From Amoebophrya sp. A120 (Eukaryota > Protista > Dinoflagellata), in the NCBI GenBank assembly GCA_905178155.1, contig CAJINV010000004.1:1580784-1644783 (forward strand): a stretch of 64,000 nt of DNA, written 5' to 3'. Within the stretch, counting starts at the first letter, position 1; every line of letters starts with the position of its first letter. The notes under the pieces are model-generated. The model ran no database searches and was not told the DNA's origin. It saw only the letters and a program-made list of their open reading frames with translations. This document shows, one piece after another, positions 1 to 64,000 of the stretch. The position numbers were made by a program, and so were the translations under genes.

Positions 1-2593
1 GAGACTGGCACAGCAGGAGTCCGCTCCTGGTCGCCAGGATCCTGTGGCCGGAACTACCCTGGGAGCGGGTGGTGCATCAAGATTTTCCGCAGGTGGTACT
101 AACAAGTTGCACCAACGATTTCGCTCGCTGTACTGCACCTCGCTTGCGGCCGGTTCCGAATCGGTAGCTGTGGGAGACAGCTGGGGCCGGGTGTCGGTTA
201 TCGACATCGCCCGAGGGTTATCAAATGCAAGAAATATGTCTGGGTCTGGAACATGGCAACTGGTCATGCCAGATCTGGATCATGCGAAAAATCTGTGTTG
301 CAGGATTACCAAAAGCTGGCCACTTTTGACCAAGTTGACATGGGGTTTCTCATGCAGAATAGGCATGACAGAGCCAGAGGTCTCATAGGATCTGTCATGC
401 GAGGTGGTAGGTTCTGCATTCTAGACCTCATGCGTCATGTACCAACTGCATGACAAGTTTGCGTCTTTCCAGACCCAGACATATTTGCAATGCATAAGCG
501 TGTCGCCTCGCGGTGTTCGACGCGCACGTGCAACCCGTCTCCGGGATCGCGTTTTGCCCCGAGGAAAGTGGGACGACGACCACAAGCGCCACCACCGATA
601 TCAAGTGCAAACATGTCTGGGTCCCATGCTAAGTGCAAACATGTCTGGACACTTGTCATGCTAAGTAATACATGAATGACACAATGACTAGAGTACGCAG
701 CCAAGCATGACAGATTTTTGAGCGGTCTTGTGGTGCGTAACACTCATGAGCAACTGCGCTTTTTCATCATGACACAGAAACATCACTGCTATTCCGCAAC
801 ACACATATACAGAGTTTGGGAGTACTATGCGAGTCCAGCATTACAAATCTCGCAAAAATCTTGTTCCAGACACAGTCGTATTTGCACTTGGTAGCCGAAC
901 TACAGATGGCGCAATTTTTTGGCCCGCTGGAGAGGCTAGCGACCGTGGGGTTTGACGGGAAGGTCAGAATATGGAGGTAAGACAACTTCGCATTTTTTCC
1001 TTTGCCATCAGGAACATTCAGATAGTATAGTACTCACATCTGCGAAGAAAAACGCCTCGGTCAACATACCCACATAGTACTACCGCATTTCTCGTGCTGA
1101 TTGAAAAAAAACCTTTTCTTCTTCCAGGCCAACCGGCGTGGTAGCAGCACCGGGCGGCTTTGCGGGTGCTCCGTCCGTTTCCGGTCTGCAACAAGGTATC
1201 CAATATAGACATCGGTCTGGGTAGAAGTGTTCTGAAAAAAGACTGCAAGACTTGTTGATGTAATGATGACCTGGCGCCATCGCCAATGCCATGCGACTGC
1301 GTGTGGTCTTTTTCTTTTTCGCAGGACAACTTTGATCTTCAGAACGTCCCAAGAATCATGTCATGTCAGTTTGCAATGCATACAAGGAATAAAGTTTGAG
1401 CCGCAACACCAGCTGGCGTATGTGCAGGAACTTGTGGATGACAACGAGAACGATCCCATGAGCACAGCTGCAAAAACCTCCCCCTCCCAAGTTGTAGGCA
1501 GCAACTCCCAGCAAAGTCGGCACCATCGCACGCTGCTCGCTGTGGCGTGGCACCGGTTTGGGGCGGATGACTGTGTTATCAAATGTAAAAATGTCTGGGT
1601 CTGGCATGGTTAGAACTTGTGATGCAAACTCTGGAGGACACAAAAATTTGTGTTGCATGAGCGCCAAAAGCTGTCCATTTCTTGGCACACAAGTAGGAAG
1701 TTTCTCATGCGGGACAGGCATCATGAGGCGTGCTCAAAACCTGTGATGCTTTTGCCTGCATCATACGCCATTTGCGTGATCCGAAATATGCATGACAAAT
1801 CTCGCAATCTTCCAGACCCAGACATTTTTACATTTCATATGTGTGGCCGTCGGAGGGTACGGCGGAAAACTCCGATTTCTGGCCTTCAACGCAGAGAAGG
1901 GGTGGCATTTTGTCCAAGACACGGCTCGTCCTGACGAGGGCGCTTTATTGGATCAGGAACTACTACACGGAAAAACAACGAAGATGGAGCAGGAGCAAAA
2001 GGGTTTTGCACCAGAGGACCAGACGCTATCCTGAGTAAGGACGTAGACATGAGAGGTCTTGGTTGTCACGCATGACAACTTTCTAAGGGCTGTCTGATGT
2101 AAATTTCGCAGCAGTGTTGAAATGCTCCTCAGGAGTGACGTCGAGAAAAATTCCGAAGTACATGACAAAGCTAGGGTGCGTAAGTTTTTACTCAGGATCG
2201 CAGGCGCGGGCTCATCTTCCTATCTGGAGTCTGGAGTTCGGGGTTTTCGGCGACCTGCGCGTCAGTTATGCGGCTGGACAACTATCTCATTCTCGCTTTC
2301 AAGTTCAGGAATATATCTTCTGCATGACATCCAACCTATGACGTCCGGAATAAAAAACTTGTGGCGTCGCCACTTCTGTTTGAGGTTTTTGCCGGAACTT
2401 GTCATGCAAACTAAAACGTCAGCTAAGTCAAGACTCAATAGTTGGGGTTGTCCACTTTCATATCAGTTTCGGTGATCGCGGTCAGTTTGCCATCTTTGAA
2501 CGGAGCTTGGACGGTGGATGGGAACAGGTCCGGTCCTCGTCTGGTGGGGCTGCTGGTTTCGGGGGAGGCCTGCAACTCGGGGAGAGTGTCTAA
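1..2593 (+). CDS. WD40-repeat protein, 5' part outside the window; six introner introns plus one GT-AG intron
   Basis: Joined exons give WD40-type repeats: SVAVGDSWGRVSVIDI, VFDAHVQPVSGIAFCP, LATVGFDGKVRIW, CVAVGGYGGKLRF, PIWSLEF; stop at 2591-2593. Confidence 0.8.
219..496. mobile_element. Introner, family A (TIR core tgtctgggtctggaa)
   Basis: TIRs; direct repeat agggt/agcgt; removal restores WD40 frame. Confidence 0.9.
599..893. mobile_element. Introner, family A, diverged
   Basis: TIRs; DR accga/gccga. Confidence 0.85.
1197..1382. mobile_element. Introner, family A, decayed
   Basis: DR caagg/caagg; right subterminal TIR lost; GT-AG register available. Confidence 0.75.
1577..1839. mobile_element. 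Introner, family A
   Basis: TIRs; DR tgtgt. Confidence 0.93.
2027..2202. mobile_element. Introner, family B (tatcctgagtaaaaacgt), diverged
   Basis: tatcctgagtaa...ttactcaggat; DR gacgc/ggcgc; right end approximate. Confidence 0.75.
2267..2462. mobile_element. Introner, minor family (tatg...tggacaac)
   Basis: TIR tggacaac/gttgtcca; DR tcagt; frame restored. Confidence 0.8.
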
Positions 2594-3639
2594 AGAATCG
2601 TGAGCTTCGGTGCTCTCGTTCTCACGTGCCTTGATATTGGAGGGAAAAAGGAAACAACTTCTACTAAAAGGAACTCTCTTTTTACCTTGAGGAAGCTCTG
2701 AAGATTCAATTTCTGACGCTGCATGACATCACATCTCAATTTCAAGGGCCTGCTGCGGTCTACGTCAAGGTCAGGCTGCTCATGATGGTGAACGAACAAC
2801 GACATGTGTGCGCCTGTAGTTGTGTTCCTGTGTCGAGGGTTGTTTTGTGGTAGATTTTATTTGTTTCATTACATTCGTCGTGGCTGATGACGCTTTTAGT
2901 ATTTTTGTCCCCCTGCTGGTGTTGCATGTACAACTCTTGCACTGATTCTTTTGAAGAGGCGCCACGTGATTCATCGATCCTTGATCGGTAGGCAGATCGG
3001 GGTGGTCCGTTGGTTGTTTCTTTACCGCGTCGGAGCGAGAAGATGCGTGGCGATGATCTGTGCGGCATGATAGATCAAGAACACCACGCAATATTACCGA
3101 TCCACCGATCCAAAAAAGAGGTGCTAACTGTGACGCGTCACTGGTTCTGACTGGGTTCTTTTTCTAAAACCCCTCACCTCAGGCGCATTGAAGTTCCTTC
3201 GCAGAAGTCTCCGCTTCGGTCCACTTTGAGGTCGCTATTATTTCCAGCAAAAGATGAGATGATCATGATTTTGATTGCGTCCTCAAGGTTGGATCGCAGT
3301 CGGTGTTTTCTCTTTTCTTCTTCTTCCGCCACTGGTTTTGGGGAAGAAAAGCCCGAGAGCGTTCAGCATTTTTACCAATAGAAATTCAGTTCAACGAGAT
3401 CGAAAGTATAAACCAGTTCTTTGGAATTTTAATTTTTCTGTTGGACGACGATATGAAGAGGTCATCGTCGAGTTTCTCATTTGTTGTGTGTCGTCAGCCG
3501 CGTGACGCACCAACCAGAGGAAGAGGGGGCGTTGCAGCGTAATTGTTTCCATCAACAGCCTGCGCTTGTTTATTCACAAGAGACCGCTGCAATACCAATA
3601 CCAACGCGCACCACACTTCGCGACGCGACGGCCGCCTGC

Positions 3640-6582
3640 ATGATGCTGAGAGGACGCGGAGGTGCAGAGAAAGACGAAGAGCGCGACGTTGCCGGGGGGG
3701 ACGAGAAACGGATTTGGAAGACATCAACACGCAGTCGGAGGCAACAAGAGCAAGAAACGGGAGTGATAAATGAGGACGAGGTCAAATTCAAGGATGACAC
3801 AGCTGCAGATCCAGCTCGTACCACTCTCGGTGCTGCGTCAAAAACCACGCCAGAAGACGGGCCGCCAGTCCTGTTCCTTTCATGTAAAGACGATCCGGAT
3901 GTTCATCTTGAGAATGAAAAACAGGAGCAGCAGCGAGTCCAGCCTGCGGCTGTGCCTAGAAATGATCCCGCGGTCGTGATGTCCTCCTCCTCCACTTGCC
4001 CTGCGCAATTGTCGTGGGCTACTAGTACCACTACTACTATCCCCGTTTTTGCAACACCTCCAACACTCGTCGAGGACGCAACAGCATCTCTTCCGTTGAT
4101 CATCCAAAAGGTGCAAAAGACAAGCGACGCAGATAGAAGTAGAGATGATATAATGCAGGAGCACAGCGAAGTACTACTAGAGAAAGACAACCATTTCTAC
4201 CGAAGTAGTGGTAGGACAAAAATAAACCCCAATCACAAGCTGCTGATCGAAGACAACCGCGCCTCGAAGAAGCCACCGACATCTTCGCCTTTTTCAAGTG
4301 GTCAAAACGTTTCAGCCGTCGATATTGAAGATGCGGAAGTTGTAGAAAAAAACAAGAATCTGAACTTCACCCGACTGCTGCAAAAACCCTTCTCGCGGGA
4401 CTACGTGAAGGCGGTTGTGACCGCCTACGGGAAGGCGTGGGTCGAGCAAGACAGCGACCAGCTGGTGTATTGTGAGGAAATATCCCCCCTCCCCATATCG
4501 AAAAGGTATGCTTCTGAAAATTTGTGATGCAGATTTGTGACCACAAATCCTGTCTGTCTTGCAAGAGGGCAATCTCAGAGACTCCGCCACGATATGCAGA
4601 CGATTTGTAATGCTGCAAGGCCTACAGGGCAGACGTCTGCCATGCCAGGCCCCTACACCAAGAGGCCCGCCCTTAGGCTTACGAGCTGCGTGCAGTCCTT
4701 TACTGCAAGACAAATGTGATTTGTGTACTCAAATACAGCAACACAAATTTCATTTTCGATATGGGGAGGGGGGATTTTTCCTCTCAATATGGTGCAGCTT
4801 TTCACGGCAAACGGGATGTACAAGGAGAAACCCGGTCGGTGCATGCACGGAGCGGAGGAGATTTATGGCGTTCTCAACTGTTACACTCTCAAGTGTTACA
4901 CGAATTTGTGATGCAAAAGCAGCAATAGGGATAGCGGCAAGCTTGCGAGTCGTGCGTCACAAATTTGGCGCAGAGTTAGATGCTGTTTAGCCCTTCGATT
5001 ATTTGTCATGCGAAGCAGCTCGATCGACTGGCGGCTCATGGTCATTCTGCATGACAAATTCATGTAACAGTTGGGTATGTAACGGTTGAGACCGCCATAA
5101 GATTCGGCACTACTGGAAGAAGCAGATCTGCCAGAACGAGAGCGACATCGAGTTCCAGCATATTCTCAGGAAAAACGTCCGCACTCCATAGTCAAGTTGG
5201 GAACTCTGCAAGACGAAGCAACAAGCTTTGGCTGTTGCGCATGACAAATTTGGGCTCGTGCTGTAGTCGCGTTTAGCTAGTGCAGCAGCATTACGGATCC
5301 AGTTTATCCTGCTGAGATGAGTATATAGAAATCTCAAAACACCACTAGAGAAAGCTTCTCATAGGGCTCCGCATGAGAAGCCTTATCAGCATGCAGAGTT
5401 GCATTACAGCTATGGGATGGGGACGTTTTTGCGTAGGAAACAGCACGAGGAAGAGGACATGGTTTTCGACTTCGAGAAAAAACAGGCCACCGTGAAGTGG
5501 CTTGCGTCCTTCGTGAAAACAAGTTCATCTTCGAGCACTTCTAGTGTTGTCCCGCCCTGGAAGCGTCACGGAGCAGATGGTGCCCGCGGGGGCGGCGGCG
5601 GTTCGGGTGAGGCGGATGTCCTCTGCTTTGTGCAGGTCGCGACGCTCCGATTCCGATGGGTTCAGGTCGCGGAGAGCGTTGGGATGTGGAAAATCTACTG
5701 CTTGGAGGAGTATCTTATGCATTGCAAAAGTATCGTACTAGAAGTTTAAATCGCATCAATACAAATAATTGGCTCAGCATTACAAGTCAAAAAATTTGTA
5801 TATGCGGATTTGCCTTAACAAGTAGCTTTGTGATGCAGAAATGCGATTACTACGAGTAAGATACTTTTGCACAGGATATATCTGCACCCCTTTTGGAACG
5901 TGAACGGGATCAAGGTTCTTTATTGTAGTCTACTTAAGTACATTAAACTCAATTATTTTAAATGCTGTTTGAGTTGATCGACGCCTGACATTATTTTGAA
6001 TGCTGTCCGGTCTTCCTCAGCGCTACCTCGAGGAAGCTGCACGACAGGAAGATTCGCGATGCTATAAAATGAAAATAATTCATCACCTACTTTGTCGCGA
6101 TTCAACTTCAAAACGAAACTACTGTAAAACTGTTTGAATGTTTCAAATAGGAATTTCTCACCCGGGAAGACCGGTCGGGCGCGAAGCTGAACATCTCCAT
6201 CAGACTATCCTCAGTAAAAACGTCCCCAACCCGCCAGAGTTGTGACGCCAATTTGCATCTTGTATCCTTGGGATGTTTGTTCTCTAGCCAAACTTCAAGA
6301 TGATGTCGTGCGTGAGTCCCAATAAGAGCCCACGACGTGTCTTGCAGTATTCTCATCTTGGCTAATATCGGTTGGGGACGTTTTTTTTACTCAGGATACC
6401 GTCGGGGCGACCCAGCACCGCCGTCGCGCGCCGGCGATCGGGACTTTATTCGGCAGAACGGCAATGGAGGCAGTGGGGGCGGAGGACCTGCCTCCGCGGG
6501 GGGGAATTATAACCGCCCTACTTCAATACGGAACACGAATCTGGAGCAGCTATTCGGAAAGCGCATGCAAGGATACCAATGA
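3640..6582 (+). CDS. SnoaL/NTF2-like domain protein with a low-complexity N-terminus
   Basis: Joined exons: VKAVVTAYGKAWVEQDSDQLVQLFTANGMYKEKP...GAEEIRHYWKKQI...ATVKWLASF...VATLRF...KIYCLEEY; start codon uncertain. Confidence 0.7.
4468..4789. mobile_element. Introner, family C (tccccctccccatatcg)
   Basis: TIRs; DR tggtg. Confidence 0.93.
4864..5099. mobile_element. Introner, minor family (tatggcg.tctcaac.gttaca)
   Basis: TIRs; DR agatt; frame restored (EEI|RHYW). Confidence 0.88.
5161..5440. mobile_element. Introner, family B
   Basis: TIRs; DR cagca. Confidence 0.88.
5716..5878. mobile_element. Introner, family G (tgcaaaagtatc)
   Basis: TIR tgcaaaagtatc/gatacttttgca; DR tatct. Confidence 0.85.
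6206..6398. mobile_element. Introner, family B, shortened
   Basis: TIRs; degenerate DR cagac/ccgtc. Confidence 0.8.
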
Positions 6583-8065
6583 CGATGCGGTTTTGCAAGG
6601 ATACCAATCACGAATTTTTCGGAAGGTACTAGTAGGTACAAGCAGGCGGAGGCCGCGAAGCGATGACACCATCTACCTAGAACTCGCACCACCGCGGCAA
6701 CTAACGGCGGAAAAACCACTATTAAAAAAGATGCGAAATGAGTGAACGAGGGGGATGCAAATAAAAGTTGACTTCTCGTCTTTGCGAGTATATCATACCG
6801 CGACCTGGACGTGATGCCGCAAGCCCTTGGAATAAAAGCTCGGCATTGTTCGAAGAACAGGGATGATAATGAAGGCGGGAAGATTTTTTATGGTAATGTC
6901 TACGAGCTTCAATGCACAAAACTAGCTGCGCGCATCAAAGTGGAAGAACAACCCATTGGTGGTAAAACACTTCTCATAGGATGTTTTTCGCGCACTCACG
7001 CTCACCGCCCGAAAGGATCCCAATGCAAGAGCTGATAACTGCAAAGATGCAGTAGCAACCAGCGCTGGAACGAAGATCCAAATAGATCCGTGGACAAGCA
7101 CGACTCTGTTACCTGACATTTCCTCGGATCCGTTAGAAGAAGTAGAAGATCAATACACCGATGGCGATGTTGGTTTCTACAACTGTAATATCCTCAAGAG
7201 AAGTAGCTCTTCGAAGAAGGTCGAGAACTACCGATGGTGTCTGGATTGTAGTGGAATAGTGATAGTACTTTACACAAGTTGTGTTGATGCAGAAGGCGAT
7301 CTGTATAGTTCTTCTTGGATGCAGAAGTCAATATGTTTGTAATCTTTCACCCTGCAGCAGCGAAGCGCCGGCGTTTTCTACATTTTTTATTTCTTTTCAC
7401 AATAAATAACTAGGCAATTTTCACGTATAGTACATGAAATAGAATAAAAATAAACTTCGTCACTAAAAGCGGTTCTAGAACGCTACAACGCTTGAGTAGA
7501 GATCTGGACACAGGTGGCCGGATCCCGTAGTCGTCGGCAAATCTGTCAATCCAACCCCTGGCACAACTTGTTGTGCTACTTTGATGAAAATACTACGTCG
7601 GCAGAGTTGCTGACAAGTGCCTACCGTAGTTATGTTTGCGACCAAGTAGATCATCCGCGACAAGCACAAAACACCCACTTTTACAACCCTGGTGGTCTAG
7701 AAAAACAAAAAGTTTCTTTTCTATTTGTTTTTGAAGATTCTTAATTACTTTTTCTGTTGAGTTTTTTTTTATGACGGCGACGCGTCGATCACGACATTTG
7801 TTTCGCTTTCGTCCACACCTCCTGGTCATAAAGCATTGAGGTGGCAAGAATCTCCAAAAGGCTCCGCGTCACGAACGACGGTTGGAGTTGAAGGTCTTGA
7901 TTCTCATTCTCTATCTTGTAGGTACATACTTAAGTAGGTGTAAATTTTTAGTAGGCTGCAACTTGCCTACTTCACAAGAAGATAGTTGTAACCTCCCAGT
8001 AGCAGCGAAGATAGATTTCAATAATCAAATATTTCATTCCAGACGATCAGGGCAATATAATAGCG

Positions 8066-11000
8066 ATGATGTCGGCGGCGTCGGAGCAAAGGACGGCACC
8101 GCGACCTGCAGTCACTTGCTCGCAGCGACACCAGGGATCGACCGACAACAACTCATCTTTGAGAAGAAAACAGCGTCAACAACAAGCACCGGGGGCATGT
8201 TCTAGTGCTACTTTGCGAGGAGGACGAGGAGGAAGGACAACCACAACCATGTATCTTATGTAAAAACGTACCCACCCCATAGTCAAGATGGGGAATCGGC
8301 TAGACAAATCCACGAGCTTTGGCTGTTTCGCATGACAAATTTGGACGCGTAGTGTAGTACTGTTTGAGCTATTTCAGCAGCATTACAGATCTAGTCTCTC
8401 ATGCTGATTGGAGCATGACAAATTTCAAAACACCATTAGAAAATGCTTCTCATCGGGCTCCGCATGAGAAACATTTTAAGCATGCAGATTTGCATGACAA
8501 CTATGGTGTGGGTACGTTTTTACTCAGGATACCATGAGAGCTCTGTCCTCGGCTGCCGGTTTGCTATGCATTGCAAATATGTCTGGGTCTGGAAGAATGC
8601 AAACTTGTGATGCGCATTTCACAACGCATAAGAATCTCTCATGCATAGGCAGCAAAAGCTGCCTACTTTCTGTCACCAAAATCAGGCATCTGTGATGCAG
8701 ATTCGGCATTGCGGAAGCTTCTCGAAACCTGTGATGCTAGAGCTTCCATGCCAGACCTTCTGTGTCATGCAAAAGCAGCATGACTCTTCACTTCCAGACC
8801 CAGACATTTTTGCATTTGATATTTGCTGATCGGATGCAATTACGGTCCAGAACAAGTGTCGGCGCAAACGTTTACCTTCCAGATGGGGGGAGGCGGTGGG
8901 GTATCAAATGTAAAAATGTCTGGGTCTGGAAAGTTGGAACTTGTGATGCTAACTTTAGACTCTAAAAAAATCTGTATTGCATGACCAGCAAGAGGAGCCA
9001 CATTTGTGCTACGCGAGGAGGGCATTTGTCATGCGGAAATGGCATCAGGAAGCTTCCCATAAATCTGTGCTGCTGGGTCATGCATTACAAGCATCATGGA
9101 TCATGCCAGACAAGCATGACAAGCCTTCCATTCTTCCAGACCCAGACATTTTTACATTTGATATGGGGGCCTCGGCGACATTTTGGGCGCCATGATGGGC
9201 GGAGGAAGTGAGTTTTTTTTTGAAGACACATCTACCCTGGTAGAGCCTTTTCGTGGAGTGACTGGAGGGAGTTTCCCCCCGTCCGTTTTTGTATATGGGC
9301 TGGCAGATCCCTAGAAGCTAATGCCTGGAGTTGTTGGTCTTCCACCCCTCTGAGTGGGGTCGGGGAAGGAGCCAACGCGGACGTAGTCCGCAGATTTCGC
9401 TGGATAGGTTGCTTTGTGATGGATTCACATCGTTCTCGCGTTCTAATGAATGGTAGCTCATGTGCTCAGAGTGCACCGCAGCGCCATTCCGCCATTGAGG
9501 GCGTTTCCCAGCGGGGAAGGGTGATTTAGGAAGGTCGCGTTCTAATGAATGGTAGCTCATGTGCTCAGAGTGCACCGCAGTGCCATTCCGCCACTGAGGG
9601 CGTTTCCCAGCGGGGAAGGGTTATTTAGGAAGTTTTCGCTTTAATGGATGGTAGCTCATGTGCTCAGAGTGCACCGCAGTGCCATTCCGCCACTGAGGGC
9701 GCTTCCCAGCGGGGAGGATGGGTTTCAGGATGGTTTTGCGGTTTTTACAACTAGTAAGTGGATCAGGAGGTCGATGTACCAAGATGCCTACTCATGGATA
9801 TTTCTGTTTTTCGAGCCCGTGGGGATATGGGCTGTTCTTTGTTTTCGCTCCTCGTTAGGGCAGGATGTTTCATTCCGAGCTCTGGCCCTCAAGCTCGGGG
9901 TCCTAGATGGGCTGGCTGGAGTTTGTTTTTGTTCGCGTTTCTAGGGAATATGCGGCAGTGCTGGGGAGCATTATGGTGCTGCTCAGGGTGCAAGGCGGGT
10001 TTTGCTCGCCCTTCGATATGTTGCGGGTTTTTCAGCTTACTAGCTACTACTCCGAGTAAGGGCAGGAGGCTCCGAAGCCTCGTTTGGGAAGCCCTGTCGG
10101 GGCCGGATACCTCGCTGTGCTGGTTTTTTAGCGGAAGCCTCGTTTGGGATGACCCGCTTGTCTTGTCGGGTCGGCTAGGCTAGGATAGCTACCGGGGGTG
10201 GTCGAGAAGGCTTTTTGTGCTTTCCTGACGTTAGTCTGTTTAATCTGCTACTCTTGGATCGCATGGGATTTGAGTGCCACAGTGGGAGGCCAGCTTGGTG
10301 CTTGGCTGTTCTAGTCCGTCGCGTTAGCGCCATTTTGGGCGCCATTTTGGTTCTTGGAGCTTGGCGACATTTTGGGCGCCATGATGGGCGGAGGAAGTGA
10401 GTTTTTTTTTGAAGACACATGCGCGCCAAGCAAAAGAAACAGCGCCGGGGCGCAGCCGGCCGGCGTTGCGCCCCCTGGGCATTGGCCCGGCGCGCGAGCA
10501 GTGTATCCGGGCTGCGCGGGTGTCTGCGTTGTGTGGCCGCCGGTGTGTGCCCGCCCCCGCCCGCCGCCCTAGCAGGGCCGGCCGGGGCTTGGAAAGCGGA
10601 AGCGCGGAAGCCAGGCAGGCTCTTGTTCGCCCCTTTCGGTTTTTGTCGGTCCACCTCCGGCCGGCGCCGGACGTCGAGGTAGCCCGTCTGCCCGTGGCGC
10701 GTTGTTGGCAAGATGGAAAACCCGGGCGCGCGGCCTCTTGGCCGGATCTGCGAGTAGGGATGCCCATCAAGCGGAATTGCGACTGGCCGCGAAGGGAGGG
10801 CTGGGGCCGGTCGGCCTTCTCCTGGTCCCCGGCCGGTGGGTTTCGGGAGGGGAACAGGCTAGCGGAGGGCATCGGCAAGCAGCGGCAGGCGCAGAAGCTT
10901 GGCGCGCATCCGCGCTGCCGTGGTTTTATCGGGCCCTCCACAGAAAGTAAGGGGGTTCGGTTGAGGAGGCGCAGGGCCGACCGGGTGGGATTTTGGCCAT

Positions 11001-14000
11001 AAAGCTTGCCGGGCGGAGTCGGCCCTCCGCGCGAGGGGGGGGCCGGCTCGGTAGCCCAGCGGCAAGGCCCTGGCGCAAAGTACTTGCCGGGCGCGGAGGG
11101 CGCCCGCCGGTTTATACCGGAAAGGGCCGGGGTTGCGGTGTCTTTGGGGCCTGGCGCTTCTGGGGGGTATACGATTACCCAGCGACGACACCTCTCGCGG
11201 GGTGGGTGGGAGCATAGTTTTCGGAGGGCGCCATGATGGGCGGAGGAAGTGAGTTTTTTTTGAAAGGGTTCAATTTATTATGAAAGAAATAGGAAATCGA
11301 AATGGAAGCGATCCTCTGTGCAGCACGAAGATCATCTTGCATGGTTGTTGTTTGTTTTCTTGTTCAACACCCGTTCATTTTCATTACTGTCTGTATCATC
11401 TGCAAATATTACATGACTACAAATAAAACAGTGCAAGCGCAGGGTCCCCGGGAACTCCCGTGGCCGGCAGGCGTGACGCAGAAGGTGGATCCGTCGTTCG
11501 AGTGGCTTGTGAACACGGAGTGGGCGGTATCCGCGTGCACAAGAAGAACTCCTCCTCGTCTATTGCCGCGACATTTGATTTCATGCAGGAGAACACGATC
11601 CTATTCTAATCCTTGAATTCAATTTCAAGTTTGACTATTCCCGCATGACAAGCTCTTTGGTGAGGATCTGAAACCGCGTAGCGCACAGCACCGGACGGCG
11701 CTAAGTAGTAAGTACAGAGGTAGATGACCTCGAAGATCTAAATGGTTTGTCTTGCACAAAAAGCTGCTCCCAGCACGTGGTTCCAGCTGCTGATGAATGC
11801 TTCGGTTGCTGTAGATCATGCAAGAACGCAAATTATGGGGCGGGTCGGGGCAATTATTATGACACGGGGTCTCGTTCTTGCGCATCCTCATAGGCGGGTA
11901 AGGCAGGCTCCTACATTTTCAACCGCGACGGGGAGCTCGGGGGGACGGTAAAGTCCTGCGCTCGCCAGGAGGGGATCTGTAAGTGGAGCGCCACGAAGAC
12001 GCACGTCTACCTGAACACGCCCGACACGCAGAAGACGCCGGAGTCGGTGCTGAAATTAGTTGTCCGAGGTACTTATTTTTAGAAAAAACAGATGTATTGA
12101 TGGCGTTGGTTCTTCTCTAGTGGGGTTTTTGTTTCATTTTTTCGAAGAATATTTATGGAATTTCGATTTCAAAAAGCGACATGAAATAAAGCGAATCTTC
12201 AGCATGAGCAACTGCAACAGCAGCACCAGCAGCACACCAAGTTTTAGATAGTACCAGGCCTCCAGATGAAAAGGTAAAGAAGAAGATGATAGCTACAACA
12301 CCTTCTATCTTTCTAACTACAGGTTCCCAGGCGTACGAAAGCAAGAGTGCTGAGGCGAAAGCACGGCTGGACGCGCACAACGAGGAGGAGCTGAAGGCAA
12401 CGAGATTAGAGACCGCAAAAGCAGCCCGGGGAACCGGCAAGCCGAGTGTGATCACTTTCGTCAAAATCGCAGCAAGTGGCGAAGAGGACTCACGTAATAT
12501 TGATTGATTTTTCTACCGTCGAAATGATGTTGTAAAGGAATGATGAGGTAAAGGTGTATGTACATCACGTAGATTGTTGTAGAGTCATAGAATTTTTGCT
12601 ATATTTTCTGTTATGTGCTCAACCACGATCGTTGGACCAACGATTGGTTGAAAAGTGATTCGCGAGAAGAGCAACGCTCGAGTTTTTGGTTATAGAAACC
12701 CAACATATGCCTCACTTTGAATCTTGTTTTTTCACACCTATGATCAAGGATGCCGTGCCGGAACTCGTTCTTACAACGCCGCATCTGCAGTAAATTTTTG
12801 CGCAACGTATGAAATGAATTAATAATTCAAATTCCGTCTCTTCAACCTACTACAGTTTTAGCAGAGGATGCCTTCGCGGTGCTCGACGTGACGGAGGAGT
12901 CATCGCCGTCTGAAATCAAGAAATCCTATCGCATATCAAATGCAAAAGTGTCTGGGTCTGAAAAGGTTGAACTTGTATTGCGTGTCCAGGACTCCCGAAA
13001 AATTTGTATTGCATAAAAGCAACAAAAGCGCCACGATGTCGTCATGAAAGAGCGCAGTTTGCCATGCGCATTAAGCATGAGAAAGCGTTTGAAAAATTTG
13101 TCATGTAACACTGCACTTAGAGGCGCACTCACTCATGACCATTCAGCATTACAGGTTTGCAGACCCAGACATATTTGCATTTCATACCGCAAGAAGTCCG
13201 TGACACACCACCCAGACAAGGGAGGGGATCCCGCCCTGTTTGAGAAGATCCGTCAGGCGTACGAAATTTTGTCCGAGCCAGAGAAGAAAGAGCAGTACAT
13301 TGCTGGCGGTGCACTACTGGTGAAAAATGTGGAAACCTTCACGAAAGAAATGGAAGGACAGGTATAAATATTGACAGAAAACTTATAACTGATGGTAGAA
13401 GTAGAAGATAGAAGGCGTGGTCGTGGGGGTTAACTACGCGCAGTAGAAGATCTTCACGGTTAAGGATCAAAAGAGTCTTCAGATGTCCTGCTTGTGCGGG
13501 GCAATAAAAGCTCCGACTGACAGTCAGACGCTTACTTGCATTGTAAGATGCGGTATTAACCATAACCGCAAGGAGATAAATGAGGCGAAATGGACACCAC
13601 GCGACCATGAAGATGCTTTCACTTTAATAATGTACATCAGGTCGCGCAGCAAATGGCGCAGCTGGACCAGCAGATTCCGAAGAACCACCCCATGCGGGCC
13701 CAAGCCGAAGCGCAGATCAAGGCGCAGCAGCCCAACAAGGCGCAAATGAAGCAGCAGGTCGAGCAGCGCTTGCGACAGGAGGATGTCTCCGTAGACGTCC
13801 CCGTGTCCCTGGAGGAACTTTTTGCCGGAACGGAATCGGTATACCGTATTTTTGATATAGTGACCACAATGTGCTACTAGGTACAGTAGGATTGACAGTG
13901 ACAGGCTCAGGCTTGTTTTGTACAGGACAGTAAATAAACTGATAGCTTCTTGCACATCCAGAAAGAAATTTCGGGCCGCATCAAGATGCGTGGCGTTCTC

Positions 14001-15992
14001 TTTCAAGCACAAATCGCGGATGAAACAAATCAAATCAGAAATCCTACTCCTTCCCCCGTCTAACAATTTGCCGGGGCTGCCGCGCCAATCCCAGCAGTAT
14101 GCGAGAGAAAAAGTTAGCATGGCTGCATATTTGCAAAAATACGAAAAATATTCGTTCCACAAAGAACCTCTCCAGCAGCAGTACTATGATGCGAAACAGT
14201 TGTATGCTATGAGCTCGTGGTCGCGCATGGCAGCTTTTCTTGAGTTTCCTGTGTCTTTTCGTTTGCATGATAAAATGCAATGAAAATAAGAATGCGACAT
14301 CAATATCATGCTAGTTACTTGTTCTCTCTGATACCGAGCGAGCAATGCAAGGAATGCGGACGCTGCCCCCCGGAGGTGCGGCAGATCCCCAAAATGCAGG
14401 GCCCCTTCATGGTCGGCTCCAAGACGGTAGAAGTAGATACGCATTGCAAATATCGATCTGGGTCTGGTTCAAGGACGCAAGAAGTTTGTCATGCTTGTTG
14501 CGCGTGACTCTTGAATCTGTACAATGCGACGTGACCAGGAAAATAAATGCCTAAGAGGCAGCCTCTTGCCTGTCATGCAAGAGTGCAGTTTTCCATGCGG
14601 AAATCGAAGAACCACAAAGGAGCCCAGAAGCTTGTGAAGATGCGTGGTTCCGGATAATTGCAGTGTCCTCCCACGACCATTCACAAACTAGGATCACAAG
14701 TCTCCAGACCCAGGTCGATATTTGCAATGCATAGTGGAATCCCGCGAACGGTGTCGCGAGCAGCCGGTCGAGATCCGAAATCTGCGGGTCACTGCTAACG
14801 CTGCCGACGGGACCAAGATGCGGTCCATGCGGGGCATGAGCCATCAGACGCCCGGTCGCTTGCCCGGCAACGTGCGCTTTGTCGTCAAGAGGGAACCCCA
14901 CGACACGTATTTTCTTTTTTCAGAGGCGCAAATATGATTTCTTTTGACAAGCTGATCCAGGATTGGATTTGGAAGGAGGTTGGAACCAGCCATGCATGAC
15001 AGACTTACAAGAATTGGATGCACAGCTGCAAGTGTCTGAATCGATGACAAATTCGCAGATATTTTTCAATGGACGATGATCTCTACACGGTGCTGACCAT
15101 TTCCCTCTCACAAGCCTTGTACGGGTTCCAAGGAAAGTGGCGCGTATTGAAAGACCACGAGTACGTCTTCATCGACAAGGCGGGCAAAACCACGCAACCA
15201 AACGAAATCATGCGAATCAAGGGGAAAGGTTTCAAGGAATTTTTTATTTTCATTCTCTTGTGTATACCATTTCCATTACCATGATATGTGCTCTTGTAGA
15301 CGTCCCATTATATTAACCCATGATCAGAGCAGCGCTTTGACACTAAGGCCCATAATTCTTCCATTGACAATTAGCGTGAGCGTGACTGCATGAAGATACG
15401 AAGATGTTTGACACCAAATCGAGGTATGTACAATGCGTACGGGGTATTGAAAGGAAAAACTCCCCCTCCCCATATCGAAACGGGATTTCTGATGCTGGAT
15501 TTGTGTACACGAATCAGCTTTGTATTGCGGGAAGGCATTCCGGCTAGATCCCCAGCCTAGGTAGGGGTGTATCGGTCTAGTTGCTCAGCATCGCAAACGG
15601 CTCCCCTTTAGGCCCAACAACATGACAAATCGCGTCCATAATGGGGGCGAAGCTTCTGGCCTTGTCTTCTTGCAAGACAGATGTGATTTGTGACCTCAAA
15701 TCAGCAGCGCAAACTTCCGGAAACATGCCTTTTCGATGTGGGGAGGGGGGATTTTTCCTTTCGATACGGGGGGCGTGGCGACTTGGTGGTGCGGTTCAAT
15801 GTGGAATTTCCCGAGTCCGGAGCCAATGTGAAGCTCGAGAAACCGAATGAGATCGAAGTGCTGAATACGCCGCAGCTAAAGGCCGAGATGGACCTGATCA
15901 AGCATGACGAGAAACTCTACAAAGCCTGGGTGGAGACGGTGCCGGGGAAGAAGAAACGCAGCAAGAAGGGGGGCAGAAAGGAGGAGCTCTAG
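8066..15992 (+). CDS. dnaJ: DnaJ/Hsp40 co-chaperone, ERdj3/DNAJB11-like, C-terminal KEEL
   Basis: J domain DAFAVLDV...EIKKSYRKKSVTHHPDKGGD...IRQAYEILS; VSLEELFAG; CRGC/CKECGRCP; DDLYTVLTISLSQALYGF; IMRIKGKG; RGDLVVRFNVEFP; start 8066 or 8249. Confidence 0.85.
8252..8531. mobile_element. Introner, family B
   Basis: TIRs; DR ccatg; reverse orientation relative to 30491-30770. Confidence 0.93.
8565..8821. mobile_element. Introner, family A
   Basis: TIRs; DR tttgc. Confidence 0.93.
8902..9163. mobile_element. Introner, family A
   Basis: TIRs; DR tgggg. Confidence 0.93.
9174..11264. mobile_element. TIR-less composite insertion of about 2 kb in a DnaJ intron, with three copies of the exon/donor junction
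   Basis: 58-bp copies at 9174-9231 and 10363-10420; 39-bp copy at 11226-11264. Confidence 0.75.
9436..9716. repeat. Three tandem 99-bp units with internal hairpins
   Basis: gtagctcatgtgctcagagtgcacc starts at 9453, 9552 and 9651. Confidence 0.92.
11528..11892. mobile_element. Introner, minor family (tgc.caagaa), diverged
   Basis: TAT...ATA ends, short TIR; DR ggcgg; frame restored. Confidence 0.8.
12934..13186. mobile_element. Introner, family A, inside the J domain
   Basis: TIRs; DR tcgca/ccgca. Confidence 0.9.
14098..14333. mobile_element. Introner, minor family (gagagaaaaag..tagcatg)
   Basis: TIRs; degenerate DR; joins CRGCRANP to SEQCKECG. Confidence 0.78.
14438..14733. mobile_element. 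Introner, family A variant
   Basis: TIRs; DR gtaga/gtgga. Confidence 0.9.
15445..15766. mobile_element. Introner, family C
   Basis: TIRs; DR cgggg. Confidence 0.92.
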
Positions 15993-16374
15993 ACGAGCCG
16001 TTTTATCTACTAACTTGATAGTCGGGAAGATGTTTATGTTTTCATGGTAGCGTGATACTTACAACTCATATTCAAATCGTACGTAGAGAACAATTTCCTT
16101 TTGTTCCAACGAAGGTCTCGACCCGACACGCGACACAACAGGAATGGAAGTTAGGTCGTGCAGAACATCGCACGTTATTTATTTAGCGAATAAAGTAGAC
16201 GAAAGAAAGCCAAAGCATCAGCATTTCGATTTGAAGGATCCTCTACGATGCGTGACAAAGGTATGTAAAGTCGATTTCTTTTTCGTGGATGATAAAGATG
16301 TACGCCCCCGCTTCCTTTTTCACGGCCCCGAGTACCTACAGAAGGATATCCCCGAGTACCTACAGAAGGACTAC

Positions 16375-17724
16375 TCAGGGTACCCGAGGATAAAGCTGTG
16401 CCTTCTCCTCTTCATCCAGTACCAAGTCCGCCAAGGACTCGTGAAACTCCTGCGCGATTTGGGTCAAATTTCTGGAGAATTTCTGGTAGATTGCCCCCCT
16501 GTAAATGTTCCGGATGTAGCCCATGCGCCGGAGAATTATCGGGTCCTGCCCCGACTGCGCCTTGTACGATTCTGCGATCACAGCGGCGCCGCGAGGGGAC
16601 ACATCGACACCGGCGAGGGGGTGGGTGGCGTTTTTACCGTTAGTGGAATTACCTCCATCAGCAGTTGCTAGTTCCGCTGCTGCGACGGCTGTCGCTTGCT
16701 CCTGTTGTTCCTTTAATAGCTGTTCCTGTTGCTCTTTTGCGGCAGTACTATCGAAGAGATGTTTGTAATACTGCGTTTCAAACTGGGATATGGTGCTCTC
16801 CTCCTCCCGCAACGCTTTGATCTGTCGGATGAAAGGAGCTTCCTCTCCTCTAGAAGTTGCCGTGTCAGGACCAGGAGCACTTCCACCATTAACAATCTCC
16901 TGCAGCTCCCGCCTTCTCTGCTCCAGCCGCGCAACCAACTCTCTCGGCGCCCACCGGTCTGTGTGTTTGCCGAGCCCGACGGCGTTTGTCCGGTCCTCCG
17001 CGCGGAAAAAGAATTCTTGGTACTGGGCATCTTGTTCGTCATACGCAGAGACGAAGAAATTTATTGGGTTGTGCATAATCTTCCCCACGCCGGCGGGCAG
17101 GGGAGCGTCGGGCGTGGCGGTGGAAGTATTCGTCGAGCTCGCGGCGCCGTCTATCGACACAGTATTTTTATCGTTGCCTTCTTGCGTGGTAGCCAAATCT
17201 GTGTTGCTTGTACCAGCACTGTCTGTTGCTCCTGCCGTAGCAGCTACAGGAGCTCCTTGGCTCTTCAGCGCTCCGGTTCCCGAAACCGAGGTGTGAATGA
17301 ATTGCGCAGTACTCGTAGTACCTTGCGGTGGTCCTCCACTTCCGGGTTGTACACCTGCTGGTGGAGCGCCGGGTGGTTGTCCACCTGTAGTCTTGTTCTG
17401 CTGGTAAATCAGCTCCGCCGTGCTTTCCAAATGGTCGTAGACATCGTAGCCCTCCTTTAAGTGGTAATTGTACCCGTGCAACCACGATTCCTGAAACGTG
17501 TTCGTCAGCCAGTGCGCCGGAAACGTCCCCCCCTGCACGGATTCCCGCCTCGCCGACCCGTAGAACAGAAAGAAAGACGGGTGTTCCGGCGAATTTTCCG
17601 CGTAGCACTCCTCTGGCAGCTCCACGATCTCGACCCGGGAAAGCTCCCCCCAAATTTGTCGCTCTTCTTCCCACTCGAAAATCTCCTTGCTATCGTAGAT
17701 GGCTCTGCTAGCCTCTTTTTCCAC
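16375..17724 (-). CDS. Hypothetical protein, main exon; upstream exons probably extend to about 18360
   Basis: 449-aa ORF with a coiled-coil-like C-terminal half; no domain recognised. Confidence 0.6.
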   Translation of the reverse strand: MEKEASRAIYDSKEIFEWEEERQIWGELSRVEIVELPEECYAENSPEHPSFFLFYGSARRESVQGGTFPAHWLTNTFQESWLHGYNYHLKEGYDVYDHLESTAELIYQQNKTTGGQPPGAPPAGVQPGSGGPPQGTTSTAQFIHTSVSGTGALKSQGAPVAATAGATDSAGTSNTDLATTQEGNDKNTVSIDGAASSTNTSTATPDAPLPAGVGKIMHNPINFFVSAYDEQDAQYQEFFFRAEDRTNAVGLGKHTDRWAPRELVARLEQRRRELQEIVNGGSAPGPDTATSRGEEAPFIRQIKALREEESTISQFETQYYKHLFDSTAAKEQQEQLLKEQQEQATAVAAAELATADGGNSTNGKNATHPLAGVDVSPRGAAVIAESYKAQSGQDPIILRRMGYIRNIYRGAIYQKFSRNLTQIAQEFHESLADLVLDEEEKAQLYPRVP

Positions 17725-19123
17725 ATAGAAGGCATACGCACAACTACGTCGTACTTAGTAGCAGACGTCGATGGTTGTACCAAGAAACCCACATCCAATG
17801 CTGTACACGTCATCCTCCACATCTGTACAACAACTGTTCTTCGTTCTAAATTCTATACTTGTAGTGGCACGGGCACCTACCCGCTATTGAATTTTGCCCA
17901 ACATAGTACCAACACAGAACTCCCCGAGTACTTACAACCGGACGAGCAGGGGCTCCTGAATTGGATGTCTTCGATGTCTCTGGTGGTGACAAAACACACG
18001 AAAAAGCCACGACTGCGCGCAGTTACTTAACTTATCATCACACGAAAAAGCATGATACGCACCATACCTAACGACAGAAGCACCTTTGTAAAAACGACCA
18101 TGACCAGCAGAAGCAGGTGTCTCTTTGGTTCATTTTCAAGATTACAACTAAGAAGTACAAAGCGACCGACGAACCCCCATGAACGAATGGAACCACGCAG
18201 CGCCTGGCGTAGTTCACACCAGAAACCTTTATACGATGTGAAATATCGACATTTTCCGGGGGAATAACTTTGTTTGAACGGTATCAATTCGGCGTTTGAT
18301 GCGAGGCAGAAAGGCGGTTTTTCTGTCGAGCACGGTATGAAGTAAAATACACGGAACATGAGGCCCGAAGAAGAAGAGCGACCCGCCGCTCCCGCCAATG
18401 TTGTTCGTAGGATCTACTTGTCCAGGTCGTCTAGACCACACGTAGGTAAACACGACCGGAATTCTCTTCCACAGTACACATAATGTTGTCGTGCTTTTCT
18501 TTTATTTGCGCGTGTGGAAATTGATACTCTCTTGCTTCAAATTGCGAATTTGCTGATCCAAAATCAAAAGCAAAGTCATTGCACAAGAAGAATTGTACCT
18601 AATTTGTCCTTTGCTCCATCATCATGGAACGGTTTTTTTTTGCTTTTTGTTTCATTCTAAGTAAGTTATCTGAAGAGTTCACTTCACATTTATCAGGCTG
18701 CGTTGTAGAAGGGTGATGCGATTATTTGAAAGTTATAACGTCGCATCTTATCTGTATTTAAGAACACGAATTCTCTCAACCATTTTTCTACTTTTAGAAA
18801 GATCTTTAGTCGCGCTTTTCTGTTCTTGCGCAGGCAGCATAAGAATAGGAACGGAAGGAACAAGCAAAAGCGAAACCGGGCCGCGGCTAAACCTAAAGCC
18901 GCGTAGAAATACTTATTACTCTTCAGCAACATAATGTGCGAAACTGCTTCCCTGCCCCTCTGAAAGAAGTGGAAGCGACGAGCTTTCTGCCACACCAAAA
19001 TTACGAAACAAATGGAGTACGGAACTTAATCCTCAAGAACTTACTTCTGCACGAGGACCTCAGAAGACGGCGACAGCAATTTCACCGAATAGTACTCATT
19101 CCGAAAAAAGTGTAGTAAAAAAA

Positions 19124-22100
19124 ATGGATCCCGCCTTCTTGATGCAGATGCAGATGAGCATGCTGCTGCAACAGCAGCAACTGATGGCAAACGCCATGGC
19201 GGCACAGCAGCAGCAGCAGCAGCAGGGTCAGCAACTACAACCGGGAACAAGTACGATGTTACCGCAGATCAACATGCAGCTGCCACAACTGCCAGGCGCC
19301 GGAGCAGTAGTTCCTCCAGGAACTTCTACAATAGGGAACAACATGATGAACCAGCAGCAACCGGTCCAGCAACTGTTGCCAACGATACCCAACATGTCGC
19401 AGGTTGTGGTTCCGCCCGGAGGTGCTGCTATCGCCACACCTGGCACGACAGGGAACAAAGGCGGGGGCGCGCCAACTGCACCCGCTTTATCCGCGGCTCC
19501 AGGTGGAGCTGCTCCCGGGGTACCACTTACGGGTGCGGCTGCGGGGCTAGCCGGAAATGATGAAACAGACGCCGGCGCGTCCTCAGAAGTAGTGCCTCAT
19601 AATCTACCTCAAGGCACGGCAAAGCAACAGCCGCCACTTCAAGCTACGTCCAATGCGGCTGATCTCCTACACACGGCCACCCCGGTGGGTACATCTATCC
19701 TTGAGATCTATCATTTTACATACTTACTATGCAGAGAAACAGATGTGCTAATAGGGTAATCCTAAAAATCTTCACGCCCAGGTGCGCAGAACTAGAACGA
19801 CTTGCTTTTCATCATGATTCACAGCAGCTGGTGGCTCGTGCCAGCACGGGCTCCTGGTGAACCAAGTTTGTATATTACGGTAGTTTATTTCATCAGAAAT
19901 GAAACATTGTTTATAGAAAATTGTTCACTTTTATCTCCCTCAGGACCTGCAGCTGCACCAACGCCCGGGCCGTTGCCTCCAGTGGCCACCCACCCACCAG
20001 GAGAGCAAGCTAGTACGGCTCCACCTACGACCGTTGCAATTCCCAGTTCGGGTAGTGCACAGCTGCTAGCCGCGTCACCCTCTGCAGCTGCTGGCGGTAG
20101 TACATCATCCAGTTCTACTGCGGGGGTCGTGCCAGGATTGTTTACAACCCAAACTCCCGCTGCGAACAACAGCGGAATAATTCCTGCCACGGCCTCTACG
20201 CTTCAATCTACTGGGCGGACCGCTGGCGGCGCCGCATCGTCGTCCTCGTCAAGTGGTGGACCACAAGCGCAGCAACAGCTACAGATGCAGCTACAACCTC
20301 CCGCATATCATCCCGCTCTGGTCGTGCCCCCGCAACAGCAGCAGCTCCTGCAGGGGAATCCGATTGTTCACCCGAACCCCCTCGCGGCAGCACCACAGGT
20401 CGCCCCCCTGCCGCCCAAGCCGGATCTACGCGAGATCAATCAAAAGGCTTTCCTGCTGCCGGGCGGCGACTGGCAGTGCCCGGTGAAAGCGTGCGGAACC
20501 ATCAATTCCAAACGGTTGAATAATTGCGAGAAGTGCGGAAAGTCAAAACCGGTGCGGAACGATGCCGAGATGCCCATGACTATGAGCGCACCGCCAGGAC
20601 TGTATAGAGGACGATAGATGTTTTTTTTTTGTGTCTAGCAAATCGTTATTTGGTTTTGGCAATCCACGATAGTTGAGTACATCTGCAGTTATCATAGTCA
20701 TGGCAGGTTGCGCAATCATCTTGCTGTAGTACACTTGTGAAGACCAAAGAATAATAATCAACCACATATTCATATCGTACTACAAAATACACAGGTTCAA
20801 GCCTGGAGATTGGACCTGCTCTTCCTGGTATCAAACGGAAATAAATAAGAGCTGCTCCGGGGCGTACTATCGTCCTCAATTCTTTCTATGCAATCGATCC
20901 TGATAGAAGGGGCTCGTCCATGCATTCATCATATTCTCTGATCAATGATTTGCATTTGTGTGGGATTTTTGTTCACTTCGTACAAGAGAAGCACAATAGA
21001 AAAATGACCGGTAAACAAGTAAGGAAATAGCCGCTTCCAGGAAGTAGCTCTTGATGTTTCCAAGATGATACCTGTGCCAATGTGAACTGGGACTGGCGTA
21101 CACGGTGCAACCTTTGCCAGAGTCTTATTGTGAAGAAAAATCCCCCCTCCCCATATCAAAACGAAGTTTCTGATGCTGGATTTCCGTACACAAATCACGG
21201 CTGTCTTGCAGTATATGCTTGGAGGCATATGCCGTGCCTGAGTACAGAGCTGCTGACGTGGACGCTTAGTATCACAAATGCCTATGCTGTAGCCCAGGCA
21301 GCATCACAAACCGCCCGCATAGTGCGGCGGAGACTGTAGAGTAGCCTTCTTGCAAGACAAATGTGATTTGTGACCTCAAATCAGCAACGCAAATTTTCGG
21401 AGACATACCTTTTCAATATGGGGAGGGGGGATTTTTCTTTTCAATAAGTCTGAAACCCGAGCTCCAGGAGAAGCGGGAGGGCGGGCGTGCGGGCGGCTAT
21501 TTCGACCGGCAAGACCCTGAGGACCTATGCATTGCAAATATGTCTGCGTCTGGGTCTGGATTTGTAATGCAAGACATCAAGGACAATATGGATTTGCGAT
21601 GCATAAATACGATTGGCCAGTTTCTGTGTCATGCTGTGAAACTCAGTTATTTGTAATGCTTCCGACGAATGAATCCGCAAAATATAAGCTGAGGATATTA
21701 ACTTGTCATGCTGTTATTCCGTACAACTACAAGGAGCCCGTCTGCAATGCAAGTATCAGCAACACAAGTTTCCAGACATCCAGGGATATTTGCATTTCAT
21801 AGGACCGAAAGCAACACGATTCCGACGAGGAGGAATTTGACGACTATGGGCGTATATCCACCGCAAATATGTCTTGATTTGGAAGATTGAAACTTGTGAT
21901 GCGCATTTTGGATCACACATGAATCTGTCATGCATGGAAGGCAATACGAATACTTAAAAAAATGGCCCGGCGCTTCCTGTCATCAAAATCCGGAAGAACG
22001 TCTCATGCGGGATCAGCATTAAGAAAGCTTCGCAAAATTGTGACCAGTAATGTCGTGCAAAAACAGCATCACAAAGTCCGCACTTTTTCAGACCACCCAG

Positions 22101-22242
22101 ACACATTTGCCATGCATAGCGTAAAAAAACCACGAAAAAAAAGCAACCCGCAAAGAGCGAGAAGGCCAAGGCCGCGCTGGCGCGACTTTACAAAGGCGGA
22201 AGGAACAAGGAGAGGTCCCGAAGCAGGGACAGGGGGCGATGA
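19124..22242 (+). CDS. ZRANB2-like RanBP2-type zinc-finger protein with Q/P-rich N-terminus and RS-like tail
   Basis: GDWQCPVKACGTINSKRLNNCEKCG and (joined) FKPGDWTCSSCANVNWDWRTRCNLCQSLKP, then REGGRAGGYFDRQD...DEEEFDDYGRKK...RSRSRDRGR*. Confidence 0.85.
20829..21070. mobile_element. Introner, minor family (ggaaa...aagagct.ct)
   Basis: TIRs; DR cctgg/cctgt; lies inside the second zinc finger. Confidence 0.82.
21126..21446. mobile_element. Introner, family C
   Basis: TIRs; DR agtct. Confidence 0.93.
21526..21801. mobile_element. Introner, family A, diverged
   Basis: TIRs; DR ggacc. Confidence 0.88.
21855..22118. mobile_element. Introner, family A, diverged
   Basis: TIR remnants; DR gcgta. 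Confidence 0.85.
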
Positions 22243-22273
22243 GATGGTGACGGTAGCGTGGAAAAATCTATAC

Positions 22274-23452
22274 AAGAACTCTTGCGCGCCCGCGCGGACA
22301 GTACAACTCATGGTTTATTTCACGCAGCCGGCGCATATAGGTTATTACTGGTGTGTGCCTTCGCCTGCGCGTGTGACTTCGATGACGTCGCCTGCGGGTG
22401 CTGGGGAGGGGTTGGGCGTCCGCGACGTCGTTGTTGCTGCTCTTCGGAGCTCGTGACGACTTCGTTGCAGCTTCCACATGGATGCTTGCTTGCATCTTGC
22501 AGGGCATGTTGTAGGTAGCACTTCGTGTGGAAGTATCAGGAGTGCTGACACGGAAGGAGAGCTGAGGAGCGTGGCCTATCGGCTTCGCGACTCCGTCCTT
22601 CGCTCCTCGGCGTCGGTCCGCCGGTGTTGATTGCTTGAATGCAGTCGACGCAGTCGAGGGGTTCAGCGGTTGGTGTGGGGGCGAGAGGGAGCGCTGCATA
22701 GATGCTCTTTTGCTTCTGTGAACAGGTTCGTTCTTCTCCTGCTTCGGGGTCTCCCAGGAGATCCTGACTCATCCAACGGGCCTGGGGACGCTTTTGTGGC
22801 CTTTGCGAAACTTAAAGCAATCACAGACGCGACAGATAATGTCTACTTACCGAGACGCGTGGTCGGTCGCGCAGTGCTTTGTGCTGCTTCCGCCACGAGA
22901 CGAGTCCGCGGAACCCTCCCGGGCCTTACTTATCTAGTCACATTTGGGAGCACGCCCCCACTATCCTCACCCGGTTCCCGGGTTGTGTCGCGGGGATATG
23001 TCCCGGCACGATTCCACAAGCCTCGCTACTTTGCTACGCCGCCCCGTGCGCCCTGCTCTCTGTCCCCGACAGTGCGGGCTGCCCCCTTTGTTTAGTCGCA
23101 TTTGGGGAAGACATTCGGCGGTCCCAGTCGCGCCTCGCGGCTTGGGCCACCTCTTCTATGTCCGGGGCATGGCTCTGTGGGGGTCGAGAGCCTGGCTTGC
23201 ATGGCCTGCTACCCGTAGCTCGTTGTGCCGGCCGGGTTCTCTCTTGGCTGCCATTGTGACTGTCGCTCGAGGTCTTGCGACTATCACTGCGACGCGCTTC
23301 TGCACGTCATTCGCTTCCGTTGGTTGCGCGCGCGTTCACTCTATGGGTGAATTGCGCAGAGAAGGCGAAATTATATACAACAAGAAGAAGAACTCTTGCG
23401 CGCCCGCGCGGACAGTACAACTCATGGTTTAATATTTCACGCAGCCGGCGCA
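22274..23452. mobile_element. TIR-less insertion of about 1 kb flanked by a 62-65 bp direct repeat
   Basis: Copies at 22274-22335 and 23388-23452 (3-bp indel). Confidence 0.75.
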
Positions 23453-24616
23453 AGACGTTTCTTGCAGATTCAATGAAAAATATGGATTATGCAAATTAGT
23501 TTGAGCATGAGCGGCGAACGAACAAGCATCACGACCATTCAAAGACTACAGTACGAACTACATGATCACATAGAAGTCACTGCTCGTCGTCTTCAGGAGA
23601 GCAACATGAACTTACTGAGTACGACCGCGATGTGTTTTTCTTTTTCCCGTCCATCTCTTGAAGAGTCAAATTGCTCTCTGGCGCCACTTTTTAAGTACTT
23701 CGCGCGGTGTTGCTGGTAGTATCCCCTCTATCCTGACAATGCGGTTACAAGCGACAAGCTCCAGCTCGTATGATGTAGTATACTCCTCGCAGGGATTTTT
23801 CTCCATCTCCATTATTAACGGCGTCGGTTCCGTTCATCCGTGTCTGTGATCGTGCGTTTGAAGCGCCACACCAAAGCCTGTGGAAGGCTATATTAACTAG
23901 AAAAATTTGCTCTTCGTTCGGTCAACTTTGACACTTTCGTTGCGGTTTCCAATATCTGTCCTGTGCTATATTTTGAGTCGGTATTTCTGTATCACTTTTT
24001 CTTGCAGTTCTCGTCGCGTTTTTATCGGTTATGTTTTGCTTTTGTCGTTGTATTATCGTTTTAAACCACCTGTCGTCCAGTCATTCATTCTTTTCGTTCA
24101 ACCACTACTCACTCGTGCACGAAGAAATGGAAGCGCTCGTCCACGTAGTCGTTCGTCTTTTGTCCTTTGGAGCATTAGCATGACCCCTTTGGGTTTGAAC
24201 ATCTTCACACGGTGCATCAAAAATCGTATTAGATAACAATAGAGGATTATACGACCAGTTCGCATTTTTTGTTTTCGACAGGCACTATATTCTAGCAACA
24301 CCCCGTCAACAATATTATATATCTCCTCACCTTTATATACTGCATGATCTGCGCATGGTCGTGCGCATTCTCCCCTGATCGTGATCGGCACCACACGCTC
24401 CTCGCACTGTTGCCATCACGCAGCAAGCATGATATTTTTACGGAGACGGACCGTCGAACAAGCGTTGCGCACAGTAGACGATTCTCATAGGTAGTTGTCA
24501 TGATTTTACTGCAATATGAAAATACTGCAAAGAAAAAATGACTAATTCTACGAGATAACATTAAGTGCAAGCGCTCCTTCTCAGAAATAGTTGCATTTGT
24601 CCGAAGAAAAGCTAAG

Positions 24617-27600
24617 ATGGGAAGCTCAACCGCCCTTCCCGACGAGTGCGGAGGTCGTTCGCCGTTCCAGGGCGATGCTCCACAACGGCCTTGCGTCGAC
24701 CTTCACAACAGCGCCGGGAAAAGAAACCCGTCGTCATCTTCCTTCCGGAGCCGGTATCACGAACACCGGGCCGCGACGGAGGTGAAGAACTCAAGACGAG
24801 GAGGAGGAATAAAACTTTGTTGGGCTGGTGCTCTAGTCGTACTTCGGAATTTCTACTGCGCAACAACGACTTCTACACTTCTCGCTCTAGTACATGTACA
24901 ACTCCCACGACCGGTTTTTGGTGTGACTGCAACATCTCCTACCGCGGCAAATGCCTCCTCCACGCGGTACTTTTTATCCGAATCACTGTGCAAATACGAC
25001 CAGCAGCTGGAGAACCGGGAGCAATGCGAGCAGGCGGCGACTAAGTTGCTGAACTGGAACCCGTCGGCGGTAAACACGCCGAGCCTCTACATCGCGAGCA
25101 AAGAGTATCAAATGTAAAAATGTCTGGGTCTGGAAGAGTCATGCTGTTTTTGCATGACACGGAAGGCCTGGCATGAAAGCTCTAGCATCACAGGTTTCGA
25201 AAAGCTTCCGCAATGCCGAATCCGCATGACAAATCCCCTATTTTGCTGAGAGAAAATGGGCAGCTTCTGCTACGTATGCATGAGAGACTTTTCTGTGTTC
25301 TGAAATATGCATTACAAGTTGCATTCTTCCAGACCCAGACATTTTTACATTTGATAAAGAGTGGCAACCGCTGAAAACCATGAACCGGGCCGGCTGCTTA
25401 TCCTGAGTAAAAACGTACCCACACCATAGTTGTCATGCAACTCTGCATGACTAAAATGTTTCTCATGCGGAGCCCCATGAGAAGCATTTTCTAATGCGGT
25501 TTTGAAATTTGTCATGCTCCAATCAGCACGAGATACTAGATCTGTAATGCTGCTAAACTAGCTCAAACAGCACTACACTACGCGGACAAACTTGTCATGC
25601 CAAACAACCAAAGCTGGCTAATTTGTCTAGCAGATTCCCCATCCTGACTCTGGTGTGGGTACGTTTTTACTCAGGATACTGCTGGTATGACCAGGGGACC
25701 AAGTTGCTGGTCTGGAAAGAGGAGGGAGACAAGCGGGATACCAGCGCGAACCACGGGGACTACCTCCTTTTGTGCAAGTCTGAGGACGGAGGTGGCCACG
25801 GGGGGCACCACGTCCCCGCTCTGTATTTCCTGTATCCTGAGTAAAAACGTACCCACACCAGAGTCAGGATGGGGATTTTGCAACACAAACCTAGGAGTTT
25901 TGTGAGTCACGCGTGACAACTTGCACTCTGCAGCGTAGTGCAGGTTAGCAAGTGCAGTCGCATCACAGATTCATCTGCTCATCCTGTTTACAGCATCACA
26001 AATTCCAAAACACGACTGGAAATGGCTCTCATAGGGATGCGCATTACAAGTCTTCCTGTCTTTGCAAATCTGCATTACAACTCTGGCGTGGGTACGTTTT
26101 TACTCAGGATATCCTGCTCGCCTTCGTTTTGGTCGCCATTCTGGGCTTATCAAATGTAAAAATGTCTGGGTCTGGAAGAATGCAACTTGTGATGCTGCAT
26201 TTGGATTCCAAAAAATAAAAAGTCTGTATTGCATGAGTACCAAAGGGAATGCATGCTTTTGCTACGCTGATAAGGCATTTGTCATGCGGAATAGGCATCA
26301 AGAAGCTCTCAAAAAATCTGTGATGCTAGGGTATGCATCACAGACATCATGGCTCATGCAAAACGTGCATGACGAATCTCGCAATCTTCCAGAGCCAGAC
26401 ATTTTTACAGTTGATAGGGCTCGCTGCTCGTCACCGCGCTCGACAAGTTCGTCTTCCACCACTTCTTGCCGCAGTCCCTGCTGCTGGTGCTGGTGGGGAT
26501 GCTGACCAACGTCCTGGGCCACCTCGCGCCGCCGCACGGGCACTTTGCGGAGATGATCCACGCCGTCAGCCACATCGACCCGCACGTCTTGTTTTGGGTG
26601 CTGCTGTATCAACCGCAAAAATGTCTGGGTCTGGAAGATTGCCAGGTTTGTCATGCATATTTTCCATCACCCACGATGTCTGTGATGCATGCCCTAGCAT
26701 CACAGATTCTGCGAGGGCTTTCTGATGCTCATACCGCATGAGAAATGCCCTCTCCGCGTAGCAAAAACCGGGCTTATTTTGCTCTTCACGCAATACAGTC
26801 TTTATGTAGAGTCCAGACGTAGCATTACATACAAGTTGTATCCTTCCAGATCCAGCGATTTTTGCGATGCATATGCTGCCTTTCCTGCTGTACGAGGACG
26901 GGTCCTCCGCAGACTGGCGCGTGCTGAAACCGGTGTTCTCGAACGCCGTCACGCTCGCGGTGCCCGGGGTGCTCATCTCCTTTCTCCTCCTGGGCGGGTG
27001 CATCAAGCTGTTGTTCAGCGACCCCCCGGGAGACGACGGGTGGACGTTGGAGTCCTGTTTGTTGCTGGCCGTGATTCTGTCCGCCACGGACCCGGTCGCC
27101 GTCGTGGGCGCGCTCAAGGTATCAAATGCAACTTGTCATGCTGAATCTGAAGCATGGAATAATCTGTGTTGCATGATTACCAAAAGTCGTTCAGTTTTGA
27201 CCAAGTCGGGAGGGAGTTTCTCATGCAGGATAAGCATAAGAGAGATCGCACAGAATCTGTCATGCTAGGTCCTGCATTCCAGACCTCATGGGTCATGGCA
27301 AAGCTGCATGACAAATCGCGCACTCTTCCAGACCCAGACATTTTTGCATTTGATACAAGGTGCTGGGCGCGCCCGCGCGGCTCACGCTGCTGATCGCCGG
27401 GGAGGCGTTGATGAACGACGCCACGTATCAAGTGCAAAAATCGATCTGGGTCTGGAAGGTTGCAGCTTGTGATGCTGTCTTTGGATTCCAAAAGAATCTG
27501 TATTGCATGACTAGCAAAAGGCGTCCAGTTATTTGTGCTACACGGGGAGAGCATTTCTCATGCGGTAGAAGTATCACAAAGCCCTCCAAAAATCTGTGAT

Positions 27601-30600
27601 GCTACGTCAAATATCACAGACATCATGGCTCATGGAAAATATGCATGACAAATCTAGAAATCTTCCAGACCCAGACACTTTATTTGCAGTTGATACCACG
27701 GCGGTGGTGTTTTTCCTCCTGTTTTTCGACATCGCCCGGGGCGTCAAGGACTTCACGATCGGGTACAGCCTGCTCACCTTCTCCCGGCTCGCCCTGGGCG
27801 GCCCGGTGATTGCGGTCGTGGGGATGCTGGTGGCCTACTTTGTGCTGTCGCGGGTGAAACACATCGACGCCCAGGTGTTCTTGTTCCTGATCGCGATCAT
27901 CGTGTTTGGCCTCTTCTTCGTGTCCGAGATGCACGAGATCCACGTGTCCGGGGTGCTCGCGGTGGTGGCCTTCGCGTTTTGGTACGCGGCGGTGGGCAAG
28001 GACCTGATTGCGGCGAACGGCGGGGAGCACCTGACGCACGCGCACCACCAGGTGGTGTCCTTCCTGGCCGGGGTGGCCAACGACTTCATTTTCTTCATCG
28101 CCGGCGTCGTGATGGCCCGGTACATTTTTTTCTCGGACATGCGGGTGCAGGACTGGCTGGAGCTTGGCCTTCTATACGTGCTCTGCCACTGCTGCCGCGG
28201 CCTCGCCATCCTGGTCCTGCTGCCCGTGCTCAACATCGGCGGCTACAGCGTCTCGCTGAAGGAGGCCCTGGTGTGCGTGGTCGGGGGGCTGCGCGGCGCG
28301 GTGGGGCTGGCCATGGCCCTGCTGGTGGAGCTGGACCAGTCGGAAGATCCGCTCCCCCTCGAGATCCGCCTGCGCATCGGGTTCCACGTGAGCGGCATCG
28401 CGCTCCTCACACTGTCGATCAACGGGGTGCTGTTCGGAAAAATCTACGACAAGCTGAAGATCTACCCGCCCGCGGAGCAACCGAACCAGCTGCTGATGCA
28501 GAAGTCGGCCCTGCTGGCCGAGGCGGTGGCGTACGAGCACGTGACGGAAATGCGGCACCACTGGCTCTTCAGCAACCTGGACGCGGACGCCGTGCTAAGG
28601 CTCACCCCGCGCGTCTCCGATATGCTCGAACAGGAAGCCAAGTCCACGGTTCTCGAGCAGCACGAGGTGGCGCGCAGCATCGTGACCACCGCGTTTGTAC
28701 CCACGACCACGGGCAGCGCCGCAACCTCGTCCGCGTCGATCGCGGAGCTGAAGCGGCAGCAGACCTTCAGCAAGGCCCAGCTCGCCGCGAAGAGGGCCTT
28801 CGAGAAGCGGCGGGCGCAGGCGGGCAAGGTGTCCACCATGACCGCGGCCCGCAAAACCTTGGACGCCAAGTCCACCGCCCGCGAGGGGGCCAAGTCGGTC
28901 AGCTTGCTCCGCCCCAAAACCATCGTGGAGGTGGTGCTGCAGCAAGCGCATGACGAGTTTCACGCGCCGGAGCACTACGAGTCGGTGTTCGCAACCATCG
29001 TCAAGGAGTGGGAGGTATGGGTTGCAAATATGTCTGGGTCTGGAAGAATACAAACTTGTGATGCGCATTTCAGAATACAGAAAAATTTCTCATGCATACG
29101 TAGCAAAAGCTGCCCACTTTCTGTCACCAAATTGGGGGATTTGTCATGCGGATTCGGCATTGTGGAAGCTTCTCGAAACCTGTGACGCTAGAGCTTCCAT
29201 TCCAGACCTTTTGTGTCATGCAAAAACAGCATGACTCTTCCAGACCCAGACATTTTTGCAGTTGATAGGAGGAGCACAGCTACGACTACGAGAAGTGGCG
29301 GGGGTTGACCTGCTTCCTGGTGCCCGGCCTGGATGAGTCCTTCATTGCGCGGCAGGCGCACGCCTCCAACTGGCTCACGGCGGAGTACGCCAGCAAGTCG
29401 CTGCGCACGCTGCTGACCGCTTTTCTGAACGCGGTCCACGCCGGGCTGGACCGCCTGAGGAAGCAGCGGTACCGCATGGGCACGTGGCCGGGGGCGCAGA
29501 TCGGGGAGGCCCTGATCTTCGCGAAGGAGGCCATGGAGGGCATCGTGCGGGCGGACCCCTGCCTGAAGCCGACGGCGAAAGTGATCGTAAACTATTTCCC
29601 CGACATGCCCCCAGAGATCTGGAAGCAGTCCGCGCAAACCCAAGCGGAGTGGGCCCTGGAGGTGGCGTTCTGCCGGCTGTACGCAGACATCTACGGTGCC
29701 GGGTTCGACCCTTCGGAGGTGGTGGACCACGAGAGTAGTACGAGCAGCAGTCGTTATAATGCCTCGCCACCGATGACCAGTCTGAGCAAGTTGAAAAAGC
29801 AGGAGGCCGGGGCACGGTCGATGCTGTTTTTCTGCCTCGTACTGGAGAACGCGCGGGCGCTGCTGCAGCCCGTGGTCTCCAACGACTACGCAGCGGAAGC
29901 GAGCAAACGCGCCTCCGAGTCGAGGAACAGCGGGATAAATGGTAGATACAACGACGGCGCGACGCGCGGATCGATAGACTCCCGGCGGACGGCACAAAGT
30001 ACAAGTTCTGGTGACAACTCTGGTTCCGCGGGGGCGCTGGTGTTGGGCGGCAGAGTGTTTTCCGAGTTGTTTTCCCGCAAAAGAAGTGGAACCAGCACGG
30101 GAGGATCTGGTGGTGCTTCCGCAGTTGCACCACCTCCCCCCGGAAAGAACAAAATTTCACCCGCCGAGGGTGTTGATGTGCTGGACGAGGAGGAGCTTGT
30201 TGGTGGAGAAGGCACGTCGGCTCCGAAAGTAGACCGCACTTCGCAGGACCGCGGGAACCTCACCGACAACAGCGAAGAGAACAACATAAATAGTAGTACG
30301 ATTCAGACCGAGGGGAGGCACCGGTTGCCCGCGTCGGGGTTGCTGCGGCAGGCGACTGCGAAGCTCCAGGAGGAGAAGGAAACCACGAAAATTGTCAGTG
30401 AGACGCTGGACCTCGCCGTGGAGAAGCTGGACGTGAGTCTGAAGCGGGTGCTGTTCGCCGCGCGCAGCTGCGTGATCAAGAACTGGATCGTATCCTTTGT
30501 AAAAACGTCCCCACACCATAGTTGTCATGCAAATCTGCATGCTTAAAATGTTTGTCATGCGGAGCCCCATGAGAAGCATTTTCTAATGGTGTTTTGAAAT

Positions 30601-32454
30601 TTGTCATGCTCCAACCAGCATGAGAGACTAGATCTGTAATGCTGCTGAACTAGCTCAAACAGCACTACACTACGCGTCCAAATTTGTCATGCGAAACAGC
30701 CAAAACTTGTGGATTTGTCTAGCCGATTCCCCATCTTGACTATGGGGTGGGTACGTTTTTACATAGGATAGATCGGGAAGTACCCCAAGGTGAGCCGCGT
30801 GTGGCTGCACTCGCTGGCCGCGCAGGGCATCGCGGAAGACATGTGGCACCAGCTGGAAATGTGCAAGGACTCCGGCCTGTTGACCGCCCAAGAACTCGGC
30901 TTGCTCGATATTACAGTGAAAAGTGCCCCCCACCCCAAAGTTGCAAAAATTTGTGATGCGAAGTTTCCAAATGAAAACTTTTTGTCATGCATGAAAGGAG
31001 TATGAATCTTTCTGATGCAGATTCTAGTCGTGTTTCGCATCGCTTACATGACAAGCACCGCTCTTGCTGGGATCTTTTGCAATACAAATTTTTGCTATTC
31101 ACGATCGGAAATCTGTGATGCTGATACATGCAAGAAAGCGAATGCTTCATTTGGAAAGGTTTGCAATACAAATGCTTTCAAGTTCGGGGGGGGGGGCATT
31201 TTTCATTGTAATACTCGACGCCAACGTGTTTCACCTGGTGCTGGACCATCTGGAAGCCTACAGCAACCTGGACCACTTGGACCATATTCTGCACCTCGAC
31301 CGTATTACAATGAAAAATGCCCCCACCCCCGAACTTGGGAGCATTTGTGTTGCAAACCTTTCCAAATGAAACATTCGCCCTCTTGCATCTATCAGCATCA
31401 CAGGTTTTCAGTCGTGAATAGCAAAAATTTGTATTGCAAAAGACCCCAGTAAGAGCGGCACTTGCCATGCAAGCTATGCGATACACGCCTACATTCTGCA
31501 TCAGAAAGATTCATACTCCTTTCATGCATGACAAAAAGTTTTCATTTGGAAACTTCGCATCACAAATTTTTGCAATTTAGGGGTGGGGGGCACTTTTCAC
31601 TGTGATAGACCGGGAAAGCAGTTCTAGAGCTGCTTTCGAGCAGCGCGGGCGGGAACAAGCGGGAGCGGAAGCGGTCGGGGGCACCAGCACGACATCATCG
31701 GCGCTGAAACAAGGAACAACAATACCAAATGACGCAGGTGCAGCATCATCCCCCGTGAGTAGCGCCCCGTCCACCCGACTCTCCGTTCCCACGACCCAGC
31801 ACCGACGCACCGTCAGCAAAGATGGCGGAAAGACGGAGGTTTCCATATCCTGAGTAAAAACGTACCCACACCAGAGTCAGGATGGGGATTTTGCAACACA
31901 AACCTAGGAGTTTTGTGAGTCACGCATGACAAGTTGCACTATGCAGCGTAGTGCAGGTTAGCAAGTGCAGCCGCATCACAGATTCATCTGCTCATCCTGT
32001 TCACAGCATCACAAATTCCAAATAAACACGATGGGATTGGCTCTCATGATGGGGATGCGCATTACAAGTCTGCCTGTCTTCGCAAATCTGCATTACAACT
32101 CTGGTGTGGGTACGTTTTTACTCAGGATATTCCACCCTGGCTGGGTCCATTCGGCCCGTGCAGTTTGACTTCTCCAAGGACAAGGAGCAGCGAGCCACAG
32201 TGCTGAAGATGCGGGAGCGAGTCTCCAAGAGCGTGAACAACCGAAAGTCTTGGCGGGGCGCGATCCAGCGAACCCGCAGCCTAATACGGTTGGGCGCGGC
32301 CAGTACGGTGCAGGCGACAACCTCGGGCGAGGAGGAACTACAGAATGAGAACGGCGAAGAAGTTCAAACAGGGCCAACCACGCAGGAGCCGGAGGCGGAA
32401 GCGAACCCGCTGCAAGCAGCGCTCGCGGAGGAGGAAGAAGTAGACGAGGAGTAA
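24617..32454 (+). CDS. Na+/H+ exchanger, CPA1 family (SOS1/NhaP-like), 12 introner introns
   Basis: Joined exons give IDPHVLFWVLLPFLLYE, ILSATDPVAVVGAL, LIAGEALMNDATAVV, VSGVLAVV, GGLRGAVGLAMAL and multiple TM helices. Confidence 0.92.
25106..25356. mobile_element. Introner, family A
   Basis: TIRs; DR aagag. Confidence 0.94.
25399..25678. mobile_element. Introner, family B
   Basis: TIRs; DR ctgct. Confidence 0.94.
25833..26111. mobile_element. Introner, family B
   Basis: TIRs; DR tcctg; near-identical to 31846-32129. Confidence 0.94.
26148..26416. mobile_element. Introner, family A
   Basis: TIRs; DR gggct. Confidence 0.94.
26607..26873. mobile_element. Introner, family A
   Basis: TIRs; DR tgctg. 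Confidence 0.93.
27120..27355. mobile_element. Introner, family A, left TIR largely deleted
   Basis: DR caagg; left end reads tatcaaatgcaacttgtc, lacking tgtctgggtctgga. Confidence 0.9.
27426..27695. mobile_element. Introner, family A
   Basis: TIRs; DR ccacg; splits NDAT|AVV. Confidence 0.93.
29016..29267. mobile_element. Introner, family A
   Basis: TIRs; DR ggagg. Confidence 0.94.
30491..30770. mobile_element. Introner, family B
   Basis: TIRs; DR gatcg. Confidence 0.94.
30909..31213. mobile_element. Introner, family D (tattaca.tgaaaa.tgccccc)
   Basis: TIRs; DR ctcga. Confidence 0.94.
31303..31607. mobile_element. Introner, family D, inverted copy of 30909-31213
   Basis: TIRs; DR gaccg. 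Confidence 0.94.
31846..32129. mobile_element. Introner, family B
   Basis: TIRs; DR ttcca. Confidence 0.94.
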
Positions 32455-33760
32455 GTAGGTTCCTAGTAGTGCTGCGTTCATATAATTTGCCTACCCAAAA
32501 AATTTTATTTGCAAAGCAAATTTGTTCAATCTGTTATCCTTATCGGCGACTCAACGTCGACGGCTGTCATTTGGACTCGTTGCAAACGGAGGAACAGGAA
32601 CTTCGTCCTCGAAGTAGACTACGACCCGATCGACGATTTTTGGATAGCACAAGCACACCTTGAACTGCATGGCAAACAATGTCTGTAATTGATCGATTCT
32701 ACATATTTCTGTTGTGTGATAGTGATGTGTCGTGTGTGCTTTGAATGTCAAGTACCTCTTAAGATGCCTATTAAGCATGATCGCTTGACTGAAAATACAA
32801 ATAGCTCCACCCAGGCAGGCGAAATAGATGCGAATCGACAATGCTGGAGATGGTCCCCGGTTTCTATTCACGAATTTATGCAATGAAGCATTCCCCATGT
32901 TGCTGGAAGTGATATTGATCCCCCAAATCATTCCTAGTTAGACCACAGCAGCTAAGTACTGCAGTTTCATCGTGCAACGGTGGAAGATCATCGCCACGAG
33001 GAGCAACTTTTACAGGCTCCATGTTTCATTGCCTTCAAAGGTCGAGAATCGCTTCTGATGACCCTTGATGTTCTTCTGGAACTTAAAAAAAAAAACGGCT
33101 GCGTTCCTTTTCCCGTACACGTTGTCGTGAAATAAGTAAGACGGGCCGTTTCAGTTCCATCCCAGAATTCCCATATTTGACTTTTGGATGTGTAGTGTTG
33201 CCCGACAAGAAATCATTATCATACTTACATGATGATCTTGACGAAGACAAAGACATCGGAGCTGCTGCCAATCGCTCTTTATGAATTGTGGCTGTACTAT
33301 TGTTGCACCCACGACTATTGATGTCGATCTATCTTCTTCGTTCCCCATACCTTTAGCTCTTTCTTGGCGTGCCACTTTTTTGCCGCAAGAGAGGGGACAA
33401 CTTCTATGGATACTAACCAACGGGTGTAGCTGCATATTGTGAAATAGATCTACCCGCAGCTCCACCTGGGTACTATATTCATGCAGAAGTAGAGCGAGGA
33501 CGCAGAGGATAGCAAAAATGCAGAATAACAATCCGCCCCGCAACTATACTTTTTTTCTACTAAACTACTCGTTTACAACTTCGTGCAGCTGCTGCTTGTT
33601 TTGGATATACAAGACCTCCGGGACTTTATTTTTCAATCTATGATTGAAGTTGAAGACGTCGTCTAGATTTCCGTTTCGGTTTTTGTGGCTTGATTGTGAA
33701 ACGCAAACATTACTGCAGCCGTGTAGTTATACGTATATATAATTTAAGAAAAAGAAATTC

Positions 33761-36700
33761 ATGATGATGCAGCACCTTCACCAACGTCCACCACGCGGCT
33801 CCCACCGTACAGCTAGAAGAACTCCGGCACAATTAGTATGGCTCGCGTTCTTAGTACAAAAATCCTACCTGCTTGCCATTCTACCTTGGGAGATCTTCAC
33901 CGCGCGGGGAGTGCGAGTGCCAGTGGTCGACGAAGGGAAGATGAACGGCGGAGCACTGAGAGGTCACACTCCGAATGATCTGGAGGACGGTGGTTGTCGC
34001 CTCGTCGGTCCTGCCGACGACTCGACGCTTCGTTTCGAGTCCAAAGAAGCTTTGGTGGCGCAGCTGAGTTACTTGCTGGCAATGGAGGGTGAAGAAGATC
34101 AGGGACGGGCGCCGGGGATATCCTTTTATAATTTGGATGCTTTTAGTTTGGACAAAAGTGCAAATACTGGCCCACCTCCTCTTGAGCACGTTACTAGTAC
34201 TTGTCATGGTTCGGAGAGCAAGAAGTCCATGTTGGAGGACGACAAATCATGCAAGGAGCTACGACATGGAGTTGCAGGATCCCAGCCAGCTACAAGAACA
34301 TCTGCTTCCCCCGCGGCCACAAGTAGACCAACCACAGAGGTGGGTCGTGACAGGAAATTTTGGTGCAAACACGCAACCATCCTCGCCGGGAAGATTCTCG
34401 CGGCACCACTGTGCGCTCTGGGCCTGGTCCCGCTGGCACACGCCTGCCCCGCCTGGGGATGCACGCAGGCCACGTGCCCGGCCACCGCTGCCGCACTGCA
34501 CGCCCAGAATTGTGTCCTCCCGTGCGGGGGCTACAAGATGACCGGTCCGTGCTTGGCAGGCGTGATGGCCGCACAGAACACTTGCGTGGAGGCCACCGCC
34601 CTCGGCGCCCAGGCCCGCGAGTTCGCCCCGAAAGCGTGGGCGTTACGGAAAAAATTGCTGACGGACAGCGACGAGGTGGAACTACGACAAAGAGCAGGAC
34701 GGAAAATAAACGGAATAGAGGACAAAGACGAATCGAGAACGAGATCACCCGGCCACGACCCTTCTCCCGATCATGAGCCATTGGGGACGAGTTGTATCCT
34801 GAGTGAAAACCACGCTCTCCGTGCGCCATAGTACTCAAGTATAGGGACCACGTGGCTACACAAATAAGCCAGAAGCTTTGGGACTCCCACAGGACAAGTT
34901 ATTGGCTGTTTTGTTGTAAGTGAAGGTTCGCTGCAAGAAGGACAACCGCAACCGGATCAGAAAGCGATCTCCTCAACATCCTGTTTACAGCATTACAGAT
35001 TCCAAAAAACGAGAACTGAAAGTGCTTCCCATGGGGATGCCGCGCATTACAAGTGTAGTTCCTGTAAAATAATAATTTGCAAATCTGCAGGACGAGAACT
35101 ATGGGGCGGGGACTTTTTTGCTCAGGATAAGAACGAGAAACAAGCTGAAGTCCTTCGAGGAATTCCTACAGCGCCGCTTTCAACTTGAATTTCTAGGCGA
35201 GCGAGACCCGACAGGAGCCGCGATAGTAGAGATTGGCAGAGGTGGTGGAGTACCGGGACCTCGTTGTAGTGCTCCACTGCAACAAGAAATGCTGCTGGGT
35301 CCACCTCACAAGCAGCAAGATGAAGCACCAGCGGCAGCTGCTCGCGTCGGAGAACGTAGTTCACGAGAAAATAAATCTGCGCCTTTGAAGATGTCCTCCG
35401 ACAGTGTTGGAGGAGGTGTGGGAGTACTATCCTGTAGAAAAAGCACTTTTACATCTACATCTACCCTCCGCACGAAAGACCGCGTGTACGACCGCATTCT
35501 CAGAAGCGTGGATAAACAAAATCTCCCTTACCTGCAGCGCGAAAGCTACTACTTGCAGAAAAGAAATGCTCGCGCCGGTTCCCGTAGTACTAGCTTCGAA
35601 GATTCTACTGGAGCTGAAATTGGTATAGTGCCAAGGGAGATGGAAATGAATCGAGATCGTGCGAAGATGGAAATAAACCCAGCACTGGGAAATATAGCAA
35701 ATACGATGAACACGACGAGGACAAGCTGTATGAACCCCGGCGAGAGCACCGACATCAACGCCGTAGCTGTAACGCCGCCGGCGCAGCAGAGCATGACCAC
35801 ATTTTTGCACAGCGCGCCAGCATCCTCGCACCTGTCCGCTGATCATGTCCCCTACGCGGTCGGGGACACTTCTACGCAAGAGTTTTCGCAAGGCGCATTG
35901 ACGGCCAACAGTGAACAAATAGACGGTGGGCTCAGCTTACCCACATCAACCATTTTCGCTAGAAGTGCCTCGTCTGTGTTTGAATTTCCCACCATTCCGC
36001 ATCCACCCGGTGTGGACGCAGCGGATGAAGGCGCGGATAGTACTACAACACGGGGAAACGCCGAGTCGTTTTCTGCTGGTGCAGGAGATGTGCAAGAACA
36101 CCCGGCTACACAAACGGGGTCGTTGAACCACGACCAGGCGCACCATCCCACAGCCTCAGCGGATGCGGGTGGGCTACGTCTTGGAAGGAATAAAGTAGAA
36201 GTAGAACCAGTAGGCGCAGGCGATCTTTTTGCAGCTGCTTCTTGTGCTGCGGAAGATGTCGCACATCATCCTGTGCAGCTTTTTTTCGCGGATGATTCAT
36301 GCAGCGGCTCTTGTTCTTCTTTGCGAGGAGCAAAATTATCGACGACGCTCTCTGCGGCAAGTGGAGCAGCAGAAAAATCACGGTCGCAAGAAGCTGCTGG
36401 TGCTGCGGCAGCAGCCACAGCTGCCCCCGGGGGCGGCGCACGCCCCCCGGCACCAAGTTGTGTCGATTGGCAGAAGGAGATACACGCCCACTGGGCCTCG
36501 CTCACCCTGGTCGAGAAAACCCGGGCTGTTCTCGAGGCCAATGCCTTGATCGAAAAGCGCGCGCAGGCGAATATGGCCTTGGGAAACGCGTGGATGCTGC
36601 CAGCAGTGCGGGGCGAGAACAACGAGGACCTTGGGGCGGTCGACCGAAATGCTGCAAGACCCACTAGTACTCGTTGTTGTCCACCTCTACAACGAGCAGC

Positions 36701-36797
36701 GAAGAAGAAGACGGGAGAAACAGAAAGCAAGGACATCATCACGAAAACGAGCAACCTCAGTGTTACTCCCATAACGCACCCCCTTGCTCACAAATGA
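33761..36797 (+). CDS. Hypothetical Cys-rich/low-complexity protein, 5' part, cut at about 36763 by a 5.1-kb insertion
   Basis: ORFs 33761 and 35118 join in frame across introner 34795-35129; the last codons run into the insertion. Confidence 0.55.
34795..35129. mobile_element. Introner, family B, diverged
   Basis: tatcctgag...ctcaggata; degenerate DR agttg/agaac. Confidence 0.82.
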
Positions 36798-37723
36798 AAA
36801 AACTCCGAAAGGATTCCGACGAGATTACGAAACTGCGAATGAAAATTGCTGCGGAGGAACTTGCCAAAAATACAGTTTTCGAGATATGAAAAGACGAAAC
36901 GCTTTTTAAAAAAAAGAAGAAAACAATAACAGCACGCTTTCATTGGTTGAGCAACAAACGCGCTCCGCATTTTTACCCCGCCCGGGGAGGCGGCGACACT
37001 GTAACCTTGACGAAAGCGATTCTCACGACTTTGAAACGGCGATGGTGACGATTTTGAAACGGCGACGGTGACGATGAAACGACTGGGGCGATAAACTACG
37101 CCCGAACTTTTACCCCGCCCGGGGAGGCGGATGATGGAACAAGCGGTCAATCGTAGTCATCTATCCAAAGGCTGATCATGAAGACCAGTTGGAGCCGTCT
37201 TTCTCAGGTTGATAATGAAGGGCAGGCTCGCGACCTAATTAGCTCCAGGCTGTTCCTCAGGGTGTGGCGTTGCTCCTCAGGGTTTTCTATGTCAGTTGCC
37301 GTCTAAGTCTTCAGGGTTTTCCGTGTCAGAGTCGTCCTCCAGCTCCACGTCGGACTCCGTGTCCGACTCAAGGGATGAAATGCAAAAGCGTTGGGATCTG
37401 GTGGAATGCAAAGCGTCTGTTCAAAACAGTGGCACAGCACCGGGGAAAGAACGACTTCAACTGCACTCGCTGGCTCTCAGATGGAAAACAATCTGCCAGA
37501 TCCATACGCTGGGTGTGGATAACAACACAATGGGATCGTCCGGGGTGCCCGTTCCCGCGCGCGGGGGAGGCGGCGCTGGCGGTCCGTCGTCTGCCATAGT
37601 TGGAAAGCAGCGGCAACAAAGAGTCAATGTATTCAGTTTCTAAAGGGAACAAGTTTCCACAACAAAGCTTCCACAAAAAAGATTCAGTTTCTAAAGGGAA
37701 CAAGGCGAGCGAAAGCTATGCTC

Positions 37724-37898
37724 AAACATGTTTTCAATACAGAAAAGAGACATGAAAAACATGTGTTCAATACAGAAAAGAGACATGAAAAACATGCGTT
37801 CAATACAGAAAAGAGACATGAAAAACATGTGCTCAATACAGAAAAGAGACATGCTTGCAATACAGAAAAGAGCATGCTTCAATACAGAAAAGAAACAG
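37724..37898. repeat. 33-bp tandem repeat (four full and two partial units)
   Basis: aaacatgtgttcaatacagaaaagagacatgaa units. Confidence 0.92.
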
Positions 37899-38531
37899 GA
37901 TACAAACTGGAAAAGTTTCATCGACAGGAACAAAAAGAACCATGGACACAAAACTCCGGCTCTCCATGGAGGTGGAGTGTACCCGAGCGCACGGCTATGA
38001 AGAGGCAAAATATGTCGGGGCCTACACGTGCGATTTAGATTTTGGACAGGACGACAATAGGACGACGCGCTAAATTTTGAACAGATTGAGTTTCAAACGC
38101 AAGACATGAGCATGACAACCCCTTTGCATGACCAGCCTCCAGACATATTGCAATAGATAAACTTCCAGGCGTTGCATGTTGCACATCTCACATGCTCTAA
38201 ATTCACCTGAGTAATCGATGGGCTTCGAGTTGAGTAATCGATGGGCTTACTTTTTGACAGTCTGTGTCGAAAGAAATGCACGCAAAAAGAGAGAAGCATT
38301 GCCAAAAGAAGAAAACAACCTAAACAAAGTACGCAAATAGCATAAAAAAGTAAACAAATAGAGTACCGCTATATTGCAGGAGTTCTGCAGTATAAAACAT
38401 ATTGCAGAATGCAGCGGCTCCAAAAAAGCGCGGGGGTTTTTGGCGGCGAGCACCTCCGCTCGGTTCGAAACGATGTTGCCCGCTTTTAGTTGTTCGTACA
38501 ATTTACTCGTATTCGGTGCTGCAGCTACTGA

Positions 38532-38750
38532 TATCAAATGTCAAAATGTCTGCGTCTGGGAACTTGTGATGCTGTGCGGCGTATCATGAGGAGGCGACAA
38601 TTGCTGGCTCAGCATGAAAAGTTTCTGAGCTTCTAGGTGTTGCCTATTTTGCATGACAGACTACGTTTCTGCATGACAGATTTAAGAGTCATGCCAGACA
38701 AGCATGACAAACTTGCATTCTTCCAGCCCCGGACATTTTTGCATTTGATA
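38532..38750. mobile_element. Introner, family A, inside the large insertion
   Basis: TIRs; DR actga. Confidence 0.88.
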
Positions 38751-39349
38751 ACTGAAGCTTACCCCTACGACGGCGGGTGAAATTCAGGCGTCGCAATACT
38801 TTTAAAGGACTTTCAAAAAACTTTGAAAATTTCAAACTTTCTTGGTCGCCCACATGAAAAAAAAACGCAGAAAGTTGCCCGCCGGCTTGGAAAAAAAAAA
38901 TCGCCTCTTGGCAGTATGTGGCAGGAAAAAAAAAGTCGGAAACGACGCGCAGACCCAAAAAAAAAGCAGCAGGAGGAGGCTGCGTCTGGGTTTTCTTTTT
39001 TTGCTCTTTGGCCTCATAGCAAAAGGACTGCTCTGCGCTTCATGGGCGCGACAGAAATCGCACACATTTGGTGGGGAGCACTTCATGCAAAGTCCCCCTG
39101 TCCCCTTCCAAAAAAAGAAAGGCGTCGCCCGGTAGTAACTCGGCGAAAAAAATGGCACGGCTGCGGCAGTGGTCTGGCGAAATTTGTTGCAGCTACGCTT
39201 GGCGGCTTTTCGCAATATCAAGCGCCACAGTTACGGCGCGAAACGGGGCCGGCCCCGGGTCCGGCCGCCCATTATGGGCGACCGGCATCGCGGGATCCGT
39301 TTGTAAGCGGCTGCGTTTGGAAGCCGTGTATGAATGAAACGGAAAAATT

Positions 39350-39915
39350 GCGTAGAGAATACCATGCGGCACGCGCCTCGCACCGGGGGCACGGTGGGAG
39401 TTGGTTCGCCCAAATGGCGCGGTGTTCGGGACGGCCAAAGTGCCCGAATCCGCTCGGGGAACGTGTTAAAAACACAGTCAATTCCCTGGCCCGATTCTGC
39501 CTGCGGCCAGAAAAGTCGCGAGTTTTCCTGCTCAAAAGACTTTGAAAAGACTTTGAAAAAACTTTGGAAAGACTTTGGGAAAAGCGCCCAGAAGTGCGCG
39601 CTTTTTGAAAGCTTCGCCCGATGGTATGGCCAATTTTGGCCATGCAAAAACGGGAACGCTTTTCAAAGTCTTTTCAAAGTCTTTTCGAAGTCTTTTCCAA
39701 AGTCTTTTCAAAGTCTTTTCGAAGTCTTTTGAAAGTCTTGCGTCTGACTTTGGCGAGGCGGCCGGACCTCAGACTTTGGCGCGGGAAGTTGGGCCATACC
39801 GTCGGGATTCGGCCAGTCGGCCGGGTCCAAAAGAGACAAAGAAGGCCAATTTTGGCCATTTGTGTGCTGCCATGCCCCCGGGGCTGCGCGCGTGCCGCAT
39901 GGTATTCTGGGCACC
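39350..39915. repeat. Large imperfect palindrome with opposed 12-bp arrays
   Basis: gaataccatgcggcacgcgc (about 39357) mirrors gcgcgtgccgcatggtattc (about 39888); aaagactttgaa arrays mirror ttcaaagtcttt arrays. Confidence 0.82.
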
Positions 39916-40621
39916 AAATTCGCGGCGCCGCGAAGTTGGAAGGCGGCGCGGCGCATGTGACACATGGGGGGTCGCAGTACCACCGGCGCTGCGCGCGTGC
40001 CGCCTGGGTATCTGGCCGCATCTTTCCTAGCGCCGCCTCCGAAGCGGAAGCAGCTCGCGGCGCCGCGAAGTTGGGGGCATGTGACACACGGGGCGTCGTA
40101 GTGCCGCCGGCGCGGCATGCGTGCCGCGTTACAATCTGGCAGCGTTTTTCCTTCTGCCTATGCCACGCCCCAAGTGGGCCCACTGCTTTAACGCGCCGCG
40201 CAGTCCCCTACTACAGCAACAAATGGCGACGGAACTTCGCGCGCCCTTTCGCCCTCGCTGTGTTTTTTTCTTGATGTTGGAAAGGGCCGCGCCCAGCAAC
40301 GCGCCGGGGGCGCAGCCTCTTACCTAGCGCGCCATCCGGGCAACGGGAAGCGCAGGGGGACAGCGACAGGGCATGGGGCAACCAAAAGAAGGGCGCCAGC
40401 GTGTGGCGCGCGGCCCGCAAGCAAAAGTTTTATCATAGTTCTGCCCAAGTATTTCGGCTGGAGGAAACGCCTGGGCGTCGTAGGTGTAAGAAGCGTTCTT
40501 TTGCGGTGCCGGCTCCCGTTCTGCCACGCGGCTGGGCAGGACGCGACTCGCATTCTTGTTGTGTGTGAGCATAAGACGTTCCTGTTGGTCCGGCAGCAAG
40601 GCGTTGTAAGCTCTGAAGAGT

Positions 40622-40736
40622 TATCAAGTGCAAATATGTTCGAGTCTGGAAGGATGTGAAACCTGCTTTCTTCTGCATAAGAAGCCTGAGCGTGCAAATC
40701 TTCGTCTTCCAGACCCAAACACATTTGCATTGCATA
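40622..40736. mobile_element. Mini family-A element (115 bp)
   Basis: Both TIRs with almost no interior; DR poorly preserved. Confidence 0.72.
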
Positions 40737-41872
40737 AAAATGCACCGAACCCTAAGCGCACTCGTTCCCGCACACAGCCATCAGGTATGCACTGCAAGAG
40801 CATCGCACTCGTCGGAGTCTCTTTATGCGCGAATTGCGCGCAAGAGTAGCGAGTGCGATACTTTTGCCAGAAAGCAAGGACATGAGGAGAAACAGAAAGC
40901 AAGGACATCATCACGAAAACGAGCAACCTCAGTGTTACTCCCGTAACGCACCCCCTCCCAAGGCCGGCCGAAAACATCCCACGGCCGGGCCCGTGCTCGT
41001 AGTTAGTCAAATGCACGACGTTGTCACCCATCACAATGAGCAAGAGTCTGTACGTTCACTACCCCGGCCGCCTCCGTCGTGAAGTTTGGTTGCGGTCGTC
41101 GGAGAAGGGCCAGAACCTACAGAAGGAGAAGGAGTTATTACAGCGAAAAAGCCCGCAGCCATCTCAAGACGCGCTGTCTGAGAACAAAAACCACGACTGT
41201 CCTGCATGACAATTTTGGGTGGTCTGTCGGCTTTTTTAACGGAATAGGTGCGGGCGTTTGACTACTCTGCCCGCCGCGTTCTTTGCCTTGACGCGGAAAA
41301 CAACAAGCAGACAGACACCAACCCGACAGACAACAACCAGACAGCAGCAAAACAGCACCCAAAAAACAACAGCCTCCACCGACCTGGCGCCCGGGCTGCA
41401 GCGTCTTCTACCAAAGCGGCAGCGGCAACAGCGCTCAGCAACTTCTGCCGGAACGCCGGAATAAACCCCGCAAATGCCACAAAAGGTAACAGGAACATTG
41501 GCCCCCGGGCTTTTGTAGTGCGGATTTGACTTCGCAGAAAGATTTTTAATGCAAGAACTGCATTGATTTTTATACGAGTGCGATACTTTTGCAAAGGATA
41601 GCCATTGAGCTGGAGCGGCTCCGGATCCCCACGCAGCCACGCCGTATCCTGTGTGAGTTTTCCCGCACTGCCTCTTCGTGCGGCGCTCACGTCGCGAGCC
41701 ACGTCGGGAAACTGTGCACACAGGATAAAGCTAGTCAGCAGTTTAGGGCCCGGATATGATAGATGGGCGGCGTGAAGGCGTGCAAGGCGCGCAAGCAAAA
41801 GAACAGAACGAGCGTTCCCGCCGATGCATTTGCGGGCCAGAGTCTCGAGCAGCTACAGGCTGCAACAAGAAG

Positions 41873-44718
41873 AGAAAGCAAGGACATCATCACGAAAACG
41901 AGCAACCTCAGTGTCGAGGCTCGGCTGCTCAAGCGCGCAGGGTTAATATTGAAGCAGGGAGATGAAAATGAACAACGAGTATCATCTGTGGATAAAACTC
42001 GTCGTCCCGAAGATCTTCTTGATGCACGGAACAAATTAATCCCCTAGAACACCTGGCGCTGGCGCTGAACCAGAAGACGCTGAAAATAATTGTATCGAAA
42101 TTCTAAACGAGAGCTCCTGCGCAACAACTCGCAAGGATCATCTCCTTGCAGAAGAGCATGAACAGTCCCCACCTGCCACTAGTGCAGCCTCCGCTGTTGT
42201 TCCTCTTGCGCGAGACGAAGAAGTAGACGGAAGTGCGGAGGAGGACGCGTTTGATTTCTTAGTTGACATCCTTCGTGCGGACCCGGAGCAGGACCATGTG
42301 GTGGCTCAAGAGGCACGGGGGCACCTTGCGGAAAACAAGAGAGCTACTGCTACACCAGCGGATGCGGATGTGGAAATACAACCAGCACACGAACATCAAG
42401 AGCATCCAGTACTCGTTTCGCAAGAAAAACTGCGGCAATTTTTGAAAGTGCTGCGTCCCTACTTACGCACACTGGAAAAACGGATCGCGGTTGCCGGCGG
42501 TGGAGCTGCTGCGGTTGAAGATGTTGTAGTTGCCGGTGAAACAGGTTCAAAGGAAAATGATGAAAACGTCGACCACCTCCAGCAAAGAACAAGCATCATG
42601 ACAGTAGAGCCACCTCCTTGCCCGGAGCCGGAGGTGATAGGACTAGCTTCCTCGACGACGACGCACTTCGTACCGCGACCACAGCAAGAGGAGATGATGT
42701 TGAGCGCTAGGATTAGCCGCGACGTGGACCACACCTCCATGCCGCACTTTCCGCGCGGACACACGCAGCCGCTGTTGCGACGGCAAAGACGGGAACTACA
42801 GAATCAACGGCGGTCTGATCCTGCCAGCTGCATCCTCGTGGACGATACCACTAATAAAGAAACCGGTCGCGCGCACACCCCGGTGGGACCCACGTGCGAC
42901 CCCTGTTGCGTGATGACGGTCGGGCGCGCGCGCGGGTTGGGGTGTTGCGAGCAGGGACTGTGCGAGCCGTGTCTGTGCGAGGACAACTGGAACCCGAAGC
43001 CGTTTTCCGCCGTGGAGCGCAACGTGTGCGACGGCCGCGTGCGAGCCTGCCTGCTGTGCTGCTGCGTGTCCTGCTACATCCCCTACCACTGCGGCCCGGC
43101 CTGCGCCCTGCAGCCGGGCTGCGCAGAGGCCGCCGCAGCGGATTTCTGCGCAGAATCCCGTCGCACCGCTGCCGCGGCGAGGGCGGTGCGCGAGGGAATG
43201 GTCGGCGTCGGCGCGATATCAAACAGGAAAGTACTTACTGTTACACCCAGCTGTAGGCTTGGTGCCATATCAGAAGACTAAGTATTTGTCCTCGTGAAAT
43301 TTTTGGCATCACAGACACAGTGCCTATTGTTTGTCCAGAAGCAGTTTATTTTTTGGCTTCATTTTTGATTTTGTCATTCGCTGTGGCTTCTCGCATTTGC
43401 GTTTTGCATGACCACAAATGAGCGTCTCCATATTTCTTTTCTCTGAATGACAGCGACGTGCGGCCACTTCAACATATACAAATTCGTATTCGTTTTTTTC
43501 TGGTTGTACAACTATGTGGGTACTTTTCTCCATGATACGCTTCCTGCGGGGTCTGCTGTAGCCTGAAAATGTTGCGTGGCTACTGCAACAAGGCTGCGGA
43601 GTTGCAGAAGGTACTGTATAATACTCTGATTTGCCTGTCGTGCGGCCGTTTTGTTCTGGACATGCATAGTGGGACGAGATCAAGGGAAGTTCTTATGTAA
43701 TATTTTTGGAGCTTGTGAATCGCTACAATGCCCGCCATGATCATCATTCCCTGCTTTATTATTGCCACAGGCCTGGAATTTGCAGCTTCACGAGGTGCCG
43801 CAGCACCACGGAGGACAGAGTAGTGTCGTGCACGGGTCGACGTCCCGAGCAGAAGTGACTTTGGTACAACAACAGCCGGGGACCACGACTTCTACACCAG
43901 GTCGCGTGCTACTTACTCCTGGTACCACGTCTGCAACAGAAACTTCTACGACGCCTGGCGCTGCTCAACACGACGACAGCCACCACCTCTCTCGGTGCGA
44001 CCACTGTTTCCGTGGCGTGTCGCTGACGTTCGCCGGGTATCAAATGTAAAAATGTCTGGGTCTGGAACAGTCATGCTGTTTTTGCATGACACAGAAGGTC
44101 TGGCATGGAATATCTAGCATCACTGGTTTCGAGAAGCTTCCGCAATGCCGAATCCGCATGACACATCCCCCACTTTGGTGACAGAAACTGGGCAGCTTTT
44201 GCTACCTATGCATGAGAGATTTTTCTGTGTGCTGAAATGCGCATCACAAGTTTGTATTCTTCCAGACCCAGACATTTTTACAGTTGATACCGGGTACTCG
44301 GAGGCGTGGGCCCGTGCCGCTGCGGGCGAGTATCATATGTAAAAGCGTCTTCGCCCGATAGTCAAGTTGGGAACTTAGCAACACAACTCCAGAAGTTTTG
44401 GGAGCCACGCATGACAAGTTGCAGTCCGTAGTGTAGTGCAGGTCGGCAACGGAGATCGCATCACAAATCTATCTGCTGATCCTGTTTTCAGCATTACAAA
44501 TAACAAAACACGATTGAAAATGCCTTTCTTGGGTCAGCGCATTGCAAATGTTCCTATAGAATCGCAAATCGAAATCTGCATGACAACTCTGGGGTGGGGA
44601 CATTTTTACACAGAATAACGAGGGCTGGTTGTTTCCGGATACCTGCAATCAGCTGCAGAAAGTGGAGGAGTTGGAAAGAGTCTGCGAAGAAATGAGGACC
44701 AAATGCAGGACTGTTTGA
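41873..44718 (+). CDS. Probable 3' part of the 33761 gene (Cys-rich); possibly pseudogenised
   Basis: Frame resumes at the duplicated ESKDIITKTSNLSV. There is a stop/frame break near 42040-42047, then a long ORF and in-frame joins across introners 43217, 44038 and 44331 to a stop at 44718. Confidence 0.5.
43217..43537. mobile_element. Introner, minor family (aaagtac), diverged
   Basis: tatc...aaagtac / gtacttttctccatgata; DR cgcga/cgctt; frame restored. Confidence 0.72.
44038..44289. mobile_element. Introner, family A
   Basis: TIRs; DR ccggg. Confidence 0.93.
44331..44617. mobile_element. Introner, family B, diverged
   Basis: TIRs; DR gcgag/acgag. Confidence 0.87.
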
Positions 44719-46845
44719 GATGGAACGCATGAAGATCCTGGTGGAGAAGTTGGAACAACGCATATTAGAAGAAACCTGCGCCGTTGCCGGAGAATAGATG
44801 TAGTTCTCGACCCGGCGTGCGCGAACCTGCAATTTTGATGCATGAACGAAAGGTATTTTTGATTTTTTTGATGAATAAACATTTTTACAGCTGCTTGGGG
44901 ACGATCTTGATCTAGATGTACTTACTCAGGCTCACCAAGAAAGAGGATCGGTCCACTACTTCGCGCCGGATCGATCTTCTGTCTTCTGCTGTTGACCTTT
45001 TTGCCGCCTGAGATTTTTGTCCATGAGATGAATGACTGGCGTTCAGAAACGTCTTCTCGTCTCAGATTGAATGAACAATGACAAAATGACTAAATGAGCA
45101 CATTATTTGAAACCACTGGTGACGCATGACACCTAGGGTTACGTTTTCTCTGTTACAGCTTGCTTTACACTTGTTTCATCAATACATTTCGCGAATTATT
45201 CTACTTGATTTCAACGTTTGACTAAACCTGTTTTCCTTTTCTGATGATCACAATTTCTATAGATCTGTATCTTACAACTTGACGCCAGTTTCCGTCCTCA
45301 CTTGCAATTCTCTATTGTGTTGGTGACCTGCGGTAGGGGTGTAGGTAGTGTCAGCAGCACGACGATGAGGCGAAGACATCGAGTTATTGAAAGTATCACA
45401 CTGGTGATCGACGCTAGGGCTAGCTAGCGCTAACTTTATTGCCATTTTGACAGCTAATGTTGACGACTTTGAAACTAGTATGCTGTAAAATATTTCAAGC
45501 ACCACGAGTCGTCTCATGAGTATCTATGTATGTATTATTTATGTATAGAAGATTTACTGATTTAGAACGGTGAAAATGAAATTGAATATAGAAGAAGAAG
45601 CAAAGGGGAGAGAACAGCAGCAGCACGGAATTTTTTGCTTTGCCCAGAAACAAAAGTTTGAGGACAAATGGAAACAGATTTTGACGCCGGAAGCTACTAC
45701 TACGCGGAGCGGGACCCGGAAACCGGAAACCGGAAACGCAGCTGCACCAGGTGCAATTGCTTCCCGTCTGGCCGCTTGTTTTGTTGTAGCCGATAGCGTT
45801 TTCGACGATGTGTTCTATGACGAAGTCAGGAGGTTGACGAATGTAGGCCGGATCAGATGCAAGAACCACACACGTGAAGAGCCTTTTGTACTACTTATCG
45901 TCTAAATGTGGAGGACCTTGATGAAGTTCTTGGGTTCCTCTTTTTGTAGAAGCGATCTAAAGATCATCAATGTCAGTTATCCTCCTCGTGGAGTGCAGTT
46001 GATCTAGAAGATGGCTCAGCTCGATGCGATTGTATTCGCTTGTCATCTGTTGCGGTGACGGTTTGAATCGATCATTTCCACCGCTACATGATAGATTTAT
46101 TTGAACCAGTTTCCTTTCCACCGGTGCTGAAGATCCCCTTCCTGACATTGTTCAACGACCTAGCGCGGATCTTGCAGCGTTCTTTTTTTTCCGGTTTTCT
46201 CGTTCTCGATGAATGTCGCTGAGATTTTTTTTGTCGTGCTGAATGAATCAATTCTTGCTAAAATTTTTCGATCGTGTCCTCCGGGTCAGGTTCCGGTCGT
46301 GAAAATTTTTACATTGCAAGTGCAACGCAGTCCAGGTAGAGTTAGTTTTGGTATTCATTTTCATCGTCATTCCGTAAGCCTGTCGTTTTTTGCGTGTACT
46401 TTCTTACATTTTCACACACATTTTCACTTGACCTGGTCGTGTAGATCGAGCCGCGCAAGAACGTCCGTATGAATTCCGCTGCGTGCTGCTCGAGCCTGTG
46501 CACAGTTTGTATCTTGATATTTTTGCTGGACCTGCATATGTGTCTCCACTTAAACCTTACAACTTTGAGCTCGTGCATAAAATGAGAATCATCAACACAT
46601 AATGAGGGCTGTATCCGAGGCACAAGTATCTCCGAGTATTAGACGTACTTAATACGCTTTTTTCATCTGCGACGCTTTGTGTCGTCTCAGCGTCGATTCG
46701 TCTCGCGGCTCTGCGAATAAAGAAGAAGATCGAAGCGACTTTTGCGTCAACAAGAAGTGCTACGTCGATTTGGATTTTGCGGCTCCTGGTCTACGATTTC
46801 GCGGCTGGCCGGGGGCAATTTTGTCGAGAAATATATAAAAATAAA

Positions 46846-49800
46846 ATGCTTCGCAAGGCGGGACGATCAAGATGTCGGCGACAAGCGGTGAAGAACAAAA
46901 ATATGCAGCGTCGGGGTGCTAGTGCTACTAGTGTCTTTGTCAACATTCTTATTGCAGCCTGTGCTGTAGTACTCCGAGCACGGTCAGCAGCACAGAACCT
47001 CGTCAAGGGGAAAATACTTCTGCGTGGTTCCCCTGCCGTGGTCAACTCCTCGTCTTCCACGGGCACAACCACATCACCAGCAGGAAACGAGAGCGATAGG
47101 CGTACACCTTCTACGAACAAGGCGAAGCTGCACATATCCTGGGCGACTCCGCTCGTGAGTGCAGCTTACGAGTCGTGTCCGTCGTGGTACAGTGACCATG
47201 TGCTGCTGGGACCACTTTTCCGTATCGTTGGAGACGACGAGGAGAGCAAGACAGCGAAGGGTCAAATCTCCAAAGGTGAGCCAGCACTTAGTCAGGACGA
47301 CGACGGCGGCTTTACCGATGAAGAAAGTTCCACTACAGGCACGAGCTCGGACGAGGATGACGAAACAATAGCGAGTCAGGAGGACGACGACGAGGAACGT
47401 CATGATGGTCTACAGGGTCTACATGAAGGACACGACGGTGAAGCACGACGGAGCGGGATCGTGCATCAAATCGCGCAGTGTGGTAGTAGTTCTTGTACAA
47501 CATCACACAATATCTTTAGTAACCCGGCCGGGATGGAGACTGTGACTGCATCGAGGGACGACGACGTCGACATGGATCATGGTGCTTCGCCTTCTATTTG
47601 CAGTCCAGAAAAGAAGATGAATTGTCCAAAATCCACCTCCCCGACAACGTACACCGGTTGTACTAGCCAGTCGTGTGCACGAATGTACTTCGGGAGTGCG
47701 ACTACGCTTAGTACTCCTTGGATGAAAAGCGAGTCCGGGCAGCACGACCAGCTGCATCATGCTACTAGTAGTACACCAGGCGGCCACCTGCTATCGCCAA
47801 GCGACCTGGAGCAGCCGGAAGGAGAGCTTTCGCCCATGGTTTTCTCTTCTTGCTTTCTTAATGGAAAAAATAGCGAGCAACTTTTGGACCAGGAGCTGGG
47901 TTGTCCTGCGCAGCTGAAGACCACGGGTGGGTGTAGAAGTAGTAGTTCATCTGCGTCGGCTGGAGCAGCAGGTCATTCCGAAGCACAAGCACTACGTAAA
48001 AGGACGAAGGCGAATTCTGATGACGCAGATGAGTCCTTGGTGTTAATACCAAGAGGAGGTGGCAGACCGGGAGTTGAAACATCAAAAGATGAGGATCATT
48101 ATACTACTTTGGCAAGGCGGCCGGGACGAGAGCGAGAGGGAGAACGAGTTCTGCTGCAGACATCGCGAGGTCGCGCACAGACGCCGTTTCGGCGACGGAC
48201 AAATAAACTAGAGAGTCGAAAAATACGAGATGAGACCTCTAGCACCTCATGCGCAGGAGGGGCTCCTTGGGCAGGGGATACAGCGGCAGCTTCAATTAGT
48301 GGTATTGAACTTCATTCTGCTTCTGCGCCAGCAGATGAAGAAGTACTTCTAAGACCGTCTCCCGAAGAGGTAGGGGCGCATCAGGTCGGTGTCCGTGCCG
48401 CAAAAAGCTGCTCCACTAGGCCGCCGCCCTCTTCTTCGCGTCGTGTGCGCAGCAGGGAGGGCCGAGGAACTCAGAACAGAACTGCTGGAGGGCGCGTGGG
48501 GCCGCCGAAGTTGCCAGGAGCAGCAGCAGCTGCGCCGACAGCTAAAACTGGTTTGTCACAGGAGCGGCCAACCGGAGACATGGTTTCACCCGTGGCGTCT
48601 GTAGCAGCCACCCACCAGCCGCGAGGAGGTGGAACACTTGCAGCTCCTGGGCAGCTTGCTTTATCAGAACCCCCAGGAAGTACATCTTCACCAAAGAAGT
48701 TTGCCAAGCCGTCGAGCCAGGCGAAGAAAAACTTTCGGGCGGCGGTGAAGAAGGCCGAACAGAAATCGCGCAAGAAACTGGCGTATCAAATGCAAAAATG
48801 TCTGGGTCTGGAAGAATGCAAGATTTGTCATGCGTATATCTCATGACCGATGATGCCTGTAATGCTTGACCTAGCATCGCAGACTTTTGGAAGGCTTCCT
48901 GAGGCACCTTCCGCATGAGAAATACCCTGTCAGTGTAGCAAATACTGTACCCCTCTTGCTGGTCATGCAATACAAATTTTTTTAGAATCCAAAGACAGCA
49001 TGACAGGTTGCAATCTTCCACACCCGGACACTTTTGCAGTTGATATGGCCAAGCAGCAGTCGGAGGACCTGGAACTCGAGCGCGCGCGGCGAACCAACAC
49101 CAAGAGACTGCGGCGGGCCTGTCGCATGGCGCTGGTGAGTTTCGCGTGTCTAGGCGCGGAGCCCTTCCTCTTGCCCCTCAGGTTCGACCCGAGTAAAACC
49201 GAGCAGCCAAGCAGCGACACGACGAGACCGACATCGGGCAGTAGTACTAGTACCGATAGCGCTCCTGCATCAGGAGTCGTGTCCTGGTTCAATGCCCTAG
49301 TATCTTCTGTGGTTCAACAACCTTTTTCATCATCACCCGGCAGCACCAGTTACTTCGGCCGGCCGGCTGATAGTGTCGTGTCCATGTGGACGCCTGACAT
49401 CGACGCCCTGCTGTGCACGCACCAGTTTTTGCGGGAGTGGTACGCGTATCAAATGCAAAAATGTCTGGGTCTGGAAGGATGCAACTTGTGATGCGCATTT
49501 CACAACACACAAAAATCTCTCATGCATAGGTAGCAAAAGCTGCCCACTTTCTGTCACCAAAATGGGGGATTTGTCATGCTGATTTGGCATTGCGGAAGCT
49601 TCTCGAAGCCTGTGATGCTAGAGCTTCCATGCCAGACCTTCTGTGTCATGCAAAAACAGCATGACTCTTCCAGACCCAGACACTTTTACATTTCATAACG
49701 CGCAGGATCCGAACGCGGTCCGGTTGTCTATCGCCGGCGCCGCGCCCTTGGGACGGATCTACTGCCGGACTGCCAACACAGCTAGCTCGCCAGAGGAGAA

Positions 49801-52800
49801 GCGGTCGCGGTTAAAGAACTTGCGGGCCGCGCTGAAAATGAGTGCGGCCAGGGGTGGAACAGAAGTGGGCGGCGGAGAGGAAGGCGCAACGGGGTCGTGG
49901 AACACGTTTTCCCGGGGGGAAATCCGTCCGCAACTCCAGCGCCGGAGACTGTTGGACCTGCCGGAAATGAGCTTGCTGCTTGCGAAAGAGGCGGACGTGC
50001 AGGCAGAAAAGAAGCGCTTGGTGGAGATTAGAAGGAAGAAGGAGCAGAACAAAGCGAGGTCGCTTCTCAAGGCGAAGCAGCAAGAACAAAACCTTCAAAA
50101 TGCTGGTCAAGAAGGAATAAAAGAAGGAACGGGTTGGATGAGCAGAGAGGATCTCAAAGCAACGGCAAAGTCCTCGTACGACATTCACCAACAGGAAAAA
50201 ATCAATAAGCGAGCCGCTGCCAGAGCAAATCGTGTAAGAACCGAAAAAGCGAAAAATTCCGCAGACGCTGCAGCGTCATCAACATCATCAACGAAGAGCA
50301 CGACGACCAAGTCTTCTGCCGGTGGGGGTTCATTTTCGTTTGCTGAATTTCTGGAAGACGAGAAGTTCCGCTACCCGGAGGACGCGTCTTTGTTCGGCAT
50401 GCACATCCCGAAATACGGACAAGTAGTCAACCCCGAAGTGGTCTCCGTCGGACTGCCGGTCATCGTGCGGTTCAAGCACGATGTCGACGAAAACTTGGAA
50501 GCCGTGGTATCAGAATGAAAAAACCCCCCTCCCCATATCAAAACGAAGTTTCTGATGCTGTGTTTGCGTACACAAATTGCCTTGCTGGCGAGGACTGCAG
50601 GCCCATATCAAGCCTGAGAAGACAGGTTTTGGCCTAGGCGCGTAGCATGACAGACTTCTACGCTGTAGGAACATAAGCATGACAAGCCGCCTGTAGGATG
50701 CGGCGGAGCCTGTGGAGTTGCCTTCATGCAACACAGAGACGACCTGTGGTCACAAATCAGCAACGCAAATCTTCGAGCACGTAGCTTGTCAATATGGGGA
50801 GGGGGGATTTTTCCTTTTGATATGTGGCCCACAACAAGGGCCGGGAGATCTCGCCGACCACCGTTCCGCCGGGCACTTACGTCTACTTGGATTGGATCCC
50901 GACCAGAGCCATACAGCCACTAGACGGAAACAGGAACAATGATCAGCACGACGAGCAGGGTCGTGATCCTCGCGGGGGAGGGAAAATGGAAAAGAACAGC
51001 ATTTTTCCCAAGAGGGTATCAACTCCACTGGGCGACGAGTCCGAATCCGCTGCCGCTGAATCAACACCGCGTGGTCGTTCATCAGGAATAAACGAGGCTG
51101 ATGCAGTAGAAGTCGACGATGACCACATGGGCGAGGAGGAGGACGCCGAGAATTCTTTTCCCGACGATCCCTATGAAGATTTGAAAGAGGAAGTGGCTTT
51201 AGCAGGTGCTGGCGCAAGAACATCTTTTCCCGCGGGGGAAGGAGGAAGCCCAGCACGGCCTGGGGCCCGCGGAGGGCGAGAAAATCGTCCTGGTGTTTCA
51301 GTAGAGAAAAGAGCAGGCGAGCTTGAGGCACTTGTTGGCGCGAGGCAGCGAACAAGAGATTTGGACGAGCATGAAGATGCGAGGGAACCTCCAATCGCAA
51401 CCGCATCATCAACTGCGGTACCAGCTTCCGGTGAAGATCATCCGTCAGTCGCCGAAATCTCGGCGGGGTTGAGGAGTCTGCAGCTGTTTGACTCGCACGA
51501 CATTGATAGTAGTTCGTCGAAGAACGAAACTTGCGGTCTGTTGGAAGATACCCAAAAGAGCGACGCGCGAAAGCACGTCGAGAAAGCTGCAGATGAAGAT
51601 GATGCGAACAAGAGTTATCTGAGGCAAAACGAAGACCACGACCACGGCACGGCTGCCGCTGGTGAGAAACTTTCTTCGCAAGATGCACGTAGAACTGCAA
51701 GAAATGGGCAACATCACCAAGGCCATAGTCCGTCTAGTGAATCTGTTCGGCAACACAACCAGGAAGTCCACCCCAGAACAAGAAGTCCCCCGCCGCGACC
51801 GCCCGTCGAGCGTTGCGTCTACTTGGACCAGCTGTGTCCGACCGACGGACCGCTCACGGAGACGTGCGTCAGAAACTTGTATCCCACAGAAAAAGACAGG
51901 CAGGTCAGATTTGTAATGCAAAAAAAGAAAGATACACAGAAGAACTTGTCTTGGGCGGCCCCATAGCATGCTGTTTAGGTAGGATGTACAATACAGATTT
52001 TTTGGTGTATTTATTTTTGCATTACAAATCTGACCTGCCTGCTTTTTTCTGTGTGATAACTTGGCCCAGTTGCTCACGGACACAGAGAACCCGGAAATAT
52101 CGAAAGTGACGATGCGGACGTTGACACAGCACAGTGGAGACGACGATGAAAAGAAAGACAAGCACGAAGAAGTAGATCCAGATCCTTCCTTCGTAATAGC
52201 GCAGATGAAAATCTCCATTGCCGACCCTGTCGTCGAGTCCATCGTCCAGCTTGCATCGGAGGCCTCGAAGCAGGCTTTAGCGGATGCGCTGCGCAGCGAG
52301 TACGGAGTGGAGGCGTGGAGGAACAAAAAATCGGATTACGGCTCCGTCTGCTTCCAACCCTCGGTGCTCCGGACCATTTTCAACGGGATCTCTTTTGCGC
52401 ATTGCACGCCGCGCCTGTCTCTGGCGAATGCTCTGCGGTATGCGCAGGTCACGGAAGTTCCGTTCAAAGTCGTGAAGGAGCGCGAGCGGCGGGTTTTTAC
52501 TTCGCCCGGTCGTGGGGACGAACAAAACGACAAAGTGAACAAAAATCATGCTGAAGAAGCAGGACGAGATAAAGAAAAAGAAAGACAAACAAAAGCGTTA
52601 CCCCCGTCCTCCGAGACCTTTCGCGTCTTGTTGCACAAGTTCGGCATCACTGACTACGGGTACGAGAAATGGAAGCGGGAGAAATTGGAAAATTTTTTTC
52701 GTAGAAGTAGTTCAACAGCAGAACAAATACATCCTCAACGGCCCGGCAAGAAGATGAACAGCGAGGAGAGTAGTAGAAACAGCCACAAGAACACGACAGA

Positions 52801-55800
52801 TGTTGAGCCTAGTAGACCACATGATCAAGGAGCACGACGAGCCGCCGGGCGAAGCAAGGCTGCGCCTGTTTCTTCATCTGCGATGCAGCAGGACGCCAAA
52901 AATACGAGGAAGAGGGAGCAGGAGCGAAAAGAAATGAATGACGTGGAGGCCGAATATCAACGCCGTCCCAACAGTGTGGAAGATGAACTACTGCAAGAAA
53001 GAGTAGAGTTGTCGTCTTTAGAGGACGCCGCCGCGCTGGGCCCGAGTGTGGTCCTGTACCCGGACTATTTGCAAAAACACATCGGGCCGTTGTGGGTGGA
53101 TGCGCTTACGGCCGACGGGGTAGAAGATGCAGATCAGAACAGGAGCCACTTCCTAGTGTTACGAGAGCAGCCAGTGGATTTCGCAGCAGGAGGCGATGAA
53201 CCTCCGCGCAGTAAAAATAAACCAAATAAAGCAAAAATCCACGTTGGGCCTGTGAAACCGACCGTGTACCATTTGCAAGACAGCGCGGTGCGCACCGACT
53301 ACGACGGCCTATCCCTGGCGAGCGAGACTTTGGTCATGTCCTCAGCTGGCGGCGGGACGAGGAGGATTGGTGCGTCTAGTAGTACATCTTCCCGTGCTAG
53401 TTCCTCATCTTCTCCTGCGGCACCTTCACGGCCGAGTACTCGCAGCCCGGTTGAAACTGCGATGAATTGGATAGCAGCCAAGACGCAGAAAGCTTTGGGG
53501 GATTTGGACCGCGCATTTTCCGAAAAGAATGGATTGGACCACTCGCGATTCAATTTATTCAAGGAGGAGAAAATGTCGAAAACGCCAGAAGCAGAAGTAC
53601 GCGACGACAAAGGCAGTATGGAAGTGGGATCAAATAAAGAAGTAGAGATGAGATTAAAGCAGCATCCGTACAACCTGCTGGAGCGCACGGGCCGTGGAAC
53701 TACTGCACATCATGATGCGAGTACTGGTGCAGGAGCGCATGGTCATGAGGGGCCAGCACGTAGCGAAAGCGAAAAAACCTCCTTCTATTCACGGCAGGAC
53801 CAGTTGTACCAGACTGCACCATCTCCAGAACAACAACAACAAGAAGAAGTAGACCTCCGGGCCGAGACTGAGGCGAGCAGCCGGCAGTTCGAGGGAGTGC
53901 TGGGGTTTCGCGAGGGGCTGCTGTCGGGTGCCGCGAAGGCGGTTGCGGTGGATGCGAGAAGAAAAGCGATGTACAAAAACAACTACGGCACCGGGAGGTC
54001 CTCTGGTGACGGTGAGTACGGGATCATGAGTTCTGACGCGAAAGCAGAAATAAAACGGGATGAAGAATATCAAAAACGAAACGCCACCTCCTCGACGACG
54101 ACCTCAAAAGCGCGGAAGGAAGATGGTAAGAACATGAACAATCTTAAAAACGGCGACAGCATCAAGAAGAAGAAAAGCGGCGTAGTTGTGCCACTCTCCG
54201 AGGCGGAGACCCAATTGCTCCGCGTACTGCTACTGCAAGAAGTAGAAGAGCAAAGATATGAGAATGACAACGCTGAAGGACCACGAGCAGGGGGTCCACC
54301 ACCTGCTGCAGCAACAGGGTCAAGTGGCAAGCAAAAAACGAAAGAAAGTGTGCGTCCTGCGTGGAAGCAAGACCTGGCCTACCGGTGGCGATTTGAAATG
54401 GAAGAGCGCATGTTTGTGTCCGACTTTTCGGAGGTCAGCGGCGGCGACGCCGTCTGGAGCTTCCTGGCCTTATCCTCAGTAAAAATGTCCCCACGCCAGA
54501 GTTGTCATGCAGATTTGCAACGACAGGGACATCTGTGATGCGCATACCCATGGTAGACATTTCCAATCGTGTTTTGGAATTTGTGATGCTGTGAACAGGA
54601 TAAGCAGATGGATCTGTGATGCGGCTGCACTTGCTAACTTGCACTACACTACGGAGCGCAACTTGTCATGCGTGACTCCCAAAACTCCTACGTTTGTGTT
54701 GCAAAATCCCCATCTCGACTACGGGGTTGGGACGTTTTTACATAGGATAGGCCTCGGTGGAGATTTACGCGAAGCTCGTCAGTGAGTCCCTTGCCATGCG
54801 CCGGGAACTGATGCGCACCGGGCGGATCAGGTCGACGTCCTTTTCGTCATCTTCTGCATCTTCATCGAGGCAAGAAGATGAAAAATCTTCCGAGAAGAAG
54901 AACATGAACAAGCAAGAAGTGCTGGATCACGACATGATTTTCGAGCAAGCCACGCAGTCCGTCCAACTGGCACAGGTATTCGCGGAGGTGCTGCAGAACC
55001 ATAACCACGCCGTCTGTCAGCGGGTGGGCCACACCAGTTTGCGAGTGGAGAACATCACCGCCGTGCCGGAAGTCCCTGTTGGAAGTGCAGCTGGTGGTGG
55101 TAAAAATGCTACGGACCGCAGGGAGACATCTTCGTCGGGCCGGGAAATGAATGCGAGAGGGAACAAGAATAAACCTGCAGCAGTCGAAGAAGAGGTGAAG
55201 AGCCGAAATGATCGTGACGAGGTTCATCTTAAAGATGCTGAAACCGGTTCCTCGGACAAGCCCCAGCTGGAGCAGCAGCAGCAGGAAAAGGAGCTGTATC
55301 ACGAGTGGCTTTCCGTGTGGACTGCCGAGGCGGTGGGGGCGAAGCTGTTTCTTATCAACGTCAACACAGGCGATGCGATTGACGCGGACACTGGGGAAGT
55401 CGTGAAAAACCAAGACTGTATGGCCGCGGAAACGAAGAAATTCCGGCGCGGCAAAACGCGGGCTGGCTTTGGTGCTTCTGCGGATGATGTTGAACTTGAA
55501 GTTGAAAGTAAAAGCATGGAAGTAGTCGACTTCGAAGCAGGACCACGAGAGGACCAAGAGCAACATCAGCAGGACCACGACCTTCATGATCAAAATTCCC
55601 AGCACGACAGCAACGACGATGACCACCAGAGAAAGTCTGCCCAAGATGAAGTAAAACAAGAGGAAGTCCTTTCGGATCTGTACTTTCGCATCAGTGGCAA
55701 CTCCTGCTTGGATACGCACTGGAAAGCGAGCAAAGCGGAAGCAGGGTACGTCCCGGGAGTGCGCCCCACTTTGCTCGAAAGACAGAAGCCGCACACCTTC

Positions 55801-58800
55801 ACCCCAACGGTGTCAAGCTTGTTCGACGACAGTACTAGCAGCGACAATATTAAACCTCCGAGAACTGTGGATTGCAAAAATGTCTGGGTCTGGAAGAATG
55901 CAACTTGTGATGCTGCATTTGGATTCCAAAAAAATTTGTATTGCATGAGTAGCAAAAGGAGTATAATTTTTGCTACAATGATAGGGCATTCGCATTTATT
56001 GTCATGCGGAATAGGCATCAAGTTCAAGATGCCCTCAAAAAATATGTTTATGTGATGCTAGGGCGTGCATCACAGACATCATGGCTCATGCAAGACGTGC
56101 ATCACAAGTTTCAGAATCTTCCAGACTCAGACATTTTTACAGTTGATAAGAACGAACACCTGGACGAGCAAGAAAGACGCGCGGGAGCAGCCGCTGCCTT
56201 GTACGAAAGAACCCATTCAGTGCAGTGTCGGAGAGTTATTCTGAGTAAAAACGTCCCCACCCCAGAGTTCTTGTCATGCAAATCTGCTTGTCAAAGAGGT
56301 TTCTAATGCGGAGCGCCATGAGAGGCATTTTCTAGTCGTGTTTTGGAATTTGTGATGCTATAATCAGCATGATATGCTAGATCTGTGATGCTGCTGAACT
56401 ACCTAAATATGATTACACTACGAGGACAAACTTGTCATGCGAAACAACCAAAGCTGGCTGATTTGTCTAGCAGATTTTCCATCTTGTTGATGACTCGGGT
56501 GTGGGGACGTTTTTCCTCAGAATAAGAGTTGAAATCTGTTTTGACCCGCTTGCAATTGGACGCCATGCACATGTTGGAAAACTCGGAAGCACTGCACCAT
56601 GCGGCCTCGAGCAACCCAGACCCATTGATGAAGCTGCTTGAAACGGCAGCAAGGGAGGGGGCTGGGCCGGGGACCTCGCCCTCTGCGGGCCAGAGTCAGA
56701 AGCCGTTCGCAAGTCTCAAGGCTGTGCAAGAGTATTCATAATTGATGACTCTTCATGCATAAAGATTTGCTTTAGCTTTTGATTTTGTTTTTGATGCACG
56801 CAAGGGATACATACTTTTCGAGGGCACCAGCTCGAATTTCGTTGATCAATTTCTACTAATTGGTCGTGCGCGACGTCGACGTTGTGTCTGATTTTGATAC
56901 TCAGGTACTGGCGTCACGTACTGTATTCTTCCCGTCTTTCCCACGAGCACGTGCAGAACCCAAAGAACACCGCCGAGCGACTCTTGATGGTAGACCGAGC
57001 GCACCCGCTGGTGCCCCGAGATTTGATCAACCAGCTGGCCTCGAGCATTTACGCCGCCGAGCAGCACCACGGACGAAACGTGGCGAGTCGGTTGTTTCGC
57101 ACGCACCTGCGGCCGCTGATCCAGCGGAACGGGCTGCACTACTTTCTGGCCATCAGCGGCAAAGACGTGGAGAACACGATGTATGTACCCATCGCAAATA
57201 CGTGGTCTGGGTCTGGAAAAATAAAGCCTGTCTTTTTTGGCTAGCATGAGCCTGGAAAATCTGTATTGCGTAAACCCTCTTCTGTCATGCAAAAATGCAG
57301 TAGTTTCTCATGCGCGCTCTGGATGAGAAGGCTCAATGATAAACACTCCAATACCACGACAATGTTCCAGGCCCGGACATATTTGCAATCCATACCCCCA
57401 CTGGCTGTATAACTACGTGAAGCGCCAGGACTACCAGCGGGAGCTCCGGGAGTTCACGTGGCTGCAAGGGGTGGAATCGGCTTACGCGGTGTGCAAGCTG
57501 TTTTTGGAAAAAACCTTCGGAACAAGCGCCACTGCTGTTGGAAGTTCGACTTTTGAGGTGCCGATGTACAACCCCCGCACCAGCAGTGATGAAGAAGCAA
57601 TATACCAGGCCGCCGTGGTGATCCACGAGCGATTTTCTAACATAGCAAATGAGGAGGGGCTCCTTTTCTTACAATCTCTTTTCGCGGAACTACATCAGGA
57701 CTTCGGAGATTTTTCGCAGCATAAAAAAAACCAGTTCGATAAAAAAACGTTTTACCATCTGCGAAAGGTGGACTCGAACTTACTCGTCCACCGCATGCAG
57801 AGCGTCGCGAAGCGCGAGATGGCGGTTATCAAAGTGAAAGAGCAGTTGGAGATGGAGCAACTGTTGAAAAAAAGTTCTTCTTCAGACATAGAAAAACTTA
57901 CTTCTCGAAATAAACAAGTAGAAGAAGAAGAAGTGCCAACTCTTGGCCAGCTGCACCTCGAGCAGCACTCCGAAGAGGGAGGACAAGCAGAAGAAAAAAC
58001 CGCGGACGTGACGAAAAAAAACCTCCCGATAGTTCTCCGCGAAGTCGAGTTGGCGCTGAAGGGCGCTGTGTCCGCGAGTTTCGCGCGCACCGTGCATCGG
58101 CAGATTCAGAACGACCGATTCAAATCTGAAGTGCACTTTGTGCAGTCTTTGGTATTGTCTCTGGTGCAGCAGTACCTCCGGTCAGTTTACAACACAGACA
58201 GGAGGACAAGAAAAATGAATACCCGTACTGGACCTGGACAAGACGATAGTGGCACAAGTAGAAGTGCCAGAAGTTCTTCGCCCCGCCCAGGTTTCGCCAC
58301 GTCGTTTCCCCAAGCTGCGTGGAAAGAAGGTCCACCAAATCAGCACATCCCCAAGAACATTAATGCGAGAGGGGGACGAGGACAAGCTATGTTGAGAGAC
58401 CTGAAACGATTCCTGCGCCCCTTCTGGCCGCGCATCACCGAGCGCTGGCGCGCACGTACCGGCTGCGATGAGCAGTGCGCTCAGGGGTTACAGAAGGCCG
58501 GCAGCGTCGCTGCGCACGTGCAGATCATGCGTCTGCTTCCGCACAGCTTGTCCTTTCTGCTGCGGGCGCTGTTGCTGCGCAGCAGGGATTGCGTGCAGGG
58601 AGGTTCTTTTTCATCTGGTTGGGCGACAGGAACGAAAAAGCGCAAAAAAAGGCAGGGGACCTGTCTAACGAACAACCTGCGTGAAGGTTCTGTGCACGAC
58701 AACAAGAAGTCCAATCGTCGTTCAACAGCTGGTGGACGACCTCGTGCGCTCCTAGACCCGGCCCGATTGGAACATATTCTGGTCGCAGCGTCGCGCCTGG

Positions 58801-59726
58801 CGAAGTACGTGGTTTTGTTCCAGCGCAGCAAGCACGTCTGGCAAGACTTGGAGGGCGTCTTACCCGTCCTCGCTGTGGATGTCGCGGATCTGTTCGGACC
58901 GCAAGTGCTGAACGACGAAAGATGTAGTAGTGCAAGTAGCGTGCTACAACAAGAAGAACAACTCCCAAGAAGGAGAGCTACGTCAACAAGTCGCAGCAAG
59001 AAAAAATTTGCTACGAAAAGAAGTCCTGACCACTCCAAAAATCCACCGGGCAGCAGAACCTGCCGCCCCGTGACGATTGCGAACGCGTTTTTGACCCTGA
59101 TTCGTGCGTACGGACTCAAGCCTGCGAAGACGCAGAAACTGACGATCGAGCGGTTTTGGTGGCTGATTAATGCCGCTGTGGAAATGAGTGCGTACTACGA
59201 GACCGTGATTCGGGGTTCGCGGGTGGATTTCTGGCACCAGATTAGGTCGTCCGCGTGGAGGTCCTCAAAGATGAACAAGCGGGACGAGTTCGAGTTGGAT
59301 TATCAAAAGTTGGCACAACCGGAAGAACAAAAGCAAGACCTTGATCATGTAGCCAACGCGGTTTCTCTGCATCGCAAGATGGAGGCCGCTTGGTTTGCGC
59401 GAATACAGGAGGAGAGTCTGTACGCGGGTGTTGGCACCCGCGTCCGGCTGCGCAGCCCCGTGGAGGATTTCTTAGAGGGGGCGGAAGGAACGGTTGTCGC
59501 GATCCATCCAGACAAGAAGGTTCTCGTGAAATTTTCCGGCTCCACCGCGCTGCGGCACCCTGAGTGGGCGGATGTCACTGCGGCACTGCCGCGGTCGGAC
59601 GTGCTGAGCCTGCACGGGGCAGAAGCAGACGACGTGTCTGTGTGCGACACGAGCTGTTTGATACACATTGCCAGCGTGTGGCGCAGGAGCAGGTGCAACG
59701 CAAGACCGGAATCGTGTCAAAATTAG
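46846..59726 (+). CDS. Very large hypothetical protein, mostly low-complexity, with eight introner introns and one GT-AG intron
   Basis: ORFs 46777, 49000, 49643, 50824, 52061, 54757, 56529, 56882 and 57336 chain across the intervening elements; no domain recognised. Confidence 0.7.
48784..49045. mobile_element. Introner, family A
   Basis: TIRs; DR tggcg/tggcc. Confidence 0.92.
49447..49697. mobile_element. Introner, family A
   Basis: TIRs; DR acgcg. Confidence 0.93.
50508..50822. mobile_element. Introner, family C
   Basis: TIRs; DR cgtgg/tgtgg. Confidence 0.92.
51880..52058. mobile_element. Introner, long-TIR (foldback-like) family
   Basis: cacagaaaaa..caggcaggtcagatttgtaatgcaaaaa mirrored at the right end; DR acttg. 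Confidence 0.9.
54471..54749. mobile_element. Introner, family B
   Basis: TIRs; DR ggcct. Confidence 0.93.
55866..56148. mobile_element. Introner, family A (left end TGT)
   Basis: TIRs; DR agaac. Confidence 0.92.
56237..56524. mobile_element. Introner, family B
   Basis: TIRs; DR agagt. Confidence 0.92.
57182..57394. mobile_element. Introner, family A, diverged; left boundary approximate
   Basis: gtctgggtctggaa / ttccaggcccggacatatttgc; joins ENTM to YPHWLY. Confidence 0.75.
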
Positions 59727-60668
59727 TGACTTGTTTTCTCACGTGAAAGTAGTAGGTGGGGGCTACTACTCTAGTGCTGTTTTAGGTAGTACGGCTAGAC
59801 ATAGTAGTGGTACATCAGCTGTACATACTATATTCGCGGCTGTGAAGCTCCTGCGAAGGGGCAGTTGGGTCTACATTATGCCATTGCATGACAACATAAA
59901 CATTACAATTACAAATAACGATACGGTTTCTGACCGTTCTATCTCGTGAATCTTACGTAGCAGTACATCCCGAATCTCAATTTCAAAGAAAAAAACCGAT
60001 CAAGAATACTTACGTCATCTAGAAGTAAAAAAGTGCTCCTATTAGGCTTAGTTAGGTGGAAGCGCTGCGCACTGCGGTCAAATGGGTGCTTATCAGTAGG
60101 CTTGTGGTCGCCGGTTTGACGGAATGAAATTTGAAAATCACAACCTTGAACGGGCGGCCAGCAGTATCTGGACGAATTTACTGACTGCAGGAACAAAATA
60201 AATGAAGATAACACGACGACCGAAATGGCGAGAAGCCGTCTAGTAGCACCGGCGATTTATCGATTCTCTCGTTGTCTTGTGTGAAGCTGAAGGTCAGCAG
60301 TTCTTATGGCGCAAGCCTCGCGCTCTCGGGGTCCTCGGAAAAACAATGTGGCTACTACTAAAAAATCACGCTCAAGATTATATGTAAACGCCAGCGATCA
60401 ACATGGATGATAACAAGGGTAGTAGTAGAGGCAGTAATGTCCTCACAGGTCGGTGAACAAAAGATTATCGCAGGTCGCTGAAGAAAAAGCACTTTCTTTA
60501 TGTTGGTAGAATACTAGATCTAGAGAAAAGTAAGCGCGTTCACACTGTTGCTGCATCCCACTGTAAGTACAACTCTGTATTCCGTTTTCTGCGTCGTTAT
60601 CAAGCCATCATCAGCTTCGGCTTCAATCAATTTTGAAACTCTGATGTGATGATCCAGAAAAGCCACCC

Positions 60669-62144
60669 ATGTTGCAAAGCACGACGCAGAACCTCCCAAA
60701 CCGGCTCCGGGACCGGGACCGGGTGCTAGCTGAACTTGGGCTGCCGGAGTTCCTGAAACCAGAGGACTTCTACCTTTCCTCAGCGGCTTCTACTTCCACT
60801 AGAGATTTTTGTTCCACTTCCAGCCGCCCAAAGAACTCTCGCGCTCGTTTCTCGCTCTACCTGCAATGCGGCGACTTCGACATAGACCTAAGAACCATGA
60901 AAGAGACTCCGAAGACACTGGTGTCCGAGAAAGGCTACCGCCGCATTGTTTTCGGTGACCACGTATGGATTGCAAAAATGTCTGGGTCTGGAAGATTGTC
61001 AGACTTGTCATGCAGGTTTTCCATGATCCATGAAGTCTGGCATGTAGGACATGGCTGCATGACAGAGTCTGCGAGACCTTTCTAATGCCTATCCTGCGTG
61101 AGAAACTGCCTCTCGATTAGGTCAAAAGTGCACAACTTTTGGCGATCATGCAGCACAGTTTTTTGCCTGATTCAGATTTAGCATGACAAGTTCCATCCTC
61201 CCAGACCTAGACGTATTTGCATTTGATACCACGGGCCCTATCTGGAATTCACGGCGGAGCAGATCCATCTCCCGAGCTTTCCCTTCGTCCGCCGGAAGCC
61301 ACACCACGCTTTCTACGATGAGCACTGGTTTATGCAAGACAAGTTCCTGAAGTCCTGCTTATTTTTGTCGAATCGTGAGAAGAACAAAAGTGTTGAGAGG
61401 ACCTCCGCATCAAGGTCTTCTGGAACAAGAAAAGCGACTCAGAATGATCTGACGGACGCGGAGTGGGCCGCGATTGACGATCACGCAGCAAAGGCTATTG
61501 CAGCGGAAGAAATTATGCGACCAGACACTGTACGACCCGCAGACCGGCGCGTGGTCGCACTATCGCCTCCAAGGTCGTTTTTAATACGCGAGCGCGAGTT
61601 TGCCTACCTCTACGCACAGAAACGGACCGTGGCGAGCAAGCCGAATCCCCCGCACACCGGGAAGTTTTGGTGCGACAACGACAGACCAGAAGGGTATGCC
61701 GATTATCAGGTGGGGTTTTTCTACCTAGAGTGCTCGAAGGAGGTGGTGTTGGTATTGAGGGATGAAGTTCATTTTGAAACTAAGAATAAGAATCAGAATG
61801 AGCATCCAGATCCACATACGCATCTTGATCATGTGGTGGAAGATCAACATATCAGCACCAACGCACAGTCATCTGCTTCGACTGCGACTTTCTTGACGCA
61901 AGAGCAGCTTCAAGAACAACAACAATGCTCATACGGTTCCGCTGAAAGTAGAACAAAGACTGCCACAGAAACGGTGGTGAAGAGTGGAGAAGATATGCCG
62001 AGAAAAGAAAAGCGTTCCAGATGGAACCGTGGCAAAGAAAAATCCGTCCTCCGGCATAGTGGCTGTGAGAAGTCCGCTGTGCGCCAAAGCGCGGGGTCTT
62101 TAGACAAGTTGCAGCTCTACTCCCTTGGCTTGCGGGGGCCGTAG
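60669..62144 (+). CDS. Hypothetical protein with GYRRIVFGDHGPYLEF...LYAQKRTV...YADYQVGFFY motifs
   Basis: Two ORFs join in frame across introner 60964-61228 (GDH|GPYLEF). Confidence 0.75.
60964..61228. mobile_element. Introner, family A
   Basis: TIRs; DR ccacg. Confidence 0.93.
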
Positions 62145-62847
62145 TACGCTGTCATCTTCGCTCAGCTCGTCTTGGAAAGATTCTTGGAAAGATACTTACT
62201 CATTCTGTCGCACAGACTAGCAGACTTCCTTCGCACTATGCGATTGCGCTTATCGTGTCTATGTCCCTGGAGGAAAACAAGTCGAGTTTTCGTGGCGGAT
62301 CCATTTTCTGATCGTATTGCTGAAAATAAAACATCACTGGAAGAGTTTCAATAAGCTTCTACCAGCCGTAGCTAGCATGCTGCTGTTTGTAGTTTTTAGA
62401 CTATAAAGAATGAAGTGTCATTAGTGAAACTCTCTCGCTCGGGTCGTCGTGTATGCAGTCGCTGTCGCACCTAGTATGTAGGTAGTTCGTCTTGAGTTCT
62501 TTAAATTTCAATTGAGGAATATAATTCATACATCATCAATTTCAATTAATACCGTCGTGCCCGTCGTACAGCAAGAAGATTCGGAAAAGGCATGGGACCG
62601 ACAGGGTCAGGGACCAACTCGTGCTTCTCTATTATGGGTATACTCCGTGTGAGCTGCAACTTTCCCACGATAAAATAAAGCTCCTCAAGTAGTAGTTGTC
62701 CGCATAATTTCATGTATTACTTCCACAAGGACGGTTCTTCGAGGAAAGTTGAGAATTCTGTGGTTTTTGTTGAAAAAGTATCGTAAAGTTAAACTGAAAA
62801 GCAAAATTTCCTTCGATCAGATTTTCTAATTCTATATCTCGTCAAAA

Positions 62848-64000
62848 ATGCCTTCCCTAGCGTCGTCCCAGCCACCTGCCACCGGGGTCGTGGTAGGTTC
62901 TGAGCCATCTTCACACAACAAGGTCGTGCTCACCATGGACAGCCAGCTGCTGGCTGCGTTTCTGAATTCCCGGCACGTCGAGCAGGACCGAGCTGTACCC
63001 CTCTGTTACACCACTGCTGCGGCCTACGTGGCGAAGCTCGACGCGTCGGCAAAACTGACCGACTGCAGCACTATCAAACGTCGCTTCCGGTTCCTGTTAC
63101 CCGCCTTGCTGCCCCTCCTTGATGTCGGAAATAAAAACCGAAAGAATGACGAGAAAAATAAATCGGAGAAAGGATCATCTTCGACTGGTCAAAATGGTGG
63201 AAAAGCTGCCGATAATTATCTCAGCAAAAATAAAGAGCCACCTCGTCGCCCATTTTTCCCCGGTACCCATCCTCTCGGCCTGTGGCATGCGCACTTGGAT
63301 AGCGAGGTTTCGCGCGCCGTGCAGCGGATGGCCTGTGACGCGGAGCGGCCGGGGATTTTGGAGGCCCTGTTGTTTCTACGGACCGCGGTGGACCACAGTC
63401 GTTTCAGTCGGCGGGAGCAGGACAATCATGATCATACTGATAAAAATGATAAAAAGAACTACGAAAATAACAAGACTTTATCCCACTTCATCCTCTACGC
63501 GAAGCAAGTTTTGCAACTTCTGGAGCAGGAGCGGAGGCTGTTCGATCTGTTAACGAGAAAGATCGTCTTGCCAGAGTTGGTTCGGTTGCACCTGCAGAAG
63601 GCGGTTGGGATTGTGGTGAAGCAAGGTGACCTTTACAAGGCGGAACCGGAAAAAAGAAGGGAGGTCGAGGTGGTGCTGGTGCAAAAAATGATCCCGTCAA
63701 GTAGTTCTATAGCAGGTGGAGTAGGAGTAAAAAGTAAAAGAGCAGCAAAACTACCTGTTGCTGGGCAGCAGCATCAGAAATCATCTTCCTCGTCGTCCCC
63801 ACGAGCTCACCTGGATTTCCAGTATCTGACGAAGGTGCAGCTGGAATACAAGCCGAATCTGGACACCGTCTCCGCTATGCGGGCCGAGATCGTGCGACAA
63901 CTATCGGAAACATTCAGCTCGGATGTGCTGGCAGTGGTAGGCTTTGTCTTGGACGAGCAGAATAGAGAACAAGACGTTCTTTCTACAAGCATAGACGGAA
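62848..64000 (+). CDS. Hypothetical protein, runs off the window end
   Basis: ATG at 62848 (MPSLASSQPP...); no in-frame stop seen before 64000. Confidence 0.6.
   Translation, partial: MPSLASSQPPATGVVVGSEPSSHNKVVLTMDSQLLAAFLNSRHVEQDRAVPLCYTTAAAYVAKLDASAKLTDCSTIKRRFRFLLPALLPLLDVGNKNRKNDEKNKSEKGSSSTGQNGGKAADNYLSKNKEPPRRPFFPGTHPLGLWHAHLDSEVSRAVQRMACDAERPGILEALLFLRTAVDHSRFSRREQDNHDHTDKNDKKNYENNKTLSHFILYAKQVLQLLEQERRLFDLLTRKIVLPELVRLHLQKAVGIVVKQGDLYKAEPEKRREVEVVLVQKMIPSSSSIAGGVGVKSKRAAKLPVAGQQHQKSSSSSSPRAHLDFQYLTKVQLEYKPNLDTVSAMRAEIVRQLSETFSSDVLAVVGFVLDEQNREQDVLSTSIDG

What the first reader, a model, noticed from the sequence alone, without database searches (positions are those of the whole stretch)
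9174..41914. A second, TIR-less insertion system: kilobase cargo flanked by 39-71 bp target duplications with polar stuttered junctions
Seen: three independent loci (9174-11264, 22274-23452, 36714-41914) have unrelated 1-5 kb sequence between long direct repeats of local host sequence, with no TIRs and no long ORF. The downstream copies are preceded by scrambled pieces of the target (gcgccattttgggcgccattttgg; tatacaacaagaag; cagaaagcaaggacatga), always on the same side, while the left junctions are clean. Two loci share a target-X-target-Y-target layout in which copies 1 and 2 are longer at both ends than copy 3. Known: duplications this long occur with some site-specific non-LTR retroelements (CRE/SLACS, R9), and templated stutter is typical of polymerase-theta end joining. 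Inference: one recurring mechanism, distinct from the 5-bp-DR introners, captures DNA at widely staggered nicks and revisits the same site. I do not recognise it as described.
Basis: partly seen in the sequence, partly recalled or inferred. Interest (0 to 1): 0.88.

Follow-up and report, generated by a model that had tools for sequence, protein, structure and literature searches.

The report
Insertions with long, stuttered target duplications
In a parasitic dinoflagellate, five DNA pieces of 0.8-4 kb lie between near-exact 39-71-base copies of the surrounding sequence, likely pasted in by a reverse-transcribing jumping gene that would cut the two strands far apart, and two of the three spots were apparently hit twice.

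Summary
The structures are real. Three loci hold five inserts (0.8-4.1 kb) between direct repeats of 39, 42, 58, 62/65 and 71 bp; chance gives at most 18. Read contigs contain 5 of the 10 junctions. The host is Amoebophrya sp. A120. Targets are an exon end plus splice donor, a likely 3' UTR and an ORF, now truncated. New here: two inserts (1X, 2) belong to dispersed repeat families without terminal inverted repeats, while three (1Y, 3Y, most of 3X) are single-copy, with no donor seen. Stutter is strong at 2 of 5 right junctions, weak at 2, absent at 1; no left junction is strong. No empty 36-75-bp duplication occurs, so duplication comes with cargo. Best reading (0.45): target-primed reverse transcription with a distant second nick; R2 5' junctions show the same stutter, and R9 and Dualen show long duplications. 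No reverse transcriptase, shared end or tail was found. Capture at staggered breaks (0.3) remains. Donorless cargo and the double hits (chance about 1e-4 to 4e-4) are unexplained. No empty allele could be tested.

The parts
9174..9231 (+). Locus 1 copy 1 (58 bp): 11-nt left extension, 40-nt core (exon end, GT donor, T-run), 7-nt start of insert 1Y
   Evidence: host gene has a DnaJ domain downstream
9232..10326 (-). Insert 1X, member of a dispersed family without terminal inverted repeats; sense strand inferred; 99-bp x 2.8 array at 9436-9715
   Evidence: depth 1138/259/130 in three bins vs 39-47 for single-copy contigs; TRF; minus strand A-rich
10327..10362 (+). Stutter at the right junction of 1X: 12-bp unit of the target repeated twice, plus 12 unassigned bases
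10363..10420 (+). Locus 1 copy 2 (58/58 identical to copy 1)
10414..11225 (.). Insert 1Y, 70% GC, single-copy, no stutter at its right end
   Evidence: contig 10446-11255 depth 45.3, 0 differences; bin 10665-11164 depth 45.7 at 85% likeness
11226..11264 (+). Locus 1 copy 3 (39 bp), continuing into a 35% GC host intron
22274..22335 (+). Locus 2 copy 1 (62 bp), 32 bp after the inferred stop codon (22240-22242) of a RanBP2-zinc-finger gene
   Evidence: (Zn_ribbon_RanBP E=0.0016 upstream, below cut-off)
22336..23373 (-). Insert 2, member of a dispersed family without terminal inverted repeats; minus-strand frame from ATG 22772 with a RING/C2HC-like Cys-His pattern, an in-frame stop at 22538, running into the left junction
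   Evidence: depth 478/547/778; depth reaches both junctions; (zf-C2HC_3 E=0.0056, below cut-off)
23374..23387 (+). Short mosaic of target and upstream pieces at the right junction of insert 2
   Evidence: 6-mer cover P=0.047
23388..23452 (+). Locus 2 copy 2 (65 bp; 3 bases more than copy 1)
36714..36784 (+). Locus 3 copy 1 (71 bp): 8-nt left extension, 42-nt core in the reading frame of the host ORF, 21-nt start of insert 3Y
   Evidence: annotated protein P0002 ends 11 codons into the cargo
36785..40867 (.). Insert 3X: single-copy backbone with nested introners (38532-38750, 40622-40736), a multi-copy TIR element (38758-40490) and a MITE (40786-40867) whose right inverted repeat is cut about 8 bases short
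40868..40885 (+). Stutter at the right junction of 3X: 16-nt exact piece of the target plus 2 bases
40886..40956 (+). Locus 3 copy 2 (70/71 identical to copy 1)
40936..41872 (.). Insert 3Y, single-copy apart from a MITE end at about 41512-41600; weak mosaic of flank pieces in its last 40 bases
   Evidence: contig 40937-41902 depth 44.3, 0 differences
41873..41914 (+). Locus 3 copy 3 (42 bp); the host frame stays open for 57 codons from here

Best explanation
Five inserts lie between long copies of host sequence, and they were likely made by target-primed reverse transcription by an unidentified non-LTR retroelement that would nick the second strand 39-71 bases from the first. Shown: the duplications, the lack of terminal inverted repeats, repeat-family status of 1X and 2, same-strand stutter at some right junctions. 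Inferred steps: the + strand is nicked at the right edge of the target and primes synthesis of the insert, giving the clean left junction; the new 3' end then makes false starts on the single-stranded opposite target strand, giving the stutter, and finally copies the whole overhang, giving the downstream copy. 1X and 2 would be non-autonomous or truncated family members read on the minus strand. 1Y, 3Y and 3X would be passengers whose donor loci this strain no longer carries. In the triple loci Y would come first; X would then land 7 or 21 bases inside it with a wider nick pair, either in a second round or in a repeat of one unfinished reaction.
For: Variable long duplications with no empty 36-75-bp tandem duplication among 34 TRF rows or in the exact-repeat scan, so duplication is tied to cargo delivery. 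1X and 2 are multi-copy with no terminal inverted repeats. All stutter pieces are same-strand; reverse-complement matches are at chance in 10 of 10 junctions. R2 has uniform 3' junctions and 5' junctions with repeated same-strand pieces of the target (PMC3774820, passages and Fig. 5 legend). ZfL2-2 5' extra bases are ascribed to template jumps (PMC2666801, passages). R9 makes 126-bp and Dualen median 900-bp duplications (PMC9977147, passages). The polarity predicts minus-strand sense; insert 2 has its zinc-finger-like frame on that strand, starting 600 bases from the stuttered end, and 1X and 2 are both A-rich on it (AT skew -0.28 and -0.30). 1X depth falls from left to right. Non-LTR elements are reported in this organism (PMC7789003 section 5; PMC12130899 passages).
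Against: No reverse transcriptase or endonuclease domain in 20 cargo/flank frames or 31 other frames of the window. The five inserts share no left-end sequence and no tail; only locus 1 has a T-run near a left junction. Insert 2 is deepest at its right end, the opposite of 5' truncation, and its frame runs into the left junction. Three inserts have no second copy at 85-90% likeness, although the duplications are recent (1 substitution and 2 indels in about 270 bp). 3X ends inside a MITE. 3X and 3Y have the opposite strand skew (+0.2). 1Y has no stutter. The zinc-finger match is below Pfam's cut-off and has no homologues. No ribozyme was found.
Confidence: 0.45

Rival explanations
1. Host repair captures DNA fragments at breaks made by two nicks 40-70 bases apart. 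Both overhangs are filled in, which duplicates the target, and a loose fragment is joined in, one end by ligation and the other by iterative polymerase-theta-type priming. Fragments cut out elsewhere, for example by the very active introner transposition, would leave no donor.
For: Explains arbitrary ends: a cut frame in insert 2 and a MITE cut about 8 bases short in 3X. Explains single-copy cargo and the lack of tails. Paired nicks 43-50 bp apart give near-full-length duplications, and repeated nicking gives compound ones (PMC8355091, passages). T-DNA capture gives filler more often at one end (PMC10923293, passages). All 5 duplications start with two purines, as primase fill-in would favour (local frequencies 0.28-0.58; noticed after the fact, and not independent).
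Against: Empty duplications should outnumber those with kilobase cargo; none of 36-75 bp is present. No source of paired nicks is known, nor a reason to revisit. Repair-patch (class 2) insertions in humans lack target duplications (PMC5110952, passages). The family depth of insert 2 reaches both junctions, which fits a whole element, though a piece of a longer one fits too.
Confidence: 0.3
2. An HUH (Replitron- or Helitron-like) enzyme joins the 5' end of single-stranded cargo cleanly to a nick, and the free 3' end is resolved by host synthesis on the opposite strand, giving a fuzzy right end and a variable duplication.
For: Replitron-1 of Chlamydomonas has a clean left end, a fuzzy right end and variable duplications (10.1101/2022.12.15.520654, section 8 part 1). 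The route works at DNA level.
Against: No shared left terminus or short terminal direct repeat among the five inserts. The RG target is met at 0 of 5 left junctions. Replitron fuzz comes from the donor flank; here it comes from the target. Copy-and-paste leaves donors. No Rep domain was found.
Confidence: 0.1
3. The layouts are assembly artefacts or chance local duplications.
For: Contigs from 31-mers cannot phase across 39-71-bp repeats. Five junctions were not among the listed pieces. X1 may be the source of the assembly (tool caution).
Against: Repeats are 2-4 times the null maximum. Contigs stop exactly 30 bases into a copy, as a true repeat forces. Runs of a second sample and study (X3, X5) hold copy-to-cargo junctions at loci 2 and 3. 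Unique cargo has the same depth as its flanks. The public protein model reads into 3X.
Confidence: 0.05

Closest known systems
R2-type (restriction-like endonuclease) non-LTR retrotransposons: R2 junctions, R9 of rotifers, Dualen of Chlamydomonas (PMC3774820 passages; PMC9977147 passages)
   Same: One uniform and one irregular junction, the latter with repeated same-strand pieces of target; long target duplications (126 bp for R9, median 900 bp for Dualen-4b); no terminal inverted repeats.
   Different: Here no RT gene, no shared end or tail among inserts, no common target sequence, three inserts without a donor, and two sites hit twice by unrelated cargo.
Tandem duplications at paired nicks and T-DNA capture by end joining (PMC8355091, PMC10923293; passages)
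   Same: Duplication length set by nick distance (43-50 bp in the experiments), filler templated from the break flanks, asymmetry between the two ends of captured DNA.
   Different: In those systems the nicks are supplied by Cas9 and cargo is a minority outcome (8% of mutant alleles for T-DNA); here all five long duplications carry cargo.
Replitron-1 (10.1101/2022.12.15.520654, section 8 part 1)
   Same: Clean left end, untidy right end, variable duplication.
   Different: Defined 6-bp terminal repeats, RG target and donor-derived fuzz are all absent here.
Templated sequence insertion polymorphisms, class 1 (PMC5110952, passages)
   Same: Non-element sequence inserted with a target duplication.
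   Different: Class 1 has poly(A), a TTTT/A site and a genomic template; here no tail, a T-run at 1 of 3 loci, and no donor for 3 of 5.
Introner elements of Amoebophrya (PMC7789003 sections 11, 16; PMC12130899 passages and 32 of 58 A120 table rows)
   Same: Same genome; both land in genes.
   Different: Introners have terminal inverted repeats, 3-5-bp repeats (2-6 in the rows seen) and are spliced out. Inserts 2 and 3X are retained in RNA-like contigs, and 3X truncates the annotated protein.
Penelope-like elements (PMC8557442, passages)
   Same: Variable duplication, 30-40-bp tails, complex tandem insertions.
   Different: Their tandems repeat one element; here X and Y are unrelated, and no hammerhead or RT was found.

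Membership tests
Non-LTR retrotransposon insertion (own or trans-mobilised) | Variable-length target duplication | tested here: met
   39, 42, 58, 62/65, 71 bp; empty site itself not seen
Non-LTR retrotransposon insertion (own or trans-mobilised) | No terminal inverted or long terminal repeats at the insert ends | tested here: met
   one 13-bp inverted pair starts at the left end of 1Y but closes 316 bases before its right end
Non-LTR retrotransposon insertion (own or trans-mobilised) | Reverse transcriptase and endonuclease in the insert or in a partner with the same 3' end | tested here: inconclusive
   none in 51 frames scanned; the rest of the genome is not held
Non-LTR retrotransposon insertion (own or trans-mobilised) | Shared 3' end with poly(A) or simple-repeat tail | tested here: not met
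   not shared among the five inserts; ends of other family copies could not be read
Non-LTR retrotransposon insertion (own or trans-mobilised) | Dispersed copies or a genomic donor | tested here: inconclusive
   met for 2 of 5 inserts, not met for 3 of 5
Non-LTR retrotransposon insertion (own or trans-mobilised) | Copy number rising towards the 3' (clean) end | tested here: inconclusive
   yes for 1X, reversed for insert 2; summed contig depth is a rough measure
Non-LTR retrotransposon insertion (own or trans-mobilised) | Extra or target-derived bases at the 5' junction only | tested here: inconclusive
   right: 2 strong, 2 weak, 1 none; left: 0 strong, 1 nominal
Penelope-like element | Partial tandem of the same element (pseudo-LTR) | tested here: not met
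   X and Y do not align
Penelope-like element | Hammerhead ribozyme (absent from some clades) | tested here: not met
   no Rfam ribozyme; a loose recalled core pattern gave 18 hits, 3 in 3X, none in 1X, 1Y, 2 or 3Y
Replitron/Helitron | Conserved left terminus, short terminal repeat, fixed target dinucleotide | tested here: not met
   RG at 0 of 5 left junctions
Amoebophrya introner | Terminal inverted repeats with 3-5-bp direct repeats | tested here: not met
Amoebophrya introner | Removed from the transcript | tested here: not met
   RNA-like contigs keep insert 2 (X5 22274-23417) and read into 3X (X3 36741-37762); a minor skipped form cannot be seen in contigs
End-joining capture at a staggered break | Empty duplications of the same size more common than those with cargo | tested here: not met
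   0 empty vs 5 with cargo in 64 kb
End-joining capture at a staggered break | Dependence on polymerase theta or NHEJ | not testable with these tools
   needs genetics or gene inventory
Any insertion mechanism | Empty allele with one target copy | not testable with these tools
   raw-read runs X9 and X10 laid 2 and 0 reads; contigs cannot phase the repeats

The most novel reading that the evidence does not exclude
Amoebophrya has a dedicated integration system that ignores cargo sequence, moves rather than copies DNA, always duplicates 40-70 bases of target, and returns to its last site, building target-cargo-target arrays in which the newest piece is added at one side, much as a CRISPR array grows. 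At the density seen here that would mean thousands of events per genome.
Probability: 0.15. Interest if true: 0.88.

Novelty: new variant of a known kind. Interest (0 to 1): 0.52.

Why it matters
Work on this genome has centred on introners, which spare genes by being spliced out. These inserts are a second, less benign class: one truncates an annotated protein, one sits in a likely 3' UTR, one duplicates a splice donor. If the density holds (five events in 64 kb), they are a major source of structural change in a genome noted for fast protein evolution. Routine 40-70-bp duplications with stuttered ends would give many natural junctions for studying how the second end of a retro-insertion is joined, a step the papers read here call unresolved. 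Donorless cargo and repeat hits, if general, are explained by none of the systems compared.

Tried and rejected
No whole genome is held, so the genome-wide scan was impossible. No listed holder is on record as RNA; X3-X5 are treated as RNA-like because they skip introners. Joint and loose-end tables were swamped by introners and cut (18, 210, 757 and 1360 rows not shown). Long-repeat non-canonical intron: rejected for inserts 2 and 3X because RNA-like contigs retain them and P0002 ends in 3X; 1X and 1Y lie inside an ordinary GT intron. Ribozymes: none by Rfam in four scans. Protein searches with the insert-2 frame (X at the stop): 0 of 885 and 0 of 80 candidates; no language-model or structure comparison of it was obtained. 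Metagenome pattern from insert 2: one hit, a 23-base chance match. Foreign origin: 1Y vs plasmids, locus 3 vs phages, one 1Y pattern vs prokaryote genomes and one 1X pattern vs viral contigs all gave nothing; eukaryotic host genomes were not searchable. The locus-1 stutter resembles the dinoflagellate spliced-leader core (recalled, not tested), but a 12-bp unit of the target explains it. The extension shared by copies 1 and 2 as a family end was rejected because the two extensions are unrelated. Earlier findings: none for this genome or sequence.


Full report
Setting. The window is 51% GC and dense in 115-340-bp elements with inverted ends and mostly 5-bp flanking repeats (45 masked). These fit the introners described for Amoebophrya A120 (PMC7789003: abstract, sections 5, 11, 16, passages and one supplement search). 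The ORF at locus 3 matches one database protein at 100% identity, named by its source as Amoebophrya sp. A120 (1 hit among 7996 scored candidates). No whole genome was available.

The observation. Pairwise alignment gives 58/58, 39 of 40 with one T fewer, 62 matched with a 3-base indel, 70/71 and 42/42. After masking introners, the only exact direct repeats over 23 bases at 100-8000 bp distance are these copies and one pair inside the 99-bp array of 1X; 50 simulated sequences reach at most 18. There are five inserts: 1X, 1Y, 2, 3X and 3Y.

Which part is host. At locus 1 the core is an exon end, a GT donor and a T-run. Copy 3 continues into 35% GC intron-like sequence, whereas 1Y is 70% GC. The gene carries a DnaJ domain (E=9.8e-9), and RNA-like runs have no depth over 1Y (0 in 3 of 3 runs, bin 10665-11164). 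At locus 3 the core lies in frame in a long ORF. The frame stays open for 57 codons from copy 3, for 35 from copy 2 and for 24 from copy 1. The public model P0002 ends in 3X. At locus 2 the target lies 32 bases after an inferred stop codon. So copy 3 (or copy 2 at locus 2) joins the original downstream sequence, and the cargo is inserted. The simplest reading of the triple loci is nesting: Y first, then X 7 or 21 bases inside Y, with a duplication reaching 11 or 8 bases further left.

Read evidence. Eleven runs were listed; six were laid. X1 behaves as DNA, with single-copy contigs at depth 39-47. X3-X5, from another sample and study, skip introners and behave as RNA. Five of ten cargo junctions lie inside listed contigs. 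Two are bridged by more than 31 bases on both sides (copy 1 to 3X in X3; copy 1 to insert 2 in X5). Three reach exactly 30 bases into the copy (1Y, 2, 3Y), one short of the tool's bridging rule but just where a 31-mer graph must break at a repeat. The other five were not among the listed pieces, which are cut. Order across the repeats and empty alleles cannot be tested with contigs.

Copy number. This changes the picture. In X1 the bins over 1X give 1138, 259 and 130, and single places 937, 515, 336, 281, 199 and 143-188; the first bin may be inflated by the adjacent introner. Insert 2 gives 478, 547 and 778, with a contig of depth 315 differing at 11 of 464 bases. Depths measured at single places reproduce the bin means only if the family reaches both junctions of insert 2 (488 expected vs 478; 758 vs 778). 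In contrast, 1Y (45.3), 3Y (44.3) and 36813-38572 of 3X (47.4, 42) are single-copy, with no other contig at 85% or 90% likeness. Summed contig depth is only a rough count. The duplications differ by one substitution and two indels in about 270 bases, so a donor that was copied should still be recognisable. It is not there.

Junctions. Against 3000 random 40-mers, two right junctions carry strong target pieces (15 and 16 bases), two carry weak mosaics, one carries none. No left junction is strong; one is nominal. Every piece is same-strand. Polarity therefore holds as a tendency. All three loci point the same way, which by itself has a one-in-four chance. TRF lists 34 rows; none outside the cargo has a period of 20 or more, and no empty duplication of 36-75 bp exists; one 24-bp empty duplication lies at 16326. 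With five events per 64 kb placed uniformly, two double hits among three loci have a chance of 1e-4 to 4e-4.

Cargo. The inserts do not align to each other beyond short motifs and have no terminal inverted repeats. Pfam finds no RT, endonuclease or Rep domain in 20 cargo and flank frames or in 31 other frames. Insert 2 has a minus-strand frame from 22772 with a Cys-His pattern like a RING or C2HC finger (family names recalled; Pfam E=0.0056, below cut-off), broken by a stop and running into the left junction; no homologue was found. 3X holds two introners, a 1.73-kb TIR element (bins 255-456 deep) and a MITE cut about 8 bases before its end by the right junction.

Mechanism. Target-primed reverse transcription predicts one clean and one irregular junction and a duplication equal to the nick distance (PMC2666801, passages). 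R2 5' junctions include strings of repeated same-strand target pieces while 3' junctions are uniform (PMC3774820, passages and figure legend; PMC11371274, passages). Long duplications are known for R9 and Dualen (PMC9977147, passages). The strand this predicts for insert 2 agrees with its frame and base skew, and with the skew and depth gradient of 1X. I give this 0.45. Against it stand the missing RT, tail and shared end, the reversed gradient of insert 2, the opposite skew of 3X and 3Y, and three donorless inserts. Capture of loose DNA at staggered breaks (PMC8355091, PMC10923293, PMC5110952; passages) explains ragged, single-copy cargo but predicts empty duplications and no revisits: 0.3. 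A Replitron-like route (bioRxiv 10.1101/2022.12.15.520654, passages and section 8 part 1) has the right polarity but fails on termini and target: 0.1. Penelope-like tandems (PMC8557442, passages) repeat one element, which is not the case here. Artefact: 0.05. The remainder is mixed or unknown origin; the five events need not share one cause.

Membership and novelty. It works like a non-LTR insertion, but I do not file it as a member of a named clade, because the shared 3' end was tested among the five inserts and not met, and no partner enzyme was seen. Searches for Amoebophrya with introner and direct repeats, with target site duplication, for dinoflagellate non-LTR duplications and for Syndiniales structural variation (15 of 3544 listed) showed no paper on such insertions. 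PMC12130899 (passages; 32 of 58 A120 rows of one table; files 13-14 not searched) assigns some A120 introners to non-LTR elements and lists duplications of 2-6 bp in the rows seen. Verdict: a real, apparently undescribed class in this genome, most likely a variant of a known mechanism, with two open anomalies. Interest 0.52.

Noticed in passing
window 38758-40490: A 1.73-kb non-coding element with 15-bp inverted ends (14 of 15 matching), 3-bp flanking repeats and nested internal palindromes; a contig of depth 255 matches it without differences, so about 5-8 near-identical copies.
   Followed up: partly
window 16393-17908: Segment at about twice single-copy depth (contig depth 80.6) carrying a 459-codon minus-strand ORF among plus-strand genes, with no long flanking repeat; a 24-bp tandem duplication lies at 16326-16370. 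It could be the donor or acceptor of a duplication.
   Followed up: no
window 42037-42050: The host frame after copy 3 of locus 3 stops after 57 codons while a coding-like 413-codon frame begins in the next phase; DNA-like and RNA-like contigs agree with the sequence. The disrupted gene may be decaying.
   Followed up: partly
window 36965-37130: Inside 3X, a 23-29-bp direct repeat 137 bp apart encloses a 23-bp tandem array; possibly a small event of the same kind.
   Followed up: no
window 10421-10460, 40300-40430, 41760-41800: 1Y, the TIR element in 3X and 3Y share a 10-11-base motif, and 1Y and the TIR element a second GC-rich one; alignment scores are near the shuffle maximum except for the 3X-3Y pair.
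   Followed up: partly
window 23378-23388 and 41863-41873: The right junctions of inserts 2 and 3Y end in the same 10-11 bases; both targets begin with similar purine runs, so this may be stutter and not an element end.
   Followed up: partly
window 30909-31607: Two 305-bp introners in inverted orientation, 92% alike, 87 bp apart.
   Followed up: no
window 9164-9174: Copy 1 of locus 1 begins 10 bases after the end of an introner; the other two loci are 155 and about 1580 bases from one, so no link is evident.
   Followed up: partly
window 22427-23417 and 43092: RNA-like contigs differ from the window at 2 places in insert 2 and at 43092, where the DNA-like run agrees with the window; strain difference, editing or polishing error is undecided.
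   Followed up: no

What the first reader, a model, noticed from the sequence alone, without database searches (positions are those of the whole stretch)
27115..27360. TIRs decay where the duplication supplies GT-AG, suggesting the stem is the non-canonical splicing signal
Seen: a DR ending in AGG gives AG|GTAT...AG|G, a canonical intron. Both caagg-flanked genic elements have lost a TIR arm: 27120 lacks the left tgtctgggtctgga core and 1197 lacks the right one. Old, internally diverged elements without such a register (599, 6206, 14098, 20829) keep both arms. The ggagg element at 29016 is intact and looks young. Inference: end pairing is under selection only when the spliceosome has no GT-AG. 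The sample is very small.
Basis: inference. Interest (0 to 1): 0.76.

Follow-up and report, generated by a model that had tools for sequence, protein, structure and literature searches.

The report
Hairpin introns relax once GT-AG appears
These are already published transposon-derived introns, matching those described for the plankton parasite Amoebophrya, and they are cut out of the RNA exactly even without normal splice signals; the few old copies that do have normal GT-AG ends have lost their end-to-end hairpin while old copies without them kept it, so a short terminal hairpin likely marks the cut, but the copy flagged here still has its hairpin tip and does not show this.

Summary
The window holds 48 catalogued TAT...ATA elements with 5-bp direct repeats, matching the published Amoebophrya A120 introners (PMC7789003). 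RNA contigs lack all 12 in the Na+/H+ exchanger gene to the base; 10 of them are not GT-AG. The cut falls after repeat base 4, which this scan also noted on other DNA of this genome.

1197 is GT-AG and has no end pairing. 27120 lost only an inner 26 nt in one deletion, is young, and keeps a perfect 12-bp tip; a non-GT-AG copy (L046:4542) has a like lesion.

I tested the idea on 380 kb of further DNA. Copies with both ends intact show no class difference (weak stems 0 of 12 GT-AG, 27 of 332 others). Among old copies, 3 of 3 GT-AG have no stem against 1 to 4 of 58 others. Only one of the three is both independent and repeat-supplied, and detection favours copies with arms. Evidence for pairing rather than a sequence motif is weak. 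Verdict: known elements; hypothesis partly supported and testable genome-wide.

The parts
27115..27119 (+). left 5-bp direct repeat (CAAGG); its last base is the first intron base
27120..27355 (.). introner of the main family (F0), 236 nt, with a 26-nt deletion after base 12 of the left arm
27120..27131 (+). outer left arm, perfect 12-bp inverted repeat of 27344-27355
27327..27355 (+). complete right arm (inner core plus outer 12 bp)
27356..27360 (+). right direct repeat (CAAGG); supplies the AG
27119..27359 (+). 241-nt GT-AG intron, skipped in RNA contigs
   Evidence: joint 27114>27356, GT..AG at cut +4
24453..32991 (+). host transcript, Na+/H+ exchanger (PF00999), 1524-codon open frame; 12 elements removed give 5201 nt, the length of RNA contig X3 record 3
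29016..29267 (.). young intact F0 introner, repeat GGAGG, GT-AG intron, skipped in RNA
1197..1382 (.). old F0-derived introner, repeat CAAGG, GT-AG in frame, end pairing lost
599..893 (.). older F0 introner, non-GT-AG, end pairing kept but left core interrupted
6206..6398 (.). old F3 introner, non-GT-AG, arms kept; RNA piece starting at 6403 bounds the cut register
14098..14333 (.). old introner in a DnaJ-like gene (name from recalled motifs), GT...GA intron; an AG one base further is not used
20829..21070 (.). old introner, GT...TG intron; a zinc-finger-like Cys needs base 5 of the right repeat

Best explanation
These are MITE-like introners that are removed from RNA together with one copy of their 5-bp repeat, and a short terminal helix with TAT/ATA ends likely positions the cut at a fixed distance, so copies that also have GT-AG borders are likely freed from keeping it. 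Shown: exact removal of element + 5 nt for 12 of 12 copies in one gene, 10 without GT-AG. Inferred from four junctions: the cut lies one base before TAT and four bases after ATA. Inferred from few cases: old GT-AG copies lose end pairing, old non-GT-AG copies keep it. Inferred: about 12-14 bp suffice, since 27120 and the non-GT-AG copy L046:4542 both lost the inner arm. Untested: that the catalyst is a modified spliceosome.
For: RNA joints and the 5201-nt match. Register: X9 pieces end at 216 and start at 6403, Cys at 20829, 511-nt exon sum across 14098 and 14438, where an AG one base away is skipped. Old copies without stem: 3 of 3 GT-AG against 1-4 of 58; with the 5 set-aside rows, 4 of 6 against 2-5 of 60. 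Non-GT-AG copies with 2 or more repeat mismatches: 0 of 26 without stem. One canonical end is not enough: old GT-only median z -5.6 (22 copies), AG-only -4.7 (5). Derived arm changes favour G-U over A-C on the RNA strand, 158:105, against 406:385 in interiors (p 0.015). A blind search for in-gene gaps (161 gaps; 70 skipped as long or weakly flanked, 25 catalogued elements, 31 GTA..YAG, 35 read by eye) showed no clear stemless non-canonical intron.
Against: 27120 keeps its stem tip. Both-ended copies show no class difference (0 of 12 against 27 of 332 in the loci; regression term 0.07 +/- 2.1). Only one independent repeat-supplied old GT-AG case. Old non-GT-AG copies were mostly found by their arms, 26 borders were set by hand without RNA, and thresholds were chosen after seeing the data. 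Non-GT-AG copies with little or no end pairing exist: L166:51 (z +0.3), L053:3980, L128:399, L026:5761, and L077:1885 (coding uncertain). Arm positions 4, 5 and 7 do not covary in F0 (95 vs 106.7, 101 vs 103.5, 66 vs 67.2 expected). G-U against A-C is 145:147 in F0 alone and 138:116 per element (p 0.19). 11 of 23 compensatory changes come from one two-copy subfamily. W:40786 and L031:5552, if GT-AG, are old and keep part of the stem.
Confidence: 0.55

Rival explanations
1. No release from selection: arms drift alike in both classes, and the contrast comes from how copies are found. Old non-GT-AG copies are recognised by their arms, old GT-AG copies by their splice sites, and some are merely elements that landed inside an existing intron.
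For: No difference among 347 younger copies. Inner stem pairing in old non-GT-AG copies (0.76) is not far above the drift expectation (0.66-0.67). One of three old GT-AG cases is enclosed rather than repeat-supplied. Low similarity to sampled relatives may mean a rare subfamily rather than age.
Against: The arm-free scans found few stemless non-GT-AG candidates. No clear old GT-AG copy had an intact stem. Copies aged by repeat mismatches alone all keep a stem (0 of 26 lost).
Confidence: 0.22
2. Selection on the ends is real but acts on sequence, not pairing: a protein or small RNA reads the TAT and ATA ends and the A-rich motif near them; complementarity is a leftover of transposon symmetry.
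For: Terminal triplets are kept at 0.97 at all ages while the inner stem decays. Positions 4, 5, 7 mix freely between arms. No G-U excess in F0. In Euglena a short motif at fixed spacing defines such introns (PMC12501133, abstract).
Against: At least 14 families with different arm sequences keep complementary ends. 23 of 31 double changes are complementary against 7.1 expected, though inheritance can explain this. Weak RNA-strand G-U bias in arms. TAT or ATA is changed in 14 and 18 of 390 copies.
Confidence: 0.2
3. The stemless GT-AG cases and lesioned copies sit in dying genes or are assembly errors.
For: No raw reads were laid on the 27120 deletion; the loci have no RNA support.
Against: The 27120 gene is transcribed, spliced and has a 1524-codon frame. 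DNA run X1 has a contig over 685-1600 with no other letters, covering 1197. Frames are open across L039:1732 and L071:1815.
Confidence: 0.03

Closest known systems
Amoebophrya A120 introner elements (Farhat et al. 2021, PMC7789003; read: abstract, passages, sections 11, 12, 16; one supplement file searched as text, its figures not seen)
   Same: Inverted repeat starting TAT, seven variable bases, then three or more A; 3-5-nt direct repeats; about 240 nt; many families; the same layout in 15% of canonical introns; hairpin proposed to join exon ends; U1 not found.
   Different: In the parts read, the paper leaves the border position unknown and does not compare stem decay between GT-AG and non-GT-AG copies. 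Here the repeat is 5 nt, the cut register is bounded, and the contrast is tested on a small sample.
Euglenid nonconventional and intermediate introns (PMC3935182: passages and section 13; PMC4770533: passages; PMC12501133: abstract and discussion)
   Same: Non-GT-AG introns with paired ends, proposed MITE origin, fixed spacing of a paired motif from the borders; the idea that an intron with two signal types tolerates loss of one and can turn conventional.
   Different: The Euglena signal is a CAG/CTG-type pair at +4 to +6 and -8 to -6, genetically tested, with purine/pyrimidine border rules. Here the ends are TAT/ATA one and four bases inside the borders, border bases are free, and nothing is tested at the bench.
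Fritillaria borealis TIR introners (bioRxiv 10.1101/2025.08.15.670264: one passage; PMC11282704: part 2 of 5)
   Same: Non-canonical introns from non-autonomous DNA transposons, removed precisely.
   Different: There the splice sites are the element's own recurring dinucleotides (mostly AG-AC, AG-AT). Here the border dinucleotides come from the host target duplication and vary freely.
Micromonas introners (PMC11282704: part 2 of 5)
   Same: TIR plus target duplication; the duplication can supply the AG.
   Different: They need canonical sites, one from the element and one from the duplication. Here only 15 of 392 strand-assigned copies are GT-AG at the register.

Membership tests
Amoebophrya A120 introner elements | 8-20-nt inverted repeat: TAT, seven variable bases, three or more A | tested here: met
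Amoebophrya A120 introner elements | 3-5-nt direct repeat over the exon-intron borders | tested here: met
   5 of 5 identical in 314 of 448 complete copies, 4 of 5 in 85
Amoebophrya A120 introner elements | Repeated, in families, about 240 nt, non-autonomous | tested here: met
   14 families of 2-126 intact seeds, consensus 112-321 nt; too short for a transposase, none searched for
Amoebophrya A120 introner elements | Removed from RNA without GT-AG | tested here: met
   9 joints displayed and all 12 by length; X3 and X4 are RNA by guess, lack cover in several bins between genes, and DNA run X1 keeps elements 1197, 6206, 14098
Amoebophrya A120 introner elements | Host is Amoebophrya A120 | tested here: inconclusive
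   Inferred from the match to the published motif; no genome is held; earlier notes of this scan say the same
Euglenid nonconventional introns | CAG/CTG-type pair at +4..+6 and -8..-6 | tested here: not met
   Intron bases 2-4 are TAT; arm positions 4, 5 and 7 are variable and often unpaired
Euglenid nonconventional introns | Secondary structure joins the intron ends | tested here: met
   End duplex -27 to -60 kcal/mol in the 12 introns of the transcribed gene; prediction only
Euglenid nonconventional introns | Excised as circles, pairing shown to be required | not testable with these tools
   No raw reads of this strain's genes; no mutants
Canonical U2 intron (for 27119-27359) | GT-AG borders in a register that fits the RNA joint | tested here: met
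Canonical U2 intron (for 27119-27359) | Removed by the GT-AG route rather than the element route | not testable with these tools
   Both routes give the same mRNA and the 12-bp tip is intact

The most novel reading that the evidence does not exclude
Amoebophrya runs two splicing codes side by side. One reads GT-AG; the other ignores border bases and measures one and four bases from a short TAT/ATA-capped helix, even skipping an AG one base away. Any insertion is thereby an instant intron, and the minority with an AGG target hand over to the GT-AG route, shed the hairpin and become ordinary introns, a visible path from transposon to canonical intron.
Probability: 0.4. Interest if true: 0.75.

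Novelty: already known. Interest (0 to 1): 0.47.

Why it matters
How Amoebophrya removes tens of thousands of introns with no fixed border bases, and apparently without U1, is stated as open in PMC7789003. If GT-AG copies are natural controls that lose the hairpin while the others cannot, the signal can be mapped from existing genome and RNA data, with no genetics. The elements and the hairpin idea are in print, and the two-signal argument was made for euglenids (PMC3935182). I found no paper making this contrast for Amoebophrya in four full-text searches; the library lacks most subscription papers, and I did not read Roy et al. 2023 or Henriet et al. 2019.

Tried and rejected
No whole genome is held and the contigs behind the loci are not held, so the genome-wide test was not possible; the viral collection had no match. 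Raw-read runs X11 and X12 covered only element-like sequence, not the host gene: no evidence either way. In one search the DNA run X1 filled the 15 displayed joint rows, so joints at 599, 1197, 6206 and 14098 were not seen directly; X3 and X5 showed no long pieces there. My first comparison, on both-ended copies only, found nothing, but it left out copies with a missing end and misplaced the ends of L039:1732 and L071:1837; both analyses are reported. Most unpaired arms were nested insertions or locus edges, not losses. G at repeat base 5 as selection for a GT donor is not supported: 101 G at base 5 mirror 94 C at base 1, which fits a target preference. Mismatched repeats do not drift toward AG (5 gained, 9 lost) and only weakly toward GT (12 against 7). 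The 11 copies that could be GT-AG in another register keep their stems. The internal AG at 1324 as acceptor for 1197 closes the frame. Four terms gave no hit in the text of the Farhat supplement; its logo figures could not be seen and may bear on the register.

Full report
What is there. The window is eukaryotic DNA with 48 catalogued elements of mostly 110-335 nt (12.5 kb) that begin TAT, end ATA and are flanked by a 5-bp direct repeat of any sequence. This fits the description of Amoebophrya A120 introners in PMC7789003: inverted repeat TAT, seven variable bases, three A; direct repeats; the same layout in 15% of canonical introns. The organism is inferred from this match. No genome is held.

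They are introns. RNA contigs X3 (5201 nt) and X4 (5135 nt) span 24453-32991 and skip each displayed element plus 5 nt (9 joints shown). Removing all 12 elements gives exactly 5201 nt and a 1524-codon frame with a Na+/H+ exchanger domain. Only 27120 and 29016 are GT-AG. X3 and X4 are one sample, marked RNA by guess; they lack cover in several bins between genes. DNA run X1 keeps elements 1197, 6206 and 14098.

Register. With identical repeats the cut cannot be placed, but mismatched repeats bound it. X9 pieces end at 216 and start at 6403, so repeat bases 3 and 4 come from the left copy. At 20829 a Cys of a zinc-finger-like motif (recalled pattern) needs base 5 from the right copy. So the intron is one base + element + four bases, if the register is uniform. 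Across 13837-15765 the X9 contig needs 511 exonic bases, and this register plus my canonical borders gives 511: intron 14097-14337 is GT...GA and the AG one base further is not used. Two earlier notes of this scan report a fixed spacing on other DNA (unchecked notes).

The flagged copy. 27120 is 92-94% identical to full-length relatives over aligned bases and differs by one 26-nt gap after base 12, between short repeats. Its outer 12 bp pair perfectly, the predicted fold closes with 14 bp, and its end-duplex z of -5.6 is stronger than those of 599 and 14098. Among 165 young F0 copies two have an arm gap of 8 nt or more: 27120 and the non-GT-AG copy L046:4542. It cannot show release from the stem. 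1197 can: GT-AG in frame, no end pairing.

The wider test. Profiles found 501 copies, 53 cut by locus edges. Gene strand came from a codon model that had the right sign for 38 of 40 window copies, taking all as plus-strand; 36 copies without a clear strand were dropped. Among both-ended copies the classes do not differ: weak ends in 0 of 12 GT-AG and 27 of 332 others in the loci. I then read the 47 copies with a broken end, the weak profile hits and two arm-free scans and set 26 borders by hand from open frames. This added L039:1732, whose AGG-ending repeat is 5 of 5 identical, whose borders are GT-AG in frame and whose 3' arm is gone, and L071:1815, an element remnant inside an in-frame GT-AG intron. 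Of 413 introns, 5 were set aside (1 weak remnant, 3 ambiguous, 1 coding uncertain). In the other 408, no stem (z > -1.5) in 3 of 17 GT-AG and 2 of 391 others; among old copies (interior match under 0.6) 3 of 3 against 1 of 58, or 4 of 58 at z > -2; among younger copies 0 of 14 against 1 of 333. Leaving out the discovery case and the enclosed case gives 1 of 1 against 1 or 4 of 58 (p 0.034, 0.085). Thresholds were chosen after seeing the data, the loci have no RNA, and arms help detection, so the p values are too kind.

Pairing or sequence. In old non-GT-AG copies the terminal triplets stay paired (0.97; 0.72 expected at the drift rate of the repeats), but my end-finder rewards them; positions 8-28 fall from 0.90 to 0.76 (0.66-0.67 expected). 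In F0 positions 4, 5 and 7 do not covary, while 10 and 14 do, which descent can explain. G-U exceeds A-C on the RNA strand slightly overall (388:334, p 0.048), not in F0 (145:147); derived arm changes are 158:105 against 406:385 in interiors. Double changes are complementary in 23 of 31 against 7.1 expected, 11 of them from one subfamily. The evidence leans to a short helix capped by TAT/ATA, not the whole 30-bp arm, and does not exclude a sequence-only signal.

Against. L166:51 (young, outer 3' arm gone, non-GT-AG unless a GA-AG pair is used), L026:5761, L053:3980, L128:399 and L077:1885 have little end pairing without GT-AG; W:40786 and L031:5552, if GT-AG, keep part of it.

Known work. The elements, the hairpin proposal and the missing U1 are in PMC7789003. 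The two-signal argument is in PMC3935182, and paired motifs at fixed spacing are genetically shown in Euglena. PMC12130899 (passages) and PMC12787238 (passages) add nothing on stems. I found no published GT-AG against non-GT-AG decay test for Amoebophrya.

Verdict. Known elements; observation half right; inference plausible, with a strong-looking but very small contrast. Its value is a cheap genome-wide test of an open splicing question.

Noticed in passing
window 14097-14338; L145:294-539; L026:5761-5990: GT and AG are both present but one base out of register. The RNA length (14098) or the likelier frame (L026; L145 ambiguous) favours the non-canonical cut, which suggests measuring rather than AG scanning.
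   Followed up: partly
L009:6466-7720, L002:1142-3029, L033:627-1465, L071:3862-4492, L070:571-1051, L037:3307-3763: Elements split by nested insertions of about 0.2-1.6 kb keep both arms and mostly their repeats.
   Followed up: partly
L067:2011-2321: An unrelated element with a near-perfect inverted repeat of about 27 bp in a coding frame; its 5-bp repeat fits best if the ends are not TAT/ATA. It would test stem against motif if RNA were at hand.
   Followed up: no
all strand-assigned copies with identical repeats (291): Repeats ending AGG number 13 against 5.4 expected from exon composition (p 0.003, post hoc); AGG at the other two offsets 3 and 3.
   Followed up: partly
family consensus sequences: Families with unrelated arms share several copies of one internal 8-10-nt motif in both orientations, possibly the mobilising protein's site.
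   Followed up: no
window 30909-31213 and 31303-31607; 25833-26111 and 31846-32129: Closely similar copies in one gene: two F7 copies 90 bp apart in opposite orientation, and two F3 copies; local hopping or conversion.
   Followed up: no
window about 9165-11270: An exon end of about 45 nt occurs three times (near 9170, 10365, 11228) with tandem repeats between, inside the span of one X9 transcript contig (7855-16100).
   Followed up: no
L083:236-329: A 94-nt remnant without its left inner arm; read-through, element-type excision and an enclosing GT-AG intron are all in frame.
   Followed up: partly
L003:1571-1795: Left arm of one family joined to the right arm of another in an ABC-transporter-like gene (recalled motif); deletion between neighbours or misassembly.
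   Followed up: no
window 41514-41600 and 40786-40875: Two F1 remnants with one decayed end and a possible GT-AG pair around them; coding context unsure.
   Followed up: partly

Follow-up and report, generated by a model that had tools for sequence, protein, structure and literature searches.

How did one short piece of a coding exon come to stand three times in a row, with two unlike blocks of DNA set between the copies? The window analyzed here, a 64,000-nt stretch of Amoebophrya sp. A120, was originally predicted to hold a repeated target at 36722, 40894, and 41873, and the exact 42-bp sequence was indeed found at all three sites (36722-36763, 40894-40935, and 41873-41914; n = 3). Copies 1 and 2 were alike over 71 bp (36714-36784 versus 40886-40956), with one mismatch (blastn E 2e-28). 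The three copies are as follows:

36714..36763, + strand: target copy 1, an 8-bp extension and the 42-bp core, with the insertion point after 36763
40886..40935, + strand: target copy 2, 50 bp, exact
41873..41914, + strand: target copy 3, 42 bp, exact

The three-copy arrangement is real and not a mis-assembly. In DNA run X1 the unique flanks had contig depths of 41-46, the two-copy parts reached 97 and 93, and the 42-bp core stood at 143. This 1:2:3:2 profile was the one predicted from the window sequence, consistent with three copies. Run X1 is possibly the window's own source, so its depths are dependent evidence. A mis-assembly or collapse could draw on the fact that the contigs were built from 31-mers, which do not fix the block order across a 42-bp repeat; the core depths and the single-copy flanks, free of differing letters, argue against it, and we regard it as hardly credible.

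Two inserts, of 4.1 and 0.94 kb, entered at one base, leaving target duplications of 50 and 42 bp. Their cargos start from the same target base and are identical at 21 of the first 22 bases. These 21-22 bp are the end of a repeated element that was found at other loci too, in two variants:

36763..36842, unstranded: element end, variant a (TTACTCCC...), ~80 bp, apparently shared with other loci as judged from a contig break
40935..40974, unstranded: element end, variant b, common to about two other loci (DNA contigs, bin arithmetic)

For variant a, a DNA contig stopped at 36792 and the next one started at 36813, whereas the window alone predicts no break there. For variant b, one DNA contig joined at 40935 carrying unrelated upstream sequence, and a contig of depth 80 matched 40937-40974 with one mismatch before diverging. 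Because both cargos begin at the same base with element-end variants shared elsewhere in the genome, the duplications actually measure 50 and 42 bp, and the suggestion of two insertions about 20 bp apart is not borne out. The 21 bp of shared cargo in the original prediction is a real likeness (21/22 bases), to be read as a repeated element end of which each variant is shared with other loci.

The TTACTCCC end is similar to the TTAC...GTAA termini that inverted-repeat elements of this window carry, and one outside copy, the one outside flank compared, sits behind coding-like sequence, as introners do. An inverted partner of the element end was found neither in either cargo nor elsewhere in the window. 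An Rfam search of 33000-45000 gave no matches at E<=0.5, and hence no hammerhead. A hairpin at the element end was rejected, its fold being no better than that of shuffled sequences (z 0.15 and 0.84). The element-end pattern had no matches in viral and metagenome contigs and none in 12 of the 14 supplementary files of PMC12130899 (all except files 13 and 14; cells of up to 400 characters). No poly(A) tail was present at either end of the 36764-41914 inserts.

The far junctions varied. Directly before the middle target copy lies a fourth, partial one, which the original prediction had overlooked:

40868..40885, + strand: abortive target copy, a 16-bp copy of 36721-36736 and 2 extra bases

None of 1086 control 50-mers matched equally well to this 16-bp filler. 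Of the 5 far junctions, just 2 had target filler at a significant level. An 8-bp target match ending insert 2 was rejected as filler; it was equalled in 53 of 2116 controls, but in 101 of 1086 with a wider target, and is weak. The 10-mer CAACAAGAAG occurred at the far junction of insert 2 and at that of a third locus described below (2 of its 6 occurrences in the window), and could mark a 3' tail of opposite polarity instead.

The contents of the two inserts are as follows:

36764..40867, unstranded: insert 1, 4104 bp, or 2144 bp after subtraction of two nested elements
38532..38750, unstranded: introner nested in insert 1, with a perfect 5-bp target duplication ACTGA
38759..40489, unstranded: nested non-autonomous inverted-repeat element, 1731 bp, with TTAC...GTAA ends and a perfect 5-bp duplication GAAGC
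40936..41872, unstranded: insert 2, 937 bp, in one 966-bp DNA contig of depth 44
41134..41249, + strand: degenerate introner-type intron in insert 2, skipped in RNA and present in DNA

Degenerate introners occur in both inserts. Insert 1 also contains tandem repeats of 33 bp, annotated as ORF P0003, and its 1731-bp element has about six near-identical copies (DNA contig depths of 255 and 283 versus 43). Insert 2 holds an annotated, spliced ORF of 125 aa (P0004); the joint 41133>41250 was found in 3/3 RNA runs and 0/1 DNA run. The cargos have just the 22 bp and an introner end in common. Neither a reverse transcriptase, an endonuclease, or a transposase nor any mobile-element Pfam family was found in the ORFs tested; for the 17 and 13 proteins tested, 4 had weak or unrelated Pfam matches only. 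Nine of the 10 candidate cargo ORFs lie outside the protein annotation. RNA coverage was low across 39419-39825, and the raw RNA run X9 had matches on introner ends only (84 reads).

The host gene was reconstructed on both sides of the inserts:

33761..34793, + strand: host gene exon 1 (ORF 33743-34831; first ATG 33761)
34794..35133, + strand: ordinary TATC...GATA introner intron (inverted ends 34795-35129)
35134..36763, + strand: host exon 2 up to the insertion point (ORF 35076-36797; RNA contigs 35134-36743)
41915..42047, + strand: host coding sequence resumes (EARLLKRAG...), stop TAG 42045-42047
42040..43215, + strand: coding sequence of the host continues in the next frame; ATG 42598 opens the annotated model P0002 (GSA120T00000043001)

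The annotated model P0001 (GSA120T00000040001) begins at 34083, with the junction PLGTS/SRNKL, and the RNA contigs of X3 and X4 pick up again at 35134, after the introner intron. The host frame ends 10 codons into insert 1, at TGA 36795-36797. Deleting 36764-41914 (5151 bp, a multiple of 3) fused the 35076 frame to EARLLKRAGL, in frame until TAG 42045-42047. We trained a 3-periodic coding model on 10 further ORFs from the window (null 99th percentile +1.5). It gave the 154 bp before copy 1 a score of +5.5 and the 126 bp following copy 3 one of +4.7, both in the same frame, and the junction-adjacent cargo lower scores, -1.2 and -1.8 at best. The in-frame rejoining and the coding scores bear out the prediction that an insertion with an internal target copy splits a coding exon. 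That the halves are native separate genes or paralogs is less likely (BLASTP E 0.94; flank alignment equalled by 226/283 controls), and the separate-gene reading is also disfavored by the coding scores, which support joining the flanks. Ortholog searches returned only A120's own models (1 match each; 1 among 1.84 billion representatives), a pattern search for orthologs gave 107 matches with 0 confirmed, and the top score of an Atlas comparison, 0.80, was at chance level.

Downstream, the frame breaks by one base within 42040-42047, where four C stand in a row. The break is gap-free in the DNA contig 41885-44060 and in the RNA contigs 41885-43215 and 41885-42900, in agreement with the earlier suggestion of a frame break near 42040, and the gene looks decayed. 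Runs X3-X6, none of them recorded as RNA, were counted as RNA because they skip 41134-41249, unlike X1. RNA contigs entered insert 1 in 4/4 of these presumed RNA runs; in 3/3 they covered insert 2 starting with its first base (one sample). Depth arithmetic, based on short RNA contigs, for RNA skipping the block gave +3.5, about -2, and at least +4.5 of ~20, versus +4/95 in DNA, contig depth being unable to rank the parts of a gene. The earlier idea that the whole block is spliced in an unusual way found no support, since the RNA contigs enter both cargos, with a minor skipped form possible. As RNA contigs run into the cargo and the frame break is transcribed, the host gene is most likely split and non-functional as one unit. 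The annotation renders this one, probably broken, gene as four models (P0001-P0004).

A working gene would require the 5151-bp block to be a giant non-canonical intron removed via the 42-bp repeats, and CCC-TAG at 42042-42047 to be a programmed +1 frameshift. Removal of the block keeps the frame, and the two frames overlap by just two codons, at CCC-TAG, a site that may resemble a shifty stop. Many non-canonical introns are spliced in A120 (PMC7789003). Against this stand the RNA contigs that pass from the target into both cargos, the lack of inverted ends and of an introner-like 5-bp duplication in the block, and the simpler account of the frame break as a slip in the C-run. We consider such a functional gene very improbable.

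The three-copy layout recurs in the window, where a simpler long duplication was also found:

9174..11265, + strand: second locus with the three-copy layout, inside a GT-AG intron
22274..23452, + strand: third locus, a single ~1.05-kb insert flanked by direct repeats of 62/65 bp

The second locus has exact repeats of 58/58/36 bp, a target of ~50 and 40 bp, and 7 shared cargo bases. A TTAC/TATC-type end is absent there, and a T9 run is mostly native. A 15-bp target match precedes its middle copy (1/1086 controls); this match may not be filler, as it overlaps a tandem GCCATTTTGG repeat. The targets of the main and second loci showed no obvious likeness by eye, which argues for re-use of a nick over sequence-specific double hits, and no clear target motif emerged by eye when the three targets of the window were set beside one outside flank. 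Positions 10329-10350 presumably resemble a spliced leader. A spliced-leader relic there was not established, the passages of PMC7789003 giving TCAAG only.

Our preferred reading, held with slightly less than even confidence, is that the two tandem inserts arose by nick-primed single-strand insertion, with an upstream jump-back, recopying of the target, and re-use of the same nick. The + strand would have been nicked after 36763, and the nicked 3' end extended on a template read inward from the element end. The likeliest agent of this step is a LINE- or Penelope-type enzyme, encoded at another place, that reverse-transcribed a non-autonomous RNA from the target primer. The newly made strand would then have annealed through its far end to the upstream target and aborted after 16 nt, before a restart at 36714 copied up to the nick and restored the primer end as it had been. 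At this restored primer another template, with an end of the same kind, could have been added, with closure by the 42-bp recopy. The introner and the 1.7-kb inverted-repeat element nested in insert 1 were probably later arrivals, and a one-base slip would have broken the downstream frame. The template switching back to the target that was originally suggested fits the junctions, and the mechanism itself is a proposal. There are precedents for its parts: a template jump to the upstream target before second-strand cleavage yields target duplications of up to 126 bp for R9 (PMC6895275), Dualen makes long target duplications (PMC9977147), in tandem dimers of LINEs and transposons the junction still holds a copy of the target, which in R1 is 33 nt long (10.1101/158386), and non-LTR retrotransposons occur in A120 (PMC7789003; PMC12130899). 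A copy-paste route leads one to expect a donor copy, yet none was found among the X1 contigs at 85-90%: 40977-41490 had no second copy at 85% likeness and 36813-37762 none at 90%, in contigs that do not prove absence. Donor copies could have been lost by segregation.

A DDE transposase might instead have joined one introner-type inverted-repeat end, along with the DNA attached to it, to the target by one-ended cut-and-paste, with host repair of the broken far end duplicating 42-50 bp, twice at one base, the second event being guided by the orphan end already present. The likeness of the end to the window's TTAC...GTAA elements with 5-bp duplications agrees with this, as does single-copy cargo with old introners, which fits moved rather than copied DNA. 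Inverted-repeat elements are plentiful in A120 (PMC7789003), and one-ended retroviral integrase events (PMC5041404) give a precise end, a truncated end, and large host duplications. Yet two aberrant events per base would be required, at two loci within 64 kb; the far junctions are merely 8-11 bp apart, the partner end was not found, and the second locus is without a TTAC/TATC-type end. We judge this route, the main rival of our preferred reading, rather unlikely. Host break repair alone, through templated insertions and duplication of a 71-bp segment that takes in the opening 21 bp of cargo (the original idea of insertions about 20 bp apart), would suit the patchwork of the cargo, the filler at the junction, and the absence of a mobile-element protein from the ORFs tested. 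The cargos, however, begin exactly at a repeated element end, each variant branching to other loci; a local duplication would leave variant a without relatives of its own, which counts against host repair alone and leaves it improbable.

Slightly more improbable still is a rolling-circle (HUH, Helitron-like) event, in which a single strand from the conserved end was joined to a nick, read into captured host DNA, and closed by host repair. Helitrons combine a conserved start with a variable end, capture DNA that contains introns, and can bypass their 3' end (PMC4778049), and one A120 family has a Zn_Tnp_IS91 match, a lead only, in a supplement row of PMC12130899. According to PMC4778049, Helitrons also start with TC, end with CTAG, prefer A|T targets, and lack target duplication, and none of this applies to the two inserts. 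Beyond nick-primed insertion as such, it is possible, and we put this forward with somewhat less assurance, that A120 has a novel machinery that loads unrelated DNA or RNA pieces with a short shared end serially into one nick, with ~50 and then ~40 bp of target recopied. If true, three long-duplication loci in a 64-kb window would perhaps indicate a common, unrecognized class of gene-breaking insertion in A120 and preserve natural evidence that a single nick can be primed serially.

The latter half of nick-primed integration, namely far-end joining and the origin of long target duplications, is poorly understood (PMC6895275). Two three-copy loci, each with an abortive target copy, would capture jump-back and re-priming as they happen in nature, and for Amoebophrya they would add a gene-breaking insertion class beside the known introners. 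If the layout is rare genome-wide, it would be merely a well-resolved scar.

Several known systems come close. Tandem dimers of R1, jockey, and the P element (10.1101/158386) have the same target-insert-target-insert-target layout, and a target copy is kept at the internal junction in them and here, where the insertion base is also the same. The A120 inserts differ in sharing a short end only, with no target motif evident between loci, and in having duplications of unequal length and an abortive copy before the middle one. Non-LTR elements (R9, 126 bp; Dualen, PMC9977147; R2, with its jump before cleavage, PMC6895275) likewise have one conserved and one variable end, and the long duplication is on the expected side here too. 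A conserved 3' end, a variable 5' end, and a duplication of variable length, as in LINEs, were all seen, the polarity being inferred. Unlike R9, Dualen, and R2, the A120 inserts show no RT or endonuclease ORF, poly(A), site-specific multicopy target, or donor copy; for LINEs, no RT and endonuclease ORF was found among the cargo ORFs tested, a result compatible with a non-autonomous insert. Penelope-like elements (PMC8557442) share with the A120 inserts partial tandems, intron retention, and non-autonomous copies that agree in their 3' ends, whereas the A120 inserts have no pseudo-LTR beyond 22 bp and no hammerhead; the 30-40-bp 'tail' of Penelope-like elements is described as extending the insertion unit, whereas the A120 repeat is host coding sequence. 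One-ended retroviral integration (PMC5041404) gives a precise end, a repaired end, and an enlarged host duplication, as in the A120 inserts. Those events are drug- or mutation-induced, with duplications often of hundreds to thousands of bp, and repeated use of one nick is not described for them in the passages cited. Amoebophrya introners (PMC7789003; PMC12130899) occupy the same genome, have TA/TTAC ends that the element end resembles, and are nested several times in the cargo. They are two-ended with 3-5-bp repeats and are spliced out, whereas the A120 inserts are one-ended with 42-50-bp repeats and appear to be read through; 3-5-bp direct repeats of the introner kind were present at the nested elements only.

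A 42-bp sequence occurs three times exactly, at 36722, 40894 and 41873 (copies 1, 2 and 3), as the original prediction had it for the target, and 71 bp are common to copies 1 and 2 with one mismatch. The order is target (50 bp), insert 1 (36764-40867, 4104 bp), a 16-bp abortive repeat of the target followed by 2 extra bases, the target again (50 bp), insert 2 (40936-41872, 937 bp) and target (42 bp). Depth at the repeat was taken from contigs of X1, a DNA run that is possibly the window's own source and whose 31-mer contigs do not fix the block order. The depths were 46, 97, 143, 93, 41, 46 and 44, or 1:2:3:2:1, as the window predicts. No mismatch was found in 92 compared target positions, indicating a divergence since the event of less than ~3%. 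We conclude that the double insertion is real and recent, and that it most likely breaks a gene.

With a coding model trained on 10 other ORFs of the window, the sequence leading into copy 1 and that following copy 3 scored as coding in the same frame, and the junction-side cargo scored lower. Excising 36764-41914 restored a single frame as far as the TAG at 42045-42047, in agreement with the earlier view that a coding exon is split. Most likely, a single exon once comprised the left flank, the target and the right flank, a reading taken from the window itself because no ortholog was found. Protein comparison with the A120 annotation revealed 100% matches of P0001 (791 aa), the host 5′ part, to the 35136-36794 frame and of P0002 (361 aa), the 3′ part, to the 42040-43215 frame; Pfam and relative searches returned no family and no relative for either. 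The sole Pfam match among 17 long ORFs was a sodium/hydrogen exchanger domain (PF00999, 27569-29185, E 2.5e-12).

The host frame ends 10 codons into insert 1, coinciding with the end of P0001. In X3, X4, X5 and X6, RNA contigs continue past the target and reach into insert 1; the same holds for insert 2 in X3, X5 and X6 (all one sample). The frame break noticed near 42040 was found in both DNA and RNA contigs. It lies entirely within 42040-42047, at four consecutive C, and the overlap between the two frames there is just two codons long, CCC-TAG. The break is probably a C-run slip, and a +1 shifty stop at 42042-42047 is formally possible. A broken gene is the simplest reading, the one-base slip being later or earlier than the insertions. 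Gene decay, as first proposed, is consistent with the frame stop and the transcribed frame break; unusual splicing of the block was not borne out, as RNA contigs enter both inserts, and a minor transcript skipping them is possible.

From the window alone, no contig break would be expected within the start of either cargo, but X1 breaks in both; therefore, each cargo opens with its own variant of a single repeated element end. At copy 1, an X1 contig ends at 36792, one 30-mer from the matching base 36763, and the next begins at 36813; we infer that this cargo start is common to an outside locus. At copy 2, an X1 contig whose upstream part is unrelated joins at 40935, a depth-80 contig has 40937-40974 in common and then diverges, and bin arithmetic gives about three copies carrying the element end at 40935. 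Neither cargo contains an inverted partner of this end, and the cargos are unrelated past the first 22 bp, the introner (TATC...GATA intron-forming element) end excepted. The 21 bp of common cargo noticed earlier are this repeated element end, placed at the same base both times, and two insertions about 20 bp apart are not supported. The 16-bp abortive copy ahead of copy 2 was equalled by none of 1086 controls.

A direct-repeat scan of the window, with introner families and tandem arrays excluded, revealed three loci with long target-like repeats, among them:
Second locus, 9174-11265: same three-copy layout, copies at 9174, 10363 and 11226 (target ~50, 50 and 40 bp)
Third locus, 22274-23452: single ~1.05-kb insert flanked by 62/65-bp direct repeats at 22274 and 23388

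At the second locus, exact repeats of 58, 58 and 36 bp span an exon end and donor site; the insertion would lie a few bases inside a GT-AG intron whose predicted flanking exons join in frame. Its two cargos, one with 99-bp tandem repeats, are unrelated, and their first 7 bases after copies 1 and 2 are identical. A 15-bp target match lies directly ahead of the middle copy (1/1086 controls as good). The 10-mer that closes insert 2 (41863-41872) is also found at the end of the third locus's far junction. The remaining three far junctions had no significant filler (short target copy) against controls. Also directly ahead of the second locus's middle copy, the GCCATTTTGG motif stands twice in tandem (10329-10350; 2 in the window vs 0.23 expected); its likeness to the dinoflagellate spliced leader is putative.

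In the reading that we tentatively favor, a strand would be joined at a nick, its free 3′ end would anneal upstream, and copying back as far as the nick would rebuild the primer. It fits because what was duplicated is sequence on the upstream side of the conserved end, because the far ends look irregular, and because insert 2 sits at the same base as insert 1; the template switching back to the target suggested earlier agrees with these features. The cargo ORFs, junctions and X1 contigs, which revealed no enzyme, tail or donor, count against it. For R2, a jump onto target sequence upstream that precedes cleavage of the second strand has been proposed, and the proposal has been carried over to elements with target duplications (PMC6895275). 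R2 proteins also jump to additional templates (PMC11371274), and target duplications of 126 bp and longer (PMC9977147) and dimers separated by target (10.1101/158386) are known.

One-ended transposase insertion, for which one-ended retroviral integration is a precedent (PMC5041404), would account for the introner-like end and single-copy cargo, yet requires repeated aberrant events at one base and is less likely. Host repair alone is improbable, and Helitron-like transfer slightly more so, as the family's features described in PMC4778049 are lacking. Each ingredient of the layout is already known. Automated duplication lengths, where given, are 2-5 bp (22/58 A120 families; PMC12130899), and the part of the Amoebophrya literature that was surveyed describes no long target duplications or three-copy layout. 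We regard this as a known tandem insertion in a new form, of interest chiefly for its recurrence.

Insert 1 carries a nested introner (38532-38750) and an inverted-repeat element, with a perfect 5-bp duplication at each, and also a reading frame that looks decayed:
38759-40489: non-autonomous 1731-bp element, TTAC...GTAA ends, 5-bp duplication, 11-bp internal repeats, about six near-identical copies
37292-37639, - strand: the reading frame, which includes an acidic stretch; low coding score, no Pfam match

A 96% copy of the 1731-bp element sits inside a 4.2-kb putative RNA contig. X1 contigs, a limited test of absence, held no second copy of 36813-37762 at 90% likeness or of 40977-41490 at 85%.

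Introners, already described for the A120 genome (PMC7789003), are abundant throughout the window, and older, degenerate ones occur in inserts 1 and 2. The one at 41134-41249 (insert 2) is absent from 3/3 RNA runs and present in DNA, and its skipping yields the annotated 125-aa P0004. The cut falls 1 base outside the left inverted end and 4 bases outside the right one, the same as at + strand host introns (junction ends seen: 35134, 43215), so + strand transcripts are likely here. The 1-left/4-right cut was seen by junction ends at 34794-35133, 41135-41250 and 43216 onward, and holds even for degenerate copies. Elsewhere, at 30909-31607, a 306-bp inverted repeat (92%) consists of two TTACAG...GTAA elements face to face, 87 bp apart.
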